This document shows, piece by piece, positions 1 through 64,000 of a stretch of DNA of 64,000 nucleotides. The DNA is taken from the IMG/VR virus record IMGVR_UViG_3300045999_009829; one strand, given 5' to 3'. The translations under genes were made by a program, and so were the position numbers. The notes beneath the pieces were generated by a model. That model did no database searches, had not been told where the DNA came from, and saw nothing but the letters and a program-made list of their open reading frames with translations. Positions within the stretch are counted from its first letter, which is position 1, and each line of letters begins with the position of its first letter. The stretch is from a virus.

Positions 1-256
1 CCGACTTTGATGCCACAAAGAAGTTGCCAGTCTCTGGGTCCTTGCCGAATACCACACTGGGTGATCCGTCATACTTCACAGTCAGTCTTGACTTTGACTT
101 CTTGCCCAACAGAATGTTGTGGACATCTTCAAGGTTGTCAGCTGCATGGGCAACGCCCTCGTCACCGCCGTGGATGATGTGATCCTCTGCATGCTCTAAG
201 TGCTTAAGCTTGTCAACGTCCAGAGACTCAGTAAGAAATCTTGCAAATGCTAACAC
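1..256 (-). CDS. Conserved T4-like phage protein with KxDG nucleotidyltransferase/ligase-like motif (runs off the window)
   Basis: Not in ORF track. Manual translation from GTG 256: MLAFARFLTESLDVDKLKHLEHAEDHIIHGG...TVKYDGSPSVVFGKDPETGNFFVASKS. Confidence 0.7.
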   Translation of the reverse strand, partial: MLAFARFLTESLDVDKLKHLEHAEDHIIHGGDEGVAHAADNLEDVHNILLGKKSKSRLTVKYDGSPSVVFGKDPETGNFFVASKS

Positions 257-276
257 GGTTGAGGATCTCCGGGGGT

Positions 277-1284
277 TCAGTGACCAAGAATCTTCTTTAT
301 CTTTTTGGCGCCCTCATCCGTACCGATGTGGGTGTGTGACTTGTCTAGCTTCCTGATCATGAACTGAACGGTGCGGGCGTTGTCGTTCACCCTGTCCTTC
401 TGTCGGATCCTAAATCTACCGACACCCTCCATTGATGGGAGACCGAGCTTGTGCCTGTCCTTGTCTCGGCTCAGACCTGCTCTGTACGTGCCGTGGGAGT
501 CTAGATGAACAACATCGACGTGGTGGTCCTTCATGTACGCGTGAGCTGGAGACAAGTCATGATCGTCTGAAAACACCTCTTCAGCTGTGGTCCGATGCGC
601 TGGCTTTACGTAGTCCTTACCCTGCACGTCGTTGATGTGGTCAATCAGCTTCTTCTTTTTGCCGTTTACCGTAACGTGGGCCTTTTCAATTGCTGCGGCG
701 TACTCCGGTCTATTCTGTCTGGCCTTATCGCTGATGTGCCAGCGCCCGGTCTTCGGATGTCTCGTGAGAGTTAGCTGACCGAAGGCAGCCGTGAGATTTG
801 ACTTGTGCTCTCCTGTAACCGCGGATTCATTTGTGGTGACGCCCTCAGAACCACTGATCTTCTTTTGAGTCTTGCCTCTCTTGTCGATGAGATGAAAGTC
901 ATTTCCTGCCGTAGACCCTGCACCCCCGCCACTCATCAGACCATGACCGTTAAGGTGCTTGACCAGGGTGTTTTCCTGAGCCAGACCTATGTTCTTTCTG
1001 TCACTGACCTTCTTGATCTTGCTGATGGGGACAGCGACCTTGTTTGAACCTTCCTTGCTCACAACCACATGGTGCACACCGTTGCTGTCGACGTGATGTG
1101 AGTGCATGGTGACCTTATCACCTGTCCTGAAGTCTCCTACATCGCCGTCGATCTCGTGTGACAGAGGCTTGTGAGCCGGCTGTCCTGCAACAAATGGCTT
1201 AATATACTTGCTTGCATGATATTCACCTCTGGCGCCAGATGCGGTGAGCTTAGCTTCTGAGATAAAGCTAACAAATGAGAGCAT
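277..1284 (-). CDS. His/Lys-rich hypothetical protein, possible internal head protein with PD-(D/E)xK-like motifs
   Basis: 335 aa; N-terminus MLSFVSFISE; late-type CATAAATA at 1317-1324; E...D...EHK motif spacing. Confidence 0.6.
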   Translation of the reverse strand: MLSFVSFISEAKLTASGARGEYHASKYIKPFVAGQPAHKPLSHEIDGDVGDFRTGDKVTMHSHHVDSNGVHHVVVSKEGSNKVAVPISKIKKVSDRKNIGLAQENTLVKHLNGHGLMSGGGAGSTAGNDFHLIDKRGKTQKKISGSEGVTTNESAVTGEHKSNLTAAFGQLTLTRHPKTGRWHISDKARQNRPEYAAAIEKAHVTVNGKKKKLIDHINDVQGKDYVKPAHRTTAEEVFSDDHDLSPAHAYMKDHHVDVVHLDSHGTYRAGLSRDKDRHKLGLPSMEGVGRFRIRQKDRVNDNARTVQFMIRKLDKSHTHIGTDEGAKKIKKILGH

Positions 1285-1325
1285 GATTCTTCTCCACAGA
1301 GACTATTAGTTTGTGGTATTTATGC

Positions 1326-1356
1326 AAAAAGGGATCGGGCCCTAAGACCCGATCCC
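1326..1356 (-). terminator. Intrinsic terminator
   Basis: GGGATCGGGTC-TTAG-GGCCCGATCCC followed by TTTTT on the minus strand. Confidence 0.85.
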
Positions 1357-1468
1357 CTGCATTCAAGAGTAAGACTGTCGAGCGGAACCCCACCGTGCTC
1401 CCGACTGTTCCTTTCGGTTATCCCCTGTGCCTCTGCTTGTCTAGATCAAGCAAGTCTTACTTCATTGA
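1326..1468 (-). ncRNA. Putative late-expressed structured small RNA
   Basis: TATAAATA at 1472-1479; closing stem AGTAAGACT/AGTCTTACT; internal hairpins; own terminator; no minus-strand ORF in the track. Confidence 0.6.
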
Positions 1469-1471
1469 GCT

Positions 1472-1479
1472 TATTTATA
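1472..1479 (-). promoter_or_regulatory. T4-type late (gp55) promoter TATAAATA
   Basis: Exact consensus. Confidence 0.75.
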
Positions 1480-1484
1480 CAAGT

Positions 1485-1742
1485 TTAGCCGATTCTATGA
1501 GACGGTTGCAAAATAAATGCAGGCGTCCACCCGTCGAAGGCCCGCCCTTCCTGTAGTGATTTGCGGAACTTATGAGCCTCATCAAACGTGTAAAACTGCT
1601 TGATGACCTGGTCAGTGGCCCGTTCGATTACCTGAAAGCCGTCATACTGAAACACGCCCTCAGGCTTTGCGGTCGGCTTGCCTAGGACATAGTACTTGCC
1701 CGGCTCGGGAGTCACGTTGTCTGAGTACATCTTCTTCTTCAC
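1485..1742 (-). CDS. Hypothetical protein
   Basis: 85-aa ORF translationally coupled in the gp41 operon. Confidence 0.7.
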   Translation of the reverse strand: MKKKMYSDNVTPEPGKYYVLGKPTAKPEGVFQYDGFQVIERATDQVIKQFYTFDEAHKFRKSLQEGRAFDGWTPAFILQPSHRIG

Positions 1743-1939
1743 TTCTTGATTGCATCCATGAGACGACGATATATCGTGATTGCTTCAGCGATATCCGCTA
1801 CAGGTAGGTCGGGAAACTCTGGCTGTGGGGTAGAGTGCTGCCATCGGTTCTCCAAGACCATGCGCTTTGTAAACATCTGATCTCTTACTTCAGTCACTGC
1901 CATCTCTAGGACTTTAAACTTCAGTTCGTTATCTGTCAT
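1739..1939 (-). CDS. Hypothetical protein
   Basis: 66-aa ORF with ATGA overlaps on both sides. Confidence 0.65.
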   Translation of the reverse strand: MTDNELKFKVLEMAVTEVRDQMFTKRMVLENRWQHSTPQPEFPDLPVADIAEAITIYRRLMDAIKK

Positions 1940-3345
1940 GCAAATCCGTCCATCTTCTTGCTGCCAAACTTAGAGCGCTTCTTGAAGAAGTCAGAGTCAC
2001 GCTCGCCAAACTCAGACTTGTCCATTACAGGTCGATCATCCATGATGCCATCCTGTGCGGCCTCATCCACATCATACAACTTCATCTTGGATCTGTCAAC
2101 ACCAATGACAAACCTGCGGTTCTTAGCTGGATCATTGAAGCGGTTCTTCAACTGCTTGACCATGAGCTGATTGAGTGACTCGAGTTCCTCGCTGTTGATC
2201 AGAGCGAACATGAAGTCAGCCGTGGCTGGCAGACCGAAGGACTCGGAGGTGTCCGTCAGATCGACGTCGCTGTTGCTGTAGCCGCTTCGAGTCGTCTGAG
2301 TGGCAGTGACGATGGGCACACTGAACTCGACTGCAAGGGCTCGAAGCTCCTCGGCTATGGCCTTGATGTAGGTGTAGCTGTTCACGTTGGCTGTGTACTT
2401 TACCCGACTCGATGCGCAGATGTTGATGTAGTCGATATAGATGATGTCGGGGATGAAGTTCTTCTTGAGCTTGAGCTCATTCAGCAGGTGTCTGAAGTTG
2501 GCGGAACCAGCCGATGAGGTCGGATATTCCTTGATGATGAGCTTGCCCGTGGTCTTGTTCTTGACTCTGGCGATCTTCTTCTGGAACGCGTCGAAGGGCA
2601 TCACCGCAAGCTCGTCGATGGTCACGTCTAGCAGGTTGGAGTCGATGCGCTCAGCGATCCTCTCCTCGGCCATCTCCATGGTGATGTAGAGGACGTTCTT
2701 ACCGTCAAGCAGGTTGCCTGCCGCACAGTGACACATGAACATCGACTTACCGACGCCGGTGCCAGCCAGGCACACGCTGAGGGTCTTCTTGGGCAGACCG
2801 CCCTTCGTGATGGTATTGAAGTACTCTAGGTTGAAAGGAAGCCTTAGCTCCTTGCGGTGGTAGAACTCGTATCGGGCCTCGGCGTCGTCAAGGAAGTTGT
2901 GACCGATGTTGGTGTCAAAGCTCACCGCAAGTGCGTCGGACAGCACCTGAGGGATGGAGTCCTTGGTGAGCTTTGGATCCTTGTTGTCGAGGATCTGGAT
3001 AGACTTCATGATCCCGTTGTAGACTGCCTTCTCCTGGCAGAACTTCTCAGTCTTCTCGACTAGCCACTCGAGGTTGGTCTTGGGATCAAACTCGTCTAAC
3101 TGGGTGATGGCATCCCGTACTGAAGTGTGTAGGTCCTCATCCGAGCCCCGACGAGAGTCGTTGTCGATGTGGAGGATCTCGGTGGACGGGAACTTGTTGT
3201 ACTTGTGGACGTAGTCCTCGATCAGCTCGAAGACGGACCTGTCAATGCGATCCTGAAAGTACTCGGACTTCAGGAAGGGGATGACCTTTCTCCCGAAGTC
3301 CTCGCGGTTGATCAGGTTAGTAAAGATGACTTTTTCAAACGTCAT
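1936..3345 (-). CDS. 41: Replicative DNA helicase (T4 gp41-like)
   Basis: Walker A AGTGVGKS, YITMEMAEE, IYIDYINI, TATQTTRSG, SESFGLPATAD. Confidence 0.97.
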   Translation of the reverse strand: MTFEKVIFTNLINREDFGRKVIPFLKSEYFQDRIDRSVFELIEDYVHKYNKFPSTEILHIDNDSRRGSDEDLHTSVRDAITQLDEFDPKTNLEWLVEKTEKFCQEKAVYNGIMKSIQILDNKDPKLTKDSIPQVLSDALAVSFDTNIGHNFLDDAEARYEFYHRKELRLPFNLEYFNTITKGGLPKKTLSVCLAGTGVGKSMFMCHCAAGNLLDGKNVLYITMEMAEERIAERIDSNLLDVTIDELAVMPFDAFQKKIARVKNKTTGKLIIKEYPTSSAGSANFRHLLNELKLKKNFIPDIIYIDYINICASSRVKYTANVNSYTYIKAIAEELRALAVEFSVPIVTATQTTRSGYSNSDVDLTDTSESFGLPATADFMFALINSEELESLNQLMVKQLKNRFNDPAKNRRFVIGVDRSKMKLYDVDEAAQDGIMDDRPVMDKSEFGERDSDFFKKRSKFGSKKMDGFA

Positions 3346-3587
3346 TCAGCCCTCTTGTAAATTCCGAGTACGTAGTTCTCTGCAGCATCCTCTACGTATT
3401 GGATACTTTTACCCTTAATCACCATGTAGTCAACAAGAGTCTCACCCTCATACAAGTCGATGACGTACGAAGAGCCTTCGTTGATGGACCAGACTACAGA
3501 GCGCCTGGATCCATCCGGACTTTGAAAACTGGATACGGAGACCTCTACATCAGACGTCATCATCTTGATCCTCCGGCATGATGTCAT
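3342..3587 (-). CDS. Hypothetical protein
   Basis: ORF between uvsX and gp41; C-terminus YVEDAAENYVLG; true start probably ~3563. Confidence 0.65.
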   Translation of the reverse strand: MTSCRRIKMMTSDVEVSVSSFQSPDGSRRSVVWSINEGSSYVIDLYEGETLVDYMVIKGKSIQYVEDAAENYVLGIYKRAE

Positions 3588-4599
3588 TCATGCCCAGGCT
3601 GTAGCGGCGCTGGATCCAGCCGGAGAAGTCAGTCTCGTCGAGCAGGGTCTTCCAGAAGTCACCGTTGTCGACGATGTCGGCTGCACGATAGTTCTTTGTG
3701 GCAATCTCACCGGTCTCCTGGTCAACACGGGCATACCAGCCCTGCTTTGGCTTGGTCATGAAGCCGCCCTCAAGTGCCAGATCGAGCAGACCAGACCACT
3801 TGTTGATGCCCGAGTCGTAGTTGACCGTAATGGGAATCTTGGACTTTTCCTTGACGTGGCGAGACTTTTCCACGTTGATGATGAAGTGGTAGCCCTTGAT
3901 CTCCTTGTCGTCCTTGTCCTGCTGACGGCCGATGATCCAGATGTTGTCGGCAGAGTAGTAGATGCCGGTACCGCCACTGACCACGGGCTTCGAGAACATC
4001 TCCTGCGTCATGTACACGTGGTTCACGACGACCATCGGAATGTCCTTGAGGGTCAGGTGAGGTGTGACCATGCGGAACAGAGACTTCAACTGCTTGGCTC
4101 GAGTCATGTCTGCCGCCGAACTCTGCTTTAGGGCATCCTCGACTTCCTTCTTCGAGGCCAAGTTGCCGACCGAGTCAACGATGATCATGACCTTGTCGTC
4201 ACGCTTCAGTTCCTGCAGCTGAGCCATCACGTCGAACTTTAGCTGCTCGATGTCGGTGATGGGCGTGTGGACCACGGACTCCATCGGGACGCCAAACGAC
4301 GAGAAGTAGGACTGAGGCGTGCCGAACTCCGAGTCATAGAACAGGATGATGCCGTCTGGGTGAGCCTTGAGGAAGGCGGCAGCCATGAGCAGAGAGAAGG
4401 CCGTCTTGAAGTGCTTGGACGGCGCCGCGAGTACCGTCAGACCCGGCGTGAGCCCGCCGTCAATGCGGCCAGACAGCGCCACGTTGATCATGGGGACTCG
4501 AGTCGGGATCATGTCCTTGCGGCCGTAGATCTTGGAGTCGGTGAGTGTAGCGGTGAAGTCTATGGTGCTGTTCTTGATCAGGCGTTCTTTGAGAGACAT
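3550..4599 (-). CDS. uvsX: RecA-like recombinase UvsX
   Basis: APSKHFKT, FYDSEFG, DSVGNLASKKE, SGGTGIYYSAD. Confidence 0.97.
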   Translation of the reverse strand: MSLKERLIKNSTIDFTATLTDSKIYGRKDMIPTRVPMINVALSGRIDGGLTPGLTVLAAPSKHFKTAFSLLMAAAFLKAHPDGIILFYDSEFGTPQSYFSSFGVPMESVVHTPITDIEQLKFDVMAQLQELKRDDKVMIIVDSVGNLASKKEVEDALKQSSAADMTRAKQLKSLFRMVTPHLTLKDIPMVVVNHVYMTQEMFSKPVVSGGTGIYYSADNIWIIGRQQDKDDKEIKGYHFIINVEKSRHVKEKSKIPITVNYDSGINKWSGLLDLALEGGFMTKPKQGWYARVDQETGEIATKNYRAADIVDNGDFWKTLLDETDFSGWIQRRYSLGMNDIMPEDQDDDV

Positions 4600-4653
4600 G
4601 CTTAGCTCCTGTGGATGGATGTCGGATTTAGTATATCACCGGCTGGCAAAAAG

Positions 4654-4872
4654 TCAACCGTCAACTAGCTTGTTCATCTTCTTGATGAATTCATCAATCC
4701 GTTGAACACGGTCCTTTCCAGCCCACTTGATGATGTCCTTGTCTGGGTTAGACTTGAGGTTCTTAAGCAGGGGCATGATCATGTCCCGGAGTTGCTCTGC
4801 CTTGTCGTTCCTCTCGATGACTGTGGTGAGTTCTGACTCGTCCACAATGGAGAAACCGAAGTCGTCTTCCAT
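4654..4872 (-). CDS. Hypothetical protein
   Basis: 72-aa ORF (DDFGFS...PLLKNLKSNPDKDIIKW) just downstream of gp43. Confidence 0.7.
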   Translation of the reverse strand: MEDDFGFSIVDESELTTVIERNDKAEQLRDMIMPLLKNLKSNPDKDIIKWAGKDRVQRIDEFIKKMNKLVDG

Positions 4873-4881
4873 AATTGTCTC

Positions 4882-7398
4882 CTAACCGAAGAAGTCTTCT
4901 AGAGTGTTGATCTTTTCTACCTGCCATCCGACAACCTCAAGCAGGGATCGGATGGGCTCCAGAAATGACTTCTGGAACTGAATCTCGTAGTCCACATAGC
5001 GATGCAGGTCTAGCTCAGTGGGCAGCTCATCCAGGATGGCGATCACGTGGTCACCGATGGGGTTGGGCGTCTTGAGGTACGCAAACTTCACCTTGTCGCC
5101 GTCGCCGATCATCTGGTACTTCTTGTCGAGGTCCCGCTTCCTGAGCAGGTCGTTGTATAGCAGGGCGCCCTTGACGTGGATCGGCGTGCCCTTCATGTAC
5201 ACGGAGTGTCTGTCACGGTACTTATCCATCCCCTTCATGCCTCGGGGGAACGCCACCTCCTCGAAGGGCAGCTTCATGAACTGACCCTTGAACTCGGCGA
5301 TGAATGCCTGGACCGTGACCTCGTCCTCGTTCATGATGATGCGGAGGGCCTTCTTGATGCTCGCCCGACACGCCTTGGGAGTAGAGGACCGAACCGCCTC
5401 GATGCCCATGACCTTGAGCTGAGGCTCCGTGTACCGAACGTCCTCGATGTCGAGGGCATTCAGTATGTACATCTTGCGGGCCTTCCAGATGCCCTTGTTG
5501 GCGATGGTCTCCCGCTTCATGAACATCTTCTGAGAGTAGGCGTGCATGTAGTCTGCCAGACCCTCATACGACTTGTTGATGACCGACTGGATCTTGCTCT
5601 TGCAGAACTTGTCCAGAGCCTCGACAATCTTGTCCCGGTCGGTGACCCCAAGCAACTTGACCAGCGGATCCATGTTGACGTAGATCGAGTCGGTGTCAGC
5701 CGCGATCACGTAGTCGATGTCATTGGTCTTGAGCAGACCGTTGAGGTACTCGTTGAAGTCCCGCTCGATCCACCGGATGGACAGCTGACCAGACATGGTG
5801 ATCGCCTCAGCCAAGTCGAAGTCAAACCACCGGAAGTACTCGTTGGCCAAGGCGCCGTAAGCTGAGTTCAACTGGATCTTCTTGGCGAGCTGCAGGTTGT
5901 GGTACCTGGCGATCCTGTTGGTGACCTCTCGGCGCTTGTCACTGTCAGCGGTCAGAGTCTCGAGTTCTCGCTTGGCCTCGAGCATCTTTTTCTTGTACTC
6001 GGTGCGGTCGTTGTACATCTTCTCCATCAGCGCCGGCAGGAAGCCCTGCTTGTCCTTGGAGAACTTCACGCCGTTGGCAGCATATGCTACCCCCTGCTCC
6101 TCGATAACCGCGTGCTTGTCCAGGATCGAGTCGATCACCGGGAAGTAGGGCTCTCGACTGAGCTTGGTCTCCGGGCTGATGTTGTACTGCATGATCAGGT
6201 GCGGATACAGGCTGTTCAAGTCAAACGACACCACCCAGTCATACATGCCGGGCTTGACTTCCTTCACGTGACCGCCGACTAGCGACTGGCTGAAGTCGCC
6301 CTTCTTAAACTGAGGGATGACAACGGCACGGTCCATCAGGTAGTTGTGGATGATCACGTCCCAGGGAAGCACGGTGGTCATTACGTCGCTGTAGTTGACC
6401 TTGGCGTCGTAGGCAAAGGCGATGACCTGGTCGATGAACTTGAGCTTCTCCTCAAGCAAGTCGACTACGGTGGTGTCCTGGATGTTATAGTCGATGAACA
6501 GCTCGAAGTTCTTGCGGTAGAGGTCATCAAGACTGGTGTAGCCCTGAGCCTTGTAGTCGAGCTTCTTGATCTGGAGGTTCTCGACCTCAGCGATGGACTC
6601 TAGCTTGTAGCTCTCCTGCTGCTCGAACTTGAACTTCTTGTAGAGGTTGAGGTAGTCCAGGATGCTGATCCCAGCCGGCGTGAATGCCTGGTTCTCTCGG
6701 CCGTGGATCTCTACGGTCCGCTCCTCGAGGATGCCCCACGGTGAGAGCTTCTTGGCCTCTGCCATGCCCAGGACGTTCTTAATCCTGTTCACGATGTAGG
6801 GCAAGTCGAAGAACTCTATGTTCCAGCCGGTCAAGATGTCGGGCTGATAGCGTCCAGACTGCCAGATCTTCAGGAAGTTGTTGAGGAGGTGCCACTCGTC
6901 CTTGCACTTGATGTAGTGCACGTTGTCGGCCTTGGGCTTGTAGTCAAAGTAGCCCAGCACCACCTTCTCGCCTCGGCGGCTGAGGGTGATGGCGGTGATT
7001 TCCTTGTCGGCGGCTGCAATGTCTGGGAACCCATCAGACGAGTCCGTCTCGATGTCGATGCCGATCACGTTGATCCACGAGGGATCGTAGTCAAGCTCGC
7101 CGTGGAACTTGTCGTAGATGTAGAGGTACTTGAAGTGGTTGAGGCCGTAGATGTCTACGTTCGACACGTCGGAGTAGCGCTTGATGAAGTCCCGAGCGTC
7201 CGAGATGGACTCGAAGTCCATCCGCTCGACTGGTCGGCCGTCTAGGGTCCGGTACTTCGTGTTCCCGTCCCGGCGACTCGACAAGAACATGTAGGGCTTG
7301 TAGTCGATGATGTCCTGAACGCGACGATTGTCACTGGTGTAGCCGCGGAGATAGATTTTGTCTCCGCGGCTGTAAACGTTGGTGTAGAACTTTGCCAT
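4882..7398 (-). CDS. 43: Family B DNA polymerase (T4 gp43-like)
   Basis: Exonuclease DIET and GWNIEFFD; polymerase SFDLNSLYP, KIQLNSAYG, DTDS. Confidence 0.98.
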   Translation of the reverse strand: MAKFYTNVYSRGDKIYLRGYTSDNRRVQDIIDYKPYMFLSSRRDGNTKYRTLDGRPVERMDFESISDARDFIKRYSDVSNVDIYGLNHFKYLYIYDKFHGELDYDPSWINVIGIDIETDSSDGFPDIAAADKEITAITLSRRGEKVVLGYFDYKPKADNVHYIKCKDEWHLLNNFLKIWQSGRYQPDILTGWNIEFFDLPYIVNRIKNVLGMAEAKKLSPWGILEERTVEIHGRENQAFTPAGISILDYLNLYKKFKFEQQESYKLESIAEVENLQIKKLDYKAQGYTSLDDLYRKNFELFIDYNIQDTTVVDLLEEKLKFIDQVIAFAYDAKVNYSDVMTTVLPWDVIIHNYLMDRAVVIPQFKKGDFSQSLVGGHVKEVKPGMYDWVVSFDLNSLYPHLIMQYNISPETKLSREPYFPVIDSILDKHAVIEEQGVAYAANGVKFSKDKQGFLPALMEKMYNDRTEYKKKMLEAKRELETLTADSDKRREVTNRIARYHNLQLAKKIQLNSAYGALANEYFRWFDFDLAEAITMSGQLSIRWIERDFNEYLNGLLKTNDIDYVIAADTDSIYVNMDPLVKLLGVTDRDKIVEALDKFCKSKIQSVINKSYEGLADYMHAYSQKMFMKRETIANKGIWKARKMYILNALDIEDVRYTEPQLKVMGIEAVRSSTPKACRASIKKALRIIMNEDEVTVQAFIAEFKGQFMKLPFEEVAFPRGMKGMDKYRDRHSVYMKGTPIHVKGALLYNDLLRKRDLDKKYQMIGDGDKVKFAYLKTPNPIGDHVIAILDELPTELDLHRYVDYEIQFQKSFLEPIRSLLEVVGWQVEKINTLEDFFG

Positions 7399-7452
7399 TA
7401 CGAATCCTGAGAGTGCGGTGAGACCTTCAGTATATCACATGTAGAGCAAAGG

Positions 7453-8088
7453 TCAACGGAAGATTTCAAGCGCTCTCTTGTATGAATCTCTGCGCTTGTC
7501 TAGGCCGTGCACAGAGGACATTGCGCCGGCGGGACCAGCGTTAATGATCCTGCTGACCTCGTCGATGTTGCCCTTGTCGGCAACTGCGTTCAGCTTGTTT
7601 GTCTCCCAGAACCAGCCGGCAGACATGCAGGCGCCCTCTGGGTTGTTCATGTAGTCCGACGCCTCTTCGGCTGTCATACCCATGGACTTGCCGAACGCCG
7701 TGTAGTTGTTCTTGCCGGTCAGCTGAATGAACCCGCGGCCGCGGTACCTCCAGCCGTCGCCCGAGGCCTCAGAGCCGTTGCCCATCCTGTCCCTGTAGAC
7801 TCGGTTGGCGATCTTCTCTGGCGCCCTATCATAGGCATTGGGGTCGACATCCCTGAAATGCCTGGGGAACACCTCAGTCAGTCTCTTGGCGCTGTAGTTC
7901 AAGTTCTCTTCACGAGCCCTCAGACCGCCAGACTCGATGTCGATCTGCGCCATAAACGCGGCAACGCGCTCTGGTGTATTGATGGAGTACTGCTCAAGCG
8001 CATGGTTCAGGTCGTCGACCAGGGGCTCGACCGTCGCGGCAGGCGTCTTGTTAAAAAATGCTGTAAGCTGCTCTCTTGTAACCTTCAT
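7453..8088 (-). CDS. Glycoside hydrolase family 19 endolysin
   Basis: AAFMAQIDIESG, EENLNYS, GDGWRYRGRGFIQLTGKNNY, SAGWFW. Confidence 0.9.
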   Translation of the reverse strand: MKVTREQLTAFFNKTPAATVEPLVDDLNHALEQYSINTPERVAAFMAQIDIESGGLRAREENLNYSAKRLTEVFPRHFRDVDPNAYDRAPEKIANRVYRDRMGNGSEASGDGWRYRGRGFIQLTGKNNYTAFGKSMGMTAEEASDYMNNPEGACMSAGWFWETNKLNAVADKGNIDEVSRIINAGPAGAMSSVHGLDKRRDSYKRALEIFR

Positions 8089-8102
8089 GCGATCCTCCAA
8101 TG

Positions 8103-8128
8103 AAAGAAGGGGGCAAAGCGCCCCCTTC
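8103..8128 (-). terminator. Hairpin terminator between hsp20-DUF1127 and the endolysin
   Basis: GAAGGGGGC-GCTTT-GCCCCCTTC-TTT; late-like TATAAGTA abuts it (8129-8136). Confidence 0.65.
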
Positions 8129-8131
8129 TAC

Positions 8132-8311
8132 TTATACTCCAAACTTGGAGTTTGAAAGCCTCTCGGACAAGGCTTTTATGTCGGACCTCTGGACTCCAAT
8201 GTCCTGGAGGTCACGATCTGATAGTCGGTCCAGGTTGTTGATCTGCCTGTTGAACGCGACCGTGCCGCGAACCCCCTGAATAAAGTGGGACACGAAGTCC
8301 TTGAGAGCCAT
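8132..8311 (-). CDS. DUF1127 (YjiS-like) small protein
   Basis: LDRLSDRDLQDIGVQRSDI signature; ATG at 8311 overlaps the hsp20 stop (TGATG). Confidence 0.85.
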   Translation of the reverse strand: MALKDFVSHFIQGVRGTVAFNRQINNLDRLSDRDLQDIGVQRSDIKALSERLSNSKFGV

Positions 8312-8769
8312 CACTTGCTGCCCGCCTCCTTGACTTCGATCTTGCGGGGCTTCTTCTCTTCCGGGATCATGTGCTCGAGCCAAACCTTGAGCATGCCGTT
8401 GATGAGTTCGGCATTGTGGATCTCGACGTTGTCGGCCAGCGTGAAGCGGCGAGTAAATGCCCGACTGGCGATACCGTAGTGGAGGTAGTTAGCCTTCTCG
8501 TCATCAGTATCGGCGGCAGCGTTGCCCTTGATGACCAGCTTGCTGTCCTCGAGCGTGAGCTCGATATCCTGCTTGGTAAAGCCGGCAACCGCCATCTCGA
8601 TCACGTACTTGTTGTCGTCGACCTTCTTGAGATTGAACGGAGGGTACGAGGCCGCATTGTTAGCGAGCCACTCGGAGCCTTCCTTGAGTGACTTGGCGAG
8701 CTTGTCAGCGCCGATGAAGAATCGGTCGAAGTTGCTCGAGTCGAACGTGTAGGTCTTCCAGTGTGTCAT
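8311..8769 (-). CDS. hsp20: Small heat shock protein (Hsp20/IbpA family)
   Basis: YPPFNL, IEMAVAGF, GIASRAFTRRFTLAD, NGMLKVWLE, PEEKKPRKIEV. Confidence 0.95.
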   Translation of the reverse strand: MTHWKTYTFDSSNFDRFFIGADKLAKSLKEGSEWLANNAASYPPFNLKKVDDNKYVIEMAVAGFTKQDIELTLEDSKLVIKGNAAADTDDEKANYLHYGIASRAFTRRFTLADNVEIHNAELINGMLKVWLEHMIPEEKKPRKIEVKEAGSK

Positions 8770-8826
8770 GTCTTTCTCCTGTTAAAGCGAGATTGGTGTT
8801 GTGGATGCCCATTCGGCGCACCCAAT
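8770..8826 (-). promoter_or_regulatory. ROSE-like RNA thermometer in the hsp20 5' UTR
   Basis: UCUCGCU-UUAAC-AGGAGA pairs the SD with a bulged G; upstream hairpin GGGUGC/GCAUCC. Confidence 0.6.
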
Positions 8827-8830
8827 GCAT

Positions 8831-8858
8831 ATATAGGCGCATTCTTGTAGGAGTCAAC
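8831..8858 (-). promoter_or_regulatory. RpoH-like (or sigma70) promoter for hsp20
   Basis: GTTGAC-N15-CCTATAT. Confidence 0.55.
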
Positions 8859-8911
8859 GGAAATGTGAAAGGATTTTTACACTCCGTAAAGCTTTTAGAG
8901 GGTCAGTCAGT

Positions 8912-9109
8912 CTAGTGAAAAGATTTTTGTATCCGCTCCGCTGAGGTCACATACACGTCGGCGGTTTTTCGGTCTAAGATATAAATAGGAGTTAGATCGG
9001 CTGCCTTGAACTCCTCTCCGTACACAAGAAGCTTAGCAAAGCTGTTGTCGGTACCGGACAGGTAATCTGCAGCGATCCTAATCCTCTCCTCGGAGACTAT
9101 CTCGAACAT
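8912..9109 (-). CDS. Hypothetical protein
   Basis: 65-aa ORF. Confidence 0.55.
   Translation of the reverse strand: MFEIVSEERIRIAADYLSGTDNSFAKLLVYGEEFKAADLTPIYILDRKTADVYVTSAERIQKSFH
8980..8987 (+). promoter_or_regulatory. Late promoter for the spanin pair
   Basis: TATAAATA on + strand, 120 nt upstream of the Rz-like gene. Confidence 0.6.
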
Positions 9110-9476
9110 GATTCTTTCCCTACTCGGCTTAAATCGCCTCTGGCTCTACGCGGCACTTGCAGTGATGGCCATAGGCGCCATCACCACCACGTACTATGTA
9201 TGGAAGTCGTCCATCGAGCGAGCAGCTCTCATGGAGTTCAACCGTGCTCAGCTAGAGCAGAACAGGAAGGACCAAGAGGAGTTCCTCCGAAGGCAAGAAG
9301 CACTAGAGGAGCAGCAGAGAGAAGCCACTAGAGCTCTGCTAGAGCAGAACAGAGACGTGCAGAACCGGATTGAAAGCATCCAGGGGAACCTGAACTCTCC
9401 CGCGGCCGCGGCCGCGGACAGGCCCGCCTCTGACATATTGAAGCGCACAGTCGAGCAGTTGAGGGCAATCAGATGA
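9108..9476 (+). CDS. Inner-membrane spanin (Rz-like)
   Basis: N-terminal TM helix followed by coiled coil; coupled to a lipoprotein gene. Confidence 0.75.
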   Translation: MILSLLGLNRLWLYAALAVMAIGAITTTYYVWKSSIERAALMEFNRAQLEQNRKDQEEFLRRQEALEEQQREATRALLEQNRDVQNRIESIQGNLNSPAAAAADRPASDILKRTVEQLRAIR

Positions 9477-9844
9477 GAACCGTAGTCACCCTAGGAGCAG
9501 TACTTCTGCTGACCGCTTGCGCTTCACCAGAGCCGGTGGTGGTCACCTCGACAAAGTACAGAGTCGTGATGCCAGAGGACAGCATGTTCACTTGTGAGAC
9601 TGTAAGCAGGTTCCCGGAGCCAAGAACTCTGACTGACCTGCAAGTCGCTAGGCTGCTCGCCGAACTGCATCAGAACAACGTCAGGTGCAGGAACAGCATG
9701 CAGGCCATCCGTCAGTTTCTTGACGACGCCAAGATCAGAGTCGAAGAGGGAAGAGAGCCTCCCGCTAGACCGGAGACTCCCGCCCCTGCACCAGCTGCAC
9801 CGACAAGCGAGCAGCCAAGACAGAGACGAGTCCCGATCCGGTAA
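9473..9844 (+). CDS. Outer-membrane spanin lipoprotein (Rz1-like)
   Basis: Lipobox LLTA-C, Pro-rich, additional Cys residues. Confidence 0.75.
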   Translation: MRTVVTLGAVLLLTACASPEPVVVTSTKYRVVMPEDSMFTCETVSRFPEPRTLTDLQVARLLAELHQNNVRCRNSMQAIRQFLDDAKIRVEEGREPPARPETPAPAPAAPTSEQPRQRRVPIR

Positions 9845-10075
9845 TCACCACCTGCGCCAGTGATGGTGGTGGTGGCGGTAGACGTGGTGCTCTCGGTATA
9901 CCACCACCGGTGTCCTAGTGCTGAAGTAGTAGACCTCAGGTCGAATCTCGGTGTGCGAGTAAACAGCGACCGGAGGCGGCGGATGGTAGATGGTCACCAC
10001 CCTCGCCGGCTGGATGACCGTCGTGCAGCCCGTGGCGAGTAGGGCAAGCAGGCACACCGAGATTCGTTTGAGCAT
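9845..10075 (-). CDS. Small lipoprotein with Pro-rich middle and His-rich C-terminus
   Basis: Lipobox LATG-C; HHVYRHHHHHW. Confidence 0.6.
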   Translation of the reverse strand: MLKRISVCLLALLATGCTTVIQPARVVTIYHPPPPVAVYSHTEIRPEVYYFSTRTPVVVYREHHVYRHHHHHWRRW

Positions 10076-10251
10076 CAGTCCTCGTCCTTGATCAGGGGCT
10101 TGCCCACCACGTGAGTCGTGTTGGCGATGTACTTGGAGAACTGCACCGCCTCACCGATGGTGTTGAACGTCTTGGTGCGCTCGACAACAGACGGGCGCGA
10201 GTAGGACGGAAAGCCCTTGACCACCTCGGAGTAGACTACCTTCAGCATCAT
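10075..10251 (-). CDS. Hypothetical early protein
   Basis: ORF downstream of a promoter cassette, with GGAG SD. Confidence 0.6.
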   Translation of the reverse strand: MMLKVVYSEVVKGFPSYSRPSVVERTKTFNTIGEAVQFSKYIANTTHVVGKPLIKDED

Positions 10252-10312
10252 CGTGTCTCCATTGCCTGTTGTTGTGACCATACCACATCTATATATCAAA
10301 GTCAACCGATCT

Positions 10313-10696
10313 TTAAAGTCGGCGACTCCGAGAACCGAGACAGTTGCCGTCAGACGGGACTGCCACGCCGTAGCCGCCCTTGTTGTAGAGCTGAGTCACG
10401 CCGGCGACCTTGGCCATGACCTGTGTCTGCACGTGGGCCGACTCCTTGTAGAGGTTGGCCATGATGCCCTTGGCTCTACCGCCGTCCACGATCGTATTAC
10501 TGAGTTGAGGCTCTTCGGTCTTGTAAGACGGAATCTTGTTCTTGTGCAGCTTGGCCTTGGTCAACTGCTCGGGATGGACGCCGTTGCGGCGAAGCCACGC
10601 CTCGTGCTCTGCCTTGGCCTGGACCTGCTTGGCGGTCGGCTTGGGCTTGCACTTGCCGTTCGAGTTGTACATCGGACCAAGGAGGTGCATCGTCAT
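10313..10696 (-). CDS. Basic hypothetical protein
   Basis: 127-aa ORF, phage-typical codons, YNKGGY near the C-terminus. Confidence 0.7.
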   Translation of the reverse strand: MTMHLLGPMYNSNGKCKPKPTAKQVQAKAEHEAWLRRNGVHPEQLTKAKLHKNKIPSYKTEEPQLSNTIVDGGRAKGIMANLYKESAHVQTQVMAKVAGVTQLYNKGGYGVAVPSDGNCLGSRSRRL

Positions 10697-10707
10697 AGGC
10701 TGATGCC

Positions 10708-10794
10708 TCAGAATACAAAGATGAGGAAGAAGGCAAACACGGCAAAGAGGGTGACGGCGCCGAGAGCCTCGAAGAGGATGTTGGTCATCTGCAT
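10708..10794 (-). CDS. 28-aa membrane peptide
   Basis: Not in ORF track: MQMTNILFEALGAVTLFAVFAFFLIFVF, directly behind a promoter-RBS cassette. Confidence 0.55.
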   Translation of the reverse strand: MQMTNILFEALGAVTLFAVFAFFLIFVF

Positions 10795-10846
10795 GTCTCC
10801 GTTGTTCATAGTCTCTTTATACCCTACCTGGCTTTTAAAGTCAACC
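10795..10846 (-). repeat. Early promoter-RBS cassette copy
   Basis: GGTTGACTTT-N-GGTATAAAGAGACTATGAACAACGGAGAC. Confidence 0.85.
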
Positions 10847-10870
10847 ACAGTTTTGTAACCGATTGTAACA

Positions 10871-11010
10871 GGACTACCAGCGATCTTGGTGGGCTAGGTG
10901 GGTTTCCCATCAGTCTGGATGGTTTAGATCGCTGGTAGCTGACTTTCTTGGCTAACCCATTGAGATCCTAACAAAACGCCCTATCCCACGGATAGGGCTA
11001 AGTTATTGAG
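10871..11010 (-). repeat. Duplicated IHF-site/hairpin element, copy A
   Basis: Two TCAAT-N3-TTAGC boxes 46 bp apart, then CAGCTACCAGCGATCTAA-N7-AGACTGATGGGAAACCCAC; inverted copy at 23277-23418. Confidence 0.8.
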
Positions 11011-11020
11011 ACCAAATGAT

Positions 11021-11119
11021 TTATCCGTATATTGTCAAGACTATAAACAGCAAAACCGAAAAGCAGAGGAGGATCACGTCTGCAGGACCCCATGGTGGGT
11101 CTCTCTCTGGGTCCTTCAT
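11021..11119 (-). CDS. 32-aa membrane peptide
   Basis: MKDPERDPPWGPADVILLCFSVLLFIVLTIYG (manual translation). Confidence 0.45.
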   Translation of the reverse strand: MKDPERDPPWGPADVILLCFSVLLFIVLTIYG

Positions 11120-11120
11120 T

Positions 11121-11330
11121 TCATATGATCCCTCTGGTTATGTTTCGGTACTCGTACGGACCGTCGTTTATACCGGGGCGACGAAGATGAGGTAGTACGT
11201 ACTGCCTCTCCCTGCGCTCTATGACTTCGAGCCAGACAGTCTCGACACAGACGTCTTCTTCTCGAACTTCGACTGGATGCCATGCAAACCAGCGGTGCCA
11301 CCCGTCTGGGTCTCTACGATTCCAGCGCAC
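11121..11330 (-). CDS. Hypothetical protein (WHRWFAWHPV motif)
   Basis: 69-aa ORF. Confidence 0.65.
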   Translation of the reverse strand: MRWNRRDPDGWHRWFAWHPVEVREEDVCVETVWLEVIERRERQYVLPHLRRPGINDGPYEYRNITRGII

Positions 11331-11338
11331 TGTTCACA

Positions 11339-11494
11339 TCATCGGTCATTGTGCATGTTGTCCTTCACAAAGTTAATAGCAACAGCAAAGTGCAGGATAG
11401 AGGCGGCCCACCATTGCATTTCGCGCTCTGTAATCAGATAGATGAAGCCGAGTACTGTAAAGCTCACGGCCATCACGATGTTAAAGATTTTCAT
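11339..11494 (-). CDS. Small two-TM membrane protein
   Basis: MKIFNIVMAVSFTVLGFIYLITEREMQWWAASILHFAVAINFVKDNMHNDR (manual translation). Confidence 0.5.
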   Translation of the reverse strand: MKIFNIVMAVSFTVLGFIYLITEREMQWWAASILHFAVAINFVKDNMHNDR

Positions 11495-11787
11495 TATCGC
11501 TTTACCGCCTCAAGATCATTCCTCAGTCGATCATTCTCTTCCACTTGTAAGACATAAGCATCATGATACTCGTGCCACAACCCATCCAGAAGTGTGATGT
11601 TTTCCCTCAGCTGATCACGTTCAGCTAGCAGCATATAAAGAGTCGAGGCAGTCTCTCCGTGCATCTCAGCCAATCCGTGCGTAGAGGTCATATCAGCGTC
11701 AGAATGCTTACGCAGCCTCACAGCCTCATTTTCGTGCCACTTAGCCAGTCGGATAACGTCACTGGTGAGAATGTCGGTCATGCTCAA
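11494..11787 (-). CDS. Hypothetical coiled-coil protein
   Basis: 97-aa ORF in operon. Confidence 0.6.
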   Translation of the reverse strand: MSMTDILTSDVIRLAKWHENEAVRLRKHSDADMTSTHGLAEMHGETASTLYMLLAERDQLRENITLLDGLWHEYHDAYVLQVEENDRLRNDLEAVKR

Positions 11788-11990
11788 TCCTCCAGCATCG
11801 AGATGGCGACCATCTGGTCGGGTTCAAAGATGAGAGACGTGCTCGGATATGAGCGCATCTCGTACGCGCACCTGAGGATGACTCGAGTGGCGGTTTGGTT
11901 GACCTCGATCACAAACTTGTCCTCATCCTCGAGGTAGTCGCCGGGGCACACGTCCTCGGCTCGGATTTCCTTGCGGTACCTCATGATCAC
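11784..11990 (-). CDS. Hypothetical protein
   Basis: 68-aa ORF with overlapping start/stop. Confidence 0.55.
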   Translation of the reverse strand: MIMRYRKEIRAEDVCPGDYLEDEDKFVIEVNQTATRVILRCAYEMRSYPSTSLIFEPDQMVAISMLED

Positions 11991-12196
11991 TCAACCTCCA
12001 GTCGTTCACCATCAAGGAGCCGCTCGCAAGCCGGAGCGTCGACTCCAACTTCGTGAATGAAGTAGTCGTACTGCGTGGTGCGGTTAGCGGCCTCGAAGGT
12101 CCGAGCCGCAACCAGAGCGATCTCGCGAGTCGAATAAACGCCCAGGACGGTACCGGGCTCGTAAGTGATCTCACCCATAAGAACGTAGACGGTCAT
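11987..12196 (-). CDS. Hypothetical protein (VYVL...VLGVYST family)
   Basis: 69-aa ORF behind a diverged promoter cassette. Confidence 0.65.
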   Translation of the reverse strand: MTVYVLMGEITYEPGTVLGVYSTREIALVAARTFEAANRTTQYDYFIHEVGVDAPACERLLDGERLEVE

Positions 12197-12261
12197 CTGT
12201 CTGTCTCCTGTTTATGGTTTAACTATAACCTAGATGGAAATTAAAGTCAACCCCTATTTGA

Positions 12262-12549
12262 TTAACCCTTGGTAATTTCCGCCAGGGCGGCCTTGCCGGT
12301 CTTGCCGAGCGCATTGTTTGCCGTCAGAATCTGCACCCCGAGATCGTAGCTGATATGACCCTCACGGATAGCAGCCACCACCTGGCGCTGGATCGCAAGC
12401 TTGCGCTCTGCAGCGTTTATGTTGGCCCGGTTTCGGGTGCCCGTGGAGTTCGGCCGCGGGCGGAGGGCATGCTGCAGGGAAGTGGGGAGCTTGGCGATGT
12501 CGGCCAGGGTTTTAATTTCCGTGATCACACCCGTGTCTCCGTTGTCCAT
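12262..12549 (-). CDS. Hypothetical early protein
   Basis: Starts in the cassette (ATG 12549 or GTG 12528). Confidence 0.6.
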   Translation of the reverse strand: MDNGDTGVITEIKTLADIAKLPTSLQHALRPRPNSTGTRNRANINAAERKLAIQRQVVAAIREGHISYDLGVQILTANNALGKTGKAALAEITKG

Positions 12550-12588
12550 AGTCTCTTTATACCCCATTCCGGGATTAAAGTCAACCCC
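12533..12588 (-). repeat. Early promoter-RBS cassette copy
   Basis: TTGACT-17-TATAAA GAGACTATGGACAACGGAGAC. Confidence 0.85.
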
Positions 12589-12614
12589 TATTTTTGTTAT
12601 TAAAACTCAATGGG

Positions 12615-12854
12615 TTAGTCCAGCTCGACTTCCTCGACCTGGGACTGGGACTCTGTCAGTTCCTGGTGCTGCTCCAGGAGCTCCATCATGGCCCGGCACA
12701 TCTCGTACATGTTGTTGAACGGGCGCTGCTCGTACTGGTTCAGCTGCAGCGGCTCTCCGTTCTCAAGCGCCTCTTCGATACCCGCGGCACACTGCTTCAT
12801 GGCAGCCATGGTGTTCTCGAACATGCAGTAGGACATGTTGGGGTAGTCGCGCAT
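12615..12854 (-). CDS. Hypothetical protein (NMSYCMFENT motif)
   Basis: SD AGGAG before ATG 12854. Confidence 0.7.
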   Translation of the reverse strand: MRDYPNMSYCMFENTMAAMKQCAAGIEEALENGEPLQLNQYEQRPFNNMYEMCRAMMELLEQHQELTESQSQVEEVELD

Positions 12855-12885
12855 TCTATCTCTCCTTCTGATGACGATTTGTGGA

Positions 12886-13128
12886 TTAACCGACGACCTT
12901 GAAGCCGTCGAGTGCATTGTATGTCACGTAGCCGTCATTCTGCAGGATCGTGAGAGGAGGATTGGACTTCAGCTTCTCCACCCAATCCTCGAGCGTGTAG
13001 TGCTTGCAGAGGATCTTGATGTACTCGCCTTTCTTGACGGCACCGCGATACTTAAAGCGGGCGATGAAGTTACCCTGATAGGTCAGGTAGCCACCGTGAT
13101 ATTCAAAGCCGGAACGTTCAAATTTCAT
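12886..13128 (-). CDS. Hypothetical early protein
   Basis: MKFERSGFEYHGGYLTYQG..., behind a cassette. Confidence 0.7.
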   Translation of the reverse strand: MKFERSGFEYHGGYLTYQGNFIARFKYRGAVKKGEYIKILCKHYTLEDWVEKLKSNPPLTILQNDGYVTYNALDGFKVVG

Positions 13129-13188
13129 CTGTCTGTCTCCGTTGTTCATAGTCTCTTTATACCACCACCCGCTATAAAAGTCAACCCC
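13129..13188 (-). repeat. Early promoter-RBS cassette copy with an inverted IHF-like pair upstream (13194-13222)
   Basis: Same cassette; AATCAATGGGTTA-CGGC-TAACCTATTGAT. Confidence 0.85.
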
Positions 13189-13260
13189 ATACAAATCAAT
13201 GGGTTACGGCTAACCTATTGATCTATATGGGGCTGTTTTTTTATAAAAAAGTAGGGTGTT

Positions 13261-13632
13261 TTAGATCAAGGGTTTAGCCTGACCCCTCTCCATGTAGTGG
13301 ACCACGCACCTCTGAGCCCTGTAGAACTGCTTGATGGTGTCCAGACAGTCCATGGGGTCGCAGTCGCCGCACATGAAGGCATCTATGAGAGCAGACCCAT
13401 GCTCTGGCCAGGTGTGGACCGAGATGTGAGACTCGGCAAGCACGATGACGCCGGTGTATCCGTGACCGTCTCCGAAGTGGTGCCAGCGCTCGGTGATGAC
13501 GGTGGCGCCCGCCTCGTTTGCGGCTCTCTTCAGAGCCTCGGCGGCGCCGTCCATGTCCCAGAAGGGCATGGAACCGACCTCACCCCACACGTCTACTACA
13601 AGGTGCCTTCCCAGAGGCCTAGTCTGATCCAT
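13261..13632 (-). CDS. speD: S-adenosylmethionine decarboxylase proenzyme (class 1b)
   Basis: GRHLVVD, GYTGVIVLAE-SHISVHTWPE autocleavage motif, DAFMCG. Confidence 0.92.
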   Translation of the reverse strand: MDQTRPLGRHLVVDVWGEVGSMPFWDMDGAAEALKRAANEAGATVITERWHHFGDGHGYTGVIVLAESHISVHTWPEHGSALIDAFMCGDCDPMDCLDTIKQFYRAQRCVVHYMERGQAKPLI

Positions 13633-13666
13633 CGCATGTGACCCTCAGCGTTGTTGCGGGTGGTAT

Positions 13667-14263
13667 TTAGACCTGCCAGTTGAGGTTCGAGTTAAAGAAG
13701 ACCATGCCGCTGAATCGAATGTAGCGCTGGGTCATGGTAGACGCCCTGCGGACCTCATCAGTAGTCACCATGTCAAGCAAGAAGCCGCGCTTACCGAACT
13801 GCTGGAACCAGTAGTTGGGATCCTGCTCGTTGACGTGGTGGTGTCCGCCCTGGCCGGGGAAAGCGTGGGTGACCACGATGCGCTTGCACTTGCCGAACGT
13901 GTCCATGTAGTTGTCCATGTACTGCTCGGACACGTGCTCAAGAAACTCACAGGACCAGCCTAGGTCCCAGTAATCCCCAAATGGAGATCCAACTGGGGCG
14001 GGACCCTTGGTGTAGTCGTGGAGGACGTAGCGGTCTGGGTCCGGTCGCTCTAGGGTAAAGTCGCCGTCCACACCCAGTGACACAAGTCCCTTGCTGTGGG
14101 CAAGCTCTACCATCCCCCCGGGCCCGCACCCGACGTCGAGGTATGACTTCACGCCGAACTTGTTGATGAAGTGATCTAGAGCGCCCTCGTCGATGTGAGT
14201 CTCGTTCTGGTGCCCGCCAAGGTGAGAGGGAAGTCCATTGGCGTCGGTGATGACTAGCTTCAT
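13667..14263 (-). CDS. Class I SAM-dependent methyltransferase
   Basis: YLDVGCGPG, SCEFLEHV, PGQGGHHHVNEQ; start trimmed to exclude the tRNAs. Confidence 0.85.
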   Translation of the reverse strand: MKLVITDANGLPSHLGGHQNETHIDEGALDHFINKFGVKSYLDVGCGPGGMVELAHSKGLVSLGVDGDFTLERPDPDRYVLHDYTKGPAPVGSPFGDYWDLGWSCEFLEHVSEQYMDNYMDTFGKCKRIVVTHAFPGQGGHHHVNEQDPNYWFQQFGKRGFLLDMVTTDEVRRASTMTQRYIRFSGMVFFNSNLNWQV

Positions 14264-14289
14264 TCTGTATCCATCCATGAGATCAAAAA

Positions 14290-14374
14290 TGGTGGGAGGT
14301 GCTGGGTTCGAACCAGCCGTGACCGAAGTCGCCGGATTTACAGTCCGGTGCCCGTCCACTCGAGCATACCTCCC
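14290..14374 (-). tRNA. tRNA-Tyr(GTA)
   Basis: Cloverleaf, loop CT-GTA-AA, long variable arm, CCA. Confidence 0.95.
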
Positions 14375-14378
14375 AAAG

Positions 14379-14452
14379 TACCCGCTGTCGGATTCGAACC
14401 GACGCTGAAAGGCTTTTAAGGCCCATACCTCTGCCTGTTGGGTTAAGCGGGC
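14379..14452 (-). tRNA. tRNA-Leu(TAA) with short variable loop
   Basis: GCCCGCT/AGCGGGT acceptor, CT-TAA-AA, GTCGG-TTCGAAT-CCGAC; no encoded CCA. Confidence 0.85.
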
Positions 14453-14466
14453 AGACACACTATATA

Positions 14467-14541
14467 TGGTAGTTCCTGTCAGATTCGAACTGACGACCTA
14501 CTGATTAAGAGTCAGCTGCTCTACCGCTGAGCTAAGGAACT
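14467..14541 (-). tRNA. tRNA-Lys(CTT)
   Basis: Canonical cloverleaf, CCA. Confidence 0.95.
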
Positions 14542-14547
14542 GTAGGG

Positions 14548-14624
14548 TGGTGTTCCCGGCGAGACTCGAACTCACGACCCCCAGATTAGGAATCTGGTGC
14601 TCTATCCAGCTGAGCTACGGGAAC
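14548..14624 (-). tRNA. tRNA-Arg(CCT)
   Basis: Canonical cloverleaf, TT-CCT-AA, CCA. Confidence 0.95.
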
Positions 14625-14627
14625 AAG

Positions 14628-14921
14628 TCACTTGAAGAACTCATCTGCATTGAAGGCCTTGTCGTCGATCCACACGTCGTACGAGGGCTTACCCAACTTC
14701 AGGCTCGTGTACTTGCAACCCCAGTCGGCAAGCTGATTGTGAGTCAACTCAGTCCAGTCCTTGCCAGATCCAGAGCCGCGGGCCGTCCAGTAGTGGATCT
14801 CATGGCCTTGGTCATAGAGTCGATTGAACAAGTAGATCCGATCCATCAAGGGTTGTGCGTGGGGATAGTCGCCCTCGGTGTTGGTGCAGATCGTGCCGTC
14901 AATGTCAACCAGATACTTCAT
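14628..14921 (-). CDS. Minimal HAD-superfamily phosphatase
   Basis: VDIDGT, WTARG, GKP...WIDDKA. Confidence 0.85.
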   Translation of the reverse strand: MKYLVDIDGTICTNTEGDYPHAQPLMDRIYLFNRLYDQGHEIHYWTARGSGSGKDWTELTHNQLADWGCKYTSLKLGKPSYDVWIDDKAFNADEFFK

Positions 14922-15102
14922 CTGTAAACTTCTCGTAAGTGATTGTTGTCTTCTTGACCATGCGACCAGATCCACCGCAGGGCTTGCAAGGGATCTTGAA
15001 CGTGTCGTACTCTCGCTTGTGGTAGTCGGTCATCTCACTGCCCCAGATGTAGCCCTTGCCCTCACAAGAGGCGCAGAGGATGACTTCAACGGTGGTCTTC
15101 AT
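14905..15102 (-). CDS. Small DnaJ-type CxxCxGxG zinc-finger protein
   Basis: CASCEGKG...CKPCGGSG. Confidence 0.75.
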   Translation of the reverse strand: MKTTVEVILCASCEGKGYIWGSEMTDYHKREYDTFKIPCKPCGGSGRMVKKTTITYEKFTDEVSG

Positions 15103-15121
15103 AGCGATTATCCTCTGGAGT

Positions 15122-15196
15122 TGGTCTGAGAGACAGGATTTGAACCTACAACCCCTGCGTCCCAAACGCAGTGCTCTACCGTTGAGCTACTCTCAG
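15122..15196 (-). tRNA. tRNA-Pro(TGG)
   Basis: Cloverleaf, TT-TGG-GA, CCA. Confidence 0.95.
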
Positions 15197-15358
15197 TTAG
15201 ATCTTAGTCTTTGCATCTAGCTCTTTGATTCGACGCTTGAAGTACTCTATCACACTTACCGTATCTTCGTCAACACTTTCCACAGGGATGAGGTTTAAGG
15301 TGTTGATCAGTTCATCTTCAAAGACAGACTTCTTGAGAACGTCGATGGAATAGCTCAA
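15197..15358 (-). CDS. Small hypothetical protein
   Basis: TTG start with GGAG SD: MSYSIDVLKKSVFEDELINTL...YFKRRIKELDAKTKI. Confidence 0.5.
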   Translation of the reverse strand: MSYSIDVLKKSVFEDELINTLNLIPVESVDEDTVSVIEYFKRRIKELDAKTKI

Positions 15359-15376
15359 TGCAATCTCTCCAAAAGG

Positions 15377-15467
15377 TGGCGGAAGGGGTGAGATTCGAAC
15401 TCACGGTAGGGTATCAGCCTACGTCGGTTTTCAAGACCGGTGCCTTAAACCACTCGGCCACCCTTCC
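15377..15467 (-). tRNA. tRNA-Ser(TGA)
   Basis: Cloverleaf with long variable arm, CT-TGA-AA, GCCA end. Confidence 0.95.
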
Positions 15468-15478
15468 GCAAGCCCTAC

Positions 15479-15967
15479 TTAGAAGCGATAGTTCAGACCG
15501 AGGGTTACACGGTCCGCAGTCACGTCTCCACTAAAAGCCTCTACACGACGATAGCGAGCGTCGACCTGCCAGTTGGCGCTCAGGTTGTAAGCCACGCCTA
15601 CGCCGGCATTCCACAGCGCCTGAGGATCATTGGCAGCATCGGCAAGTGCATTGAAGCCGTAGCCAGCGCCCACCAGGACATACGGAACCACGGGACCCAG
15701 AGGATACCCAGCAGTCACGTTTGCAAAGACCGCCTGACCGCCACGCTGAGTCTCCGTCTGAGCGGTGAAGTCACCGAGTGCCTCTACAGCAAGGAAGCGG
15801 TTGACGCGATACCCTACGGTTGCAGTTCCGCCCCACTGGGCATCTTCAACCGAGCGGCCCTGAGTCGCTGCGGCGGCGCCGACATAGACGCCAGACTGAG
15901 CCGCGGCTTCAGTAGCAAAGGCGCCGACGGCAAGAGCAGCGACGAGAGCAATACCAGTCTTGTTCAT
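15479..15967 (-). CDS. Outer-membrane beta-barrel protein (8-stranded OmpA/Omp25-like)
   Basis: Signal peptide, amphipathic strands, PYVLVGAG, AGVGVAY, C-terminal Bam signal LNYRF. Confidence 0.85.
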   Translation of the reverse strand: MNKTGIALVAALAVGAFATEAAAQSGVYVGAAAATQGRSVEDAQWGGTATVGYRVNRFLAVEALGDFTAQTETQRGGQAVFANVTAGYPLGPVVPYVLVGAGYGFNALADAANDPQALWNAGVGVAYNLSANWQVDARYRRVEAFSGDVTADRVTLGLNYRF

Positions 15968-15993
15968 GTAGTTTCTCCATATCGAGTTGTGAG

Positions 15994-16281
15994 GTCGGTT
16001 GATTCTGTTTCTAGGCTCAACCGTAAGCCCAAGAGATTACGCCGCTAAGCGAGTCTCAACAAAGCCGTTATCGTTGGCGTTTGTGTTGGTTTGTTGCGTT
16101 GGGTAGCTTCCGCACCATTGCCTACTTCGACCCTTACTGTCATCAGTCGATCCTGTTTCCGCCCCAAAGGAAAACTGTGACGTATCATCACTGACAGAGG
16201 TCACAGCCGTGTTATTGGTGGAGCGGCGGAGTGCTGCCCTCCGGTCCTGTCTGACCTATTTGGTCGCTATCATCAGCAACA
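15994..16281 (-). ncRNA. ssrA: Two-piece circularly permuted tmRNA
   Basis: T-arm plus CCGCTCC-ACCA end at 16216, 50-nt intervening segment, then GGGGCGG 5' end at 16165 (G3.U70); tag frame ANDNGFVETRLAA* at 16037-16078. Confidence 0.92.
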
Positions 16282-16284
16282 AGG

Positions 16285-16292
16285 TATTTATA
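16285..16292 (-). promoter_or_regulatory. Late promoter upstream of the tmRNA
   Basis: TATAAATA. Confidence 0.7.
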
Positions 16293-16300
16293 CACCAGTC

Positions 16301-16612
16301 CTAGTCGAAGTCAACCTTTTCCGACACAAGAGTTCGAGTCTCAGTGACCTTAGTGACTTGAATCGTCTCGAGCTTTGGAGAGTAATAGCTGGGCCCGACC
16401 TTTGATCTTGCTACGCTTATAGCCTTCTCTTTGGTGTCGAACTTGTATGCCAGCGTCTCGTTGGTGATCCACTGAAAGATGTTGTACTGGTAGTCGATGG
16501 AGACCCAAGCTGGTACATTCTCCTCCATCATCACGTACCCGGCTGAGTTCTCAGACTGATTCATCCGGACCGATACCGTGTAGTACTCTGTCTTGATCTC
16601 GTTAACTGTCAT
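16301..16612 (-). CDS. Hypothetical protein
   Basis: 103-aa ORF. Confidence 0.6.
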   Translation of the reverse strand: MTVNEIKTEYYTVSVRMNQSENSAGYVMMEENVPAWVSIDYQYNIFQWITNETLAYKFDTKEKAISVARSKVGPSYYSPKLETIQVTKVTETRTLVSEKVDFD

Positions 16613-16794
16613 CGGTTCTTGATGAGCTTGTAGAGTTCTGGGGCTACAACAAAGGCTCCGAACACGAGGAAGGGCGCTGCAAGCATGAACAGTGACAGAG
16701 CAGCGCCGAAGATGAATCCTAGACCGATACCGAGTAAGATGTAGCCAAACGCTAGTATCAAAAGTCCGATGATGAGTCTTTCCTGATCAGGCAT
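16609..16794 (-). CDS. Small two-TM membrane protein
   Basis: Hydrophobic 61-aa ORF. Confidence 0.6.
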   Translation of the reverse strand: MPDQERLIIGLLILAFGYILLGIGLGFIFGAALSLFMLAAPFLVFGAFVVAPELYKLIKNR

Positions 16795-17107
16795 CTAACT
16801 CTCCCAGGGGATCAAAAATGTTGACTGTCTCTTCCTTTCTGGGTTCCATGATGACTCTACTGGGGTCATATCCAGTGTAGTACCAGAAGGCTATTCTAAG
16901 TGCGGACAGAGTCTTGAACTGTATGGAGGCGCCCTTGGCGATCATGATTGCCGCCGGCTCTCCGGAGCTCTTTCGTACGTAGTCAATGAACTCCTCGTCG
17001 AAGAGGCACTGAGTTTCCAGTCGATTGATGTCACGAAGCAATGCCTCGCAAGTCTCTTTGTGCTTCTTGTTGAGGAACGGAACGTCAGAGAACCTTATGT
17101 AAGCCAT
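16787..17107 (-). CDS. Hypothetical protein
   Basis: 106-aa ORF; SD lies inside a 12-bp hairpin. Confidence 0.6.
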   Translation of the reverse strand: MAYIRFSDVPFLNKKHKETCEALLRDINRLETQCLFDEEFIDYVRKSSGEPAAIMIAKGASIQFKTLSALRIAFWYYTGYDPSRVIMEPRKEETVNIFDPLGELDA

Positions 17108-17172
17108 CAGTCTCTCCCGTCAGTGTGTGTGCCTATTTAATGAGACGGGAGAGACGCGGTTCAGTGCACCGC

Positions 17173-18216
17173 CTACGTCCAGATTGATTGACCGTTCGGA
17201 CTACGAATACGATCTCTCCAAGCAGCTCGGATCAGCTCATGAGTCGCAGCAGGGAGCGGAATGTACTCTAGACGAGAGGCAATGTCACTGCCCTGACGGT
17301 ATGCCCAATCAAAGAAGCGCATCGTATTCAAGCTGCCCGCCACCTTGTCCGCCGTCGGGTTGGTCGGCAACAGGATGTAGGTGGGCGAGGTGATCGGCCA
17401 CACCGTCGCACCGTTCAGGTCGATGGTGTCGGCGGCGAAGTTCGGCACATTCCAATCGGCCGCCGCGGCGGTCGCCAGGAAGGCAGGCGGCTCCGGGCGC
17501 ACGAAGTTGCCGGACTTGTTCCGGATCTGCGTGGTCGGCATCCGGTTCACCACGGCATAGGCGTTCTCGATGTAGCCGATCGTGCCCGGGGTGTTGCGGA
17601 TGATGTTCGACACGCCTTCATTGCCGCGCGCGCCATTGCCCACCGGCCAGCGCACGGAGGTCCCGGCACCCGGACCATTGCGCCACTCTTGGGAGATGCG
17701 CGAGAGATAGGTCGTCCACACCCAGGTCGTGCCCGAGCCATCGGCACGGTAGGCGACCGAAAGCGGCAGGTTCGGGATACGGATGTCGCGGTTCAGCTCG
17801 GCGATCCGCGGATCGTTCCAGCGGGTGATCCGGCCGAAGAAGATGTCGGTGATGATTTCCGGCGTCAGGCGCAGCGCATTGTCCGCCACACCCGGCAGGT
17901 TCGCGCTCAGCACGACCGAGCCCATGACGGTCGGGAACTGCAGAAGGTTGCGCTCGGCGAGCTGCGCCGTGGTCAGCGGCGCGTCAGAGGCGCCGAAATC
18001 GACCGTACGCGCGGTGATCTGGTTGATGCCGCCGCCGGAGCCGATTGACTGGTAGTTCAGCTGCACGCTGATGGCTTCTCGTGCGGCCTGCGCCCAGCGC
18101 TCATAGAGCGGACGGGGGAAGGTGGCGCCGGCGCCGGTGATCGTAAGTGTTTGTGCTGATAGACTGGGGGATGCTAGTAGAGCGGCACCAGTCAGCATTA
18201 ATGTTCGTCGGTCCAT
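17173..18216 (-). CDS. pstS: Phosphate ABC transporter substrate-binding protein
   Basis: GAGATFP, YQSIGSGGG, VDFGASD, RADGSGTT, GNEGV, IGYIE. Confidence 0.97.
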   Translation of the reverse strand: MDRRTLMLTGAALLASPSLSAQTLTITGAGATFPRPLYERWAQAAREAISVQLNYQSIGSGGGINQITARTVDFGASDAPLTTAQLAERNLLQFPTVMGSVVLSANLPGVADNALRLTPEIITDIFFGRITRWNDPRIAELNRDIRIPNLPLSVAYRADGSGTTWVWTTYLSRISQEWRNGPGAGTSVRWPVGNGARGNEGVSNIIRNTPGTIGYIENAYAVVNRMPTTQIRNKSGNFVRPEPPAFLATAAAADWNVPNFAADTIDLNGATVWPITSPTYILLPTNPTADKVAGSLNTMRFFDWAYRQGSDIASRLEYIPLPAATHELIRAAWRDRIRSPNGQSIWT

Positions 18217-18256
18217 AATATCTCCTTTTCATGATGTACAAATCACATTTACAGAA

Positions 18257-18328
18257 AGCGGATGGCCAGACTCGAACTGGTCTTCTACGGCTTGGAAGGC
18301 CGGGGCACAACCCTTATACCACACCCGC
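18257..18328 (-). tRNA. tRNA-Gly(TCC)
   Basis: GCGGGTG acceptor, CT-TCC-AA, T arm; no encoded CCA. Confidence 0.9.
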
Positions 18329-18334
18329 AAAACT

Positions 18335-18565
18335 AGCTGAGCCTCACGCCCTTGGCTCGAATGTTGTCTGGCATTACCAATGAGCGACGTCCGCTATGCG
18401 GTCCGTATCCAGATCAAACATACTAGATGACGTTCTACTTTATCAGGTATGTCGCTCCCCCGTAGGCGAACTTACCACGCCCATTATTCAGCACCACTGA
18501 GCCTGGACCCTTACGAACGCCTGACCACGATTGTAGAACTACGTCTCCTGTCACCTAGTATACCA
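18335..18565 (-). ncRNA. Putative ~230-nt pseudoknotted RNA
   Basis: Nested helices of 12, 7 and 5 bp plus a crossing GAGCGAC/GTCGCTC helix; no ORF in the track. Confidence 0.55.
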
Positions 18566-18576
18566 CTACTTAGTGT

Positions 18577-18939
18577 TCACCACTTATAGGCCCGCCGGAT
18601 AATTTCGACAAGCTCCGGGTCCCGGTACTCATAGTTATCCGGGATCATGAGATTGAACACCGGCGTATTGAGACCGCAATCAGCCAGCAGCTTATTAACC
18701 ACCATCTCATGGTCAAGCTGGACGCACACAATCTCATCCGCCCAAGTCAGCAGCACCCGATCCAGAGGGACCAGTGCATAGTCGTGGATACCACAAGCCC
18801 GGGTGTTGTAGTTATACGGGTCCTGTGAAAGCACCCACGCGATGGTAGGAGACCGCAGAAGGCCCGCCGAACAAACCGTCAGAACCTTCTTGTATGAACC
18901 CTGGTGCGGGTTCTTGCAGTTGTGCAGCCGGTTCATCAT
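18577..18939 (-). CDS. Low-molecular-weight protein-tyrosine-phosphatase-like protein
   Basis: P-loop C-SAGLL-RS (CX5R), WADEI, IPDNY. Confidence 0.88.
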   Translation of the reverse strand: MMNRLHNCKNPHQGSYKKVLTVCSAGLLRSPTIAWVLSQDPYNYNTRACGIHDYALVPLDRVLLTWADEIVCVQLDHEMVVNKLLADCGLNTPVFNLMIPDNYEYRDPELVEIIRRAYKW

Positions 18940-18968
18940 GTATGCATGCCTTTCTTCTGGAATACTTG

Positions 18969-19065
18969 TCGAAGACCAGGGCCCTGGAACCCATGGGTGG
19001 TTTTATCGGTTCTACCACCAGTCACCTTGAAGCCGTGTTCCCCATTAGCAACGGCTAGTCTTCGA
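18969..19065 (-). ncRNA. Putative ~97-nt three-helix RNA
   Basis: TCGAAGACT/GGTCTTCGA closes AGCCGT/ACGGCT and GGTGGT/ACCACC. Confidence 0.5.
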
Positions 19066-19068
19066 ACT

Positions 19069-19144
19069 TGGTGAGAGTGTGGTGGAGTCGAACCACCTCC
19101 GGCGTAGGCCACGTCTCCGCTCAGCTCCCAGCTCTTACACTCTC
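19069..19144 (-). ncRNA. tRNA-like RNA lacking a canonical anticodon arm
   Basis: 8-bp acceptor GAGAGTGT/ACACTCTC, T arm GGTGG-TTCGACT-CCACC, ACCA end. Confidence 0.75.
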
Positions 19145-19150
19145 AAACTT

Positions 19151-19245
19151 TGGTAGTCGTGACAGGACTCGAACCTGCAACCGCGCACCAATCTAGTGCA
19201 TACGAGAGGTATAAGCTCTCCGCTCTGCCATTGAGCTACACGACC
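19151..19245 (-). tRNA. tRNA-Ile(TAT) with long variable arm
   Basis: GAGAG-CT-TAT-AC-CTCTC anticodon arm; ~25-nt extra arm; CCA. Confidence 0.85.
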
Positions 19246-19250
19246 AAAAA

Positions 19251-19327
19251 TGGTGCCCGCAGAGAGATTTGAACTCCCGACCTACTGATTACAAATCAGT
19301 TGCTGCTACCAGCTGAGCTATACGGGC
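19251..19327 (-). tRNA. tRNA-Thr(TGT)
   Basis: Cloverleaf, TT-TGT-AA, CCA. Confidence 0.95.
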
Positions 19328-19330
19328 TAG

Positions 19331-19484
19331 TTGGCTCGGGCTAACACCACCACGTTCGCAGTAGCGCTTGATCTCTTATCGCACCCCCGAGCAGCACGAT
19401 CGTATCCTACTACTAACCCGAACCGCTATCTCTGCTGTTACACTAACGATCCGGGATCTCAGCCCAAATAGGCGTAAGCTGAAG
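19331..19484 (-). ncRNA. Putative ~155-nt structured RNA between tRNA-Asn and tRNA-Thr
   Basis: 14-bp helix GGTTCGGGTTAGTA/TGTTAGCCCGAGCC; crossing GATCGT/ACGATC. Confidence 0.5.
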
Positions 19485-19488
19485 ATTT

Positions 19489-19564
19489 TGGCTGGCCTGG
19501 CAGGGCTCGAACCTGCGACCCGGTGATTAACAGTCACCTGCTCTACCAGCTGAGCTACAGACCA
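19489..19564 (-). tRNA. tRNA-Asn(GTT)
   Basis: Cloverleaf, CT-GTT-AA, GCCA. Confidence 0.95.
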
Positions 19565-19578
19565 CAACCCATTATATA

Positions 19579-19809
19579 TCAGGCAGCCTTGGTGCGGCGC
19601 TTGGCCTTCTCGACCAGTCGGTAGAAGTTCTTGGACTGACCCTTGGAGTTGGTGCGCTCGACAAGCTCGACCTGGAAGCCGTTCTCGCGGAGACGGTAAA
19701 TCAGATGGTACGGCTGGCTGATGCGGAAGCGTGCAGCAATCTGCTTTGCGGTCAGTTCAGTGCCCGAGCGCATCGTGGTCAGAAGACGGTTATAAGCGGT
19801 AGTTTCCAT
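19579..19809 (-). CDS. Winged helix-turn-helix protein
   Basis: LTAKQIAARF...IYRLRENGF...YRL. Confidence 0.75.
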   Translation of the reverse strand: METTAYNRLLTTMRSGTELTAKQIAARFRISQPYHLIYRLRENGFQVELVERTNSKGQSKNFYRLVEKAKRRTKAA

Positions 19810-19820
19810 GTTATATCTCC

Positions 19821-20009
19821 TTAGAGGATGTCAATGAGTCGGCCGTTCTCATCAACGGCACGAACTCGGTGGTCCGGCAGCATTCGAGCCGCCGCTTCCA
19901 TGTAAGACTGAACCAGTTGAGCCGAGGAGCCAGCGCCGTTACCGACTCGGTTGATAGTCGACCAGTCGGAGTACTTGTTGGCAACTTGGATCAGTAGATC
20001 GCCGTTCAT
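19821..20009 (-). CDS. Hypothetical protein
   Basis: 62 aa, RVRAVDENGRLIDIL; promoter at 20044-20070. Confidence 0.65.
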   Translation of the reverse strand: MNGDLLIQVANKYSDWSTINRVGNGAGSSAQLVQSYMEAAARMLPDHRVRAVDENGRLIDIL

Positions 20010-20113
20010 GTGGAAGTTGGTTCCTTTTGGTTAACTCTTATGTTATACCATGGGTGGGGTATAAAGTCAACCATAGTTTTGTAACAGAGTGCTACAGCAG
20101 GTTTGTATACAAA

Positions 20114-20554
20114 CTAGATTGTATACTCGAAGTTCACGGTGAACTCATTCTCCTGCAGTAGCTTGGCACCGTTTGAGAGGTGAAAGTCTCTAGCCATGTC
20201 CGTCTTGGGACTCAGAGTGACTGCTCGAGTCACACGAGGCTTGTTCCAGCGGATATGGGTGAGCGCTTGGGTGATGATCTTTCGCCCAGAGCCCTTCTGG
20301 AAGGACCAGACCGAGTAGAAGCAAGCCACGTTGAAGCTCGACCACTCAGACAGAACGTCGGCTTCGGTCTTGGGTACCGCACCGAGATAGGCGCCGCACA
20401 GCACCGCCTTCACGCTTATCTCCTCATGGAGCACAAAGCACTCTCGGTTTGCCGCTATTCGCTGCCAATGAGTTATGTTAGGCCTGACTGGATCGGTCTG
20501 AAGTACCTGCGACCAGTGCTCACTGTGTGTCCTGACTGCGGTCAATTGCTCCAT
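20114..20554 (-). CDS. GNAT-fold-like hypothetical protein
   Basis: FYSVWSFQKGSGRKII, VTLSPKTDMARDFHLSNGA. Confidence 0.65.
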   Translation of the reverse strand: MEQLTAVRTHSEHWSQVLQTDPVRPNITHWQRIAANRECFVLHEEISVKAVLCGAYLGAVPKTEADVLSEWSSFNVACFYSVWSFQKGSGRKIITQALTHIRWNKPRVTRAVTLSPKTDMARDFHLSNGAKLLQENEFTVNFEYTI

Positions 20555-20596
20555 GATGTCACCCCAAGTTTGACTTGCAGTACTATATAACCTACC

Positions 20597-20794
20597 TCAG
20601 TAGGCGGGGGTAAAGTACTCTAGGGTCTTCTTGATGGCCCTGTAGTGCTCGTCGATCTCCTTGATATTCTCGAGTCGATTGCCGAGTCCATACTTGAGCA
20701 CCATGTCGAGCTCGGAGTGCATTGCGCGCTCGAGGATCTCGAGGTGGTACTTTAGAAAGTCGATCGTAACTGCTTCGTCGTGGATCTTGCTCAT
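20597..20794 (-). CDS. Hypothetical protein
   Basis: 65-aa ORF. Confidence 0.6.
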   Translation of the reverse strand: MSKIHDEAVTIDFLKYHLEILERAMHSELDMVLKYGLGNRLENIKEIDEHYRAIKKTLEYFTPAY

Positions 20795-20795
20795 G

Positions 20796-21098
20796 TCAGA
20801 GTGTTCTCACAATGGTGTGTCTAAAGCGAGTGGTAGAGCCATAGGCTTCCCAGGATGGCTGTCTAAGCTCTCGAAGAAGACCTAGCTTTGCATTCTCTAG
20901 GTCCGCGGACCTCAAGGCATCATCTTGGGCCTTTGCAAAGATTATAGTTTCCTTCTCGCCCAGCACCTCTTCCTTGATCTTGTATGCGGTGGTCCTGACT
21001 ACGTACCGCTTCTTGCCCTTGGTATCCTTCACGTACTTGGTGAAGTACCCGTAGGGCTTGCTGTCCCAGATGTCATCTAGCTCTTCTTTGCTGAGCAT
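20796..21098 (-). CDS. Hypothetical protein
   Basis: 100-aa ORF. Confidence 0.6.
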   Translation of the reverse strand: MLSKEELDDIWDSKPYGYFTKYVKDTKGKKRYVVRTTAYKIKEEVLGEKETIIFAKAQDDALRSADLENAKLGLLRELRQPSWEAYGSTTRFRHTIVRTL

Positions 21099-21099
21099 G

Positions 21100-21339
21100 T
21101 CAGACCTTCATGATCGCACGGAGCATCTTCTCTTCAACGCCAGCTGCAAGAGCGACGTTGTAGAGCGTCCGGAGCTTTCGAATGGTCAAGTCGATGGCTT
21201 CCTGGTTGGAGATGCCCTCCAGGTCCTCGACTCCCATATAGGACAGGGAGTCGCAGAGGTGGTCGATCAATTCAGTCACTTCGGACTCACTCATGGTCTT
21301 GTCTCCGTATGTTTGGATGTACACAGTGTTACGCGACAT
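21100..21339 (-). CDS. Hypothetical protein
   Basis: 79-aa ORF (start may be ~21294). Confidence 0.55.
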   Translation of the reverse strand: MSRNTVYIQTYGDKTMSESEVTELIDHLCDSLSYMGVEDLEGISNQEAIDLTIRKLRTLYNVALAAGVEEKMLRAIMKV

Positions 21340-21685
21340 ACCAGGTCTCGATCTCGTCTTCTACCTGGATGGACTCAGAGCCGTCGTACTCGGTGATCTT
21401 GAACCGAGTGCCCTGGGGAATCCACTCGATCTCCAGGTCATAAAAACCACTCCCGAGGTAGATGCCTGGGTACGTATCTTCCAGATACTTGATCATGTCG
21501 TCCCTGCTCATGGACTTGCCGTCGGTCCGGACGTACTCGACGACAGTCGGATCAAACAAGATCGCTGGATGATCCTCATTCCAAGTCGACCAGCCAGAGC
21601 CGAAGCTCGGGCTAAACAGTACGGCAACGTTGCCGCCTTCAATCACCTTGTGCATATATCTATCACTCCTCTGTTTGGCTGTCAC
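21329..21685 (-). CDS. Conserved phage hypothetical protein
   Basis: VAVLFSPSFGSGWSTWN...ITEYDGSESI. Confidence 0.7.
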   Translation of the reverse strand: MTAKQRSDRYMHKVIEGGNVAVLFSPSFGSGWSTWNEDHPAILFDPTVVEYVRTDGKSMSRDDMIKYLEDTYPGIYLGSGFYDLEIEWIPQGTRFKITEYDGSESIQVEDEIETWYVA

Positions 21686-22103
21686 TAACTATCACGAGTT
21701 CAGCTTGAAGCTCGCATCGAACCGTGTGTCGGCACTTCTTGTGGAACTGCCAGCCGGTGCACGTGCAGGACCAGAGTCGTGTGTGGCTATTCAGCTGCAC
21801 GATATATACTTCACCGGTCTTGGACGAGGTCACGTTGTAGACCCGGTCCTTGATGGGCGCCTTCGGCTTTACCGGCTTGTCGTTGACAGCAACGATCCGA
21901 TGCTCGGGCACCATGTTGAGGGCCCTGGTCTCCGAGTTGAGGAGACACACGTGAGGGCCCTTGAGCCAAGACGGTGCACCGACCACGGTGCCACGAAGAG
22001 TGTCGGTCTTCCGTGCACGGTGCTTGCTGTCGTGAGCAAAGTACTGCAGAGTGTGAGCCATGTCGATGGTCACCTCGACCTCAGAACCGATAGGCAATTC
22101 CAT
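21663..22103 (-). CDS. SWIM zinc-finger protein
   Basis: WSCTCTGWQFHKKCRH. Confidence 0.8.
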   Translation of the reverse strand: MELPIGSEVEVTIDMAHTLQYFAHDSKHRARKTDTLRGTVVGAPSWLKGPHVCLLNSETRALNMVPEHRIVAVNDKPVKPKAPIKDRVYNVTSSKTGEVYIVQLNSHTRLWSCTCTGWQFHKKCRHTVRCELQAELVIVSDSQTEE

Positions 22104-22159
22104 ATTGGTTTCCTTTATGTCACTACCGATTATACCGAGGCCAAGGCAAAAGTCAACGA

Positions 22160-22585
22160 CTATGCTATCTTCTCCATCTTGGACCGCACCTCGCGCTCGA
22201 GTCGATCCCAGCGACTGATCTTGCCGTTGCTGTAGGCAAAGTCGTCGCTCATCTCGTCCTGGTAGCGCCAGTTCTTAATGTTGTCGAGGGTCTGCTGCAG
22301 CACCTCTCGAGTTATCTCAGGGAGATCCTCGATCTGTTCTCGGGCCCAGGTCAGCGCCTGTGAGCGGGTGGCAAAGGTACCCAGACGGGTATCGGTGCCG
22401 AGCTCTTCGCTGATGGGGTTGTAGACGGTGACGCCGAACTGCTCGCCGACCTTGTGGTGAGAGTTGTACACGAGCGTGCCGTAGACCTTCTGGGTGTCGT
22501 CGTCAATCAGGCGCCAGCCCTTGTACCAGACCTCACCCTGCTTGTTCTTGTAGTCGATGATCTTCTTGGCGACCAGGTTCATCAC
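22160..22585 (-). CDS. Hypothetical protein
   Basis: 141-aa ORF. Confidence 0.65.
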   Translation of the reverse strand: MMNLVAKKIIDYKNKQGEVWYKGWRLIDDDTQKVYGTLVYNSHHKVGEQFGVTVYNPISEELGTDTRLGTFATRSQALTWAREQIEDLPEITREVLQQTLDNIKNWRYQDEMSDDFAYSNGKISRWDRLEREVRSKMEKIA

Positions 22586-22848
22586 TTCTCTCCGTACTTG
22601 GCCTTGTCAAGGCTGCGGCGAATGCTGCTGACCAAGATCTCAGCGGAGTTGATCGCGGCCTCTGGGTTCATGCGGCCCGCACTGAAGAAGGCCGACTCGA
22701 GGCGACCGATGTGGGAGGAGTAGGCCGTCCGCCAGGCATCGGACTCCTTGGCGCCGTTCTTGACCAGAGTCTCGGCATACTCCATGGTCAGCTTGAACGC
22801 GGTGTCCAGGAGCTGATTGATCCGAACGGAATCGGTGTTGTCGCTCAT
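22582..22848 (-). CDS. Hypothetical early protein
   Basis: Starts at cassette ATG 22848 (MSDNTDSV). Confidence 0.65.
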   Translation of the reverse strand: MSDNTDSVRINQLLDTAFKLTMEYAETLVKNGAKESDAWRTAYSSHIGRLESAFFSAGRMNPEAAINSAEILVSSIRRSLDKAKYGEK

Positions 22849-22908
22849 CTGTCTGTCTCCGTTGTCCATAGTCTCTTTATAACCCAGGTCGCTTTTAAAG
22901 TCAACCCC
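22849..22908 (-). repeat. Early promoter-RBS cassette copy
   Basis: Same cassette. Confidence 0.85.
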
Positions 22909-22912
22909 TATC

Positions 22913-23155
22913 TCAGTTATAATTCCAGGCTTCCATCGAGACCTGGTGACCCGCCGAAGCCCATTCGGCCCGAAAGCCGTTGAACAGGGAAATGGCGAGC
23001 TTGGAGCCCGACGTCTCGAAGATATCGTATACAGAGCGATCGCCGCTCTCGGCGTCAACTTCCCAGATGATCACCCGATACGTGTCGAACCCCTGCAGCT
23101 CGGCGGGGAGCCGCTTTTGGGTGAGGTTCCGGGAGAGATCGATGTTGATGGCCAT
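22913..23155 (-). CDS. Hypothetical early protein
   Basis: MAINIDLSRN..., behind a cassette. Confidence 0.65.
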   Translation of the reverse strand: MAINIDLSRNLTQKRLPAELQGFDTYRVIIWEVDAESGDRSVYDIFETSGSKLAISLFNGFRAEWASAGHQVSMEAWNYN

Positions 23156-23215
23156 TGTGTCTGTCTCCGTGTTGATAGTCCCTTTATACCACCACCCGCT
23201 TTTAAAGTCAACCCC
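23156..23215 (-). repeat. Early promoter-RBS cassette copy
   Basis: Cassette variant (ATC in place of the +1 ATG). Confidence 0.8.
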
Positions 23216-23276
23216 TATCTTGCGGCACCCACCGGCAGACCCCCACAAAGGTACCCGCTAGGCAAAAAGTCAATAA

Positions 23277-23418
23277 AATCAATAACTTAGCCGATCTAGG
23301 GGTTCTATACAAAATGTATAAGAATCAATGGTTTAGCCGATTCCATACAGCTACCAGCGATCTAAGTCAGCTAGACTGATGGGAAACCCACTAGAGCGGC
23401 TTAGTACGATAGTAGCTG
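23277..23418 (+). repeat. Duplicated IHF-site/hairpin element, copy B, in the divergent promoter region
   Basis: AATCAATAACTTAG and AATCAATGGTTTAG 46 bp apart, then the shared 18+19-nt core. Confidence 0.8.
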
Positions 23419-23489
23419 TTTTTAGGTGACCCGCAAAAATTATTTCCGAATCTTCTCAATGCGTTGAAGCTAACCCATTGAGATGGCGT

Positions 23490-23547
23490 GGTTGACTTTT
23501 ATAGCGGCTAGGGGTATAAAGAGACTATGAACAACGGAGACACACAA
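23490..23547 (+). repeat. Early promoter-RBS cassette copy (+ strand)
   Basis: TTGACT 23492, TATAAA 23515, GAGACTATGAACAACGGAGAC. Confidence 0.85.
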
Positions 23548-23748
23548 GTGGATCGGATTGATCGGAACAAGGTTCGCGAACTGACCCGTGCGCTGGAAGC
23601 CCGGGTGAACTCTCCCCACTACGTCATCGGCTGGCTGGAGTCCATGATCGCCTCGGTCGACTCGCCGGTCCGCCTGACCAAGAAGCAGGTCAAGGCCTTC
23701 AACGAGATGCTCGACGACAACATCCGCTGGGCATCGGAGACGAAGTGA
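23527..23748 (+). CDS. Hypothetical early protein
   Basis: 73-aa ORF (or GTG 23548), strongly C/G-ending codons. Confidence 0.7.
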   Translation: MNNGDTQVDRIDRNKVRELTRALEARVNSPHYVIGWLESMIASVDSPVRLTKKQVKAFNEMLDDNIRWASETK

Positions 23749-23805
23749 CCTATTGACTTTATTCTCAGATCGGATATAATCCACAAGCAATCAACGGAGA
23801 CAGAC

Positions 23806-24288
23806 ATGACCAAGCTCATCAAGCAGGCTAACCGCCCCGGGCTCTACGTCTCGGACATCATCAACGAGCGCTACCAGATCCTCGAGTCCGAGGTGTTCAA
23901 GTCCTCGTACTTCGTGTACGACCTGGTCAAGGACGACATGATCCGCTCCAACGACGGCAGCTGCAAGTACTTCGACTCGCTCGACTCGGCAATGGCAGTC
24001 GCTACCGGTCTGGGCATGGTCGCTAAGGCCGTCAAGGTCAAGCAGCCCAAGCCCGAGAAGATCAAGGAGCCCAAGGCGGCTGGCAAGCGCGACGAACTTC
24101 AGGCAGCCGGCCGGCCGAAGCCCAAGAAGGGCTCCGCCAACGGCACGATCATCGAGCTCATCAAGACGACTCAGATGACTGACGCCGAGATCTCTGCCGA
24201 GGTCATGCGGCTCTTCCCCGACTGCAAGACCTGCAAGCCCTACGACGTCAAGTACCGCCGTCGCAAGGTCGAGGCGGGCGCCCTTTGA
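23806..24288 (+). CDS. Basic hypothetical early protein (possible DNA binding)
   Basis: 160 aa, Lys-rich linker; promoter TTGACT 23753 / TATAAT 23775. Confidence 0.7.
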   Translation: MTKLIKQANRPGLYVSDIINERYQILESEVFKSSYFVYDLVKDDMIRSNDGSCKYFDSLDSAMAVATGLGMVAKAVKVKQPKPEKIKEPKAAGKRDELQAAGRPKPKKGSANGTIIELIKTTQMTDAEISAEVMRLFPDCKTCKPYDVKYRRRKVEAGAL

Positions 24289-24743
24289 TCACTCGCTACG
24301 GCGCCCCTAATAGGGCCAGTCCGGAACTGGCAGTCGAGGCTCTCGGGTTCTTTACCGAGAGCCTCATGAGCAAGCGTCTGTGCGCCAACCTCAAGATCAG
24401 GCTGTTCTTCAAGGACGACCTGCTCAAGAAGCACAGGCTTGAAGCTCAGTGCGCCTGGGAGGATGACAACCTCCGGCCCCGCGAGTTTGCCGTCACGGTC
24501 GACAGCGGGCTCACCAGGCATCGCATGCTGCTTTCACTGGCTCACGAGGCGGTGCACATCAAGCAGTACGCGACTGGCGAGCTGAGGTACTTCATCCGCG
24601 GGTGCGCCTGCAGGTGGCGGGGCAAGCCCATCAACGAGGATCGTATCCCCTACACCGAGCTCCCGTGGGAGATTGAGGCCTGGGGCCGCGAGCGTGAACT
24701 GTTTGAGTCATTCTTAGAGACAAGGAAGAGAGGCCGTGCCTAA
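24285..24743 (+). CDS. HExxH zinc metallopeptidase-like protein
   Basis: LAHEAVHIKQY...PWEIEA. Confidence 0.8.
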   Translation: MITRYGAPNRASPELAVEALGFFTESLMSKRLCANLKIRLFFKDDLLKKHRLEAQCAWEDDNLRPREFAVTVDSGLTRHRMLLSLAHEAVHIKQYATGELRYFIRGCACRWRGKPINEDRIPYTELPWEIEAWGRERELFESFLETRKRGRA

Positions 24744-24867
24744 AAGGAATCCTGTGGCCAGAGCTCTGGCCTCGCGACTCTTCGCCAAGAGAGTCGTGAA
24801 ATCCAAAAAGATCTATAGCCGCAAGGCAAAAAGAAAGGGCGCCGATTTGGCGCCCTTTTCGCATTAG
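24736..24867 (+). CDS. ArfA-like basic peptide (43 aa)
   Basis: Not in ORF track: MPKRNPVARALASRLFAKRVVKSKKIYSRKAKRKGADLAPFSH; aligns by eye to E. coli ArfA residues 14-45. Confidence 0.6.
   Translation: MPKRNPVARALASRLFAKRVVKSKKIYSRKAKRKGADLAPFSH
24828..24859. terminator. Bidirectional intrinsic terminator at the strand convergence point
   Basis: AAAAAG-AAAGGGCGCC-GATTT-GGCGCCCTTTT. Confidence 0.8.
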
Positions 24868-25202
24868 TCGAGGTCCTTGTTTCGTGACCCTGGTGTGTCT
24901 ACCATCAGGTAGCGAGCCTTTTCGTTGACTCGATGTCGAGCCTCCAGGATTTCACGGACCTCGAAGAGTCTCTGGACACAGGCCCTGATGGTCCGCCTGG
25001 TGACCTCGTCGTTGGTTCCGTCCTCTAGATCTATGAGAGCGGCATGGAGGTTGTTGTCCACCGACCGGTCGACCAAAATTACCATGCCGTCGTTGTCTTT
25101 TTCCTCAGGCTCTGGGTAAAGCAGATTTGCTATCCGATCGAGCTCAGCCTCTCGGATCACCTTGGGCTCCGGCTGGAACCACTTCATGAACAATTCAATC
25201 AC
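24864..25202 (-). CDS. Hypothetical protein
   Basis: 112-aa ORF. Confidence 0.65.
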   Translation of the reverse strand: MIELFMKWFQPEPKVIREAELDRIANLLYPEPEEKDNDGMVILVDRSVDNNLHAALIDLEDGTNDEVTRRTIRACVQRLFEVREILEARHRVNEKARYLMVDTPGSRNKDLD

Positions 25203-25602
25203 GCGTCGCTTTCTTCTTTCCTATCGTGTACTTTGATTCCAAAGTCCAGTCAGACTTCTCCTTGTAGGCAATGATCTTGACGCTGGACAGCTTTGCCACC
25301 GAGTCGGAGAATGCCGACTTGTTGACAATCTCAAGCAGTCCCCACTCCTCAAGCAGGAAAGCGATAGCGTTGCGCCTGGATCTGTCCTCGTCGGTGAAGT
25401 CAGATGGCTTACCGTCGAGCTGAAACAGCTCCTTGAAGTGCACGATGTAGTACTTTCCGCGCTTGTGAAGGATGTGACAGGACTGAAAGAGCTTCTTTTC
25501 CTTCTTTGAGGCAATCCCGATGCGGGTTAGGGTCTCTTTTATCTTGAGGAAGTCTTCTTCTTTCTTAAGCGAGACCTCTAGAAAGGTGTCTGTGATGGTC
25601 AT
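25195..25602 (-). CDS. regA: Translational repressor RegA
   Basis: DFLKIKETLTRIGIA, QSCHILHKRGKYYIVHFKELF, KYTIG. Confidence 0.97.
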   Translation of the reverse strand: MTITDTFLEVSLKKEEDFLKIKETLTRIGIASKKEKKLFQSCHILHKRGKYYIVHFKELFQLDGKPSDFTDEDRSRRNAIAFLLEEWGLLEIVNKSAFSDSVAKLSSVKIIAYKEKSDWTLESKYTIGKKKATRD

Positions 25603-25631
25603 AGGAATGCCTCATTCTGTTTTGTTCCTAT

Positions 25632-26150
25632 TTATTTTTTGGCATTCCTTGAGTCTGGATAGACGTAGGTCTCCAGGAACTGCTTCCTCTCGGACTCTGA
25701 GAGCACGGACCAGAACTGTCGGGTGCGCTTCAGGTTGAACTGCACCACTCGGGCCACGTCCTTGAGGACCTTCAGCTCCTTCTTCTCGGCATCGGACCGC
25801 TTGAGCCACCCACCCTCCTTCCAGCGCTTGCGCTTCTGCACAGAGTAGAACAGGTAGTCGTGCTGCATCTTCTTGTCGAGGTGGTAGTTCAGGTTCAGGA
25901 ACTCACCCGACGCAAACGTGTCCGGGAAGATGGTCATGGCTCGGTTGACCGTGTACGGGTCAAACTCGGATTGGGTGTCCTCAGCCAGTAGGTACTGCTT
26001 GCCGAAGTTGATGTCGTTGATGAAGTTGAATACGTTGAACTTCTTCTCGACTTCAACTTCGACTGGGGCTGCCTTGACCCTGCCGAAGAGAGTCGAATGA
26101 ACCTCGACCTCTTCCTTCGGTACTGCCTTCTTGGTCTTGATCATGCCCAC
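25632..26150 (-). CDS. 62: Clamp loader small subunit (gp62-like)
   Basis: YTVNRAM...LDKKMQHDYL...KRKRW; position between gp44 and regA. Confidence 0.85.
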   Translation of the reverse strand: MGMIKTKKAVPKEEVEVHSTLFGRVKAAPVEVEVEKKFNVFNFINDINFGKQYLLAEDTQSEFDPYTVNRAMTIFPDTFASGEFLNLNYHLDKKMQHDYLFYSVQKRKRWKEGGWLKRSDAEKKELKVLKDVARVVQFNLKRTRQFWSVLSESERKQFLETYVYPDSRNAKK

Positions 26151-27079
26151 TCGCAGCGCATCATCACCTCTACAAAGAAGGCGATGAGGTTGATCTCGTG
26201 GTCAGCCACGAATGCCGCCTTGTACTGGTAGTCTGCAATGATCACGATGAGCTCGGGGATGGACTTCTTACTGACCAGCTCAGACGCGTTCTCGTAGACC
26301 GAGCGGAACACGTTGACCTGCTCTTGGTCAGAGTTGTCGTGGACCCACTTGCGGATGGCGTCGAAGTCCTTCCGCTTGCACGCCTCGAGCACCTGCTTTA
26401 CCGTGAGGTCCTCGAACCGAGTCAGGATGCCAGAGTCGATAGAGCCCGTGGCGCTGTAGCGCTGCAGCTCGTTGAGGACTCGGCGCCAGTCTGGGAAGTG
26501 CTTCTGGATGACAGCAACGACCACAGAGCGCTCGTACTTGATGCCCTCCTTGTCCAGGATTGCCTCGGTGCGCTTCATGAACTGCGCCGCCAGCTTGGGC
26601 TTGCAGTCCTTGGGAACCACGAAGTCGATGACCGAGCACCGCGAGTGGAGCGGCTTGATGATCCTGTTCTTGTAGTTGCAGGTCAGGATGAAGCCGCAGT
26701 TCTTGGAGAACTCCTCCATGAAGTTGCGGAGCGCCGGCTGAGTGGAGTTCTGGTTGAGGTAGTCTGCCTCATCCAGGATCACGTACTTGCGGCCGCCCTG
26801 TAGAGAGACCGACGAAGCAAAGTTGAGGATCTCATTCCGGAGGGTGTCGATGTTGCCGTTCATCGAGCCGTTGATGATGATGTAGTCGCACCCGAGCTCC
26901 TCGAGCATGGCTCGGGCGACTGTAGTCTTGCCGACGCCTGCCGAACCAGCCAGGATCAGGTTCGGCACGTTCTTCTGGTCAACGAATGTCTGGAAAGTCT
27001 TCTTGAGGTCGGCGGGCAGGATGGTGTCTGCGATGGCCTTTGGGCGATAGCGCTCGCACCACAAAAACTGTTCAAGCAT
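26141..27079 (-). CDS. 44: Clamp loader large subunit (gp44)
   Basis: WCERYRP, GSAGVGKTT, DEAD, SRC. Confidence 0.97.
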   Translation of the reverse strand: MLEQFLWCERYRPKAIADTILPADLKKTFQTFVDQKNVPNLILAGSAGVGKTTVARAMLEELGCDYIIINGSMNGNIDTLRNEILNFASSVSLQGGRKYVILDEADYLNQNSTQPALRNFMEEFSKNCGFILTCNYKNRIIKPLHSRCSVIDFVVPKDCKPKLAAQFMKRTEAILDKEGIKYERSVVVAVIQKHFPDWRRVLNELQRYSATGSIDSGILTRFEDLTVKQVLEACKRKDFDAIRKWVHDNSDQEQVNVFRSVYENASELVSKKSIPELIVIIADYQYKAAFVADHEINLIAFFVEVMMRCEWA

Positions 27080-27171
27080 AAGTCACGGGTCCTTTCATGA
27101 TAAATAGCGGGAAGGTGGATGCTTGCAACAACCACCCTCCCTAAGCACAATAACCTTTGGAGGAGGTTACC

Positions 27172-27729
27172 ATGCCATACATTATATATCGGATTACCAA
27201 CAAGGTCAACAGTAAGTCTTACGTAGGTAAGACCACCAAAAGCTTACAAGAGCGCTTCCAAAAACACGTATATAACTGTAAAGCTGGAAGCAACACATAT
27301 CTCTACAAAGCCATGAGAAGGTACGGTATAGAAACCTTCACTGCAGAAGTTCTTGAAGAAACAACATACGATCAGCTTAATGATCAAGAGAGCTTTTGGA
27401 TCTTGAAGTTATCACCTGAATACAACATGACTTCAGGTGGAGATGGCGGCGATACGTCGACTTCACCGAACTTCAAGAAAAGCATGGAACTTTATCATAA
27501 AAACAAGCCCAGAGAAGAGTATGCCACATATGGTATGCTAGGAAAGCCCTGCAAAACAAAAGGGCAACCAAACAGAAAACTGCATTGCCCAGTAATTTGT
27601 GAGGGCAAGATGTATGAATCAGTGGGCTCAGCCCAGAATGCTTACCCGGGCATTAATGTCAGAAAACGTCTAGACAATCCAAAATACCCAGAGTTTTACA
27701 GACTACGAGAAAAAACTTGTAGAAAGTAG
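27172..27729 (+). mobile_element. Free-standing GIY-YIG homing endonuclease (Seg-like)
   Basis: IIYRITN...YVGKT...RFQKH...E...YNMTSGGDG; AT-rich; opposite strand to neighbours. Confidence 0.88.
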
Positions 27730-27753
27730 GAATTGCTCTAGCATTTCTTGTCC

Positions 27754-28128
27754 TCAGATCTTGAAGAGGCGATGGCGCTGAAGATTGGTCAGACCGTAGG
27801 GTTCACAATCTACCACGACCGTCTCGTTATAGGTATACTCAGCGTCAACCAGCTTGGCTGGAATGGTGGTGTAATCCCAGTCCTTATAGCGCTCGGTGAT
27901 AACCTTACCGGTGGCCATAGTCTTTCTGGTGTTGATACCGCGAACACGCGTGAAAACAACCTTGCCGTTATCGGGGTCCTTGAGGACGCCATCAAACCAG
28001 CCCGTGTTCTGATTGACACGCTTGTTGTACCCCATGGTCACATAAGCGACACGATCACCTGGATTGATCGTCTGTCCGACTGCATTTACAAAGGGCTCTG
28101 CGGAAAATTGGTTGTAGGGCTTACCCAT
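27754..28128 (-). CDS. Hypothetical protein
   Basis: 124-aa ORF with SD GGAG. Confidence 0.65.
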   Translation of the reverse strand: MGKPYNQFSAEPFVNAVGQTINPGDRVAYVTMGYNKRVNQNTGWFDGVLKDPDNGKVVFTRVRGINTRKTMATGKVITERYKDWDYTTIPAKLVDAEYTYNETVVVDCEPYGLTNLQRHRLFKI

Positions 28129-28153
28129 CTCACATCTCCATCATATAGGGTTG

Positions 28154-28221
28154 TGACCCGGATTTGGTACACAATGCCATTATAACACACGTGTCGGTGG
28201 TTTTGCACCAAATCCGGGTCA
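28154..28221. repeat. Perfect 15-bp inverted repeat enclosing an extended -10 promoter
   Basis: TGACCCGGATTTGGT / ACCAAATCCGGGTCA; TGnTATAAT on the minus strand inside. Confidence 0.8.
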
Positions 28222-28226
28222 TAAGA

Positions 28227-28880
28227 TCAGAAGGTGCTGGACTGCTCGATAGCGATCCAGTAGGTAGCCTCCACACCGGTAAACTGCGAGATGCCCTTCG
28301 ACGAGATCTGCACCTGGTAGTCGCCGTCGATGATCTTGATGTTCTCTGCACGGAAGACCGCACGGAAAGCAAGATCGGTGTCGCCGATGGCCACGCTGAA
28401 GGTGTCCGCAGAGGGATTCTTCACGTCGATGGCCTGCAGAGTCAGACTCGAGCCGTCACCGACAATGGCGAGCTCAGGAAGACCAAGGACACTCATGGCC
28501 TTGAGCACGTCCTGCATCGCCTTGTTGGTCAGGGAGCAGGTCACGTCGACCGAGGGGAGCTTGATGTCCTTCTCGGGCGGTGCCAGGATAACGGTCGGAT
28601 CGCTGTAGTGGTACGTGATCGAACCGCGAGCGCCGCTGATGACGGCAGAGTTGTCACCGAACTGAACGTCTGGATCATCGAACAGCGACAGAGCACTCAG
28701 AAAGCGACTGAGAGCATAGATCGGCACTTGGCGCTCGAACGTGTCAGGCACCGTGGCCTTAGCGAGGACCGTCTTGTTCGAGGCGATCGAAGCCAGGGTG
28801 TTACCTGGCTTGATCACGATGGACGGGTTGATAGTCGAGAAGTTCTTAAGAATGTGTAGTGTCTTGGCGGAAAGCTTCAC
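28227..28880 (-). CDS. 45: Sliding clamp (gp45)
   Basis: MKLSAKTLHILKNFSTINPSI...YWIAIE. Confidence 0.95.
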   Translation of the reverse strand: MKLSAKTLHILKNFSTINPSIVIKPGNTLASIASNKTVLAKATVPDTFERQVPIYALSRFLSALSLFDDPDVQFGDNSAVISGARGSITYHYSDPTVILAPPEKDIKLPSVDVTCSLTNKAMQDVLKAMSVLGLPELAIVGDGSSLTLQAIDVKNPSADTFSVAIGDTDLAFRAVFRAENIKIIDGDYQVQISSKGISQFTGVEATYWIAIEQSSTF

Positions 28881-28951
28881 TGCATTGTCTCCATCACGAA
28901 TGTTGTCAGTAGGGTCAATATATCACATGCACTTATGTTGTAAACCAAAGA

Positions 28952-29797
28952 TCACTTCTTCTTCTTGAGCATTCCAGTGTCGGCAGTAGCGGGGGCGCCG
29001 ATCTGAGCCAAGTCAATCAGTGACCCGCCGAAGATGTAAGAGCCGACATGCTGCAGCTTCATCCATGGGCAGTACCAGATCTTGCCCTCGATCTCGATAA
29101 GCTTCTGGCAGAACCAGTAGTCCTCAGACAGGTAGCGCTTCGACTTGGGATCAATTTCAGCCTGGAAGAACTGCATGATCTCACGGGTACCGTCGAAGTG
29201 CTCGGTGCGGACGTGGTCAGGCTTGTAGCTGTACTGGGGATAGGCTTGCTGGAACTTCTCGAAAGCGCTGCGGCGAGTCATCATGAAGCCCGTGCCGACC
29301 TCGGACACCTCGACTGGCTGGTCCACTCGGATAGAGCCAGAGCCCGACTTGGGGTTGAACACGAAGTCACCGACGTAGCGCTCGAGGACGTTGGGATCCT
29401 CATCTGCCATGCCCTTGTCGACTGCCAGCTTGATCTTCTCCCACGAGATGCACTTCTTGGGGTAGGGACCTGCGAGCACGTCGTACTCGGTGTCGTCGCC
29501 CTGTAGAGCAAGCATCGCCAGAACGTCACGGGGATCGAAGCCGATGTCAGAGTCGATGAACATGAGGTGGGTGCAGTTCGAGCGCATGAACTCGTCGACG
29601 ATGTAGTTGCGTGCACGAGTGATGAGCGACTCGTTGAACAGGAAGTAAGAGCGGAGCTCGACGCCGTGGTTGGTGCACATGGCGGTAAGGTCAGCGACTG
29701 ACTTCGTGAACATGCCGGCGCACTGACCGCCATACATCGGAACGCCTAGAAAGAGCTTGCGCTTGCGAAGTTCGTCGATGGAGATGGAGATTTCCAT
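28952..29797 (-). CDS. GT-A fold glycosyltransferase-like protein
   Basis: ESLITRARN, MFIDSDIGF (DxD), GTGFM, YLSEDYWFC. Confidence 0.75.
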   Translation of the reverse strand: MEISISIDELRKRKLFLGVPMYGGQCAGMFTKSVADLTAMCTNHGVELRSYFLFNESLITRARNYIVDEFMRSNCTHLMFIDSDIGFDPRDVLAMLALQGDDTEYDVLAGPYPKKCISWEKIKLAVDKGMADEDPNVLERYVGDFVFNPKSGSGSIRVDQPVEVSEVGTGFMMTRRSAFEKFQQAYPQYSYKPDHVRTEHFDGTREIMQFFQAEIDPKSKRYLSEDYWFCQKLIEIEGKIWYCPWMKLQHVGSYIFGGSLIDLAQIGAPATADTGMLKKKK

Positions 29798-30106
29798 TCA
29801 CTTGTCCTTTTCATGGTGTGTCATGTGGTGGTTCATGGCAAGCACGGTGTAGTGGAGGACCTTCATCAGATCGTCCTTGTTGTGTCCGTTCTTCTTGCCG
29901 TATCGGGATGCGTACTTGATGATGTTTCCGATGTAGAAGCCCTCGGAGTGCCCGGCTGAAATGATCAAGTCTTGAGCTTGAACCTTGTCGCCGTAGTGCG
30001 AGCCGTATGTCTTTCTGATGTACTGGTGCAGCTCGTCTAGGATGTGACCTTCGTTGTACTTGAACTTGATCACGTCCTCCTTGGGGTATTTATTCACGTC
30101 ATTCAT
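29798..30106 (-). CDS. DUF3310 / T7 gp1.7-like nucleotide-kinase-family protein
   Basis: SHY...GFYIGNIIKYASRYGKKNG...DLMKVLHY. Confidence 0.75.
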   Translation of the reverse strand: MNDVNKYPKEDVIKFKYNEGHILDELHQYIRKTYGSHYGDKVQAQDLIISAGHSEGFYIGNIIKYASRYGKKNGHNKDDLMKVLHYTVLAMNHHMTHHEKDK

Positions 30107-30113
30107 GGGGTCC

Positions 30114-30953
30114 TCACGTATTGCTGAACTTGATGTTCTGCTCTATCTCGCGCTTGTCCTTCTCGTAGGGTGCACGGTAGTTGTTGTTGGCTCGAATGGC
30201 TTCCTTGAGGACAGACATCTCAGAGCCAAGAGAGTTGGCAAATGCAACCAGGGCAGCCGTGTCCTTAGGGAAGCAAGCGCCGCCGAAGCCTCGCTTGCCG
30301 TCAAAGCCGGGGACGGTGGTGTGTGACCTGCCGACTCTATCATCAGCAGTGATGGCGCCGACCACCTTGCCGAAGTTACCGCCGTACGCGTTGACGGTAT
30401 CATAGAACTGGTTGAACCACAGAACCTTGGTGGCAAGGAAGCTGTTGATCCCGTACTTTACAAAGCTGGCGTCCACCGGAGTCATGTGATATGTAGGGCA
30501 CGGCTTGCACAGGCTGTAGTACTTGTAGAGGTACTCCAGGGCGGCGGTTGCCGATGGCTCGCCGCCGAACACGTGCATGAACGGGTTCACGAAGTCCTCG
30601 TTGGCGCTCTTCTCGGTGAGGAACTCCGGGTTGTAGACCATGCGATTGATCTTGTCGCCGCGGAAGAGCCTGTGGATGATGTTCGGCGTTACAGTCGACT
30701 TGATGATGATGTACCCGCTGACCTTCTCGAGCAGGTGCTTGACAACCGACTCGATGATGGATGAGTCGATCGACCCGTCCTCACCCATGGGCGTGGGCAC
30801 GCACACGAAGGTGAAGTCGATAGGCTTGTCCTCGAGATCCTTTACGGTCGTTCCCTGCTTGGGGTCAATGATGTGCTTGTTGCACATGATGTCAGGGAAT
30901 CCATAGTCAACAGCCTTGCCGACAAAGCCGTGACCTACAATTGCAATGTCCAT
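30114..30953 (-). CDS. ugd: UDP-glucose 6-dehydrogenase (short form)
   Basis: GHGFVG, CVPTP, IKSTV, NPEFL, KYGINSFLATK, GFGGACFPKD. Confidence 0.9.
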   Translation of the reverse strand: MDIAIVGHGFVGKAVDYGFPDIMCNKHIIDPKQGTTVKDLEDKPIDFTFVCVPTPMGEDGSIDSSIIESVVKHLLEKVSGYIIIKSTVTPNIIHRLFRGDKINRMVYNPEFLTEKSANEDFVNPFMHVFGGEPSATAALEYLYKYYSLCKPCPTYHMTPVDASFVKYGINSFLATKVLWFNQFYDTVNAYGGNFGKVVGAITADDRVGRSHTTVPGFDGKRGFGGACFPKDTAALVAFANSLGSEMSVLKEAIRANNNYRAPYEKDKREIEQNIKFSNT

Positions 30954-31907
30954 TCAGTTCACTCCATAATATGACTTGTACCACTCTGCAAATTTAGCCA
31001 CGCCCTCGGGGATGGATACGGACGGCTTCCAGCCGAGAGCCTGAAGCTTTGTGGTGTCCGACCAGGTCTCCAGGGTGTCCGCAGGGTGACGAGGTAGCAT
31101 GTTCTTCTTGAGCTCTCGACCGAAGTTTTTCTCGATCTCTGCAATGAAGTCCATGAGGTTGACCTGCTGACCACGACCGATGTTGAAGATCTCGTGCTTC
31201 GGGTTGTCGGTGATCATGGCACGGTCAATGATGATCTTGATGCCGGCGACGATGTCGTCCACGTACGTGAAGTCACGCTTCATGTCACCGTAGTTGAACA
31301 CGTCGACTGGTCGATCTTGAATTGCTGCCTCTGCAAACTGGAACAGAGCCATGTCAGGTCGACCGTATGGACCATAGACGGTGAAGAAGCGGAGACCGAT
31401 GGTCCGATCCAACTTTGAGGTCATGAACTGACACTCGTTGGACCGCTTGGTGTAGCCGTATGCATTCAGTTGGTGACCGGTGGGCTCGTCTTCCTTCCAA
31501 GGAAGCGGATTGCCCGCCATCACGCACGACGTAGAGGCATACACGACTGTATTTACACCGAGCGACTCACAGACCTCGATCAGGTTCTGAGTGCCGACAA
31601 TGTTGTTCTCGATGTACTCTAGCGTGTTGTTGTACGAGTGGCGGACACCGACCGACGCAGCAAGGTGCACGACTGCATCTGGCTTGTGAGCCTCGATGAA
31701 CCAGTTGAACGAGTCCTTCTTGCGGAGATCGGCTGTGACCACCGGCGCACCGAGTTGGTCCAGAATATGCGCTCGGTGCTTCTTGAGCCTCACGTCGTAG
31801 TAGGAACTGAAGTTGTCAAGTCCGACAACCTCGTGTCCAGCATCTACCAGAGCTCGTGTGAGGTGGAAGCCGATGAAGCCAGCGGCGCCGGTGATCAGGA
31901 TCTTCAT
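30954..31907 (-). CDS. NAD-dependent epimerase, UDP-glucuronate 4-epimerase type
   Basis: TGAAGFIG, YYDVRLK, YGYTK, LRFFTVYGPYGRPDMA, RDFTYVDDI. Confidence 0.9.
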   Translation of the reverse strand: MKILITGAAGFIGFHLTRALVDAGHEVVGLDNFSSYYDVRLKKHRAHILDQLGAPVVTADLRKKDSFNWFIEAHKPDAVVHLAASVGVRHSYNNTLEYIENNIVGTQNLIEVCESLGVNTVVYASTSCVMAGNPLPWKEDEPTGHQLNAYGYTKRSNECQFMTSKLDRTIGLRFFTVYGPYGRPDMALFQFAEAAIQDRPVDVFNYGDMKRDFTYVDDIVAGIKIIIDRAMITDNPKHEIFNIGRGQQVNLMDFIAEIEKNFGRELKKNMLPRHPADTLETWSDTTKLQALGWKPSVSIPEGVAKFAEWYKSYYGVN

Positions 31908-32857
31908 CAGTAGTTCTTCCGACCGCTGGGGTAGCGATCCGCAGAGTACTCCATGTCCTCATAGGCTTCAGGAGTGTCCCACTGACGGATGAGCTTCATG
32001 CCGTAGTTGTCAGTCTTGTTCAAGATCGTCACGTCCTTCTTGAGGATCAGTGGATTCAGTCGAGCCTGCTGACCGTGCTTGTTGACGATCGCCTCTAGAT
32101 CCACATGATGATGCACTCTACCATACCTTTCCTGTAAAGTCACCACATCTGGATGCATCTCGACAAGCATCTGAGACTTCTTGAGTGAGGCGTCCTCTGC
32201 GTAGTTATTGTAGATCTCAGAGGTGTTGCCGCCCTTGACCGTGCCAGTTCTTGCCTTGCCACACAAGAAGGAGTAGATCAGCATGGTGCAGAGACCCTCC
32301 TTGAGCACTCGGATGGACAGGTCGACGTCCTCGTTGTACCGACCACGCCACTTGTGAGGGCAGTCGTTGTCGATCAGGAAGCAAGACATGATCCGCGTGT
32401 TCAGGATGTATGGCGGATATGGGTAGTCGTCAACACAGAAGAACTTGTACTGGAGACCGGCGAGGGCTACATTCTCGAAGCGATCCACAAAGTCTTCTGT
32501 GGCACGGAAGCAGGCAGAGCCACGCTCGATCCGATAGCGCTTGTTCTGGTGAAAGCGCCAGAACTCGAAGATGTTGTCGTCCATGAGCCAGTGGCGCTTG
32601 AAGCCGTTAGCCTGCGAGTGTTCCCAGCACCAGTTGCGGGCGGGACCAGAGCCCTTGCCGTGGTTGCTGAACGGTAGAGTCAGCACCTTCTTGGGGTCAA
32701 TGACCGCAGCATAGTTTTCGTACTCCTGCGGCTCGACCGCAATGTAGTACGGGACGCCCATCCGCTCTAGAGCTCGAGAAGTGTGACGAGTCTCCCACCG
32801 ACCCTTGCTGATGATGTAGATGGGGTAGCGAGTGGTGAAGGCATCACTCATCTTCAA
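31907..32857 (-). CDS. GREB1/TET-associated-type GT-A glycosyltransferase (putative DNA base modifier)
   Basis: YPIYIISKGR, VEPQE, ARN, HWLMDDNI, YNEDVDLS, KGGNT. Confidence 0.75.
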   Translation of the reverse strand: MKMSDAFTTRYPIYIISKGRWETRHTSRALERMGVPYYIAVEPQEYENYAAVIDPKKVLTLPFSNHGKGSGPARNWCWEHSQANGFKRHWLMDDNIFEFWRFHQNKRYRIERGSACFRATEDFVDRFENVALAGLQYKFFCVDDYPYPPYILNTRIMSCFLIDNDCPHKWRGRYNEDVDLSIRVLKEGLCTMLIYSFLCGKARTGTVKGGNTSEIYNNYAEDASLKKSQMLVEMHPDVVTLQERYGRVHHHVDLEAIVNKHGQQARLNPLILKKDVTILNKTDNYGMKLIRQWDTPEAYEDMEYSADRYPSGRKNY

Positions 32858-33113
32858 CGATCCTGTTCATGTTGTTCTTCTCACGACCCTTGTCTGGGTA
32901 CCAGACCACGGCAGTCTTCTCGGTCAGGCTGTATCCAAGTAGTTCGGCAAACGCCTGACGGTCTTCCATGGTCTTGAACTTCACCTTGATCTGCTTGTAT
33001 GGAGACAGGTCACCGGTGTTGAACGCCGGCATGCCCGCCGCATACCACTGTAGGTATGGGTTGCGCCACTCGTTCTGTAGGTCTTCTACTGTAGATGTAT
33101 TTCCAAATAGCAT
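32844..33113 (-). CDS. Small glycosyltransferase-associated protein (paralog A)
   Basis: GMPAF...IKVKFKTMEDRQAFAELLG...TAVVWYP. Confidence 0.7.
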   Translation of the reverse strand: MLFGNTSTVEDLQNEWRNPYLQWYAAGMPAFNTGDLSPYKQIKVKFKTMEDRQAFAELLGYSLTEKTAVVWYPDKGREKNNMNRIVEDE

Positions 33114-33114
33114 G

Positions 33115-33468
33115 TCAGTCTCCCATGAATCCTAGGATGCCGTCATCGGTTTCCTTGGAGAACACAAGCACCGAGGTCTTGGGTCCGATGGGCTGTCCGA
33201 TGGCTTTCATGAACTCGTTGAGTTCACCCTGACACGTGAAGTTCACGTACAGGTTCTGCCAGTCTTCCGGAAACTCTGGGTCAATTGGCTTCGGCTTGAT
33301 GTAGGGCTTGTGCTCTTCTTGCTCGCCAAGAAACGAAGACAGACCCGTTGGGGTTGTCTCCTTGGCTTTATAACCCACTAGGTCTTCATAGTCAACTGAA
33401 GTATCGCGGACGTTTGTCACAAGTTCATCTCCAAGTAGATAGGGTATACCTGTTGAATTGGTCAACAA
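33115..33468 (-). CDS. Small glycosyltransferase-associated protein (paralog B)
   Basis: LYVNFTCQGELNEFMKAIGQPIGPKTSVLVF; start uncertain. Confidence 0.65.
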   Translation of the reverse strand: MLTNSTGIPYLLGDELVTNVRDTSVDYEDLVGYKAKETTPTGLSSFLGEQEEHKPYIKPKPIDPEFPEDWQNLYVNFTCQGELNEFMKAIGQPIGPKTSVLVFSKETDDGILGFMGD

Positions 33469-33886
33469 TCAATGAATCCGAGATCGTGTCAAGCAGTCGA
33501 GCATTCTCTTTCTTAAAGAGGTGCATCGTTCGGCCGTCTCGAGTGCGAAGTGATCGTGTCTCCCGCTTGTCCTTGGGAAAATCGTACAGGTTGACCACGT
33601 TCCCGTTGTATTTAGACGGCGTCTCGACGAAGATCAAGATGTCGACGTCACGGCACTTGGCGATCTGTCCTGGTTTGACGGTGAACGCGTTTTCCTTGTG
33701 CCACAGCTGTTGAGTCTTTACCTCACACGTGTGCTTTCCTAGGCCTATGACCATGTCCTTCTTCTGGTCAAATAGGTCAATGGACTCCTCCACATGGAGG
33801 CCTAGGTTACGAAAGTAGCGAGCTACCAGTCTCTCACCAAGGTCGCCTGTCTTGACCTTCATCTGATCTGCGTCTAGCACCGTCAT
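33425..33886 (-). CDS. PD-(D/E)xK nuclease-like protein
   Basis: GDLGERLV...KDM...CEVKT. Confidence 0.7.
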   Translation of the reverse strand: MTVLDADQMKVKTGDLGERLVARYFRNLGLHVEESIDLFDQKKDMVIGLGKHTCEVKTQQLWHKENAFTVKPGQIAKCRDVDILIFVETPSKYNGNVVNLYDFPKDKRETRSLRTRDGRTMHLFKKENARLLDTISDSLIVDQFNRYTLSTWR

Positions 33887-34347
33887 GTCCTCAGATAGGT
33901 GTGGATCTTTCTGATCTGATCAAGACGAACCTCAAAGTCGTTGAGCTGTCTTGTCTTACCAGATGGATGGTACAACTTTAGATGGGGAAAGTCAACCACT
34001 TGTAAAGCTTTGCTCACAAAGCCGCCAAGTGCAATCACCTTCTTCTTGTAGAAGGGAAGAAGTCTCTTCCTGAGAGAGGTGAGATCCACCAGCTTCAAGT
34101 CTGGCGGTGCATTGACCTCGTGGGGTATGACGTTCTGGAAGTCGAACTCATAGCACCGTGCCGCATGCATCCAGTCGATGACTGTCTGGACGGTGTCCTG
34201 CTTGTTGTACTTGCTGCTTCGCTCCTCCACCGTCTTAGTGGAGGGACAGAAGCCGACCACGATCACGCCGTCACTGAAAGCGTGTCGTGGGTCGATCATC
34301 TTCATGTACGCTACAGAAGCCTCTCGAGTATAAAGAGACTCGTGCAC
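33883..34347 (-). CDS. Uracil-DNA-glycosylase-fold protein
   Basis: VVGFCPS, VIALGGFVSKAL, LYHPSG. Confidence 0.65.
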   Translation of the reverse strand: MHESLYTREASVAYMKMIDPRHAFSDGVIVVGFCPSTKTVEERSSKYNKQDTVQTVIDWMHAARCYEFDFQNVIPHEVNAPPDLKLVDLTSLRKRLLPFYKKKVIALGGFVSKALQVVDFPHLKLYHPSGKTRQLNDFEVRLDQIRKIHTYLRT

Positions 34348-34358
34348 GGTAGTTCTCC

Positions 34359-34733
34359 TTAGCTGAAAACGGCGCCCTTGGTATCGGGAGGCGTCCAGCC
34401 CTCGGGTTTCAGGATCTTTCCGTCCTCACGGCTGATCGGCTTACCGTCAACTAGCTTTGCCATGTTGGACCGGTGGACCTCAGCAAACACTCGATCAAGT
34501 GGAATGCCGTAGGAGACCGCCGTGCCGCACGCAATGTAGATGATGTCGGCAAGTGCATCAGCAATCTCTACGATGTCGTTCTCCCACTCCGCGTCGAGGT
34601 ACTCATTAACCTCTTCACGCAGCAGATTTACCCTGAGAGTACGTTCCTCAATGGGAGGCAACTCAGGCTTTGTGCCCACGTTGAGACCGAAGGCGACCTG
34701 GAAGTCCTTGACGTCGTTGTACATATCAGTCAT
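34359..34733 (-). CDS. MazG/PRA-PH-like NTP pyrophosphohydrolase
   Basis: LREEVNE, IADALADIIY, EVHRSNMAK, DGKILKP. Confidence 0.9.
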   Translation of the reverse strand: MTDMYNDVKDFQVAFGLNVGTKPELPPIEERTLRVNLLREEVNEYLDAEWENDIVEIADALADIIYIACGTAVSYGIPLDRVFAEVHRSNMAKLVDGKPISREDGKILKPEGWTPPDTKGAVFS

Positions 34734-34944
34734 TGAGAATGTTCCCACGCACCAGGCAGATTCCCGAGTTGTTGTTTGGGATCCAAGTGCCACCTGCATC
34801 GATACACTTATTCATCGAAGCATAGTAATGTCGGTTGCCATTCATGGTGCCGATCGTAACGCCGATAATCAGAATCGACATAATGATTGTACCGCAGATA
34901 AAGAACAGGACTTCTGTCCCGTGTTCCCGTAAAAGTTCCTTCAT
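34726..34944 (-). CDS. Small membrane protein
   Basis: One TM helix; KCIDAGGTW. Confidence 0.6.
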   Translation of the reverse strand: MKELLREHGTEVLFFICGTIIMSILIIGVTIGTMNGNRHYYASMNKCIDAGGTWIPNNNSGICLVRGNILND

Positions 34945-34945
34945 A

Positions 34946-35482
34946 TCACATGATCCATTCAGGGGGTTGACGATTGGTCCAACTGTGCATCCGAGCCTTG
35001 CCTACCTTGTAGTAGTTTCGGTAGTTGGTCACCGGATCCTCACTGATGATGTACTGCTTGTCCATAGCGCAGGGCATCTCAGTCATGTCGTAGTCCCTCA
35101 GATTCTGGGGAGGGGACTGTAGGCAATAAGCAAGGTCAAAGCACTTATGTACCTTGCCGCCGTAGCGGTGAGAGTACTCGTCGTTGAGTGCATAGAAGTG
35201 CTCCACTAGCCAGAGGTAGTTCTCTACAGAAGTTCGGGTCCAGACCGCGGACGGATGGTTCATGTGCGTCGCTTGATACACGATGCTGTCACGGCCGTCG
35301 TCGAGAATGAACCGCTTGGCATTCCGTCCAGTCTTGGTCTTACCGAGAGTCATGCGGCCGTCAAGCATCCGATGGGCGGTCGACAAGAGCTGTGCAGTTT
35401 CCAAAATCATTTTTACTACATGACGGTCGACCATCCACTGTGCAGCTTGGCGAGGACAGCGGTCAATATAGAAAATGTTAAT
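34946..35482 (-). CDS. Pyrimidine-dimer DNA glycosylase (DenV-like family), probable ATT start
   Basis: (M)NIFYID...DRHVVKMILETAQLLST...HMNHPS...YRNYY. Confidence 0.85.
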   Translation of the reverse strand: MNIFYIDRCPRQAAQWMVDRHVVKMILETAQLLSTAHRMLDGRMTLGKTKTGRNAKRFILDDGRDSIVYQATHMNHPSAVWTRTSVENYLWLVEHFYALNDEYSHRYGGKVHKCFDLAYCLQSPPQNLRDYDMTEMPCAMDKQYIISEDPVTNYRNYYKVGKARMHSWTNRQPPEWIM

Positions 35483-36191
35483 TTTTTGTCTCCTTTGAGC
35501 GACAATTGTCAAAGTGATAGCGTTTCATCGCAAACGCACCCCCACTTTTACCACAATGTGGACAACTTGTCAACTCTTGTTTGAAGCCTTTCTCTCTTAC
35601 AGGAGAGTAGGCCTCATTCCAACCTTTTGCTTGTCTAAGAAGGCCTTCAGGTGATATTGACTCTCTTGATCTTTTACCATGTTCTTTAAGCTCTTCGGCT
35701 GTCATACTAGAAAATCTTTTGGCTTGAGCTTCACTTTTTAACCTTCTGGAATGCTCACTTTCCTTCATACCTCTTTTGCTTTTGTTTGCAGATTCGGTCA
35801 ACATCCGTTTTTGTTCCATGGTCATCCTTGATCTTTGCTCCTTAAGACTATTAGACAGCTTAAGAAGTGTTTCAGGTGAACATTCACGATCCACACAACC
35901 TTCTCCACCAGCCGTCATGTTATAGCCGAACTCGTACGAGTTTGAATTGTAGTGCCTTATCCACTTTTGCTCTAACTCATAGACATGTTCTGGCGCACAT
36001 GTTTCCAATAGACTGACATCAAAGTTTTCCACACCGTGCTTTTTCATTGATTGATACAGACGACGACCTTCAAGATTGGGCCCTCTGCTATTGCGAATGT
36101 GTTCCTTAAATCTGGATTCTATTGAGTGTTTTGTTATGCCGACATACTTTTTGCTGTTCAGTCGATTTTCTATCAGATAAACAAACGGCAT
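35478..36191 (-). mobile_element. Free-standing GIY-YIG homing endonuclease with NUMOD-like repeats and a C-terminal Zn knuckle
   Basis: FVYLIEN...YVGIT...RFKEH...GYNMTAGGEG; CPHCGK; AT-rich. Confidence 0.88.
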
Positions 36192-36251
36192 GTGAATCTC
36201 CCATACTTGACCACATGCTTATTTATCTTTACGACATGCTTGACGGCGTTA

Positions 36252-36365
36252 TTACTTGTCCGCGTGATAGCCGAGATGGAGCAGCCAGACAAGGATGACT
36301 CCTATGTGAGCCCAAAAGCCGGCTTCCAAGATGCTGAGTAAGAGAAATGCAATTAAGAGGGTCAT
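36252..36365 (-). CDS. 37-aa membrane peptide
   Basis: MTLLIAFLLLSILEAGFWAHIGVILVWLLHLGYHADK; ATGA overlap with the def-like stop. Confidence 0.45.
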   Translation of the reverse strand: MTLLIAFLLLSILEAGFWAHIGVILVWLLHLGYHADK

Positions 36366-36868
36366 CGCTTCCACTTCCTGAATGCTTGAGCTCGATGGAT
36401 CGGGTTGGCCTTCGAGTAGAAGTGCTCGCCGTTTAGGAAGTCCATGCAGTGCTGGAAAGTCCTAGCGGTTAGACCCGTGAAGGTCTCCGTCCTGGTCTGC
36501 CCGTTCGGCGTAGAGAAGCGGACCTTGACGTGCTGAGGGCGCTTGATCTTTACAAGCAGACCTGGATACGACATGGAGGTTTCCTCCAGCCTTATCTGCT
36601 CCTCGCTGGGCATCACGATCCTAGGATTGAAGCAGACAAAGTTCTCGGGTGCTCCACGCATTGCAAACACGCGAAGATTGATCCCAACCTGAGGTGCAGC
36701 AAGGCATACGCCGTTGTAGTCGTACATCGTCTTGACCAGTCTCTGAGCTAGATCAAGTGGGTCAAGCGGAGAGGATTGAAAGTTGAACTGTTCACAGATT
36801 GCCAGCTTCGCTAATTGACCTGGCCCTAGTATCGGCATGTTGTTCTCCATTCTATTGAACCTCTTCAA
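36362..36868 (-). CDS. def: Peptide deformylase homologue with inactivated catalytic motifs
   Basis: GVCLAAPQVG (cf. GxGLAAxQ), ETSMSYPG (cf. EGCLS), QHCMDFLNG (cf. QHExDHLxG). Confidence 0.85.
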   Translation of the reverse strand: MKRFNRMENNMPILGPGQLAKLAICEQFNFQSSPLDPLDLAQRLVKTMYDYNGVCLAAPQVGINLRVFAMRGAPENFVCFNPRIVMPSEEQIRLEETSMSYPGLLVKIKRPQHVKVRFSTPNGQTRTETFTGLTARTFQHCMDFLNGEHFYSKANPIHRAQAFRKWKR

Positions 36869-38567
36869 GTCTGCTGAAGTTCTTGTGCTTCACGAACCGG
36901 ATGGTGTTGGTGAACTTGTCGTGTAGATTATCCCTGTGAGAGATGATGAACACGTTGGACTCCCTGCTGAGTGCTTGCAGGATCTTCAGTAGATCATCTG
37001 CGGCATTACCGTCAAGGCTCGAGTCGAACACCTCGTCGAGGATGAGCAGGTTGGTGTTCAACGAGTTCCTGAGCTTGGCGACTGCCCTCCACGTGAACAG
37101 GATCGCCAGGTCGATCTTCTGCTTCTCGCCCTCGCTGAAGGACGCGTAGGAGAACTCGTCACGGTGCCTGGACTTGATGGTCTCGTTGAACTGCTCGTCC
37201 AGGTGGAACTCCACGAACAGGTCAAACTCGCTCAAGTACTTATTGATGAGCTTGTTGATGATCGGCACGTACTGGTTGACGATCTTGGTCTTGATGCCGC
37301 CGTCCTTGAGCAATGCGGATGCCGCAGCGAGCACCTGACGGTCATCCTGGAGCTCGTTGTAGAGGCTGGTCAATCCGTTAAGCTGGGTCTCCAGGTCTGC
37401 AACCTTGACGTCGCTGGTCTCGTCCTTGTCACGCTGGGCATCCTCGATCTCTTTCTGGATGGACTTGATCTGGTCCTCGTACATCCGTGCACGTAGAGTC
37501 TCGTGTGATATCTGAGTGATGATCTCGTCGTACTTCTTGTCTAGAGCCAGGAGCTCGTTGAGTTCGGCGTGCAGTTGCTCGTGTTTCTCCGCCAGCTTCT
37601 GCAGACCGGCTTCAATCTCCTTGGTCTCCGTCTCCCGCTGAGAGACTATCTGACAGCTGAATTCTCGGTCGATGTTCTGTCGGCAAGTCGGACAGCTGTC
37701 GTGGTCAGTGAAGAACTTGATGTCCTTGACGAGCATGGAGGTCTTTGCCTCCATCTGTGCCCGGAGGGCTCGCATCTTCTCAAGCTTTAATTTCAGAGCA
37801 GTCGACTGCCCTGCATCGGTGTTCAGGTCATCCGCTTGCTTCCTGAGAGTCTGCTTTGCGTTCAGGATCTCAGCGACCTTGGACTCTAGACTCTCCAGGG
37901 TCACCGTCTTTTCCCTGATGAACTGCTCGCTCTTGGACCGAACCTCGTTGAGGTGAGCCTTGAGCATCTTGATCTTTTCAGACACCAGCTTCTGGTCAGT
38001 CGAGTTCTGGAAGATCTGGTCCTGGTTCTCCTGCACACGGGACTTCAGCAGCGTGTTCATGACCGTAAAGACCTGCAGGTCTAGCAGGTCCTCGATGATC
38101 GAGCGCCTCTGTCCCGCCGGCAACTGCATGAACGGAACAAAGGATGCGGACCCAAGCACCACTACCTGACAGAAGGACTTGTAGTTAGTCTTTAGGATCT
38201 TTCGCTCCAGGAGCTCCTGGTAGTCCCTCATCTCTGCTTCTTGGTTAAGCAGTACGTCGTTGCAGAAGACCTCAAACACGTTCGGCTTGAGGCCTCGGCG
38301 GATCATGTAGTGGTTCCTGCCGATCATGAACTCCAGCTCGACCAGTGCGTCACGGTTGGTGATGCTGTTGATTAGCTGGGGCTTGTTGATGTTACGGAAG
38401 GGCTTGCCGAAGAGGGCAAACGTCAGGGCGTCAAGGATCGTTGACTTGCCGGCGCCGTTCTCGCCCACGATCAGGGTCGTGCCCTGAGTCGACAAGTCTA
38501 GCTCAGTGAACGCGTTTCCGGTGGAGAGTAGGTTCTTCCACCTGATCTTGCCAAATGCAATTCCCAT
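36852..38567 (-). CDS. 46: Recombination endonuclease ATPase subunit (gp46, Rad50/SbcC-like)
   Basis: GENGAGKST, CPTC hook, FSEGEK, LDEVFD. Confidence 0.97.
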   Translation of the reverse strand: MGIAFGKIRWKNLLSTGNAFTELDLSTQGTTLIVGENGAGKSTILDALTFALFGKPFRNINKPQLINSITNRDALVELEFMIGRNHYMIRRGLKPNVFEVFCNDVLLNQEAEMRDYQELLERKILKTNYKSFCQVVVLGSASFVPFMQLPAGQRRSIIEDLLDLQVFTVMNTLLKSRVQENQDQIFQNSTDQKLVSEKIKMLKAHLNEVRSKSEQFIREKTVTLESLESKVAEILNAKQTLRKQADDLNTDAGQSTALKLKLEKMRALRAQMEAKTSMLVKDIKFFTDHDSCPTCRQNIDREFSCQIVSQRETETKEIEAGLQKLAEKHEQLHAELNELLALDKKYDEIITQISHETLRARMYEDQIKSIQKEIEDAQRDKDETSDVKVADLETQLNGLTSLYNELQDDRQVLAAASALLKDGGIKTKIVNQYVPIINKLINKYLSEFDLFVEFHLDEQFNETIKSRHRDEFSYASFSEGEKQKIDLAILFTWRAVAKLRNSLNTNLLILDEVFDSSLDGNAADDLLKILQALSRESNVFIISHRDNLHDKFTNTIRFVKHKNFSRLEEVQ

Positions 38568-39640
38568 TATGTCTCTACCGTGATTGCCTGACCGTATAGG
38601 TCCACAATCAGTCTTTCAAGTTTAGCGTGGTTCAGGTTCGGTGCCTGTATTTGATTTAGGTGCTTCTTGAACACGTCGAGCGTGGACTCCGCCTCGTTGA
38701 CGATGTCCTCGTCGTTCTCTAGATTCAAGTTCAGGTGATCCTCTACGATCTGCATGCCCAGAGGACCCGCCTTGTCGAGTCGCTCACACACCATGTCAAA
38801 CCAGTAGGGATTGGTCTTTTCCTGCACGATGAGCTTGATGTACTTGCCCGAGCACTCACCGAAGTTCATGCCGAGTACTTCCTCCAGAGTCTTGCCCTTG
38901 TCGCTGTACCACACCTTCTTGAACATGGTATGCGGGTTGGGGATGAACTCTAGTTCTTGCGTCTTGAGATCAAAGATATGAAAGCCACGGGGATCGCCAT
39001 GATCAGACCAAGTAAACTCGCCATGAGAACCAACGTAAGTGATGCTGCCATCACTAGACTTATGATGAAAATGGCCAGAGAAAGTAGCAGCAAACCTATC
39101 AAACAGGCTGCGGCTCTCTCCATGAGTTGACACACTGCCCCTGTACATCTCGAAGCCGCTGATTTCAAGGTGTCCCATGCAGACATTGGCTTTGCTCTCC
39201 TTCAGTAGAGTCAGACTCTTGGCTCGATTGTCGTCACAGATCCACGGGATGAACAGGACCTGGTACCCACAGAGATCGACCTCTTCAGGTCCGATGTAGC
39301 ACTCGATGTTGGGATAGTTGACGCCCAAGAGCTCAGTCAGGGCGTTGACCTGGTTCGTGTTCTTGTAATAGCAGTCGTGGTTGCCAGCAATGACGTGCAT
39401 CTGATAGTTCTTGCGCCGCAGGACGTTTAGAAAGTCCTTGCGTAGTCGACCTGCAGTCAGATAGCTGATATGTTTTCGGCGGTCGACAAGGTCTCCTAGG
39501 TGCACGATGTCACTGATTCCTCGGTCATGCAGAGTCGGGAAGAACACGTCATCAAGGAACCGCTTGGTCATGTCCATGAAGGGAACGCTGTCGCCGCGGA
39601 CACCCCAGTGGGTGTCGGCTATAATAGCTACTTTAGTCAA
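38567..39640 (-). CDS. 47: Recombination endonuclease nuclease subunit (gp47, Mre11/SbcD-like)
   Basis: DTHWG, HLGD, GNHD, SGHFH. Confidence 0.97.
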   Translation of the reverse strand: MTKVAIIADTHWGVRGDSVPFMDMTKRFLDDVFFPTLHDRGISDIVHLGDLVDRRKHISYLTAGRLRKDFLNVLRRKNYQMHVIAGNHDCYYKNTNQVNALTELLGVNYPNIECYIGPEEVDLCGYQVLFIPWICDDNRAKSLTLLKESKANVCMGHLEISGFEMYRGSVSTHGESRSLFDRFAATFSGHFHHKSSDGSITYVGSHGEFTWSDHGDPRGFHIFDLKTQELEFIPNPHTMFKKVWYSDKGKTLEEVLGMNFGECSGKYIKLIVQEKTNPYWFDMVCERLDKAGPLGMQIVEDHLNLNLENDEDIVNEAESTLDVFKKHLNQIQAPNLNHAKLERLIVDLYGQAITVET

Positions 39641-39644
39641 TGCT

Positions 39645-40163
39645 CTACTCCAGAAACTTCTCTACTCCGGAGACTTTATCCTGCTTTTTGTTCTTTGTCA
39701 ACTTACTTTCGAAGCTATGGATGATCTCGTTGGACAGGTCGTTGTTCTTGATCTGAAATGATGCGCCCGTGTCACCGTACTGCATGTCGTCCATCTCACC
39801 TGACAGGTAGGTGTGCTGGATGTTCTTGTGCTTCACGTACTGTTCTCGCTTTTCACTGCTGATTCGGCGAATGAAGGCGTTCCATGCAATCTGGGTGAAG
39901 TAGGCAAACGGGTTGTTGGTCCTGGCGGGATCAAACAGGTGCACAGCCTTGATGCAGTTTTCGATGCCGTCGGACACCATCTCATCCCGGAATGAATAGC
40001 CGACAAAGTTGGGCTTGGTCGAGAGTCGCTCACAGATCTTGAAGATGCACACGCCTAGGTACTCTGGGATCCTGGCGTTGGGGTCCTCCTTGAGCTTCTC
40101 CCTGTAAGCAACAATGGCTTCATAGAAATCTCGGTTGTTGACATAGTGTCGCTTTGCTGCCAT
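39645..40163 (-). CDS. 55: Late-transcription sigma factor (gp55)
   Basis: HYVNN, PNFVGYSFRDEMVSDGIENC, NPFAYFTQI. Confidence 0.96.
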   Translation of the reverse strand: MAAKRHYVNNRDFYEAIVAYREKLKEDPNARIPEYLGVCIFKICERLSTKPNFVGYSFRDEMVSDGIENCIKAVHLFDPARTNNPFAYFTQIAWNAFIRRISSEKREQYVKHKNIQHTYLSGEMDDMQYGDTGASFQIKNNDLSNEIIHSFESKLTKNKKQDKVSGVEKFLE

Positions 40164-40169
40164 TTTCAG

Positions 40170-40197
40170 TTGACCCGTCCGTGTTGTGTGGTATAAT
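40170..40197 (+). promoter_or_regulatory. Sigma70-type promoter antisense to the gp55 leader
   Basis: TTGACC-N16-TATAAT on + strand. Confidence 0.55.
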
Positions 40198-40238
40198 AGA
40201 GCTGTGGTGATGAGGAAATATCAACACCTTACTTAAGT

Positions 40239-40267
40239 AATATACACCAAAACTGATTTGGTGTAAA
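40239..40267 (-). promoter_or_regulatory. Probable gp55 promoter, embedded in an inverted repeat
   Basis: TTTACA-N17-TATATT; TACACCAAA/TTTGGTGTA. Confidence 0.55.
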
Positions 40268-40271
40268 ACTA

Positions 40272-41714
40272 TTAAGTTAGGTCTATGTTGTAGAGCTTGT
40301 ACTTGAACTTCTCACTGCTGTAGATCTTGATGCGCTCGATGAAGTGCAGCAGGGTGTAGTTCTTCTTGGTCTTCCATGAGAGGTTGTCCGCTATGTCATA
40401 CAGCGTGGCGCTAGTCTTTTGCTCCGTGGTGCGGAGACCTCGACCGATGGACTGCAGGTTCCGCACCCGGGACTTTGATGGACTGGCGAACACGACGTTG
40501 GAGAGGCTCTTGATGTTGATGCCAGTCGACGAGGTGCCGTAGCTGGCGACTATGATGGCGTTCTGTTCAGTCTCGATGATCTGCCGGATCTCTTCTCGTC
40601 TCTCACCGTCGACCGCACCAGAGATGAAGAACACCTTGCGGTCAACCGCATCCTTGGATATCATGTCGAACAGCACCTTGCCGTGCTTCTCCACGTACTG
40701 AAAGAGCAGCAGGGTATTGCCCTCGAGCGACAGAACCAGGTTCTTGATGAACTTGTTCCTCTGCTCACTTCGGGCAAGGAAGTCCATCTCGTCTTGGTAC
40801 TCGGCCTTGCACATGACCTTTCTGACTTCATCTGGGTGCTTGAGTACCAGAGCCTTGATCATGAGCTCCGCTAGGTGCTTTTGATCCATGAGCTCTGCGG
40901 TGCTGGTCACCTTGCGGACGGGACCGAACAGTCCCTCCAGCACCAACTTGTTGGTCTGCATTCCGTCCAGGGTGCCAGTGAACCCAAACTTGTACTTGCA
41001 GCCATCAGTTGCAGCCATGATAGAGGTGAGGGACTTTGCCTTGAACAGGTGAGCCTCGTCGCCTATCACCATACCGAACTGCTGGAACCACTTCTTGGGG
41101 AGCTTGTAGATGGACTGCCAGGTAGAGATGACGAACGGCTTGTCTGAGTCCTTCTCCTCACCAGACATGATCTTGTGGATCAGTCCCTTCGGCATGCCGT
41201 AGTCCTCGAAGTCAGATGCCATCTGGTGCACGAGAGACGTGGTGGGTACGATGATCAGAGTCTTCTGTCTGTAGTAGCATGACAGCAGGTAGATGATGAG
41301 TGACTTGCCGGAGCCAGTCGGGGAGAGCAGTAGAGCTCTTCTCTTTCTGACGCCATGGACAAAGGCGTCTAGCTGGTAGTCCCTGGGTGCATGCTTTGGA
41401 GCAAGCTTCTGCACAAACTCGTTGGCCTCCTTGAGGGAGAACTCCTCGTCGCCCGGAAGGTCATCAACATCGAGCTCGTACTCCCTGCTCTTGCAGAAGC
41501 TGCCTAGCTGTTCAGTCAGTCCGCAGTACAGGAGTCGAGTGAGGGGATTGAACAGCCTTATCTTGCCGTCCCAGACTCTATTCCTGTACTGCGGTGAGAA
41601 CTTGGCGCCCGGCACGTCAAACGTAAAGTGCTCTGCTATCTCCATAGCCGTACTGGGGTCACACTCTATTCGGTTGTGTACCTCGTTGTACTTCCTTACC
41701 GTAACTGTTTCCAT
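40272..41714 (-). CDS. uvsW: SF2 helicase UvsW
   Basis: SPTGSGKS, DEAH, TGT, QSIGRGLR. Confidence 0.96.
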   Translation of the reverse strand: METVTVRKYNEVHNRIECDPSTAMEIAEHFTFDVPGAKFSPQYRNRVWDGKIRLFNPLTRLLYCGLTEQLGSFCKSREYELDVDDLPGDEEFSLKEANEFVQKLAPKHAPRDYQLDAFVHGVRKRRALLLSPTGSGKSLIIYLLSCYYRQKTLIIVPTTSLVHQMASDFEDYGMPKGLIHKIMSGEEKDSDKPFVISTWQSIYKLPKKWFQQFGMVIGDEAHLFKAKSLTSIMAATDGCKYKFGFTGTLDGMQTNKLVLEGLFGPVRKVTSTAELMDQKHLAELMIKALVLKHPDEVRKVMCKAEYQDEMDFLARSEQRNKFIKNLVLSLEGNTLLLFQYVEKHGKVLFDMISKDAVDRKVFFISGAVDGERREEIRQIIETEQNAIIVASYGTSSTGINIKSLSNVVFASPSKSRVRNLQSIGRGLRTTEQKTSATLYDIADNLSWKTKKNYTLLHFIERIKIYSSEKFKYKLYNIDLT

Positions 41715-41729
41715 CTAGCTGCCTTCTTA

Positions 41730-42194
41730 TCACGCACCCATTGTGAACTTCATGAAGTCTATGGCGTTCTTGATCAGGAAGTTTCGAGTCTGGAGACTCT
41801 TGATGATCGACTCGAGGAACTCTACCTTCTCTCCCTGCATCCCGATCTTCAGGGAGAGCTCGATGGTATCCCTGTCTGCTTCCATGTACATCGGAATGTC
41901 AGCCTTGAGGATCAAACCTCTGGCTGGCAGTTCCCATCCGAGCTTCTTGGTCTCCTCGGTGTGACCCTGACTGTAGAACTCATACTTGGATAGCTTGAGC
42001 TGCTTGAGCTCTGCCTCTAGCTTGCGAAGGGATGCCTTCTCAGCCACAAGGATCATGTGGTACTTATGGTGCAGCTTAGGGATCTTTAGACTCTCGTTGC
42101 CGAGATCGGTGTTGTCGATCTCGCTGTCCTTCTTCCACTCTTCAAAGATTTGCTCGAACTTCACCTGGTGCTCCATCTCAACAAATAAGTTCAA
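41730..42194 (-). CDS. uvsY: Recombination mediator UvsY
   Basis: WKKDSEID...IPKLHHKY...IKNAIDF. Confidence 0.9.
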   Translation of the reverse strand: MNLFVEMEHQVKFEQIFEEWKKDSEIDNTDLGNESLKIPKLHHKYHMILVAEKASLRKLEAELKQLKLSKYEFYSQGHTEETKKLGWELPARGLILKADIPMYMEADRDTIELSLKIGMQGEKVEFLESIIKSLQTRNFLIKNAIDFMKFTMGA

Positions 42195-42217
42195 TGTAAC
42201 ACATCAGAGCTTACTTG

Positions 42218-42538
42218 TCAACCACCGACAAAGACCGTAGAGAATCCTGAAGTTATGATGTTGTCAGACGTGTACCTGTCTCCGATCCTACCTATACCCT
42301 TTCCACCTACAAGAACAGTAGATGAAAATGCTGTAAGCGGAGATATATCGGGCCCACATCCTGAAAATGGGTGTAGTCCCACAAGATCTCCCTGCAACAC
42401 TATTTGTGAACCGCCAACAAATACAGTTGAAGTGCCAGGCCCCGTGGATGTCGTCATAGGTGCTCTACACCCTTTGCCAAGTCCTGTACGAGAAAGAACC
42501 CTATCGACACCATTTGCTCTAGCTATAGCTGGCATCAT
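42218..42538 (-). CDS. PAAR-like baseplate spike tip (gp5.4-like)
   Basis: MPAIAR...STVFVGG...RIGD...STVFVGG. Confidence 0.85.
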   Translation of the reverse strand: MMPAIARANGVDRVLSRTGLGKGCRAPMTTSTGPGTSTVFVGGSQIVLQGDLVGLHPFSGCGPDISPLTAFSSTVLVGGKGIGRIGDRYTSDNIITSGFSTVFVGG

Positions 42539-43131
42539 GCATCTCCTGAATTGACTAGATTCTGAAAAGCGGCTTGTGCAGAGGTTTGATCCCAGTACAC
42601 ATATTGATCCAATGTGACCGAAGCTTCGGTTGCAGTACCGAAATCGACCGTAAAATTATACACGTTCTCTAATAGTTCCCAAGAGGGATTCGGCGGCGGT
42701 ACCCAGTTATAAACTGCAAAGAAGTTATCAGGAATTGTTCCAGACACGCTTACGTTGTCTAGAGTCGGAAACGGTAGCGTGGGGTCTGGCTGATCCAGGA
42801 CGAATGAATACGTTGCCGGAAAGTCGACTGACGGCACGCCTGTTAGTCTGATGACGTATGCATACGGATCTGTATCGGTCACCTGAAACGTAACACCGGT
42901 ATAGCCTATAAGTGTAGAGCTAGCGGTCGATATCGGATACGGTGTGAGCACGTCCCCTTCGGGACCAGGAATGGACTCATACAGTCTTAGTGTCACATCC
43001 ACCACAAATGATGCGCCAAGAGTAGCTGAAAACATGTATGTACTAGCAGTTGAATCTTCTGGGTAGAGGTCTCCGCCGATGGTAGGGACATTAACGGCGG
43101 TCTTGGTTAGGACCAACACATATGTTGTCAT
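42535..43131 (-). CDS. Hypothetical (probable virion) protein
   Basis: 198-aa beta-rich ORF between gp3 and PAAR. Confidence 0.6.
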   Translation of the reverse strand: MTTYVLVLTKTAVNVPTIGGDLYPEDSTASTYMFSATLGASFVVDVTLRLYESIPGPEGDVLTPYPISTASSTLIGYTGVTFQVTDTDPYAYVIRLTGVPSVDFPATYSFVLDQPDPTLPFPTLDNVSVSGTIPDNFFAVYNWVPPPNPSWELLENVYNFTVDFGTATEASVTLDQYVYWDQTSAQAAFQNLVNSGDA

Positions 43132-43643
43132 GCTAGAACTTTAGTGATGTCGTATGTCGTGTACCGGAACGTGGCAGTCGCCTGTATGTAGTCGATGTCC
43201 TCATCCGTGGTTGCAAAGTCCACCCCAGACACGTTTGTCGGAAACGCGTCCTTGAACACCACCTCGTAGTTGGCGTTCCTGTTGCTGGTGAGGACCGTAA
43301 GGGAGATATCAGACTTCAGTGACTCGCCCGTGGTCTTGGGTCTGTTGGCTATAGTCCTGTACTCTTCAAATGACCTCTTGCCGAGAGCTCTGATCCATTC
43401 GTGCAGCTCCATGTAGTTTCTGAGGTTCTCGTCTACCTTGTAGGTGATCTGGAGCTCGTCGTAGAGAAGGTGGTCACCTGCATACGGCACGCGGATAAGC
43501 GGATTGCTCACGTCGATCTCTGGCAGTGACAGACCAGGTAGGTTTACAGCCTGGATGAAGAAGTTGACGTGAGGGGCTCGCTTGAGGCTGAACTTAAAGT
43601 TGAGCGGTGACAGGAAGTTTTTGTTTGTAACTTGATCCGACAT
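43128..43643 (-). CDS. 3: Tail tube terminator (gp3-like)
   Basis: NFLSPLNFKF, VDENLRNYMELHEW, DAFPT. Confidence 0.88.
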   Translation of the reverse strand: MSDQVTNKNFLSPLNFKFSLKRAPHVNFFIQAVNLPGLSLPEIDVSNPLIRVPYAGDHLLYDELQITYKVDENLRNYMELHEWIRALGKRSFEEYRTIANRPKTTGESLKSDISLTVLTSNRNANYEVVFKDAFPTNVSGVDFATTDEDIDYIQATATFRYTTYDITKVLA

Positions 43644-43670
43644 GACAAGGTCCTCCTCTAGTATTTAGGC

Positions 43671-43696
43671 AAAAAGAAAGGGAGCCGAAGCTCCCT
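43671..43696 (-). terminator. Intrinsic terminator with cUUCGg loop
   Basis: GGGAGC-TTCG-GCTCCC-TTTCTTTTT. Confidence 0.9.
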
Positions 43697-43776
43697 CAGG
43701 TTGCGTTGTGGCTTGCGAGCCACTTTATAGGTTCTCAAATTGTGCTGTCTGAGATTCAATATTATTTATGTGCAAT

Positions 43777-43803
43777 AAAAAAGGGGAGCCGAAGCTCCCC
43801 TTT
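43777..43803 (-). terminator. gp23 terminator with cUUCGg loop
   Basis: GGGGAGC-TTCG-GCTCCCC-TTTTTT. Confidence 0.9.
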
Positions 43804-43830
43804 CTAGTCGGCCGGTTAACCCGGCTCTGA

Positions 43831-45210
43831 TTACATGAGGTTATTAACGATAACCCTGCGGTAGTACACGTTGGTGTTGATGGCAAGAGCGCCGTCACCC
43901 TTTGTGATGCCCTGGGCGAATGGGTTGGCGACCATGCCGTACCTGGTCTTGAAGCCGATCTTGGGCTGGAATGTGCCCTGGTCGACCGCACGGACCATCT
44001 GCAGAGGCACGTATGGGCAGTAGAAGAGGCCGGCATCGAAGGCCGAAGAGCCCTTGTAGCCAACGGTGAGGTAGTTACCACCGATCGCGTATGGATCGAT
44101 GTAGACCTTCAGGCGGCCGTTCAGAACACCGGCAAAGGTGTTGCCTGTGTCGTCAACCTGGAGGTTGTTGGAGTTGAGGGCAGGAGCGTAGTCAAGGACA
44201 CCGGCCATCTGCAGAGCCGAAGCAACGTCGGACGAGCAGATAACGATGTTACCCTTACCACGGCGGGTCTGCTTGGCGATCTGGTTGGCTTCACGCTCTA
44301 GCTGGAACATCAGACCCTTGAACTTCTCAACCGACCAACGGCCGTTTGAGTCTGTGTCGAGGTCGAACACGCCGGCAGTTGTGACGTTGTCCTGGGCGCC
44401 TGGAACGGCTGTGATGTTGATCGTACGAACAACTTCACGGTTGATTTCGGCAAGGATTTCAGCAGACAGGATGTTGGCGAGCTCTGTCTCGGCGTCGAGG
44501 CCGTGAATCGCCTTCAGGTCCTGAGCCAGTTCCATGGTGTACTCGGCCTTCAGGGCACGTGACTTAGCTGTCACTGTAACCTTTTCGATCGAGAACGCCA
44601 TCGAGGCAAACATCGTGTTGCTGTCAGCGCCGAGGGCTTCAGCCTGGGCTGTTGACATGCCTGTACCGGTGTTGTAGGTGTTAACGGCAGACAGACCAGA
44701 TGTGTTGGAGTCGCCGGGGATTGAGCCGACAAACTTCTGACCGAATGAGTTGGCGCCAGATACAACGGTCGAGAAGGAGGTGTTGACTTCGTTGTAGAAT
44801 GTCTCACCACCGGCAAGGGCGTTGGCTGTCGTGGCGTTGGCAGCGTAGCGTGAGCGCATGGCAAAGATCAGGCCTGTTGGGCCAGTCATTGGCTGCGTGC
44901 CGCAGATGTCATAGGCAATCAGGTTCGGCATTGCACGGCGAACCAGGCTGATCAGCACTGGGTCAAACGTGTCGATGGCGCCTGTACCAGCTGTTGAGCT
45001 AGAACCGCCCATGTTGTTCAGGGGGAGAGCAGAAGTCGTCTCCATGAGTGTCTGGAACTGACCATGGGCAGAGGCCTCACGGAGAGCTCTTTCGGTGTTC
45101 TCAAGAACTACCGCTGTAACTGAACGGCGGTGAGCGTCCTTAATTGTGGGCAGGTCCTCGTGCTCGAGGATAGGCGCCCACTTCTTCTGTACTTCTTCTT
45201 GTAGAAACAT
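43831..45210 (-). CDS. 23: Major capsid protein (gp23)
   Basis: DPVLISLVRR, QPMTGPTGLIFAMR, KSRALKAEYT, YCPYVPL, GFKTRYG; TATAAATA at 45239-45246. Confidence 0.98.
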   Translation of the reverse strand: MFLQEEVQKKWAPILEHEDLPTIKDAHRRSVTAVVLENTERALREASAHGQFQTLMETTSALPLNNMGGSSSTAGTGAIDTFDPVLISLVRRAMPNLIAYDICGTQPMTGPTGLIFAMRSRYAANATTANALAGGETFYNEVNTSFSTVVSGANSFGQKFVGSIPGDSNTSGLSAVNTYNTGTGMSTAQAEALGADSNTMFASMAFSIEKVTVTAKSRALKAEYTMELAQDLKAIHGLDAETELANILSAEILAEINREVVRTINITAVPGAQDNVTTAGVFDLDTDSNGRWSVEKFKGLMFQLEREANQIAKQTRRGKGNIVICSSDVASALQMAGVLDYAPALNSNNLQVDDTGNTFAGVLNGRLKVYIDPYAIGGNYLTVGYKGSSAFDAGLFYCPYVPLQMVRAVDQGTFQPKIGFKTRYGMVANPFAQGITKGDGALAINTNVYYRRVIVNNLM

Positions 45211-45251
45211 TAGTTAATCCCTTTCCTAAGGTTTTTTCTATTTATACTAGA

Positions 45252-46292
45252 TTACTTCTTGATGGTTCTCGAGATGGCCTGGACGTACTTGCCGACCGAT
45301 GGGTCAACAGACACAGTCGCCTGCTGAGTTCCGACGTCGCCTTCAAATGTCTCCTCCTCGATGTTCACCGCTGTGGTCGGTGACTTCTTGGAGAAGTACT
45401 GTTCCTTAACGACGGAAAGCTTCTTCGCGTAGACATCGAGGTCGCCGTCAAAGTCGATCCCTTCAGCCAGTGCAAAGAACTTTTCAGCCTGAGTCATCGT
45501 CAGGCCCTCTGCAAGATCATTAAGCACATCGTGCCTGACAGACTCGGCGACGATGTCCTTAAGCTCTGCATTCTCGTTGATGGATTCGGCAAGCGCCTCT
45601 TCCAGTTCCTCAACCTTGTTAGCGAGGGACTCGACCACGTCGATCTTCTCCTCGGGCATCTCGATGTAGTTTTCAGCGAACAGGTTCTTCAGTCCGCCGA
45701 TGAACTCTTCCATGATCTCATTGCGCAGTGCAGACTCGATGGCGACCTTGTTGTCCTCCATCCACTTCTCCACGACGTAGTCTAGATATGTGTCGAGGCC
45801 CTTCTCGAGAGACTCTGTGATCTCTGTCTTGGCTTCCTCGAGCTTCTCTTCGTACTGCTCTTCAAGCTTAGCGACCTCAAGTGAGATGCGGGCTGTAACA
45901 GCGGCTTCAAACAGAGTTGAGGCCTTGTCCTTGAACTCCTCTGAGAGCTCCTGACCGTCAAACATCTCCTCGACGTCTTCCTTGACGCTAAGCTTTGGCA
46001 TCGGATCCTTAGTCTTGGGACCCTTGCCCGTCTTCATGTCGATCGAGCCCTGATTGGCGTCGGCTGTGGCGCCGCCTGGCAGAGAATCGGCTTCCTTGCC
46101 GATCAGAGCCATGGCTTGATTAAACCACTTGGTCAAGTCTTCCTTCTTCATGCCGTTCATTGCACCCAGTGTGCGCTGCATGAACTCAATCTTTGACTTG
46201 GGGTTATCGTCTGGACGAGAACCAGCCTTAAGAGTTTCGGAGGCGATAGATTCGTCGATCTTCTCGACTTCGTTAGTTTCATCTGACATCAA
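45252..46292 (-). CDS. 22: Prohead core scaffold (gp22)
   Basis: LSEEFKDKASTLFEAAV, YLDYVVEKW; acidic coiled coil. Confidence 0.92.
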   Translation of the reverse strand: MMSDETNEVEKIDESIASETLKAGSRPDDNPKSKIEFMQRTLGAMNGMKKEDLTKWFNQAMALIGKEADSLPGGATADANQGSIDMKTGKGPKTKDPMPKLSVKEDVEEMFDGQELSEEFKDKASTLFEAAVTARISLEVAKLEEQYEEKLEEAKTEITESLEKGLDTYLDYVVEKWMEDNKVAIESALRNEIMEEFIGGLKNLFAENYIEMPEEKIDVVESLANKVEELEEALAESINENAELKDIVAESVRHDVLNDLAEGLTMTQAEKFFALAEGIDFDGDLDVYAKKLSVVKEQYFSKKSPTTAVNIEEETFEGDVGTQQATVSVDPSVGKYVQAISRTIKK

Positions 46293-46321
46293 AGGTGTCT
46301 CCCTTTACTAGTTTTGTATAT

Positions 46322-46996
46322 TTATAAAGAATTCTTCTTTGAAAGGCTTACAATAAAGCCCTCAAAAATACCTAGCTTTGAACGCTCGATGTCGTCCATT
46401 CCCATCTTTCTTAGAGTCGCCTTTGTCTCGTGCAGCCTCTCCTGGTACCAAGAGTCGGTCGAGGCATCATAGACCCAGTCAACATTCTCCATCACACCCT
46501 TGACGAACGCGTCTGGAGCAGAGGGATCCGCAACGATATCAGCCGCTGTAGCCAGCTTGAAGTCAGTGCCGACTTCCATGATGCCCTGCTTGTTGGGCTT
46601 AAGTGAACCGAGGCCTCTTGATGACACACCGAGATTAGCGCCAGACTTCAGTAGACCCTTGGCGATGTTGCCCATGGGCGTCTCTGCTAGCTTTGCCTTA
46701 CCGATGTAATTATCACCCTCTTTCTTGAGGCTCGTGATCAGGTGTGAAACTCTGTCGAGGTTGATCTGTGGGCCGTCGGGGTGACCGAGCTCGCCGTATG
46801 CACGGTTATTGGTGACGTGACTGTCTGTGTATCTCTGGACAGCGGCATCCATCACGTGGGTTGGGTAGATTCTTCCGTTACGATTAGGCTTGTTTGCCTG
46901 CAGGAAGATGCCCTCAATGTAGTGGTCCTTAGAGCCGTCTTCCTTGGCTTCCGTGAGGTAGCTTACCTCTTCGGTGAGTTCTGTGATGAGCTTCAT
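46322..46996 (-). CDS. 21: Prohead protease (gp21)
   Basis: NRNGRIY, GELGHP, GVSSRGLGS, DIVADPSAPDA. Confidence 0.96.
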   Translation of the reverse strand: MKLITELTEEVSYLTEAKEDGSKDHYIEGIFLQANKPNRNGRIYPTHVMDAAVQRYTDSHVTNNRAYGELGHPDGPQINLDRVSHLITSLKKEGDNYIGKAKLAETPMGNIAKGLLKSGANLGVSSRGLGSLKPNKQGIMEVGTDFKLATAADIVADPSAPDAFVKGVMENVDWVYDASTDSWYQERLHETKATLRKMGMDDIERSKLGIFEGFIVSLSKKNSL

Positions 46997-46997
46997 C

Positions 46998-47243
46998 TTA
47001 GCCTCTATATGCGGCGACTGTAGCTTGAACTGCTACATTAGCGGAGATCAAGTCTGTCGGTGCCTTCTGTACAAAGATGTACTGATTGGCAGGGATCACA
47101 AACGATGCATACTGTGTTGTTGAATTGGAAAAGAGATTAACCTGTGCAGCAGCGGTAGCTGCAATGTAGACCACAACGCAGTTAGCGACAGTGTTCTGGG
47201 TTGTCAACGCTATGGCATTAGCGGATGGCTTGATGATATTCAT
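46998..47243 (-). CDS. Small hypothetical virion protein
   Basis: 81-aa ORF in the head operon. Confidence 0.65.
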   Translation of the reverse strand: MNIIKPSANAIALTTQNTVANCVVVYIAATAAAQVNLFSNSTTQYASFVIPANQYIFVQKAPTDLISANVAVQATVAAYRG

Positions 47244-47938
47244 ACGTTTCGTCCCGTATTGACATCAGCGGAGAAGTTCGGCAGGGTATTCCTGACGGTG
47301 CCGCTTGACATGTCGATTCCGCCGACATAAGGCGCTGTCTGCTCTTCGTGATCACCGTAGACCATGTAGTCATGGACAGATGAGACGTAGTCCTTTGCCT
47401 TCGTGATCTTTGACTGCACCCACGGCTCCAGAGTCATAGAGTCTGGGATGTTGGCAACTAGTGCCAAAGCCTTGGCAGACAGAGCACGAAGCTCAGACTT
47501 TGCCATCTCGGCGGATTCGTCATCCGCCGATCCGACTAAAGGGACAGCGAGGGACTCCTTGAGCTTGCCTCTGATCTCGCGAAGGCTCTTAGTGCCAGAT
47601 GGGCAAGCGGCTTCTGCATGTACGGGGCATGCGGTGCCCTCTTCTGTCATGTTGCACTTGGAGCCTTCGGTGATGCCCTTGTCGTATACCTTCTTGTCCT
47701 TGGGCGTCTTGTGGCCGTGCTTGGTTTCCTTGTCAAGGACATACTTTGTGGTGCCCTTGTACACGTCGTCACCGTTGCCTACTCTGTCGGCATGCTTCTC
47801 GGTCTTGTGTAGGGCGACAAAGTCCTGCTCACCCTTGGCCTTCGGCATGTAGTCCACGCCAGGCTCGTCGCCGGTTGAACCGGGAACTACCGTTGACTTC
47901 TTTACGCCAGCTAAAATGTCCTTAAGCGACTTCGGCAT
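47240..47938 (-). CDS. Prohead core / internal protein (gp68 position)
   Basis: Start MPKSLKDIL; LEPWVQSKITKAKDY; position between gp67 and gp21. Confidence 0.6.
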   Translation of the reverse strand: MPKSLKDILAGVKKSTVVPGSTGDEPGVDYMPKAKGEQDFVALHKTEKHADRVGNGDDVYKGTTKYVLDKETKHGHKTPKDKKVYDKGITEGSKCNMTEEGTACPVHAEAACPSGTKSLREIRGKLKESLAVPLVGSADDESAEMAKSELRALSAKALALVANIPDSMTLEPWVQSKITKAKDYVSSVHDYMVYGDHEEQTAPYVGGIDMSSGTVRNTLPNFSADVNTGRNV

Positions 47939-48155
47939 CTTCGTCTCCTGCTTCTGAGTCGTCTGATTCATCGCTCTCGGAATCATCGTTGTTGAACATG
48001 CTGTGGGCAACTTCAATCTTCTTCGTGTTGATGGCTGCGTCGATCTTGGGAGCAATCAGTGAGCTAAATGCGCTTCCAAACTCCAGAGGCTTTTGCTCAG
48101 AGCTAAACTTGACCAGATCGGCCAGTGTGTGTTGGATCTCTGCCATCGTCATCAT
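47922..48155 (-). CDS. Prohead core protein (gp67-like)
   Basis: Short with acidic tail, directly after the portal. Confidence 0.7.
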   Translation of the reverse strand: MMTMAEIQHTLADLVKFSSEQKPLEFGSAFSSLIAPKIDAAINTKKIEVAHSMFNNDDSESDESDDSEAGDEDAEVA

Positions 48156-49876
48156 TCTGCCTTATTCTTTGCTAGTGTCATGAGAGCTGATCTATATTTA
48201 GACTCATCCTGAAGTGAACGGTTCTTAGGGCCCTTCTCTTCCATCTGCTTCTTAATCAGCGTGGCCTGTCTGATCTTTTCATCGGGGTTATCATCAGCCG
48301 AGGGCTGACCGCCACCGCTATTTACACCGGCTAGATTTTCAGGTCCTTGCTGATCATCACCTATCTCAGGCATAGGTGGATTCCACCTTGGGTCCGCCTG
48401 CTCCTCGTTGATCTTCTCGTCCTGCTCTTCAATGTCATCATCGGACTGGCGGAGGATCTGTCTCCGAGCCCAGTCGTGTGAGTAGTACTTGCCGAGGAGT
48501 CCGCCCTGCTCGAACGTCATCATCAGGTTGGCTCTGTTCTGCATGATCTCTGCATCTTTGAGCTCGGTGAAGTAGTTGTCTCTGGAGAAGTCGTACTTGA
48601 CTTCATTAGAGATCTGCTGCCACTCCTCGATCGACATGATGCCCTTGAGGACCAACTGCTTCTCGAGGATCTGGTTAAACAGTGATGAGAACTTGCCGCG
48701 AAGTCTGACAATGAACTTGTAGAACTTTAGTTCGTCTCTCGTGACCTCTGTCGCCCTACCGATGGAGAACAGGGCGTCTGAGTTGAGCCTGTTCACGGGG
48801 ACGTTGAGGGTCTGATATAGCTTCTTCTGGAAGTACAGGACGTCGTCCATCTCGCCGAGGGTCTGACCGCCCGGGAGTGTGGTGACCTCTGTTCCGCGGC
48901 CGCCCTCGCGGCGGGGCAGCCAGTAGTCCTCAAGCATGGTCATGAACTTCCTGTCGTCCCTGACCTCGCCAGTTGAGGCGTCGTAGATCAGCCTGTTCTT
49001 GTGCTTGATCATGATGTCGCGGACGTACTGCTCAGCCTTCATCTTGGGCAGGTTGCCTACGTCGATGTACCAGATTCTTCTCTCTGGCGCACGGGCAAGC
49101 CTGTAGATGATTAGCGAGTCTTCTAGTGTCCTGAGCTGATTGAGCGGCTTGATAGCCTTGTGCATGTAAGACAAGACCATGGTGCCCTGCGTGTCGGTCA
49201 AGCCTGATGTCACGTGGACAATGGAGTCCTTGGCGATCTTCATGCCGGTCGTGGACGGACCGACTACCTTGTTGCCGTAGTTAAAGCCCTTGTCGTTGTA
49301 GATGTAGTACTCGTTCTGAATCTTGGGAATCAGCGCCTGCGAGCCGTCCTGTGAACCAGGGGCTCTCTTCTTTCCTACTTCCCTTACCTTGCGGATCTTT
49401 CTGGGATCCACGTAGCGCAGTTCCCTGACACCCTCGGATGGGTTGTCCTTGTCGATGATGGCGTGGTAGTAAAGTCGACCGTCGATGTACCAGCGCCTGT
49501 AGATCTCATAGCCCTGGTTATTGAAGTTGAGTAGCTTCAGAACAGTGACGAACTCGTCTCTGATAGCCTTCTTGACTCTCTCGGGTAGATCCTCGAGGTC
49601 GTCAAGGTTGATGGAGACCATGGTTTCTTCGTCGACTGAAATGGACTCGTTGACAATCTCATCTACAGCAGTGTCAATCTCTGGCTGCAGGGACATCTCT
49701 CTGTACTTGGTGACTAGCTCTGCTTCGGTCCTTACGGTACCGTCCAAGTCGATGTAGGTACCGTAAGCGCCGCCTGCAGCAACGATGACTGCACCGTCAT
49801 CGGCCTCTTTCGGGGCAAATGACGGTGCGGCCTCTACAGGCTCATTTCGCTTAAACTCAAATCCAAAAAGTTTCAT
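48152..49876 (-). CDS. 20: Portal protein (gp20)
   Basis: WYIDGR, IYRLARAPERRIWYIDVGN, EDYWLPRREGGRGTE. Confidence 0.98.
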   Translation of the reverse strand: MKLFGFEFKRNEPVEAAPSFAPKEADDGAVIVAAGGAYGTYIDLDGTVRTEAELVTKYREMSLQPEIDTAVDEIVNESISVDEETMVSINLDDLEDLPERVKKAIRDEFVTVLKLLNFNNQGYEIYRRWYIDGRLYYHAIIDKDNPSEGVRELRYVDPRKIRKVREVGKKRAPGSQDGSQALIPKIQNEYYIYNDKGFNYGNKVVGPSTTGMKIAKDSIVHVTSGLTDTQGTMVLSYMHKAIKPLNQLRTLEDSLIIYRLARAPERRIWYIDVGNLPKMKAEQYVRDIMIKHKNRLIYDASTGEVRDDRKFMTMLEDYWLPRREGGRGTEVTTLPGGQTLGEMDDVLYFQKKLYQTLNVPVNRLNSDALFSIGRATEVTRDELKFYKFIVRLRGKFSSLFNQILEKQLVLKGIMSIEEWQQISNEVKYDFSRDNYFTELKDAEIMQNRANLMMTFEQGGLLGKYYSHDWARRQILRQSDDDIEEQDEKINEEQADPRWNPPMPEIGDDQQGPENLAGVNSGGGQPSADDNPDEKIRQATLIKKQMEEKGPKNRSLQDESKYRSALMTLAKNKAE

Positions 49877-49900
49877 GATATGTATGTTCTGACTTAGTTA

Positions 49901-50515
49901 TTAGGCGTTAACGTCGATCTGCGGGGAGGTCGGGCCGCCCTCTAGATCGACGTTATTCATCAGAGGCACCCAGTAGTCGTAGGCAAACGTAACGCCGAAT
50001 GTCTGAATGGTATTCTGGGCTTCCCAGTCAAGAGCCATCTCATCGACAGCAACTGGGAACAGGTTTACAAACGTGTAAGCCTTAATGAAGTCATTATCAC
50101 CACCTTGAGTTCCTCTCTTCGAGTACTGTCTTACAGTAGCGGTGCCCTTATATCCACCACGGGGATTGTCAGAAACAACCCTTCTGTTGGAGACGATCGT
50201 GTTGACGTTGTTATGCCAAGCTTCCATGGCATTTCTGACCGAGTAGTCTTCGTCGTTCATGATCGTGACAGACCAATCGGCAAATGTTCTGTCGCCTGCA
50301 ACCTTTATGTTTCTACCGAAGTAGGGAACGTCGACTGAACCTACAGTTGAAGCAGGGATTGAGGTGGCCCTAGCTGTAAACCTTAGCTTCTCTGCCGCAC
50401 CCGAGGGAACGCCCACCAGAGCGGTCGGGAAGGTTACGACCACATCGAAGAGGGTGGGCCTAGCACCGCCGTGTCTAAGCCCGTTGTTGACAAAGTTGTT
50501 AATGTTAAAAGCCAT
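49901..50515 (-). CDS. 19: Tail tube protein (gp19)
   Basis: GARPTLF, AGDRTFADW, NDED, FAYDYW. Confidence 0.95.
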   Translation of the reverse strand: MAFNINNFVNNGLRHGGARPTLFDVVVTFPTALVGVPSGAAEKLRFTARATSIPASTVGSVDVPYFGRNIKVAGDRTFADWSVTIMNDEDYSVRNAMEAWHNNVNTIVSNRRVVSDNPRGGYKGTATVRQYSKRGTQGGDNDFIKAYTFVNLFPVAVDEMALDWEAQNTIQTFGVTFAYDYWVPLMNNVDLEGGPTSPQIDVNA

Positions 50516-50543
50516 CAGAGTAACTCCTTGTTTCCTCTATTTA

Positions 50544-52625
50544 TTAGAATCGACCGACGACTGTAGAGAACTCTACACCCGTTCTGACGGCGACAAAGTT
50601 CAGCTGGATGAAATTGATCGAGCGATTTGGCTTGATGTAGATGTCACCCCAGAACTCGTTACGATCAATTCTCTCAGGCGTATTGTTTGTGTTGTCGCAC
50701 ACAACGAGGAAGTCGGTGACACCGCGACGTGACTGAACATCTCTGAGGAAAGGCGTGATCAGGTTTCTAAACTGAGCCCTTGTAAACTCGTCATTGAACT
50801 CAAATAGCGAGAATCTTGCGGACTGAGAGATAGCCTTCTCAAGTGTAATGAAGAGTCTGCGAACGTTAAGTCTATCAAATGCCGAAGACTTTACAGTGGC
50901 CGTCTTGTCACCATAGAGAACAGTTCCCTGACCTGGGAATGAAACAACCGGGTTGATCGCACTCTTGTAAAGAACGTCACGGTCAGCCTGTGTTGGATTG
51001 AAGCGAAGCTTCACGATGTTCCTGATCTGACCGCGGTTGAAACCAGCGGGCGAGTACCAGGGATCCGTCGATGCATCAGACCTTGCGGTCAGACCGGCGA
51101 TGTCACCGTTTAGCGGAACATAGCGGTACACGTCGTTGTAACGGTCGTACATGTACTTGTAGCCAGAGTCAAGGAAGGCATAGGTTGAGTCGCGAACGCT
51201 TGTCTTCCATGTAGCAAGTGCTATGGCTTCGTTTCCAACATTTGTTCTTGTAATGGAATCATCAGGTGTGATGAAGACCACGCAGTCCTTGCGAAGTTCA
51301 GCAATGTTGTCGATCAGGTAGTTACCGACCTGCGTGTTTGAAACACCGCCGCGTGGCTTGCCTGCCATGACTAGCGATATGTCAGCTGTTTCCTTTAGCT
51401 TGAACAGGTCATATGCAGTTGTCAGTGTGGTGATGGGGACATTGCCCTCGTCAGCACCGTCCTGACCGGCAGTAAAGTCAAGTGTAAGAGGCTTCACATT
51501 TGTGGAGCTAACAATGTTTGCCGCTGTGTTTGAGAGAGCATTCGAGCGGTCGTTTGCCCACCACACGTACCTTGAGCCATCATTGATTACGGTCTTGTAG
51601 TAGATGGAAGCGCCGTCAGAGCTCTTGGCATCGGTTGCACGAGACATTGCCGGGAAGACCTCAAGGATCCCGCCAGCCACGCCGTTGAACTTGCCGTCCT
51701 GGTCAATAATAACTGCATGAACCTGGTCGATTGCGGCTGTATTGCCACCGTATGTTGCCACCCACTCAGAGGTACCTGGGGCTCCATCAACTACGTTGAA
51801 GTATTCCCAATTTCTGGTGAGATTTGCAACAGTCGTGTTTCCGTTGACCGTATTGCTGATCACGAAGTTGGCTGCAAGCTTGTTATAGTCAGAGAATGAC
51901 ACGTCAACAATTGCGTGTGTCGTATTTGTTGTCAGAGCGCCGATTGCACTGATCTTTAGGTACTGAGTGCCGAGTGTTGTGTTGCCGATCTTGATCAGGT
52001 CGCCGATTGAAAGCTGTCCGATGACCGTATTTGCATAGGTGTTGGCAGCGGCCGCGGTACCGGAAGTCTCAAACAGCATTGAGGCTGTATTTGAGCCCAC
52101 GTTGACCGTGAAGGATCCCGTGATGGTGTTTCCGGTCTCAGTGCCGATCAGGTCGATTGTTGAACCGAACGCAGTCGTGCTGTCGCAAACGCTGATGCGA
52201 AGTGAGTTGCCGAGGTCGCCGGGATACTTGGCGATATAAGCGGCATTCGCATTGAACGATGAATATGAGTCGTAGTTGTCTCTGTTGGTTACAGCGACGG
52301 TGGCTACGTTGATTGCGCCTGTGTTGGCAACAGCATTGAGAGCCGCATTTGCGCCCGAATCTGCTGTGTTGGCTGCACGTGCAAGAAGAAGCACGTTGCC
52401 ATAGCCAAGAAAGTTGGCTGCTGTGAAGAATGTTTCTGGGTTGAACGATGTAGGTCTGCCGAATGTGTCAACGAGCTTGTTCTCTGAGTCGATTAGGACT
52501 CTCTCGCCGACTGGACCCCAACGGAATACGCCGGCAAATGCGCCGACAGTAGACGATACGCCTGGTACCGACGTTGTTAGATCAATCTCGGAAACGTTTA
52601 CGCCTGGGCTTACTTGAAACGCCAT
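50544..52625 (-). CDS. 18: Contractile tail sheath protein (gp18)
   Basis: SPGVNVSEIDLT, WYSPAGFNRG, RLNVRRLF, FEFNDEFTR. Confidence 0.98.
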   Translation of the reverse strand: MAFQVSPGVNVSEIDLTTSVPGVSSTVGAFAGVFRWGPVGERVLIDSENKLVDTFGRPTSFNPETFFTAANFLGYGNVLLLARAANTADSGANAALNAVANTGAINVATVAVTNRDNYDSYSSFNANAAYIAKYPGDLGNSLRISVCDSTTAFGSTIDLIGTETGNTITGSFTVNVGSNTASMLFETSGTAAAANTYANTVIGQLSIGDLIKIGNTTLGTQYLKISAIGALTTNTTHAIVDVSFSDYNKLAANFVISNTVNGNTTVANLTRNWEYFNVVDGAPGTSEWVATYGGNTAAIDQVHAVIIDQDGKFNGVAGGILEVFPAMSRATDAKSSDGASIYYKTVINDGSRYVWWANDRSNALSNTAANIVSSTNVKPLTLDFTAGQDGADEGNVPITTLTTAYDLFKLKETADISLVMAGKPRGGVSNTQVGNYLIDNIAELRKDCVVFITPDDSITRTNVGNEAIALATWKTSVRDSTYAFLDSGYKYMYDRYNDVYRYVPLNGDIAGLTARSDASTDPWYSPAGFNRGQIRNIVKLRFNPTQADRDVLYKSAINPVVSFPGQGTVLYGDKTATVKSSAFDRLNVRRLFITLEKAISQSARFSLFEFNDEFTRAQFRNLITPFLRDVQSRRGVTDFLVVCDNTNNTPERIDRNEFWGDIYIKPNRSINFIQLNFVAVRTGVEFSTVVGRF

Positions 52626-52667
52626 CTTTATCTCCTTTCAAAGGGACTCTGAGTTTTTCTTATTTAT

Positions 52668-54311
52668 TCAGAATCGGTCTTCAACCTCCGAGAACCAATT
52701 GCCCTGTCTTGGCGTGTCAATTATCTCATCCGCGTGCATTCCATTGTCTACAAATCCAAACGGCACCAAATCTTGAGCAATCTCTTCGTCAGTTTTTTCC
52801 CGTAACTTTGCCAGTGTATTTATCGAGGTGAGCTCTTTGAAGTACATCTGGTCGGACAGCCAGGCGAACAGGACCAGACCCATGACAAGGTCGTCATGCT
52901 TTCCGGACTCCGCCTCGTACGACACTCCCTTTCTAGAGAACGTGGACAGCTCACTGATGGTGTCAAAGTCGTTGACTATGAGCTGATTCTGCTCTACAAG
53001 AAGCTTGAGGATCGAGCAGCCGACTGACTTGACGGACTTGGTGGTCCTGATGCCCTGGTCGATGTTGGCGCCGAAGCCTGACGTGATCCTCTTTCCAGAT
53101 CTACCTGCGGACTCCGTGAAGAGGACGTTCTCGTACTCGAAGTCAAAGTGCAGAGACGTGGCGACTTGCTCACCTATGTCGTTGATCTCTACGAGCGTGG
53201 CAGCAGAGTTGTATGACTTACAGACTCTGTGTATGATGTCGGCATAGTCGATGGGCGTGATTAGATTGTTCTTGTACGTGCAGGCCTGACTGTAGGGCAT
53301 CTCTGTCACATCGACTATACTGAATGCAGAGTAGTCCAGTCCCTTGCCCCTGGACACGTCTGCTATGCATACGTACGACCTGCCAGGTTTTGGAGTCTCG
53401 TACTGCCTCAAGCCTTCCTTCTCGTACAGAGGAGTCTTGTGCACGAGCTCCTTGAGCTTCCAGCCAGCGATCAGAGTGCCAGACGAGCCAAGGAACTCGA
53501 CCTCATACTCCTGAGCAAACTTCTCGGTGTCGAAGTTCATTGCCGCAAGGGTATCACGGCGCCAGTTGTCGTCTCGACCCGGCACTTCCTTCCATACGAC
53601 CTTGATGGCTCTGTACCCGTTTCTGCCCTCCTGGGCATTCTGCCAGGTCTTGTAGAAGTGGTTGAGCCCGTTCGGCGTGGACACCAGGATGATCTGAGTC
53701 GACTTACCGGATGAGATCGTAGGATACACTGAGGTAAAGAATGTGTCCCAGTTCTCGATGAACGCAGCCTCGTCAATGAACAGCAGGTTGATCGAGAAGC
53801 CGCGAATGTTATTGGATGACGTAGCGGTGGCGAGCACGCGGCTGTTGTTCTCTAGTACAAACGAGCCCTTGTTCCACTCGACCACGCCCTGCTGCAGCCA
53901 CTTCGGCAGGTGCTCGTACGCGAGCTGGATCCTGCTGAGAATCTCTCGGGCAGTCTCAGCCTTGTTTGCCAGCAGAGCAACGGTCTTGTCCGGCTGGAAC
54001 AGGATGTACCAGAGGATGTACGCGCAGGTGGTGGTCGACTTGCCCGACTGACGAGACGTGGCGATGATGGTGTAGCGCTCTTCGGACATCGCCTTGAGCA
54101 TCTCGATCTGGTAGTCATACGGCTCGAAGTTGATCAAGCCGCGGTCGACGTTCACGATCTTCATGTAGGTCTTCACGAAGTACACGATGTCTGTAGAGCA
54201 CTTCATGTACTCCTGGACCATCTCTGGGGTCCAGTTTACTCCAACGCCCGAGCGCTTTAGGTTCGGGTTGCCGAGGTAGCTTTTAAAGTTCGGAATATCC
54301 GCAGCTGACAT
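52668..54311 (-). CDS. 17: Terminase large subunit (gp17)
   Basis: YLGNPNLK, RQSGKST, IDEAAF, STPNG, DVSRG, HDDLVM. Confidence 0.98.
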   Translation of the reverse strand: MSAADIPNFKSYLGNPNLKRSGVGVNWTPEMVQEYMKCSTDIVYFVKTYMKIVNVDRGLINFEPYDYQIEMLKAMSEERYTIIATSRQSGKSTTTCAYILWYILFQPDKTVALLANKAETAREILSRIQLAYEHLPKWLQQGVVEWNKGSFVLENNSRVLATATSSNNIRGFSINLLFIDEAAFIENWDTFFTSVYPTISSGKSTQIILVSTPNGLNHFYKTWQNAQEGRNGYRAIKVVWKEVPGRDDNWRRDTLAAMNFDTEKFAQEYEVEFLGSSGTLIAGWKLKELVHKTPLYEKEGLRQYETPKPGRSYVCIADVSRGKGLDYSAFSIVDVTEMPYSQACTYKNNLITPIDYADIIHRVCKSYNSAATLVEINDIGEQVATSLHFDFEYENVLFTESAGRSGKRITSGFGANIDQGIRTTKSVKSVGCSILKLLVEQNQLIVNDFDTISELSTFSRKGVSYEAESGKHDDLVMGLVLFAWLSDQMYFKELTSINTLAKLREKTDEEIAQDLVPFGFVDNGMHADEIIDTPRQGNWFSEVEDRF

Positions 54312-54317
54312 AGTTAG

Positions 54318-54345
54318 TTGACTTTCGTCCGGATCACGGTATAAT
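54318..54345 (+). promoter_or_regulatory. Sigma70-type promoter antisense to gp16
   Basis: TTGACT-N16-TATAAT on + strand between gp16 and gp17. Confidence 0.5.
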
Positions 54346-54369
54346 GTCTAGTGACAGAGTGATAAAGCT

Positions 54370-54789
54370 CTATTGTCCCTTGTCCTTCATTGACTGAAGC
54401 ATCTTGCTCAACTCTGCGGTGCTTCCGACAAACAGGTTGTTGGTGACGGACTTTGCCGCCTCATCGTGGGGTACATCGGCCTTGTCGATGGTCCTGATCT
54501 CCTTTTGGAGCTCAAGGAGGTGCTTGCTGGCGACCACGGCCGTGTCCATGAGCTTGGCAAGCACTTCGAACGCCCTGGGGTTCTGTGATTGGTCCGCTAT
54601 GATTGCCAGCTTTGCTATGGCGTCGTTGGCGTTCTCCACAACATCTCTGACGTTGGCCCGAGCAAAGGTGAAGTCCTCTCGGGCAGAGTCGTCGTGCGCT
54701 TTGGCTATGATTGTCGATAGAGCGGTCGACTGGTTGCCCATGGGCGCCAGGTCAAAAGCCTTGTCAATGGGTGATTCATCGTCTGTCAT
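54370..54789 (-). CDS. 16: Terminase small subunit (gp16)
   Basis: DFTFARAN, PRAFEV, NNLFVGSTAEL. Confidence 0.93.
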   Translation of the reverse strand: MTDDESPIDKAFDLAPMGNQSTALSTIIAKAHDDSAREDFTFARANVRDVVENANDAIAKLAIIADQSQNPRAFEVLAKLMDTAVVASKHLLELQKEIRTIDKADVPHDEAAKSVTNNLFVGSTAELSKMLQSMKDKGQ

Positions 54790-55607
54790 TGCTGTGGGCC
54801 TAGAGGATCATCTATATCTATCACGAAGCCGAAGTCGTCCGTCGCTACGATCTCATCCACCGGAATCGAGAGAGACGAGTTCGACGTGGGCGAGCCGTTG
54901 GCAAGTAGTCCCGGTTGGATATCTATCTTGGCTACCGGGTCAGCGGTCCTGTCGATCTCGTCGTACAGGTTGGTGATGGAGTACTTGATGACCTTCGTAG
55001 ACTTGACTGGTCCGTATAGGTATCCCTTCAGAGTGAAGTCGAGTGTCCAGATCATGGACCGCCTCTCAGTAAACTCACCCTCATACACGTCGTCGAGGTT
55101 GACTCGGTTCAGCACCACTGGTATGTCGTGCTTGATGTCCATCTCTGGAATCAGGAGAGCAGTCACCGTCCAGTCTGGCGTGAAGTAGGGCAGGATCTGC
55201 TCCACGATCTTTGTACCGTCCTCGGCATTCTTGACTAGGATGCTTAGTTGGAACCCGATGTTGTATGGCACCGGGTTGTACTGGTACTTTCTCTTGGCCT
55301 TGTCTGAGCTGTTGTACGCATTTCTATTGATTGTCTGCAATTTTCTGGTGCCGTCGTAGTCGAATCCAGTCATTTCAAACGTCATCATCGGCAGCGGATA
55401 GGTAGCTGTCGGTCTGTCGATGTTGGGATCCTGGAAGACACGAGTCAGCGCCTTGTCCTTGGGACCATACGTGATCGGCACCCTGATTGTAGAGACCTTG
55501 TTTCCGTTCTTGTCAGTTCGGTCTATGTAGATGTTGTTGAACAGAGTACCGAACGTGATGATGTACTTGCGGATCAGGTTGTGGTAGAAGGGCGTGGTGG
55601 AGAACAT
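54786..55607 (-). CDS. 15: Tail sheath stabilizer / tail terminator (gp15)
   Basis: FGTLFNNI, VPITYGPK, EQILPYFTP, KGYLYGP. Confidence 0.95.
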   Translation of the reverse strand: MFSTTPFYHNLIRKYIITFGTLFNNIYIDRTDKNGNKVSTIRVPITYGPKDKALTRVFQDPNIDRPTATYPLPMMTFEMTGFDYDGTRKLQTINRNAYNSSDKAKRKYQYNPVPYNIGFQLSILVKNAEDGTKIVEQILPYFTPDWTVTALLIPEMDIKHDIPVVLNRVNLDDVYEGEFTERRSMIWTLDFTLKGYLYGPVKSTKVIKYSITNLYDEIDRTADPVAKIDIQPGLLANGSPTSNSSLSIPVDEIVATDDFGFVIDIDDPLGPQQ

Positions 55608-56350
55608 CAGTAGTTATTCTCCGCAAAGGGATTGCGCTCTGTGAAGTCCACAAAGTCGTTGGATCCAAGCGGGAAGTTATCGGTGCCTTCCTGGATGGCG
55701 TCATTGTCAGAAGCGGGATTGAGTGTCGCCAGGTTGTACTTCTCGTCTACGATGACGTTCTCGGACTCATCTAGTAGGATGTTTCCGCTCTCGTCCCTCA
55801 GGGCGTAGTCTAGGATGTTCATGGAGAACTCAGACTGCAGCCTGTCGATCTCTGGAATGCCCGTGTTCATCCTCTCACTGCCGTACTCGAACAGCTCGAC
55901 TGTAATCTCCCACGTGGGCAGGGTGCCCATTGGGTAGAAGAACTCCTGCTTCTTCACGTACATGATCTTGAAGCACTTCTGGTTCAGCGGGAAGTAGATC
56001 AAGTCGCCTTCGTTGGGCCTTGTCTGTCCAGTCAGAGCGGCGACTTCAGCTGAGAACACCCTCTGCGCTATGGAGAACACCGCCTGGTCCCTGATCTGCA
56101 GGCCGAACTTTGACATGAAGTTGCCGTCGCCGGTGAAGCCGTCCACCGACTTGATGTAGAACTCGACAAAGATAGCTCTGTTGTACTCAGAGATGTCGTC
56201 CTCGCCGAACAGCCTGTCATAGCGCTTCAGCTCACGAGGCACGTAGTACATGTCCTCGCCGTAGATCTTGATCGACTCGATGATCAGGTCGTGGAGGAGG
56301 TCTTGCTCGTTGGATGCATCGTAGTTGCGGAAATAGAAGTTGGTTGCCAC
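55607..56350 (-). CDS. 14: Neck protein (gp14)
   Basis: ESIKIYG, SKFGL, RPNEGDLIYFP. Confidence 0.95.
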   Translation of the reverse strand: MATNFYFRNYDASNEQDLLHDLIIESIKIYGEDMYYVPRELKRYDRLFGEDDISEYNRAIFVEFYIKSVDGFTGDGNFMSKFGLQIRDQAVFSIAQRVFSAEVAALTGQTRPNEGDLIYFPLNQKCFKIMYVKKQEFFYPMGTLPTWEITVELFEYGSERMNTGIPEIDRLQSEFSMNILDYALRDESGNILLDESENVIVDEKYNLATLNPASDNDAIQEGTDNFPLGSNDFVDFTERNPFAENNY

Positions 56351-56354
56351 CGCA

Positions 56355-57095
56355 CTATCCGATCATGTCGGTTGCAGGCAAGCTGTAGGAGAAGATCATC
56401 TCGGACTCTAGCTGCTGTCTCTCCTGAGTCGCCTCGTCGTATATCTGCTGACCGTTGAACGTCAAGCCGCCTGGCATCTGCATACCCTGGAACTTCTTCA
56501 GGTTGGTACCCCACTGCTGCTTGATCAGGCACGACGCATACCTTAGGAGCCAACGGTCCTTCCACACATCTGAATACACGGTGGGATCCACAATCTGGTA
56601 AGCCTCAGCGATGATGTAGTCGCCCTCGTTGATGATGCTCCAGTCCATGTCGATGTACAGGCGGTTCACGTGCCTGTTGTAGCGCAGGGGCTGCTGACCG
56701 ACTAGCATCTGCTCGAGGAACTGAACGTGAGTCAGCGCCATGTAGTAGGGCACCATCGACACCGACGTGAGCGTGTACAGGTCATTCAGCGCAATCTGGT
56801 ACCTGATGTTGAACAGGTTGTTCGTATTGAGTCCCTGACCGATGGGAAACAGGTTGATCACGCCGATTACGTTCTCTGGGACTGGCACATACCTGTCGAT
56901 CTTCGTCTGGGCGGTCACCTGATAGCGATAGAAGATCTTCTCCGAGCCGTCAAAGTGATAGTCCCAGTAGTAGCTCAGAGCCTCGTCGATCCTGTCATCG
57001 ACCTGGTCGTCGTCGACGTTGATCTCAATAACGGGCTTGCCGAGGTTCCTCAGGCAATACTCCTTGAATGTCGCTCTTGTTGTAGGAAGTGCCAT
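56355..57095 (-). CDS. 13: Neck protein (gp13)
   Basis: LGKPVIEINVDDDQ, KQQWGTNLKKF, PGGLTFNG. Confidence 0.95.
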   Translation of the reverse strand: MALPTTRATFKEYCLRNLGKPVIEINVDDDQVDDRIDEALSYYWDYHFDGSEKIFYRYQVTAQTKIDRYVPVPENVIGVINLFPIGQGLNTNNLFNIRYQIALNDLYTLTSVSMVPYYMALTHVQFLEQMLVGQQPLRYNRHVNRLYIDMDWSIINEGDYIIAEAYQIVDPTVYSDVWKDRWLLRYASCLIKQQWGTNLKKFQGMQMPGGLTFNGQQIYDEATQERQQLESEMIFSYSLPATDMIG

Positions 57096-57123
57096 CAGAT
57101 ACTATTCCTGCATTTTTGACTAT

Positions 57124-57342
57124 TTATTCTGACTGATCCGTGCTCTCGCTGAGCTCATATGGAATGCCAAAGTAAGCCTTAGCTTCTTGCTCTGAGTCGA
57201 ACCAGAACCATCCGTCGATGGGATACTCGTTCTCAGAGTGTGTTTGCTTGTGGAGAGAGTACGCCTGATATGGACCCAAAACAAAGTTGGGTGCATACAG
57301 CAGCTCTCCGTCCAACTTGTAGAACCCTGATGTGTCTTGCAT
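57124..57342 (-). CDS. Hypothetical protein (possible fibre chaperone)
   Basis: SGFYK...YAPNFV...YPIDGWFWF. Confidence 0.65.
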   Translation of the reverse strand: MQDTSGFYKLDGELLYAPNFVLGPYQAYSLHKQTHSENEYPIDGWFWFDSEQEAKAYFGIPYELSESTDQSE

Positions 57343-57346
57343 GATG

Positions 57347-59596
57347 TTATCCCGTTACCGTCCAGCCCTTGGCTTGTGCAATTGCCGGATTGTCTGTCAC
57401 TGTTCCCCAGTTGCCAGTAACTGTAATGGTCTGCCCCGTAACTGAGGGCAGATTTGTGTAGATTTCATCTAGTGCAGCCGCAGACAACTTACAGCTAACT
57501 AATGAGAAGGTAAATCTGAAGTTTCTAGCCTCTACCCTTGATAGGGAAGAACATGAGTTAAACATAATGGAAAAACCAGCACTAGATGTCACCGCTGTCG
57601 TTACAAGTGCAGGCACAGATTGAAGACTGGTGCAATTGTTGAACATTGCGTTCATTGAGGTAACAGCCGCGGTGTTGAATAGCGGTACTGTAGTGAGTGC
57701 GGCGCAACCGCTAAACATGCTGTTCATATTAATAACAGCACCGGTGTTAAACAGAGGCACTGTAGTGAGCGCAAAGCAATTGTTGAACATTGCGTTCATG
57801 GCAGTAACTGATGCTGTATTGAATAGCGGTACTGTAGTGAGTGCGGCGCAACCGCTAAACATGGCGGACATGTCAAGAACTGATGCTGTGTTAAACAAAG
57901 GCACTGTAGTGAGTGATGAGCAACCGCTGAACATGCTGGACATATTAGTAACAGCCGCGGTGTTAAACAGAGGTACCGACTTGAGTGATATGCAACCGTT
58001 GAACATATTGGACATATCGTTAACGACTACCGTATTGAATAGCGGCACTGTGGTGAGAGCACGGCAACCGTTAAACATGGTGGCCATGCTTACACTAGCG
58101 CCGGTTGTTCTAATGTTAAACAATGGCACTGTGGTGAGTGATGAGCAACCGCTGAACATGCTGTTCATATTAGTAACAGCAGCAACGTTGAACTGCGGCA
58201 CTGTGGTGAGTGCACCGCAATTTATAAACATACTGGACATATTAGTAACTGATGCTGTATTGAATAGCGGCACTGTGGTGAGTGATGAGCAACCGCTGAA
58301 CATGCTGTTCATATTAGTAACTGATGCTGTGTTGAATAGAGGTACCGACGTGAGTGCACCGCAATTTATAAACATACTGGACACATTAGTAACTGATGCT
58401 GTATTGAATAGCGGCACCGTAGTGAGAGCACGGCAACTGTTGAACATGGTGGACATATCACTGACTGCTACTGTATTGAACTGCGGTACTGTGGTGAGTG
58501 CGGAACAACCGGTGAACATACTGGACACATTAGTAACTGATGCTGTATTGAATAGCGGCACCGTAGTGAGAGCACTGCAAGCAGAAAACATGGTGTTCAT
58601 GGTAGTAACAGCAGATGTGTTGAATAGAGGCACCGACGTGAGTAAAAAGCAATTGCTGAACATACCGAGCATGGTGGTAACTGATGCAGTGTTGAATAGA
58701 GATACCGAGGTGAGCCCAAAGCAACTGTTGAACATGGATTCAGTACTGGTAACAGAAGCAGTACTGGCAAACACCAATTCACGCAACCTTCTCATATTCC
58801 TAAAACGATGCGCCAAGGTAGTCGTGCCGCCGAAGTTTCTAACCGCCACCCTCTCACACATGTTTTTATTGACGTTTATGGTAGTAGAGTCCGATGAAAT
58901 GATCAGCCCGGTTGTCGAAAAGTTTGGGCTTCCCACTTCGATGTCCAACCACCCGGCTTCATATGCTGATAAACCGCTCTGCGTGTGCCTGACATTTAAG
59001 TTCATGGCGGTGAGATTCTGACCCGCCTGCGGAGTCACTGTGATGATGGCTTGCTTGTAGGGCAGCAGTGTGGCAGAGCCGTTGTTGGTGAGCGCAACCG
59101 CAGATCCACCGACAGTAGTGGACACTTGAAATGTATCAGCGGTTGCATTGATCACGTAGTAAACTTGCCCTCGACTCAAGCCCGTCGTGGTGACTATGTT
59201 GTAGAATTGAACAGTCATGTTGTTGCTGTAGCCGTGAGCAGTCCGACCCACTAGGTCACCTGTATCAGTCAGTGTGACTGGAGCATCTGTACCGTTTAGA
59301 TCCGCATCATTGAAGTCGTAGAGCTTCAGTGCAGTAGCGCCGGAGGTGTAGTTTTCTGTGGTGCCGTCGCCCCAGTCGACTGTATAAGCGCCTGCTGCAC
59401 TAAATGCTACGAACGAACTGTTGGTGTGAACCGCCATCAGTCCGCGGAATGCCTGTTCAGAATCGCCCACTGCTGTAAGGGCTCGCCAGGAAGGATTTCG
59501 CACCCATGGAGTATTGACGGGCGTGGCTTCAGGTAGTCTGTAGGTGTTTACCCGCTTCGCTTGTGCTCCAGATCCCAAAATGTTACGGGTGGACAT
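57347..59596 (-). CDS. BspA/DUF285-like repeat protein, probable virion adhesin
   Basis: PKD-like VDWGDG; ~17 repeats of FNTASVTNMSSMFSGCSSLTTVPL; AQAKGWTV C-terminal cap. Confidence 0.85.
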   Translation of the reverse strand: MSTRNILGSGAQAKRVNTYRLPEATPVNTPWVRNPSWRALTAVGDSEQAFRGLMAVHTNSSFVAFSAAGAYTVDWGDGTTENYTSGATALKLYDFNDADLNGTDAPVTLTDTGDLVGRTAHGYSNNMTVQFYNIVTTTGLSRGQVYYVINATADTFQVSTTVGGSAVALTNNGSATLLPYKQAIITVTPQAGQNLTAMNLNVRHTQSGLSAYEAGWLDIEVGSPNFSTTGLIISSDSTTINVNKNMCERVAVRNFGGTTTLAHRFRNMRRLRELVFASTASVTSTESMFNSCFGLTSVSLFNTASVTTMLGMFSNCFLLTSVPLFNTSAVTTMNTMFSACSALTTVPLFNTASVTNVSSMFTGCSALTTVPQFNTVAVSDMSTMFNSCRALTTVPLFNTASVTNVSSMFINCGALTSVPLFNTASVTNMNSMFSGCSSLTTVPLFNTASVTNMSSMFINCGALTTVPQFNVAAVTNMNSMFSGCSSLTTVPLFNIRTTGASVSMATMFNGCRALTTVPLFNTVVVNDMSNMFNGCISLKSVPLFNTAAVTNMSSMFSGCSSLTTVPLFNTASVLDMSAMFSGCAALTTVPLFNTASVTAMNAMFNNCFALTTVPLFNTGAVINMNSMFSGCAALTTVPLFNTAAVTSMNAMFNNCTSLQSVPALVTTAVTSSAGFSIMFNSCSSLSRVEARNFRFTFSLVSCKLSAAALDEIYTNLPSVTGQTITVTGNWGTVTDNPAIAQAKGWTVTG
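57550..58770 (-). repeat. ~17 tandem 72-bp coding repeats
   Basis: Recurring GATGCTGT(A/G)TTGAATAG(C/A)GG(C/T)AC and CAACCGCTGAACATG blocks. Confidence 0.85.
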
Positions 59597-59922
59597 CAGG
59601 TAACCTCAGCACCAAACAAAGAAAACGATACGTCGGCTGTTGCGGCTTGCACAGAAACCACATCGGTGGTCGCCAAGGAGATGCCTAGAGTCAAAAAGAT
59701 GCTGTCGTACTGGCTTATCACTGTATCAAACGCGATGTAATGCGAGTTTGCAATAGACGCTCCTGCAGGCCTGATGGCTATTCTGAAGAAGGTAGACGTG
59801 CCTCGATTGGCGATTGCAAGCGTCGAGCAGACAGTGGTTGTGCTGGAAGGCACGGTGTATAGCGTAGTGAGGGTGTTGGCAGCGGGCGCAGATTGACCCA
59901 ATACCTTATAGGCTGTAGGCAT
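59596..59922 (-). CDS. Small virion protein
   Basis: YKVLGQSAP...LYTVP...SLFGAEVT. Confidence 0.7.
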   Translation of the reverse strand: MPTAYKVLGQSAPAANTLTTLYTVPSSTTTVCSTLAIANRGTSTFFRIAIRPAGASIANSHYIAFDTVISQYDSIFLTLGISLATTDVVSVQAATADVSFSLFGAEVT

Positions 59923-59923
59923 T

Positions 59924-60253
59924 CTATGCTCCCATTAAAAGAAATGCATCTAGCGTTTGCGTAGACCCGCCCCCACCAGACACGGTAGACCAGTACACAC
60001 CGGCTCCATTGGAGGTCAAGACTTGACCGCTTGTACCCAAGCCGCCGTTGGCCACCACCGCGTTTATAGTTAGATTTCCAGTAACTGATAGGTTGACCAG
60101 ATTTGATCCAAGTTCAAACACTGCAGTAGCATTAGCAGTAAAGAGTTTTCTGTCGGATAGGTTGATGCCCAACTCACCTGGAGACAGGTCACCAGTAGTG
60201 GGGACTACACCCGATACCGTGCTTCTCTTGTGCTGAAACCTGTTATTCGCCAT
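59924..60253 (-). CDS. Short fibre-like virion protein
   Basis: KRS...GELGINL, GTSGQVLTSNG.GVYW. Confidence 0.7.
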   Translation of the reverse strand: MANNRFQHKRSTVSGVVPTTGDLSPGELGINLSDRKLFTANATAVFELGSNLVNLSVTGNLTINAVVANGGLGTSGQVLTSNGAGVYWSTVSGGGGSTQTLDAFLLMGA

Positions 60254-60752
60254 CCGACCACTCTAACTTTGCTGCTTTCTTATGAGCTTTCTTCTCCGGA
60301 TACTTGGGGGAAGGGCTATTGTTGCTCTGTAGCTTGGTCAACTCGGCGCACACCAACTCGTAGTTTGACTTGATCGTTTCATTTTCAGCCTTGAGTGCTG
60401 TGAGCTCTGACAGTTTTGACTTCTCTACCAAGCAGTCGTTTAGATTCAGCATCAAGCTCTTGACCTTGGTTGACAGTTCGTCTCGCTCGACAGTTAAGGC
60501 CTTAAGTCCCACTAGACTTTGGTTCAAGGTCTCCTCTGCTCTTTCGAGCTGTTCTTTAAGGACTTCTGCTTTCTTGCCTGACTCCAGCAGCGCCGATTCC
60601 AGCACTGCAATCTTAGTTTCAGCTTGAAGAGTTCTTCTGATGAACTCTACTACTAGTCCCTCTTGCTTGGAGAGATACGTATCAACGACGTGCTTTTCGG
60701 TCATATTAAAACACCAATCAGGTTCAGAAAGAGCCACCATCCAGCGTATCAT
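60243..60752 (-). CDS. Coiled-coil protein (possible fibre chaperone)
   Basis: Heptad-rich; true start probably 60704. Confidence 0.6.
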   Translation of the reverse strand: MIRWMVALSEPDWCFNMTEKHVVDTYLSKQEGLVVEFIRRTLQAETKIAVLESALLESGKKAEVLKEQLERAEETLNQSLVGLKALTVERDELSTKVKSLMLNLNDCLVEKSKLSELTALKAENETIKSNYELVCAELTKLQSNNSPSPKYPEKKAHKKAAKLEWSDGE

Positions 60753-62010
60753 AGACCAAGGCAGTTCCGTTTGACTGGAGTACTAGTCCGTCGGCTCCTA
60801 GAGTCAGCTGGTTGTAGCCGTTGGTGGTGTTACCCACCAGCAGTGCATTGTTGGTGGATGTAGTCCTCCCCGTGCCGCCGCTGTTGCCCGCTAGAGCTGT
60901 AGTGAGGGTGAGGGTATTGGCTACTATGGCTACGTTAACACTCGCGTTCGCGGTGATGGCTATGGTCGTTGCATTTGTAGTCAGGGCTCCAGATGCAAGG
61001 TATGCCTGCAGGGTGGCTATGGTAAAGCCCGCCGCAGCTGTATTGACGGTGAACCCTGGCTCCTGGCTGAGTCCGGTGTATAGCTTGTACACGTCATCAG
61101 TCTGATCTCTGAATAGACCGGTGTAGATCTCACCGGATCCCGCGTTGTATGAGCCAAAGAAGCCTATGTCTAGAAGGTCGGCCGAGGTGTTGTTTGCAGC
61201 TAGGTGCAGAAGCGGGTCGTCGACAATCAGGGTGTTGGCGCTCACGGTAAACGTGGTGCCAAGTACAGTTAGGTTGCCGCTGATCTGCACGCTGCCGTCA
61301 AAGTTACCGGTCACACCGTGTACGTTAGCGACGTGCACCTGCGACCAGCGAACAGTGTTGTTGCCTAGGCCATAGGTGACGTTGGCGGATGGCATGATGT
61401 CTGTGTTGACGGATCCGCGGATGGACACGATATCAGCAATCGCGTCACCGAGGGCAGCATTACCTGTAACGGACAGAGTGCCAAACGTCACAGAATCTGT
61501 AGTACTTACAGCCTGTCCGATGTGTACACCGGAGGAGTTGACTGTGACTCCAGTGCCCGGATTGACGAATAGACCCGTAGAGTTAGCCACTATGCCGTTA
61601 TTAGCCAGAACCGAAATGGTACCCGATGAAGTTATTGCCCCACCGGTCAGGCCGCTACCAGTAGCAACAGACGTGACTGTACCGGTGCCACCCGAGGGTG
61701 CCCAGTATACTCCAGAGCCGTTTGAGGTGAGTACTTGACCACTAGTACCTAGACCGCCGTTGGCAAAAACGGCTCCCACATTTGCCGTGCCGACTCGGAT
61801 CTCGTTGATGCCGCTGGTCGAGTTAGCCACAAGTGCTTGGTTGGCAGTAAGTGTACCAGGGAATCTAGCGCCGCCGATTCCTACCACCGATCCGTTAGGA
61901 CTGCCGATGTACAGGACATTGCCGTTTGATGTAAAGGCAAGCTCGCCGTTTGCGAGCGATTCCGGGACTGCTGCGGTAGCGCTTCTCTTGATCTGAATCC
62001 GATTGGACAT
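60724..62010 (-). CDS. Tail/collar fibre-like protein
   Basis: IQIKRS...GELA, Gly/Thr/Asn-rich, C-terminal LDGGSF. Confidence 0.75.
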   Translation of the reverse strand: MSNRIQIKRSATAAVPESLANGELAFTSNGNVLYIGSPNGSVVGIGGARFPGTLTANQALVANSTSGINEIRVGTANVGAVFANGGLGTSGQVLTSNGSGVYWAPSGGTGTVTSVATGSGLTGGAITSSGTISVLANNGIVANSTGLFVNPGTGVTVNSSGVHIGQAVSTTDSVTFGTLSVTGNAALGDAIADIVSIRGSVNTDIMPSANVTYGLGNNTVRWSQVHVANVHGVTGNFDGSVQISGNLTVLGTTFTVSANTLIVDDPLLHLAANNTSADLLDIGFFGSYNAGSGEIYTGLFRDQTDDVYKLYTGLSQEPGFTVNTAAAGFTIATLQAYLASGALTTNATTIAITANASVNVAIVANTLTLTTALAGNSGGTGRTTSTNNALLVGNTTNGYNQLTLGADGLVLQSNGTALVYDTLDGGSF

Positions 62011-62011
62011 A

Positions 62012-62464
62012 CTAGAAGTTACCCCCGTCAATATCTATTGCTTTTGATATGTATTTATTCTGCGCCGTATCAAACACAAGGGTGTCGTTGTTAGCCCTTG
62101 TATTAGCGCTGACGTCATTGAGAGAAGACAACTGCAGAGAAGAGCTGTTGGTGTAGTTGGTCTCTACAAACGCGATCGAATTTGAATATGCTGTATTGAC
62201 AAACCCGAGGACAACTTCCGTGTTAGAGTAGTTTGAGAGATCGCTGATAGCTTGGTTTGTGAGTGTCGGAGTTGTAGACTGTCCAGGGATGATTATTTGC
62301 TGGTAACTTTGAACCACGCTTGATATGCTTGGACCTTCAGTAGCTTGAGACTGTACCACTGTAAAGGTCGGTGACGGCACAACCTTAATTATAGGCTGAC
62401 CTGCATAAGCCGATACGATTACGCCATTAGATTGCTTTACTCGGATTACAGCAGTGAGTGACAC
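62012..62464 (-). CDS. Hypothetical virion protein
   Basis: LSSLNDV, C-terminal IDGGNF. Confidence 0.6.
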   Translation of the reverse strand: MSLTAVIRVKQSNGVIVSAYAGQPIIKVVPSPTFTVVQSQATEGPSISSVVQSYQQIIIPGQSTTPTLTNQAISDLSNYSNTEVVLGFVNTAYSNSIAFVETNYTNSSSLQLSSLNDVSANTRANNDTLVFDTAQNKYISKAIDIDGGNF

Positions 62465-62470
62465 CGAATC

Positions 62471-62797
62471 CTACCTTGTGACTTGTGGAGTTACAGTCAC
62501 TATTCCTTCAACCAACCTGATCACCGTGCCTGACTGATCCACCGACTCGACGTCGTACACGTATCTTCCGGCGGTGATGGATCCAGTGGTGGCAGCATTC
62601 ATGGACAGCGCTACCACACCCAGCGACGTAAGGGTAACACCGAACGCAAACGACGTCGACGACGAGTACGACTTCCTCAACTGGGATTGAGCCGTATAGT
62701 TGGTAAAGTCTATGGGATCGCCGTTGTCAGTCAGGATCGTAAAGGACGTATTAAAGGTAGTTCCCTGGTCGATGACTATGTTTACTTTCTGCGCCAT
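62471..62797 (-). CDS. Virion structural protein (BppU-N-like)
   Basis: NIVIDQGTTF, GRYVYDVE, RLVEGIVTVTP; TATAAATA at 62822-62829. Confidence 0.75.
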   Translation of the reverse strand: MAQKVNIVIDQGTTFNTSFTILTDNGDPIDFTNYTAQSQLRKSYSSSTSFAFGVTLTSLGVVALSMNAATTGSITAGRYVYDVESVDQSGTVIRLVEGIVTVTPQVTR

Positions 62798-62832
62798 CTA
62801 CACTCACTCCGAGTTTTGCACTATTTATAAAA

Positions 62833-63636
62833 CTAGGAGAGTCCCATCTCCTGTCTGATCTTTGTGGCGGAGATGGAGTGGATGGCCTCGTCGAACACCT
62901 CCTGCTCGATCTTGTATCCAACATCACGGCCGTAGGTGATGTTCACGATGTTGGGAACTACCATCACGGTATACTTGCCGAAGTACTTAAGTCCGAGTGC
63001 GGCATGGATCCTTTGCTCAACGTTGACCGGGTCAAACGGGTTGGAGTCGTTCCATCCCTGGCAGTCACGAATCATGATGCAGACCTGCCCAGTCTTTGCA
63101 AGAGCTCTCTCGAAGAGCGCCTGGTGGCCCGGGTGCCATGGCTGCCACCTTCCTAACATCTGGACTGTAGGCTTCCTAGGATCAAAGCGCTCTGGCTTTC
63201 TGCCAGCTGCAATGTCGGCTGCAATGAGCTTTGCCCAGCCATCAGCGTCGACGCTTCGGATCCTGTAGTCGCACTGCGTGGGTGCCTCAAAGATCTTGTT
63301 GGTGTCCTCAAAGCGACCAGCAGTGATGGTGTCCAGCCAGATCACGTAGTCGGGCTCACCTCTCTCCGCAAACACGTCCCTGAGCTTCCTTGTCGGGCAC
63401 ACGAACTCACAGATGGAGACGTATCCCTCGCTCTTGTCCTTGGTGCCGTAGTCACCCATGCGGATGGCCTGGCGAGTCCTGCCCTCGTCCGAGAAGTCCC
63501 AGTCGTCGAACATGCTGCGGACCGAATCCGCGTTGTGCCACCGAACCTTGGATCCCAGGAGCTCTAGCTCTTCCACAAGCTTTCCAGCCAGAGTCGTCTT
63601 GCCCGACCCCGGTAGACCCATAATCAAAACCTTCAT
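62833..63636 (-). CDS. APS-kinase-like P-loop kinase fused to an HxGH nucleotidyltransferase
   Basis: GLPGSGKTT, NADSVR, FVCP, FEAP; GRWQPWHPGH, ISATKIR. Confidence 0.85.
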   Translation of the reverse strand: MKVLIMGLPGSGKTTLAGKLVEELELLGSKVRWHNADSVRSMFDDWDFSDEGRTRQAIRMGDYGTKDKSEGYVSICEFVCPTRKLRDVFAERGEPDYVIWLDTITAGRFEDTNKIFEAPTQCDYRIRSVDADGWAKLIAADIAAGRKPERFDPRKPTVQMLGRWQPWHPGHQALFERALAKTGQVCIMIRDCQGWNDSNPFDPVNVEQRIHAALGLKYFGKYTVMVVPNIVNITYGRDVGYKIEQEVFDEAIHSISATKIRQEMGLS

Positions 63637-64000
63637 CACCAATCTCCTGTCCAATGCTTTAACTTAAACTCTCTGTAGAACTGTCTCTTCTCGAACTCGT
63701 GGTCTATCTGATCCAGCTCGGGGCGATACAGTATAGTGTCATAGGGCGGCACCTCATCATAAGTCTGGATGAAGCCGCACTCGCTTATCCGCTTTCGAAT
63801 CAACCCAAACGCTTGCTCGCCCGGATTTATGTCGACCATCTCACCGAGCAGGTTGATAGTCACCGCATGGAAGTATGTCTGCGGTCCCAGGAAATACGTG
63901 TTGTTGGATCCTTCAGCTCTCCTCTTTAGGTTGAGCCCCAGCGCTGTAGTGAAGATGGGATTGCCCGGTGCGCTGCACATGAAGTCGTGAGAGAAATCAC
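63636..64000 (-). CDS. C-terminal part of a probable DxD (Och1/Gb3-synthase-like) glycosyltransferase (5' end outside the window)
   Basis: FMCSAPGNPIF, LGP, KHW; frame is open to the window edge. Confidence 0.5.
   Translation of the reverse strand, partial: DFSHDFMCSAPGNPIFTTALGLNLKRRAEGSNNTYFLGPQTYFHAVTINLLGEMVDINPGEQAFGLIRKRISECGFIQTYDEVPPYDTILYRPELDQIDHEFEKRQFYREFKLKHWTGDW

Follow-up and report, generated by a model that had tools for sequence, protein, structure and literature searches.

The window analysed here, a 64,000-nucleotide stretch of the IMG/VR virus record IMGVR_UViG_3300045999_009829, belongs to a T4-like myovirus; among named phages, Stenotrophomonas phage DLP6 and Caulobacter phage Cr30 are closest to it. 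An alphaproteobacterial host is a guess, made from the type of tmRNA and from the hosts of other phages that bear the small peptide described below. The features that bear on translation are collected in Table 1.

Table 1. Features of the window discussed in the text, with coordinates counted from its first letter
Feature	Coordinates	Strand	Basis or detail
Six tRNA genes (Tyr, Leu, Lys, Arg, Pro, Ser)	14290..15467	-	ARAGORN and Rfam; just outside 15994-36868
Two-piece (permuted) alpha-type tmRNA gene	15993..16333	-	Rfam and ARAGORN
T4-type late promoter box TATAAATA	16285..16292	-	5 nt upstream of tmRNA start
Four tRNA genes (Gly-UCC; Ile-UAU, 95 nt, long extra arm; Thr-UGU; Asn-GUU)	18257..19564	-	ARAGORN and Rfam
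tRNA-like element	19069..19144	-	Fold: 8-bp acceptor stem, T arm, ACCA
Sigma70-like promoter TTGACT-16-TATAAT	23753..23780	+	11/12 consensus matches; ahead of three-gene operon
First operon gene, 160 aa	23806..24288	+	ORF
Second operon gene, 152 aa, HEAVH motif	24285..24743	+	PHROG 10499 and 16532, neither with an assigned function
ArfA-like peptide ORF, 43 aa, GTG start, TAG stop (24865-24867)	24736..24867	+	PHROG 20887, ArfA-type profile matches
Hairpin GGGCGCC-GATTT-GGCGCCC (24837-24855) with TTTT (24856-24859), inside the ArfA-like ORF	24837..24859	+	9 nt before the TAG stop
RegA translational repressor	25195..25602	-	PF01818, E 3e-45
Deformylase-fold protein with non-canonical motifs	36362..36868	-	PF01327, 112.6 bits against a cut-off of 22.8

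A permuted tmRNA gene had been claimed in a sequence-only reading of the window, and full-length matches to two Rfam models, both above their gathering thresholds, bear this out. RF04321 (tmRNA_permuted) scores 93.4 bits against a threshold of 47 over model positions 1-213, and RF01849 (alpha_tmRNA) scores 89 bits against 50 over positions 1-355. ARAGORN, which places the gene at 15946-16309, reads the tag as ANDNGFVETRLAA*, with an Ala start, an LAA end and a stop codon. The order of the pieces is permuted: an acceptor piece ending in CCGCUCC-ACCA, an intervening hairpin and a coding piece starting with GGGGCGG. According to the sequence and the Rfam alignment, GGGGCGG pairs with CCGCUCC in the acceptor stem, which includes G3:U70, and a T arm and an encoded 3' CCA are present. 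Two-piece tmRNAs in T4-like phages are already published. The late box upstream of this one is among 6 such boxes in the window, compared with 0.37 expected (0 of 100 shuffles reached 6), and a relative, G001 (L069), has the same box 7 nt upstream of its tmRNA. The gene lies in a variable tRNA island and would be transcribed from its own late promoter.

A search of the 108-kb record (approximately 63% complete) with PF01668 found no smpB, so the phage tmRNA must share the SmpB of the host; it would likewise depend on host AlaRS. This sharing also suits a reading that we regard as improbable, in which the phage tmRNA manipulates the host rather than rescuing ribosomes, either by tagging host proteins for degradation and amino-acid recycling or by competing with host tmRNA for SmpB. 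Tagging was proposed for a related T4-like phage in the Melnitz paper (PMC9004378), and for mycobacteriophage DS6A, whose tmRNA consists of the tRNA-like domain only, inhibition of trans-translation by this RNA has been discussed as a possibility (PMC4131195). The gene in the window, however, is complete, with a normal LAA tag and full coverage of the structure models, and thus fits a working tmRNA better than a decoy. Its late promoter, moreover, fits a need for ribosome recycling at the peak of mRNA decay.

The 43-aa peptide is encoded by the last gene of an early-type operon, whose promoter is kept ahead of the homologous operon in L004-L007, L013 and L049. The first gene of the operon, with no match in Pfam or PHROG, has homologues in L013 and L049; L014 gave a weak match on the opposite strand. 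The second, whose end overlaps the start of the peptide ORF, weakly matches DUF6782, a putative metallopeptidase family (E 0.068), and adjoins the peptide gene in L009, L013, L014, L036 and L049. Comparison of the peptide ORF with four relatives at 95% identity revealed nine changes, 6 of them synonymous third-position changes and 3 amino-acid replacements (V to M, I to V and P to L), a pattern which shows that the reading frame is coding. Searches for homologues yielded 11 among 1.84 billion representatives and 51 IMG/VR loci, with further members in cultured Rhizobiales phages. Together they form a phage-specific, unannotated family, PHROG 20887/2701, that includes genes of the Sinorhizobium phages phiM12 and phiM9; the ORF in the window matches PHROG 20887 at E 7e-11. 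In phiM12, genes for a CCA-adding enzyme, a RelA/SpoT protein and a Pth2 hydrolase lie near the peptide gene, and in some IMG/VR contigs the peptide gene sits beside arrays of up to 23 tRNAs.

The core of the peptide follows the family consensus RNPxAxxLxxxLFxKRVVKSKKxYxRK. Its similarity to ArfA lies below the curated thresholds: the ORF scores 12.3 bits against the ArfA profile PF03889 (curated 25.5) and 23.7 bits against DUF7230 (PF23876; E 5.3e-5, curated 27). Among 11 family members, five match Pfam ArfA, with a best E of 1.2e-3, and five match DUF7230 at E up to 1. When family profiles were compared with 177,635 PDB sequences, the top matches were ArfA chains (E 0.022), aligned to ArfA residues 13-49, and a broader family profile again placed ArfA chains first (E about 0.08; 0.083). 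This match is weak, with a 3-residue gap at the GKG of KGKGS and Arg or Lys at the equivalent of ArfA A18. In ArfA, the conserved core that contacts the mRNA channel and RF2 spans residues 13-47 or so, and in E. coli an A18T change abolishes RF2 activation.

The sequence-only reading had also described a terminator ahead of the peptide's stop codon; indeed, at the sequence level, a hairpin followed by TTTT precedes the TAG, and the peptide gene is predicted to share with ArfA the production of non-stop mRNA from a hairpin within the ORF. Because the plus-strand T-run comprises only four Ts, the efficiency of termination is uncertain, and with only 9 nt from hairpin to stop, some transcripts could include the stop codon. 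Within the family, predicted terminators lie inside 16 of the 46 unique ORFs, as opposed to 124 of the 3963 other short ORFs at the same loci (Fisher p = 8e-13), an enrichment of about 11-fold over a background of 3.1%. In the clade to which this phage belongs, whose peptide gene is adjacent to regA, six different stem sequences occupy one position in the ORF, whereas the distance from stem to stop, where measured, is 9, 20, 67 or 76 nt and the tails are not conserved. The variable stop positions and non-conserved tails suggest that the region beyond the hairpin is untranslated. Gene 363 of phiM12 has the same terminator-before-stop design, and its next gene lies on the same strand, leaving no convergent neighbour. 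In one subfamily the stop codon falls within the 3' arm of the hairpin, and about two thirds of the family have no terminator before the stop codon.

That last proportion favours a different account, which we consider rather unlikely: the peptide could be a small basic protein that serves the phage in some other way, for instance by binding nucleic acid or blocking the mRNA channel of the ribosome, and the hairpin could be merely a terminator between convergent units that a compact ORF has run into. The sub-threshold similarity to ArfA, the deleted GKG and the changed A18-equivalent residue agree with it. Moreover, the hairpin doubles as a minus-strand terminator for the regA-side unit, and in the regA-adjacent clade, bidirectional termination between convergent units could by itself explain why the hairpin is conserved. 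Such an account is harder to reconcile with the first rank of ArfA chains for two family profiles, the excess of in-ORF terminators over background, the shifting stop positions with their non-conserved tails, and the occurrence of the design in phiM12 without a convergent neighbour.

Two further proteins had been drawn into the proposed system. RegA is confirmed by its Pfam match and by its place in a canonical gp45-gp44-gp62-regA block with T4 synteny, matching DLP6 and Cr30. The second had been described as a catalytically dead peptide deformylase, and the sequence agrees in that its metal ligands and catalytic Glu are replaced. Canonical deformylases carry the motifs GxGxAAxQ, EGCxS and HExxH, which provide Cys, His and His as metal ligands along with the catalytic Glu. 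When aligned with deformylases of solved structure and with its orthologues from DLP6 and Cr30, the protein in the window shows none of these three motifs and instead reads GVCLAAPQ, ETSMS and QHCMDF, with Gly to Cys in motif 1, Cys to Ser in motif 2, and Glu to Cys and second His to Phe in motif 3; at these places the syntenic DLP6 and Cr30 proteins read GxGL.., EGC(L/V)S and QHExDH. Of the 120 closest 90%-identity clusters (57-94% identity), nearly all show the substitutions found in the window, and their commonest motif 3 is QHCMDFL(D/N)G. This clade is large and made up of environmental sequences, on long contigs of up to 160 kb. Replacements conserved in this way suggest that the function has changed, not that the gene is decaying. 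The gene adjoins gp46/47, as it does in DLP6 and Cr30.

The RNA genes around the tmRNA fared less well. ARAGORN finds ten tRNA genes, only four of them inside 15994-36868, where seven had been counted. A proposed CCA-ended tRNA mimic at 19069-19144 does have an acceptor stem, a T arm and ACCA, but is not recognized as a tRNA: its fold contains no anticodon arm, ARAGORN made no call, RF00005 did not match, and the tRNA-Sec model gave 26.6 bits against 47 (E 0.2). Several structured RNAs had been suggested as well; the two candidates that were folded, 18335-18565 (z -0.72) and 19328-19491 (z -1.70), gave folds no better than those of shuffled sequences and matched nothing in Rfam. Finally, the ORF at 277-1284, taken for a KxDG ligase-like protein at the window start, has no ligase match in Pfam, PHROG or PDB sequences, and no KxDG was seen in its translation.

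The sequence-only reading had joined the tmRNA, the ArfA-like peptide, RegA, the dead deformylase, the tRNAs and the tRNA mimic into one coordinated translation-protection system, evolved against abortive-infection defences that target translation. All the parts it named, bar the ligase and the structured RNAs, are present within about 21 kb, the early and late promoter motifs agree with the proposed timing, and the translation-related neighbours of the phiM12 gene and the tRNA arrays beside other family members can be counted in its favour. The parts nevertheless come from modules with different histories, and we give this model little credence. RegA and the deformylase-like gene hold conserved positions in the replication module and are syntenic in relatives that lack the tmRNA or the peptide; these two and most of the tRNAs are ordinary neighbours in a replication module and a tRNA island. 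The ArfA-like gene occurs without the tmRNA in at least eight complete genomes; the genomes with the peptide gene alone are those of phiM12, phiM9, RHph_N34 and OLIVR5, along with four from IMG/VR of 95% completeness or more. The tmRNA occurs without the peptide gene in DLP6 and in G014 (98% complete), which also has the deformylase-like gene. The two are found together in three related records; because these form one clade, with the tmRNA beside the same flanking gene in G001 at least, common descent explains the co-occurrences. The tmRNA and the ArfA-like gene are thus distributed largely independently across related phages, and such independence was one half of what the sequence-only reading had named as refuting it. 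An anti-defence role for these genes is speculation.

What stands of the proposed pairing is that the genome carries both a tmRNA and the peptide gene, under promoters (TTGACT-16-TATAAT and TATAAATA, respectively) that fit early and late timing and are both kept in relatives; what falls is their co-inheritance. tmRNA and ArfA are a known feedback pair, in which ArfA made from non-stop mRNA is destroyed via tmRNA, and the genome, judged by its sequence, may hold both arms of this bacterial ribosome-rescue circuit. We see about an even chance that the tmRNA and the peptide are separate accessories of the phage, both acting where a ribosome has stalled at the 3' end of an mRNA. With a terminator inside its reading frame, most transcripts of the peptide gene should lack a stop codon, and the peptide would be tagged and destroyed for as long as trans-translation, by the host tmRNA and later the phage tmRNA, keeps spare capacity. 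Only once trans-translation is saturated would the peptide build up and, in the manner of ArfA and BrfA, occupy the empty mRNA channel of the ribosome and bring in a release factor. The tmRNA and peptide would then be tied solely by the known feedback logic and not as a co-inherited module.

More tentatively, and as a proposal that falls somewhat short of probable, the PHROG 20887/2701 peptides may be release-factor-dependent rescue factors made from stop-less mRNAs. They would serve as sensors of saturation and supply an ArfA-type pathway to hosts without one, including Alphaproteobacteria, and in a few T4-like phages would be switched off again by a paired late phage tmRNA. If so, a phage could sense through the peptide when host trans-translation is saturated. 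It would also add a rescue pathway absent from its host, since arfA turned up in none of 2376 alphaproteobacterial genomes (PMC11633108).

Several known systems can be compared with these elements. The deformylase-like protein belongs to the same PF01327 fold family as the phage deformylases of cyanophage S-SSM7 (3UWA) and Vibrio phage Vp16 (5MTC), but its canonical metal ligands and catalytic Glu are replaced. A two-piece tmRNA also occurs in DLP6, the closest named relative, where it scores 136.8 bits. Permuted alpha-type ssrA is likewise found in Alphaproteobacteria and in T4-like marine phages (Melnitz, pelagimyophages), including 17 of 47 Melnitz-cluster contigs (PMC9004378). Unlike in Melnitz-type tmRNA phages, Rfam found no glutamine riboswitch here, and the late-type box ahead of the tmRNA differs from the early promoter inferred for Melnitz by its authors (PMC9004378).

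Another phage gene with ArfA-domain similarity is gp30 of pelagiphage HTVC027P, which is annotated as ArfA, reportedly matches PF03889 itself and is expressed during infection, with no non-stop design described (PMC12753301); it was absent from tblastn results with the 43-aa peptide as query. The design of a terminator or hairpin before the stop codon is shared by arfA and brfA (PMC8012679). In B. subtilis, BrfA (YqkK) has a rho-independent terminator before its stop, giving a truncated mRNA and control by trans-translation (PMC8012679, PMC6881298). The phage peptide gene resembles brfA in this placement, although BrfA is longer (72 aa) and its gene lies on the chromosome in the B. subtilis group, and no sequence similarity between the two was detected. 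With E. coli ArfA (YhdL, PF03889), the peptide shares small size, basic character, an alignable core (N-x-I/V-x-x-x-L...L-F-x-x-R-V-x-K-x-K-K...Y-x-R-K) and an in-ORF hairpin predicted to yield stop-less mRNA and hence repression by tmRNA. It differs in falling under the Pfam threshold, in the lost GKG and substituted A18 equivalent, in having no hydrophobic C-terminal tail, and in a hairpin that looks like an intrinsic terminator and not like an RNase III site. It is also phage-encoded, its carriers including phages of Rhizobiales, an order whose class lacks arfA.

The ~21-kb interval contains one part of particular value, an ArfA-like gene whose conserved terminator-before-stop design recurs in a phage family that has no annotation. 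The window corresponds to bases 38924-102923 of a 107,845-bp IMG/VR record (estimated completeness 63%) and has T4-like gene content, including gp43 polymerase, UvsX, a gp41-like helicase, gp45, gp44, gp62, RegA, and a gp46-like SMC ATPase. By gp44 identity, its closest named relatives are Stenotrophomonas phage DLP6 (60.5%), the Methylophilales Melnitz phages (57.9%), and Pelagibacter phage Mosig (53.2%), and its local gene order is shared with Caulobacter phage Cr30. When 10 kb of the window was searched by megablast against phage records, tRNAs were the only matches. Two GIY-YIG endonuclease genes, the first of which interrupts the gp44/gp45 interval, are likely homing endonucleases. Within the replication module, a TET-associated glycosyltransferase gene (PF20691, E 8e-49) adjoins NAD-dependent epimerase/dehydratase and UDP-glucose dehydrogenase-like genes; this cluster probably encodes a DNA hypermodification pathway, and L004 and L005, two loci around homologues of the peptide gene, preserve its order. 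The phage also encodes a small heat-shock protein of the Hsp20 family and an S-adenosylmethionine decarboxylase.

Coordinates of features discussed in the text (window positions)
Feature	Position	Strand
Hsp20 family small heat-shock protein	8311-8769	-
S-adenosylmethionine decarboxylase	13261-13632	-
Outer-membrane beta-barrel protein (PF13505)	15479-15967	-
Two-piece tmRNA	~15993-16333	-
PstS-like periplasmic binding protein (PF12849)	17173-18216	-
tRNA-like element	19069-19144	-
tRNA with UAU anticodon	19151-19245	-
Peptide operon, first ORF	23806-24288	+
Peptide operon, second ORF (o152)	24285-24743	+
Peptide operon, third ORF (ArfA-like)	24736-24867	+
Hairpin before ArfA-like stop codon	24837-24855	
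GIY-YIG endonuclease, first	27157-27729	+
Glycosyltransferase/epimerase/dehydrogenase cluster	28952-32857	-
GIY-YIG endonuclease, second	35478-36191	-
Deformylase-like protein	36362-36868	-

The ArfA-like ORF, of 43 residues, is the last of three overlapping ORFs in one operon behind a TTGACT-16-TATAAT promoter, which is kept in relatives. Comparison with four relatives at 95% identity indicates that it is coding: six of its nine changes are synonymous third-position substitutions, and the rest are amino-acid replacements (V to M, I to V, P to L). The GTG start is supported by three of the synonymous changes, which fall upstream of an internal ATG. Directly upstream, and overlapping the ORF in the window, is o152, which encodes a 152-aa HEAVH-motif protein (PHROG 10499/16532, families without a function); this gene also adjoins the peptide gene in loci L009, L013, L014, L036, and L049.

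A terminator ahead of the stop codon had been noted in the ArfA-like gene, and the sequence there does hold a predicted one, the hairpin GGGCGCC-GATTT-GGCGCCC, followed by TTTT and then a TAG stop. The regulation of arfA and brfA follows the same layout (PMC8012679). The same hairpin design occurs throughout the clade in which o152 is followed by the peptide gene, convergent with regA; stem sequences differ among members, while the distance from the peptide core is constant, and in all of them the stem comes before the stop codon. The peptide tails encoded after the hairpin are mutually unrelated in this clade, where the hairpin doubles as the terminator of the convergent regA-side unit; the plus-strand T-run in the window is short.

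Hairpin arms and stop positions in the window and in loci of the regA-adjacent clade
Locus	5' arm	Stop beyond stem
Window	GGGCGCC	9 nt
L009	GGGGGA	76 nt
L014	GGGGAAGC	20 nt
L013	GAGGTCAG	yes
L049	GGTCGGAGG	yes
L036	GAGGTAGTAGA	67 nt

A separate, unrelated subfamily (L040, L045, L046, L050, L053, L054, L060) has in common GGGGCGG-TCAAT-CCGCCCC-TTTCAT, and its stop codons follow the core at 54 to 231 nt. In Sinorhizobium phage phiM12, ATCGCCGGG...CCCGGCGAT-AATTTTTT precedes the TGA of gene 363, the homologue of the peptide gene, although the gene after it has the same orientation. Under one fixed rule, which required a gap of at least 3 nt between the end of the site and the stop codon, terminator-like sites were found in 16 of 46 unique family ORFs versus 124 of 3963 background ORFs (other 35-90-aa ORFs from the same loci; Fisher p = 8e-13, uncorrected for relatedness); the design is absent from about two thirds of the family. 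In another subfamily, the stop codon falls inside the 3' arm of the hairpin; in several of its IMG/VR contigs (L032, L041, L039, L037), large arrays of 12 to 23 tRNAs (ARAGORN) are found no more than 10 kb from the ArfA-like gene.

The likeness of the peptide to ArfA itself is suggestive and sub-threshold. Against Pfam, the peptide scored 12.3 bits for ArfA (cut-off 25.5) and 23.7 bits for DUF7230 (cut-off 27), a family of which no mention was found in the literature; its PHROG matches, families 20887 and 2701, are both without known function. An exhaustive phmmer search yielded 11 true homologues, 37-71 aa in length, that share the consensus KRNPxAxxLxxxLFxKRVVKSKKxYxRK, and five of these 11 matched Pfam ArfA (best E 1.2e-3). 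When their profile was compared with all PDB sequences, ArfA chains ranked top (E 0.022) in an alignment that spans residues 13-49 of ArfA and opens a gap of three residues at GKG. ArfA was top again with a broader profile of 29 sequences (E 0.08), with no gain in E-value. In E. coli ArfA, the A18T substitution abolishes RF2 activation; the equivalent position in the phage family is Arg or Lys. Complex prediction from the family alignment with E. coli RF2, a stand-in from another host, gave scores of 0.00 and was counted neither way on binding.

The peptide family is essentially confined to phages. IMG/VR contributed 51 loci, and the cultured carriers are phages of Sinorhizobium, Rhizobium, Agrobacterium, and Ochrobactrum, with weak matches in those of Acinetobacter. 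Searching one cellular genome per species (185,579 species) with a family alignment returned only three matches, one of them on a 109,453-bp Faunimonas pinastri contig equal in length to G008, an IMG/VR virus record that is complete and has terminal repeats; a chromosomal origin for the family was therefore rejected. Of 2376 alphaproteobacterial genomes, none was found to carry arfA itself (PMC11633108), and one pelagiphage gene bears an ArfA annotation, with the non-stop design unmentioned (PMC12753301). In phiM12 (locus L064, record positions 141169-147949), gene 363 lies ~3 kb or less from annotated genes for a CCA-adding-enzyme-like protein, a RelA/SpoT family protein, and a type 2 peptidyl-tRNA hydrolase.

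The tmRNA recognized by the sequence-only reading is complete and permuted, as ARAGORN and two Rfam models concur (93.4 and 89 bits against gathering thresholds of 47 and 50, with the whole model covered). Its acceptor piece has the 3' end CCGCUCC-ACCA, next to the intervening hairpin, and its coding piece starts with 5' GGGGCGG, giving G3:U70; the tag is ANDNGFVETRLAA, followed by a stop codon. A T4 late promoter box, TATAAATA, lies 5 nt upstream of the tmRNA start (six such boxes in the window versus 0.37 expected), and in the related record G001 an identical box precedes the tmRNA by 7 nt. A domain search of the 108-kb record found neither SmpB nor RF-1/ArfB-type domains, and blastn of the tmRNA against the phage record collection gave no match. 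DLP6 has a two-piece tmRNA too (136.8 bits). In published work, ssrA was present in 402 of 18,146 phage genomes, 53 of those tmRNAs being two-piece, and 17 of 47 Melnitz-cluster contigs carried a two-piece tmRNA (PMC9004378). Because two-piece tmRNAs of this T4-like group have thus already been described, the one in the window is real but of a known kind. It sits in a variable tRNA island between outer-membrane beta-barrel and PstS-like genes, which look like host-derived auxiliary genes.

Other proposed RNA components fared less well. ARAGORN placed four of the ten tRNAs inside the interval, not seven. The supposed CCA-ended tRNA mimic does exist as a tRNA-like element, weakly supported by its Rfam score and fold; it combines an acceptor stem of 8 bp and a perfect T arm with an encoded ACCA, has no anticodon arm, and, with G-C at pair 3, is missing the pair that marks a tmRNA-like domain for alanine. 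At 95 nt and with a long extra arm, the tRNA called as Ile (anticodon UAU) is unusual for its type. Two candidate structured RNAs were folded and gave unremarkable z-scores, which did not confirm them, and the ORF at the window start, proposed as a ligase, gave no ligase signal.

Describing the deformylase-like protein as catalytically dead was correct by canonical criteria, since all three motifs are altered (GVCLAAPQ, ETSMS, QHCMDF). The DLP6 and Cr30 orthologues have canonical motifs, as do a mere handful of the 120 closest 90%-identity clusters (57-94% identity). Nearly all of these clusters keep the same changes, namely Cys in motif 1, Ser in motif 2 (EExS), and Cys and Phe in motif 3, and some come from contigs up to 160 kb long; such conservation argues that the changes are not decay. 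The clade, a second and separate lead, may have a rewired metal site or a non-catalytic role in binding the ribosome, possibly at its exit site.

Although the components are largely real, support for an integrated anti-defence system stops at their co-location. RegA, present as claimed, holds the place that is canonical for T4; the deformylase-like gene comes after gp46/47, an arrangement shared with DLP6 and Cr30; and the tmRNA occupies a tRNA island. Whole-record searches of related records found tmRNA and peptide gene together in this record, G001, and G015. The peptide gene occurs without a tmRNA in phiM12, phiM9, RHph_N34, OLIVR5, Cr30 (weak), and four IMG/VR genomes that are at least 95% complete (G004, G007, G008, G009), and a tmRNA without the peptide gene in DLP6, G014 (98% complete), and G017. 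An ARAGORN scan of up to 10 kb on each side of the peptide gene in a set of loci found no tmRNA. The three records with both form one clade, and the G001 tmRNA adjoins a homologue of o106, the gene flanking the tmRNA in the window, so these co-occurrences are not independent events. The interval is thus a juxtaposition of modules, and the broad claim should not be carried forward as stated. Among functional links, only the tmRNA-ArfA feedback already known has a basis, and it would operate with the host tmRNA alone.

If the peptide works as proposed, an unannotated PHROG family would gain a function, phiM12 and phiM9 on Sinorhizobium meliloti would provide cultured systems for studying changes in trans-translation capacity during infection, and ribosome rescue would be tuned by viruses themselves. 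ArfA, BrfA, and ArfT have so far been regarded as chromosomal backups for tmRNA, ArfA itself being known only from Gamma- and some Betaproteobacteria.

Follow-up and report, generated by a model that had tools for sequence, protein, structure and literature searches.

A phage gene of the DUF7230 family resembles arfA in sequence and carries a terminator-like hairpin ahead of its own stop codon

In bacteria, ribosome rescue is an essential process. ArfA, which does not fold by itself away from the ribosome, is an alternative rescue factor that depends on RF2 and is regarded as a back-up confined to the beta- and gamma-proteobacteria. Transcription of arfA stops at an internal stem-loop, or RNase III cleaves the transcript there, and ArfA is translated from non-stop mRNA and held at low levels by trans-translation (PMC8012679). 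The brfA gene has a rho-independent terminator ahead of its own stop codon, which serves the same purpose (PMC8012679). Phage ArfA already exists as an annotation, in two genome papers and in JGI labels on a few members of the family described here. Specifically, g10 of Citromicrobium phage vB_CbaS-RXM was annotated as ArfA by homology (PMC8953757), and gp30 of pelagiphage HTVC027P, which has a PF03889 domain and is transcribed both early and late, was annotated as ArfA (PMC12753301). Neither paper reported a function test or mentioned a terminator inside the gene (PMC8953757, PMC12753301). A literature search of incomplete coverage returned no paper on DUF7230, no study of a phage ArfA and no description of a terminator inside such a gene.

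The DNA analyzed here, referred to as the window, was a 64,000-nucleotide part of a 107.8-kb IMG/VR contig from a T4-like phage; the contig was about 63% complete. The minus strand of the window carried the gp44 and gp62 clamp-loader genes and regA (25198 to 25602; Pfam E value of 3e-45 for RegA). The plus strand carried a promoter-like site followed by three tightly packed open reading frames (ORFs), located at 23806 to 24288, 24285 to 24743, and 24736 to 24867. The promoter-like site (TTGACT-16-TATAAT, 23753 to 23780), which headed the three-gene operon, was of the sigma-70 type and matched the consensus at 11 of 12 positions in a consensus scan; it was a consensus match only. The first ORF in the operon encoded a 160-aa protein that could not be placed confidently in any family. 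The second encoded a 152-aa HExxH protein that matched PHROG 10499 and PHROG 16532 (E values of 6e-22 and 4e-21), which have no assigned function, and that showed weak similarity to metalloproteases (phrog_87 metallo-protease, E value of 0.017; Pfam DUF6782, E value of 0.068). The motif in this protein was HEAVH, and its gene appeared to be translationally coupled to the third and smallest gene. The 152-aa protein was considered as a conserved partner of the small gene and rejected, as its relatives in eight IMG/VR contigs were not followed by the small gene. Beside the clamp-loader genes was a plus-strand ORF of 190 aa (27157 to 27729) that began with YIIYRITNKVNSKSYVGKT and, by eye, resembled a GIY-YIG homing endonuclease.

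The small gene consisted of 43 codons and a stop codon, with a GTG at 24736 and a TAG at 24865 to 24867. A Shine-Dalgarno-like purine-rich stretch (AAGGAAGAGAGG, 24722 to 24733) was read upstream of the GTG, and the GTG overlapped the stop codon of the 152-aa ORF (GTGCCTAA). On the opposite strand, a convergent 112-aa ORF (24864 to 25202) was the last gene of the gp44-gp62-regA operon. Because the TAA of this ORF overlapped the TAG of the small gene (as TTAG), there was no intergenic space at the junction, and the sole terminator-like element of the convergent junction was a hairpin within the small ORF. The original prediction described an unannotated 43-codon ORF at this position. The ORF was present as described, and elsewhere it was either unannotated or mis-started; the only database cluster that contained it, P0001, was a 37-aa product that a gene caller had started at V7. 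Conservation across the family showed that the GTG at 24736 was the true start.

Comparisons with sequence families indicated that the ORF at 24736 to 24867 is a real gene. The peptide matched PHROG 20887 (E value of 7e-11 over residues 1 to 31) and PHROG 2701 (E value of 5.5e-5), and it scored 23.7 bits against Pfam DUF7230 (PF23876; E value of 5e-5), slightly under the cut-off of 27. Seven of eight homologues from cultured phages matched DUF7230, with a best E value of 2.9e-13. In the whole 107.8-kb contig, the small gene was the sole match to ArfA or DUF7230. Homologues were identified via tblastn in 83 phage records, in which they were hypothetical or unannotated. The carriers included Sinorhizobium phages phiM9, phiM12, phiM7, phiM19, and phiN3, Rhizobium and Agrobacterium phages, the jumbo phage Atu_ph07, and about 56 records of T4-like Acinetobacter phages. 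Among the GenBank records that lacked an annotation for the gene were those of Rhizobium phage LG08 (L011, 2498 to 2644), Henu6, Atu_ph07, and ORM_20; in LG08, the annotated coding sequence beneath the match was an opposite-strand gene that shared about 90 nt with the small ORF.

When the peptide was used as the query in an exhaustive HMMER search, 12 representatives were obtained, and a profile of these representatives reached 1,125 relatives at an E value of 0.1 or better, which were 35 to 75 aa long and came mostly from viral contigs and metagenomes. The ESM Atlas contained DUF7230-type and unnamed clusters only. In a pattern-seeded scan of one genome per species, covering 185,579 prokaryote species, only three family loci were found, and at least one of the three coincided with an IMG/VR viral region. 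The family consensus was KRNPIAKxLRTPLYRKRVVKSKKVYNRKK, and the N, P, A, Y, and R residues were invariant in the alignments that were made. Searches with the single peptide yielded no match in NCBIfam, no match in the PDB via phmmer, and only its own cluster in a word-indexed protein search. In addition, tblastn searches of the phage collection with family members P0030 and P0109 yielded no matches, and low-complexity masking was the probable cause.

The hairpin in the small gene was located at 24833 to 24859, within codons 33 to 42 as originally described. It had an 11-bp stem and a 5-nt loop (GAAAGGGCGCC-GAUUU-GGCGCCCUUUU) and folded at -19.6 to -20.9 kcal/mol (z score of -3.1). On the plus strand, it was followed by the tail UUUUCGCAU and the UAG stop (24856 to 24867, read from the sequence), with a run of four U nucleotides (UUUU CGCAUUAG), and the stop codon began 6 nt past the last paired base. 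The minus strand had a better U-tract (CUUUUUGCCU, 24824 to 24833) than the plus strand (UUUUCGCAUU); the minus-strand tract was encoded by lysine and arginine codons of the small gene, and the consensus scan called a terminator on the minus strand only. Thus, the caveat attached to the original prediction, that the plus-strand U-run is only 4 nt and that the terminator is stronger for the opposite operon, held. The hairpin is a candidate bidirectional intrinsic terminator of the convergent junction, one that is predicted to be stronger for the minus strand. With only 6 nt between the stem and the stop codon, a fraction of the terminated transcripts may contain the stop codon. Based on the usual geometry of intrinsic termination, however, termination from the G+C-rich part of the stem, which ends at 24855, would occur at about 24862 to 24864, before the stop codon is complete, and the stop codon would likewise be lost if 3' exonucleases trimmed the transcript as far as the hairpin. 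The 3' ends of terminated or trimmed plus-strand transcripts would be expected near 24856 to 24867. Two further strong stem-loops were located in the small ORF, within its 5' two thirds (24755 to 24797): a perfect palindrome of 16 bp (GGCCAGAGCTCTGGCC) and, at 24772 to 24797, a stem of 11 bp; these were not obviously common to the homologues that were folded. The whole 135-nt mRNA of the small gene folded at -57.5 kcal/mol (z score of -5.1), and none of 200 shuffled sequences folded as well.

To learn whether the layout in the window was a chance product of a single convergent junction, we compared 46 distinct family loci, a set made non-redundant from 51 IMG/VR loci, seven cultured phages, and the window. 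In 15 of the 46 loci, the conserved core was separated from the stop codon by a perfect hairpin of -15 kcal/mol or better; each hairpin began 0 to 4 codons past the Y-x-R-K motif and finished ahead of the stop codon. When the last 90 nt of each ORF were considered, 14 family loci had such a hairpin, compared to 1 of 393 distinct control ORFs, all 60 aa or longer and drawn from these loci and from the entire window (Fisher P value of 4e-14). The sole positive control ORF was a shadow frame over a family locus (L071). Many of the hairpin-bearing loci came from T4-like phages that are related to one another and have this convergent synteny in common, so the counts were inflated and not fully independent; counted by seven lineages only, the enrichment had a P value of 2e-8. 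For genuine ArfAs, we used 29 genes that scored above the Pfam cut-off in a sample of 301 Pseudomonadota genomes, and our crude hairpin finder flagged 12 of these 29 arfA loci at -12 kcal/mol or better. The finder allowed no bulges and therefore missed hairpins of the E. coli type.

At least six unrelated types of hairpin occupied this one position: those of the window and the RKGRSIRPFH group, L027, L049, L071, phiM12 and Atu_ph07, and Acinetobacter phage Morttis. Most had U-rich tails on the plus strand, such as GAU-AAUUUUUUG in phiM12 (six U nucleotides), UUUAAUUUUAU in Morttis, UUAUUUUUAU in L027, and UUUUU in L068. An ungapped, scripted count of the stem pairs in the window, L053, and L068 showed that all 11 pairs were kept and that 5 of the 11 were altered on both sides, and the peptide encoded over the stem differed among the three (KGADLAPF, KGRSIRPF, and KGRVNRPF, respectively). 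Judging from this covariation, the conserved element is the RNA stem and not the peptide. Past the hairpin, the reading frame continued without a stop codon for 2 to about 70 codons and showed no conservation, usually running antisense into the convergent gene; phiM9, LG08, and N34 were further examples. A different arrangement was observed in a sub-group of loci (L032, L034, L043, L050, L052, and L054, at about 1590 to 1625), in which a terminator-like hairpin (AGGUUAGUCC...GGAUUAAUCU and then CUUUUUCUUU) contained a UAA stop codon in its 3' arm, an overlap unlike that in the window.

These findings bear on a rival explanation that we consider unlikely, although it deserves the most weight of the alternatives: the gene might be an ArfA relative that is translated from an ordinary, stop-containing mRNA, and the hairpin might be merely the terminator of the gp44-gp62-regA operon, with no tmRNA-coupled control. 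Under this explanation, the hairpin would fall within the small gene's dispensable tail by happenstance, since the genes adjoin each other. The strand preference of the terminator call, the 4-nt plus-strand U-run, and the position of the stop codon 6 nt past the stem are all in keeping with it. So is the finding that most hairpin-bearing loci were likewise convergent junctions, which require a terminator in any case. Moreover, about two thirds of the family loci (31 of 46) had no in-frame hairpin, and many of these were forms of 36 to 43 aa with an ordinary stop codon; thus, hairpin control is not universal in the family. In phiM12, with its U6 tail, and in Morttis, however, the downstream genes were on the same strand, so these hairpins were not explicable as terminators of an opposing operon. 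The near absence of such hairpins from control ORFs of the same compact phage loci also argues against the explanation, as does the finding that none of the 15 hairpin-bearing loci had an in-frame stop codon ahead of the hairpin, despite their unconstrained tails. Finally, the homologous bacterial genes use exactly such a device (PMC8012679). The part of the original prediction that proposed translation from a non-stop mRNA thus found backing in a hairpin-before-stop arrangement that was recurrent and covarying, was nearly absent from controls, and was also present in arfA loci; the backing is comparative, and for the window itself it is tempered by the weaker plus-strand tail.

The second part of the proposal, that the peptide is related to ArfA, was approached via profile searches. 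The peptide scored 12.3 bits against the Pfam ArfA model (PF03889), for which the cut-off is 25.5 (E value of 0.12; residues 10 to 33 on model positions 17 to 43), and in a contig-wide search with this model, the small gene was the sole match (E value of 0.074). The HMM search proposed originally thus gave a sub-threshold result for the single peptide, but the similarity was significant at the level of the family. A profile of the eight cultured-phage homologues did not reach ArfA in the PDB at an E value of 10 or better. In contrast, the best PDB matches to a profile of 11 closer metagenomic relatives were E. coli ArfA chains (5u4i_w, 5mdv_6, 7oj0_6, 5mgp_w, and 5h5u_3), with an E value of 0.022 over 34 positions and one 3-residue gap opposite GKG. 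IQGAP1 was next in that search, with nearly the same E value over a shorter stretch. The Pfam ArfA model touched 5 of the 11 family members (best E value of 0.0012), and among the 1,125 relatives, one had a precomputed PF03889 match and two had been named ArfA by JGI. When 118 family sequences were aligned to the 29 genuine ArfAs with hhalign, the probability was 89.5%, the P value was 2e-6, and the score was 29.9 over 37 columns. One hundred column shuffles, which preserved the lysine- and arginine-rich composition, had a mean score of 8.1 (standard deviation of 2.1, maximum of 14.1), and the reversed alignment scored 9.2. On this evidence, the family is very probably a divergent ArfA lineage that lies outside PF03889 as Pfam defines it.

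The alignment that had been made by eye against a stretch of E. coli ArfA stood up well: the ArfA stretch matched the PDB ArfA chains exactly, and HMMER reproduced the register of the alignment together with its 3-residue gap at GKG. The conserved core of the peptide (NPVARALASRLFAKRVVKSKKIYSRKAK, 24748 to 24831) was aligned to ArfA N14 to K44 in the family alignments, by HMMER to 5u4i_w, and by hhalign. As had also been noted, the peptide lacked GKG (the window reads KSKK-IYSRK) and A18; the residue aligned with A18 was K or R. The GKG of the KGKGS(Y/F)xR motif was missing in all family members and present in all 29 genuine ArfAs. The A18 residue was not universal in ArfA, since short genuine ArfAs of the "KRPNKAKSIVAQPLFRSRQE-PKKGKGSYRRE" type, whose kinship to the family was visible by eye, had S at this position. 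Within the core, L15-F16-A-K-R19-V20-V21 of the window appeared to correspond to ArfA L24-F25-R-Q-R28-V29-E30, and ArfA Q27 to E30 form the strand that pairs with RF2 (PMC8012679).

The correspondence with this strand was relevant to a second alternative, related to the mRNA-channel blocker mentioned in the original prediction, which we consider improbable. The peptide might bind in the empty mRNA channel, as the ArfA tail does, without recruiting a release factor and thereby modulate or inhibit translation in the host, for example by blocking initiation on free 30S or 70S particles or by competing with tmRNA-SmpB or ArfB. The basic KSKK-x-Y-x-RK tail was the best conserved part of the peptide, the GKG insert was missing, and the A18 position was unconserved; in addition, the presumed hosts are not known to have an ArfA, so their RF2 would have had no reason to co-evolve with one. 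Nevertheless, the N-terminal half was as conserved as the tail (N and P were invariant, and A, L, F/Y, and R-x-R-V-V were conserved) and aligned to the ArfA segment that contacts RF2 (Q27 to E30; PMC8012679), which a simple plug would not need. It is very improbable that the ArfA likeness arose by chance or convergence among short lysine- and arginine-rich peptides with an unrelated role, such as nucleic-acid binding, since, short and basic as the proteins are, and despite a single-sequence E value to ArfA of 0.1 and the nearly equal E value of IQGAP1 in the PDB profile search, the hhalign score was about 10 standard deviations above the composition-preserving shuffles, the alignment was collinear over 37 columns with one gap, and the unusual gene layout was common to arfA.

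The phage also carried a tmRNA gene. ARAGORN identified a permuted tmRNA of the alpha-proteobacterial type on the minus strand at 15946 to 16309, with the tag ANDNGFVETRLAA, and the Rfam tmRNA_permuted and alpha_tmRNA models scored 93.4 and 89 bits, respectively. The gene was located among ten phage tRNA genes. ARAGORN also called a 95-nt tRNA-Ile with a TAT anticodon and a long extra arm at 19151 to 19245 on the minus strand (Rfam tRNA, 57.7 bits). Searches of the 107.8-kb contig, which is about 63% complete as noted above, found no SmpB and no RF-1 domain. With a tmRNA and an ArfA-like gene, the phage would carry the two arms of the tmRNA/ArfA hierarchy. Five other phages with members of the family yielded no alpha-type tmRNA; therefore, the pairing with tmRNA is so far specific to this contig. 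The alpha-type tmRNA and the homologues in Rhizobiales phages pointed to an alpha-proteobacterial host. ArfA is not known to operate in alpha-proteobacteria, the likely hosts, and the Pfam ArfA model had no match in the three genomes that contained family relatives (an Alphaproteobacteria metagenome-assembled genome, Faunimonas, and Lacihabitans).

The idea of a phage ribosome-rescue factor that works under the logic of arfA was supported as far as sequence analysis reaches. Our full proposal is that the small gene encodes an ArfA-like rescue factor that recruits RF2 and is translated from non-stop mRNA, and we place about equal weight on its being right and its being wrong. The proposed mechanism is as follows. 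The operon in which the small gene is last appears to be of the early type and would be transcribed early in infection. The frame of the small gene runs through the hairpin at the convergent junction, and most transcripts would end at this putative bidirectional terminator. Transcripts that are ended or trimmed at the hairpin would therefore carry no stop codon, and by analogy with arfA and brfA, ribosomes would run to this mRNA's 3' end and stall. As long as there is spare capacity for trans-translation, provided by the host tmRNA and the phage tmRNA, the nascent peptide would be tagged and degraded. When non-stop complexes outnumber tmRNA, which might be triggered by the mRNA decay of a T4-like infection or by RNA-cleaving defence or toxin systems, the peptide would be released and would accumulate. 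Thus, because the hairpin precedes the gene's own stop codon, as in arfA, the peptide would probably be made only when rescue is overloaded.

The conserved residues suggest how the peptide might then act. The family retains what appears to be the ArfA core, which includes an N-terminal N-x-I/V...L, a hydrophobic L-F/Y, an R-x-R-V-V strand, and a basic tail, and it appears to have lost the GKG insert. The ArfA counterpart of R-x-R-V-V pairs with RF2, and the counterpart of the KSKK-x-Y-x-RK-x-K tail fills the empty mRNA channel. By analogy, the basic tail would enter empty mRNA channels and the N-terminal half would recruit a class-I release factor, which would free non-stop ribosomes for phage protein synthesis.

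The comparative genomics are solid, and the functional role is proposed from them. If the proposed function is correct, phages have captured and miniaturised ArfA together with the control by which it is made only from broken mRNA, and clearing ribosomes of truncated mRNAs matters during infection. The analysis also provides a candidate function for a DUF domain with more than 1,000 mostly viral members, and the minimal 32-residue core would mark the GKG insert and the long N-terminus as dispensable parts of ArfA. A broader reading, which we offer tentatively and with less than even confidence, is that phages of hosts without ArfA carry a stripped-down ArfA with an intact, tmRNA-sensing non-stop switch, that in this phage it is paired with the phage's own tmRNA in a two-tier rescue system, and that DUF7230 is a widespread class of viral rescue factors. 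If the two-tier reading is true, ribosomes would be kept free during the destruction of host mRNA or during RNA-cleaving anti-phage defence. Because members of the family are found in culturable phages (phiM12, phiM9, the Agrobacterium phage Atu_ph07, and the T4-like Acinetobacter phages), the idea is directly testable.

Among the known systems, RXM g10 and HTVC027P gp30 resemble the small gene in being ArfA-annotated genes in phages of alpha-proteobacteria, a likeness drawn from their published annotations. DUF7230 (PF23876) and PHROG 20887 and 2701 represent the family to which the small ORF actually belongs; these entries carry no function, and what the present analysis contributes is their link to ArfA and the layout in which a hairpin precedes the stop codon. 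BrfA of Bacillus subtilis, which is also RF2-dependent, is likened to the small gene by its regulatory logic only: a terminator before the stop codon, a non-stop mRNA, and repression by trans-translation (PMC8012679). ArfA itself is the closest. In contrast to enterobacterial ArfA, the small peptide has neither GKG nor the long N-terminal lead (the Y-x-H-x-K-G region), and the carriers of the family are phages, many of them phages of alpha-proteobacteria. The two nevertheless share a tiny size and a collinear core, N-x-I...L...(P)L-F-R-x-R-V-x-K-x-KK...Y-x-RK-x-K, and in both, the conserved core is followed by a hairpin that precedes the stop codon, with an unconserved tail past the hairpin.

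Follow-up and report, generated by a model that had tools for sequence, protein, structure and literature searches.

The window analyzed here, a stretch of 64,000 nucleotides from an environmental T4-like phage (IMG/VR virus record IMGVR_UViG_3300045999_009829), contains ten ORFs at positions 28952-34799, all of them real and all on the minus strand. Neighboring ORFs touch or overlap, and the tightly packed, co-oriented run lies between genes 46 and 45 as originally predicted, with a gp46-like SMC_N protein (36852-38567) on one flank and the gp45 sliding clamp (28227-28880, minus strand; PF09116, E = 4e-13), gp44 (26141-27079), and gp62 (25632-26150) on the other. From the gene 46 side, the run encodes a MazG-like pyrophosphohydrolase, two orphan proteins of 154 and 153 residues (u154 and u153), two small paralogs (u117 and u89), a TAGT-family glycosyltransferase, an SDR, a short homolog of nucleotide-sugar 6-dehydrogenases (mini-Ugd), a DUF3310 protein, and a second glycosyltransferase (GT2). 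Nine of the family assignments of the original prediction hold, and the PD-(D/E)xK assignment of u153 stands at the motif level only.

The glycosyltransferase, its N-domain, and a clamp-type tail

The gene at 31907-32851 encodes the catalytic domain of a TAGT-family (GREB1/JGT-like) GT-A enzyme. The protein matches PF20691 along the entire profile (positions 1-205 of 205; E = 8e-49), scoring 166.7 bits where the cut-off is 27.5, and also matches phrog_842 (E = 3e-50). Residues R20, D93-D94 (within DDN), and E176-D177 are invariant across 26 TAGT homologs, and the R, DD(D), and ED active-site motifs described for TAGT/GREB1-like GT-A enzymes are thereby all present. The full-length profile match and the invariant catalytic motifs confirm that this is a GREB1/TAGT-type enzyme.

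The start of the TAGT gene overlaps the stop of u89 (32844-33113) at the junction ATGAGTGA. In seven related loci (L031, L045, L050, L058, L059, L063, and L081) the two are fused in frame as a single protein of 405-411 residues, and the same fusion is found in gp209 of phage PTm1 (BLASTP, 2e-8). Judging by these fusions, u89 is the N-terminal domain of the TAGT enzyme, encoded here as a separate gene. The domain has no Pfam model. Its fusions in the databases are of the types u89+TAGT, ParB_N+u89, and ParB_N+u89+GT32-like, and in small phages the ParB_N-fused form lies directly upstream of the TAGT and terminase genes.

The neighboring u117 (33115-33468) is a paralog of the u89 family by hhalign (97.3%, E = 2e-11), as predicted for the two small proteins; pairwise BLASTP detected no similarity between u117 and u89. 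An N-terminal acidic motif, DTSxDYDDLVGY, is invariant in u117. The protein ends in a hydrophobic-acidic tail (DDGILGFMGD in the window; family consensus NGLLxFFGD) that resembles the end of the DNA polymerase, gp43, of the same phage (TLEDFFG) and is kept in 29 of 30 distinct u117 homologs. When the C-termini of 594 ORFs were searched with this pattern, the only matches were the polymerase, gp55, u117, and one antisense ORF. In T4, gp43, gp55, and gp33 bind gp45 through similar and interchangeable hydrophobic-acidic C-termini (PMC2988020), and the T4 alpha-glucosyltransferase (alpha-GT) also binds gp45 (Sommer 2004; confirmed in PMC13216743). From the likeness of the tails, we propose that u117 is a putative adaptor that docks on the gp45 sliding clamp.

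Sugar-acid donor enzymes and accessory genes

The SDR (30954-31907; PF01370, E = 2e-50) has as its three best solved relatives 5u4q (1.7e-79), the Bacillus cereus UDP-GlcA 4-epimerase BcUGAepi (6zl6, 1e-47), and MoeE5 (3e-34). Aligned to BcUGAepi, it conserves T126, S127, Y149, K153, T178, and R185, and S128 is replaced by Cys. R185 of BcUGAepi binds the carboxylate of UDP-GalA. The protein reaches no NCBIfam equivalog cut-off. With UDP-GlcA 4-epimerases as the closest characterized relatives and the carboxylate-holding Arg retained, the SDR is of the UDP-glucuronate 4-epimerase type, in agreement with the prediction.

Mini-Ugd (30114-30953) had been called a UDP-glucose dehydrogenase. It matches both PF03721 and PF00984 and retains the GGACFPKD catalytic Cys motif as well as NPEFL, so the family and the catalytic residues stand. 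The protein is nevertheless not a canonical three-domain enzyme, as a Pfam search found no PF03720, the C-terminal UDP-binding domain of the UGDH/GMD family. In addition, its N-domain is about 50 residues shorter. In an alignment with the 444-residue Ugd 3vtf, mini-Ugd covers residues 98-317 of the latter and ends at the position aligned to 317. All 26 distinct homologs in the related loci are 274-311 residues long, and nearly all of the ∼460 cluster representatives at E ≤ 1e-30 fall between 250 and 310 residues. The two-domain truncation is therefore clade-wide and conserved. One clade member, P0257, is fused to a sugar-1-phosphate nucleotidyltransferase (NTP_transferase, PF00483), and this fusion to an NDP-sugar pyrophosphorylase, like the neighboring SDR of the UGA-epimerase type, suggests that mini-Ugd may act on nucleotide sugars. 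Taken together, the sequences support a TAGT-family enzyme coupled to partners apparently capable of producing UDP-GlcA and UDP-GalA.

The MazG-like NTP pyrophosphohydrolase (34359-34733) is secure (PF01503, E = 5e-19; phrog_671, E = 8e-45); its ORF is open up to 34799, and the ATG at 34733 is the likely start. For u154 (33883-34347), there is no PHROG or PDB sequence match and no Pfam match even at an E value of 5. Its model is poor (pLDDT 61), and the UDG superfamily fills most of the top Foldseek and VIA ranks: the top matches include SMUG1 in Foldseek (E = 5e-3), and VIA returns the Thermotoga maritima UDG with Z 7.7 (rmsd 3.8, 129 aligned residues) and further matches with Z 6.8, 6.7, and 6.4, all below 8. 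The UDG superfamily is marked by motif A (GxxPx) and motif B (HPS), and in the u154 family G[FL]CPS and YHPSG are invariant. For a model this weak, the structural ranking and the conserved motifs lend the predicted UDG fold moderate support at best. The next protein, u153 (33425-33886), has E18, D44, and E55-V-K57 invariant in 29 homologs, a PD-(D/E)xK-like motif set; it gave no Pfam or PDB sequence match, and the predicted nuclease is a candidate at the motif level.

The 102-residue DUF3310 protein (29798-30106) matches PF11753 (E = 4e-11) and phrog_480 (E = 4e-28). The kinase-like label once attached to it derives only from a 60-residue segment common to longer kinase-annotated proteins. GT2 (28952-29797; phrog_1574, E = 6e-60) was modeled with AlphaFold (pLDDT 79), and Foldseek matches include STIV A197 (1e-6), the LH3 GT domain, mimivirus R699, Mnn9, ppGalNAcT, and PBCV-1 A64R. 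At E ≤ 1e-3 the model has 84 PDB matches, and all of those among the matches listed are GT-A enzymes; because the TM-scores are about 0.4, the assignment holds at the fold level only. D82-S-D84 is invariant, and a SEDY motif and a Lys-rich tail are present. At that level, the model, the Foldseek matches, and the DSD motif confirm a GT-A fold for the second glycosyltransferase.

A five-gene cassette in a lineage backbone

The ten genes had been read as a single module. Synteny across 80 related contigs and isolates revealed instead an inserted cassette of five genes, u117, u89, TAGT, SDR, and mini-Ugd, within a lineage backbone that already had GT2 next to gp45. GT2 had been counted as part of the module, but it is found at the corresponding site in phages DLP_6 (63.5% identity) and Cr30 (58.5%), neither of which carries TAGT, SDR, or mini-Ugd; GT2 is therefore a backbone gene of the lineage. 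The DUF3310 gene is kept in most, but not all, relatives. The best explanation of the arrangement is that the cassette was inserted into a T4-like replication block, with PDF/DenV-like genes on one side and DUF3310, GT2, and gp45 on the other.

Three further genes of the run, those for MazG, u154, and u153, are accessory and variable. In the replication blocks of DLP_6 and Cr30, MazG lies elsewhere, after regA, and in relatives L003, L009, and L062 its place is taken by a phrog_5658 pyrophosphatase. Relatives thus often carry a pyrophosphatase immediately upstream of the cassette, but it is of two different types and MazG is peripheral. The u154 protein is present in only 4 of the 80 loci and u153 in about 12. 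In relatives, the variable slot houses nucleotide-metabolism genes, i.e., dCMP deaminase, pyrophosphatases, and an exonuclease. The donor genes vary as well: some relatives have an SDR of another type (24-27% identity) or lack mini-Ugd, while TAGT stays 70-89% identical. In phage C48C1, an SDR and mini-Ugd pair (56% and 47% identity) is found in the replication block without any TAGT, and pairing with TAGT is therefore not obligatory.

Acceptor, mechanism, and known systems

A hydroxymethyl-pyrimidine glycosylation system is expected to carry an acceptor-making enzyme in the same genome, and the original prediction placed a hydroxymethylase or TET outside the window. The search covered the phage's own record (G000, 108 kb, about 63% complete), a relative (G001, 170 kb, 77% complete), and 40-44 further records, among them five complete small phages (13-37 kb) whose TAGT is 52-55% identical. 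ThyA-type hydroxymethylases (PF00303) gave 0 matches in G000, G001, and the 40-44 further records, including the five complete phages, and the control was positive in phages 65, PTm1, and Kuja. Tet_JBP (PF12851) likewise gave 0 matches in G000, G001, and 40 other records, including the five complete phages; this absence is weaker evidence because no control genome passed the cut-off. C5-methyltransferases were not found in the five complete small phages with TAGT. The only thymidylate-synthase-type enzyme found was ThyX, the presence of which implies ordinary dTMP synthesis. The predicted acceptor-making enzyme was thus not found in G000, at about 63% completeness, or in its relatives.

Our current hypothesis builds on what was established directly, namely the families, the catalytic motifs, the domain split and fusions, the paralogy, the synteny, and the similarity and conservation of the tail. 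Mini-Ugd would convert host UDP-glucose to UDP-glucuronate, which the SDR would epimerize to UDP-galacturonate. The TAGT catalytic domain, together with the detached u89, would then transfer hexuronate to phage DNA after replication, while u117, through its polymerase-like tail, would tether the enzyme to gp45 in the wake of the fork. The backbone GT2 may or may not extend the glycan, and the MazG, UDG-fold, and PD-(D/E)xK-like accessories may deplete canonical dNTP or discriminate unmodified DNA. The enzyme substrates, the clamp binding, and the DNA target are all inferred, and we put this tentative reading at somewhat below an even chance. The u89 split, the clamp-type tail of u117, the ParB_N fusions, and family membership favor DNA as the probable target. 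It speaks against the mechanism that mini-Ugd has no counterpart of the domain with which every solved relative binds UDP, and against DNA stands the search result above, with ThyX present and no hydroxymethyl-pyrimidine-making enzyme found.

A further argument against DNA is that GREB1, a TAGT relative, is a protein O-GlcNAc transferase (PMC7968844). TAGT could in the same way glycosylate a protein or other non-DNA acceptor, e.g., a replisome or virion protein, in which case the clamp-like tail and the location would only mirror early expression or a target protein that binds the clamp. In line with this, the complete small phages with a related TAGT have no hydroxymethylase, TET, or C5-methyltransferase that we could find, the TAGT gene of Vibrio phage 1.076.O lies between portal and head-morphogenesis genes, and most of the structural neighbors found for the adjacent GT2 are GT-A enzymes that glycosylate proteins. 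However, the characterized phage members of the TAGT family act on DNA (PMC13390438, PMC13216743), the fusion of the N-domain to ParB_N sits where phages usually have ParB-methylase genes, and the replication block is where the cassette is found, with nucleotide-metabolism genes interleaved in relatives. We consider a non-DNA acceptor rather unlikely.

It is quite improbable that the SDR and mini-Ugd are an auxiliary metabolic unit that boosts UDP-GlcA/UDP-GalA for virion or cell-surface glycans, with TAGT unlinked and using another donor such as UDP-glucose. The pair without TAGT in C48C1 and the turnover of SDR type and mini-Ugd beside a conserved TAGT would fit such a unit, but that turnover is also expected from an arms race over DNA sugars. 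Moreover, the SDR follows TAGT immediately, translationally packed, in the T4-like relatives that cover the slot, and in most reconstituted subclass II clusters the GT relied on its adjacent epimerase (10.1101/2023.12.21.572611). A pre-replicative route would follow the gp56-gp42-gp1 logic of T4: MazG would remove the canonical dNTP, an unrecognized enzyme would modify the dNMP, the DUF3310 protein would help re-phosphorylation, and the GTs would act after incorporation, the hydroxymethylase being a new family or a repurposed ThyX. Three observations point this way: many relatives carry a pyrophosphatase, of either type, immediately upstream of the cassette; some have a dCMP deaminase or MazZ-like domain inside the slot; and ThyX is the sole thymidylate-synthase-type enzyme found. 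On the other hand, none of the genes conserved with the cassette is a candidate for the modifying enzyme, u153 and u154 occur only here and there, and the DUF3310 kinase label is weak. We know of no ThyX with hydroxymethylase activity, and we regard this route as very improbable.

As for hexuronate transfer to DNA, a claim that the modification is distinct from anything known is overstated. Hexuronic-acid 5hmC has been produced in E. coli from a metavirome GT-A and epimerase pair, contig 57 (Pyle, Lund, O'Toole, Saleh 2023, bioRxiv 10.1101/2023.12.21.572611). In the subclass II clusters of that study, a GT-A and a sugar epimerase lie beside a C5-methyltransferase and a 5mYOX/TET, and GT matches next to gp45/clamp genes were remarked upon. 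What the cassette has in common with these clusters is an SDR epimerase encoded right next to a JGT-like GT-A that carries the R, DD(D), and ED motifs. It differs in that no methyltransferase, TET, or ThyA-type partner was found in the phage, a Ugd-type dehydrogenase is added, the N-domain of the GT is a separate gene accompanied by a second, clamp-tailed paralog, and the carrier is a T4-like myovirus.

The TAGT family also includes the T2/T6 beta-glucosyl-HMC-alpha-glucosyltransferase, which glucosylates glucosyl-hmC DNA (PMC13390438; PMC13216743). This enzyme and that of the cassette share Pfam TAGT PF20691, the GT-A fold, a phage origin, and action on DNA after replication, which for the cassette is the inferred target. 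The T6 enzyme adds glucose to glucosyl-hmC made by gp42 and alpha-GT, whereas the cassette phage is without these partners and its likely donor is a uronic acid; tblastn found no link between the cassette TAGT and the T2/T6 enzyme at E ≤ 1e-5. Like T4 alpha-GT, whose gene also lies among genes 45-47 and 55, the cassette would couple a DNA sugar transferase to the sliding clamp, and modification would thereby trail the fork. Unlike the cassette enzyme, alpha-GT is a GT-B enzyme that itself binds gp45, while in the cassette the polymerase-like tail is on a separate small putative adaptor, a paralog of the N-domain of the GT. The trypanosome base-J glucosyltransferase (JGT) and human GREB1 belong to the same GT-A superfamily clade as TAGT and are O-glycosyltransferases on a hydroxyl group, but JGT depends on JBP for its hmU, the target of GREB1 is a protein, and both lack the u89 domain as far as tested. 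As in RB69 and Mosigvirus, which make arabinosyl-hmC, a T4-like phage would swap glucose for another sugar and encode donor synthesis; those phages use a different, neutral sugar and different GTs, and they have the gp42 hydroxymethylase. New among these systems are the u89 split, the clamp-type tail of u117, and the ParB_N fusions of the same domain.

Gene context of the glycosyltransferase cassette

The window belongs to an IMG/VR virus record of 107,845 bp, estimated to be 63% complete, and the region studied herein lies within a T4-like phage's replication block. The gene order is a gp46-like protein (36852-38567), a peptide deformylase (PDF), a Seg-type GIY-YIG gene, a DenV-like gene, the ten genes of interest, gp45, gp44, and gp62. 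As originally predicted, the ten genes form one co-oriented run, with 10/10 on the minus strand and adjacent or overlapping. They encode MazG (34359-34733; PF01503, E 5e-19), four small proteins named by their length in residues (u154, 33883-34347; u153, 33425-33886; u117, 33115-33468; u89, 32844-33113), the GT-A glycosyltransferase TAGT (31907-32851; PF20691, E 8e-49), a UDP-glucuronate 4-epimerase-type SDR (30954-31907; PF01370, E 2e-50), a two-domain UDP-glucose dehydrogenase homolog termed mini-Ugd (30114-30953; PF03721 and PF00984), a DUF3310 protein (29798-30106; PF11753, E 4e-11), and a second GT-A protein, GT2 (28952-29797; phrog_1574, E 6e-60). Neither Pfam nor PHROG gave a match for u154, u153, u117, or u89. 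GenBank phages gave zero megablast matches to the region, and a Pfam search to E 5 with the ORF at 27754-28128 was likewise empty.

Two genes upstream of the run deserve a brief description. The DenV-like protein (188 aa, 34946-35512, minus strand) matches Pyr_excise (DenV) weakly (E 3.5e-3) and phrog_624, annotated "DNA binding protein", strongly; close relatives keep it ahead of their cassettes. The GIY-YIG gene between the PDF and DenV-like genes (35478-36191, minus strand) was considered as a T4 EndoII-like discriminator and ruled out, as it belongs to the Seg-type homing endonucleases (phrog_314, E 4e-33). Since nearly all relatives are without it, the gene is probably a mobile element.

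The locus was compared with 80 IMG/VR contigs carrying TAGT relatives of 39-91% identity. The T4-like relatives share the order gp46, PDF, u117, u89, TAGT, a variable slot, GT2, gp45, gp44, and gp62. In relatives that cover the slot, its first gene is an SDR, which is either of the UDP-glucuronate epimerase type (59-74% identical) or of another type (22-27% identical). Other genes that can occupy the slot encode mini-Ugd, a second TAGT paralog, a dCMP deaminase, an exonuclease resembling Rv2179c, a MazZ-like domain, or DUF3310. GT2 likewise precedes gp45 at this position in two isolates, Stenotrophomonas phage DLP_6 (63.5% identity) and, with 58.5% identity, Caulobacter phage Cr30; phages of Sinorhizobium, Rhizobium, and Ochrobactrum carry homologs of 45-51% identity. 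TAGT was not found in any of these GT2-bearing phages, and the replication blocks of DLP_6 and Cr30 have neither SDR nor mini-Ugd. GT2 is thus a backbone gene of the lineage, and the ten-gene run is a cassette (u117, u89, TAGT, SDR, and mini-Ugd) set within a backbone (DUF3310, GT2, and gp45). GT2 is itself a GT-A enzyme by its AlphaFold model (pLDDT 79), with invariant DSD and SEDY motifs and no sequence match in the PDB; an NCBIfam search gave no match for GT2 or TAGT.

The remaining genes of the run are accessory. Of the 80 contigs, 4 have u154, about 12 have u153, and about 10 have MazG, with a pyrophosphatase of another type at the MazG position in some relatives. Such sporadic occurrence of u154 and u153 means that the conserved enzyme cannot depend on either. 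The AlphaFold model of u154 is weak (pLDDT 61), and with it the top Foldseek matches belong to the UDG superfamily (SMUG1, E 5e-3; UdgX, family 4, and MUG), which also ranks on top by VIA, a method independent of Foldseek (Z 7.7, 6.8, 6.7, and 6.4, from the same weak model). Its invariant motifs are G[FL]CPS and YHPSG, and u153 has the invariant residues E18, D44, and E55-x-K57. For both proteins, Pfam searches to E 5 and profile searches against PDB sequences gave no match.

Nucleotide-sugar enzymes

Among solved structures, the SDR matches 5u4q (1.7e-79) best, then the UDP-glucuronic acid 4-epimerase of Bacillus cereus, 6zl6 (1e-47), and MoeE5. When aligned to 6zl6, the equivalents of T126, S127, Y149, K153, T178, and R185 are all kept, the last of which grips the UDP-GalA carboxylate (PMC12338863). 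The predicted label of UDP-glucuronate-4-epimerase type therefore stands. NCBIfam gave an equivalog-level assignment for none of the SDRs, including the alternative type of the relatives.

The assignment of a UDP-glucose dehydrogenase required revision. The domains PF03721 and PF00984 and the catalytic Cys motif are present, but the protein is non-canonical and lacks the UDP-binding C-terminal domain; its alignment is limited to residues 98-317 of a 444-residue Ugd, within which NPEFL and the Cys motif GGACFPKD are retained. A truncation artifact was ruled out, because homologs are equally short: all 26 distinct ones in related contigs are 274-311 aa, and a search of 1.8 billion cluster representatives gave about 460 relatives at E<=1e-30, the best 150 of which are nearly all 250-310 aa. 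The short length is a property of the clade. One member (P0257) is fused to a sugar-1-phosphate nucleotidyltransferase, which places the clade among putative enzymes of nucleotide sugars, a class worth attention. In another variant (P0300), an intein with a LAGLIDADG domain interrupts the protein. An SDR and mini-Ugd pair (56% and 47% identity) is also found in the Kyanoviridae isolate phage C48C1 (OQ984149, 7018-8918), flanked by uvsX and a 314-aa gene annotated "primase" (Pfam: none), with a Dam methylase adjoining; neither TAGT nor another glycosyltransferase was recognized near this pair.

The u89/u117 domain and the clamp-type tail of u117

The protein u89 is the TAGT enzyme's N-terminal domain, encoded separately. 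Seven related contigs encode the two fused in frame (405-411 aa), as does Tenacibaculum phage PTm1 (BLASTP 2e-8), and matching N-terminal extensions of TAGT are present in phages 65 and Kuja. In the window, the u89 stop overlaps the TAGT start, as ATGAGTGA. A single frameshifted gene was ruled out because most relatives keep the split, with an ATG that overlaps the stop.

u117 is a paralog of u89 (profile-profile 97.3%, E 2e-11), a kinship visible only profile to profile, as BLASTP between the two gave zero signal. A single ORF in one related locus (L055) matches both. Profile searches of longer proteins revealed three architectures of the u89 domain, namely u89 with TAGT, ParB_N with u89 (many proteins of about 210-250 aa), and ParB_N with u89 and a GT32/TcdA-like GT-A domain, the last seen once; P0033 is among these ParB_N fusions. 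In locus L068, a ParB_N-u89 gene (3309-3962) lies immediately before the TAGT and terminase genes. Pfam has no model for the domain, and sequence searches gave no solved relative (best PDB match E 0.039, unrelated). The ParB_N fusions suggest that this new small domain serves generally as an adaptor that joins GT-A enzymes to DNA-tracking proteins. Before its u89-like fold, in the N-terminal part, u117 also has another short invariant motif, DTSxDYDDLVGY; in L055 this motif is fused to a u89-type protein without the FF tail.

The u117 family ends in NGLLxFFGD, with ...GILGFMGD in the window copy. As internal references, the phage's own DNA polymerase (4882-7398, minus strand) ends in ...NTLEDFFG, those of relatives end in ...TLEDFFG, ...TIEDFFT, or ...TLEDFFS, and the gp55-like late sigma factor (39645-40163, minus strand; Sigma70_r2, E 7e-6) ends in ...SGVEKFLE; the tails of these two proteins are of the clamp-binding kind expected for them. 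When the record's 594 ORFs of 50 aa or more were scanned with a loose C-terminal pattern, only four matched, which are the polymerase, u117, the gp55-like factor, and one antisense ORF. Among distinct u117 homologs, the pattern holds in 29/30. A strict pattern recovered mostly polymerases, u117 proteins, and a 235-aa family among background ORFs. Given this tail, and given the binding of T4 alpha-glucosyltransferase to gp45 (Sommer 2004; confirmed in PMC13216743), we propose that u117 may act as a clamp adaptor for the TAGT enzyme. A complex prediction of gp45 with u117, run without controls, gave no answer (score 0.09) and has no bearing on whether the two bind. The cassette provides a testable model in which a clamp-tailed adaptor would deliver a DNA sugar transferase to newly made DNA.

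The 235-aa family corresponds to a 230-235-aa protein encoded just upstream of u117/u89-TAGT in several relatives (L023:8679-9383, L032:577-1269, L036:9002-9709, and L042:8241-8945) and missing from the phage's own genome. Its N-terminus looks GIY-YIG-like by eye (YVYGY...GKGxGNR..SH), and it ends in a clamp-type tail (...FIDDFFS), which recalls T4 EndoII-type host-DNA nucleases; Pfam gave no match and PHROG only a weak one, to phrog_5356.

The acceptor and comparison with known systems

TAGT-type enzymes are O-glycosyltransferases. The substrate of a characterized phage member is glucosyl-hmC (PMC13390438, PMC13216743), and the original prediction noted that no hydroxymethylase or TET to make the acceptor lies in the window. 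Neither was found in the 108 kb record. PF00303, which covers thymidylate synthase and dCMP hydroxymethylase, is absent from this record, from a relative of 170 kb (77% complete), and from a further 44 records, including five complete phages of 13-37 kb with TAGT 52-55% identical; in phages 65, PTm1, and Kuja, the same search did recover genes of ThyA type. Tet_JBP had zero matches everywhere searched, a weak absence since no control genome reached the model cut-off, and C5-methyltransferases are absent from all five complete small phages. ThyX, encoded upstream of the window (G000:C1:26432-27019) and likewise in relatives G001 and G004, is the sole thymidylate-synthase-type enzyme found. PTm1 (NC_049340.1) has an apparently split regular ThyA and a divergent ThyA-like frame (123231-123866; E 1.5e-10, one in-frame TAA), which may be a candidate hydroxymethylase of that phage.

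Since no source of a hydroxymethyl base was found, the target could be DNA with another acceptor, or protein. The reading we favor, tentatively and at somewhat less than an even chance, is clamp-coupled, post-replicative hexuronosylation of DNA on a putative acceptor. A protein or other non-DNA acceptor has a precedent in GREB1, which acts on protein (PMC7968844), and is possible, if on the unlikely side. A pre-replicative pathway with an unrecognized modifying enzyme appears very improbable. The sugar-nucleotide genes might instead form a unit uncoupled from TAGT, which, with an SDR heading the slot next to TAGT in the relatives that cover it, we consider quite doubtful. The original observation of the gene run is confirmed, and its interpretation as DNA hypermodification is supported in part.

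A bolder form of clamp-coupled hexuronosylation, which we regard as unlikely, is that a clamp-tethered glycosyltransferase puts uronic acid on DNA without a hydroxymethyl-pyrimidine, by new acceptor chemistry or acceptor synthesis, with the u89/u117 domain as the targeting element that couples the GT-A enzyme either to gp45, by way of a polymerase-like tail, or to a ParB-type N-domain, as in small phages. The question of the acceptor is a general one, as "solitary" TAGT is found in 288/753 phage genomes (PMC13216743), and it asks what the substrate of many such enzymes is when neither hydroxymethylase nor TET is encoded. DNA sugar coats decide the fate of phages against restriction, CRISPR, and glycosylase defenses, and an anionic uronic-acid coat in abundant environmental T4-like phages, if true, would broaden this picture.

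Uronic acid on DNA is not new in principle, as Pyle et al. reconstituted metavirome clusters with a JGT-like GT-A beside an epimerase, two of which gave hexuronic-acid 5hmC; those authors also noted GT hits beside clamp genes (10.1101/2023.12.21.572611). In contrast to those clusters, the locus described here has no known acceptor-making enzyme found with it and supplies its own dehydrogenase, of an unusual two-domain type. Its glycosyltransferase N-domain is, moreover, split off and accompanied by a clamp-tailed paralog, and in small phages this N-domain is linked to ParB_N.
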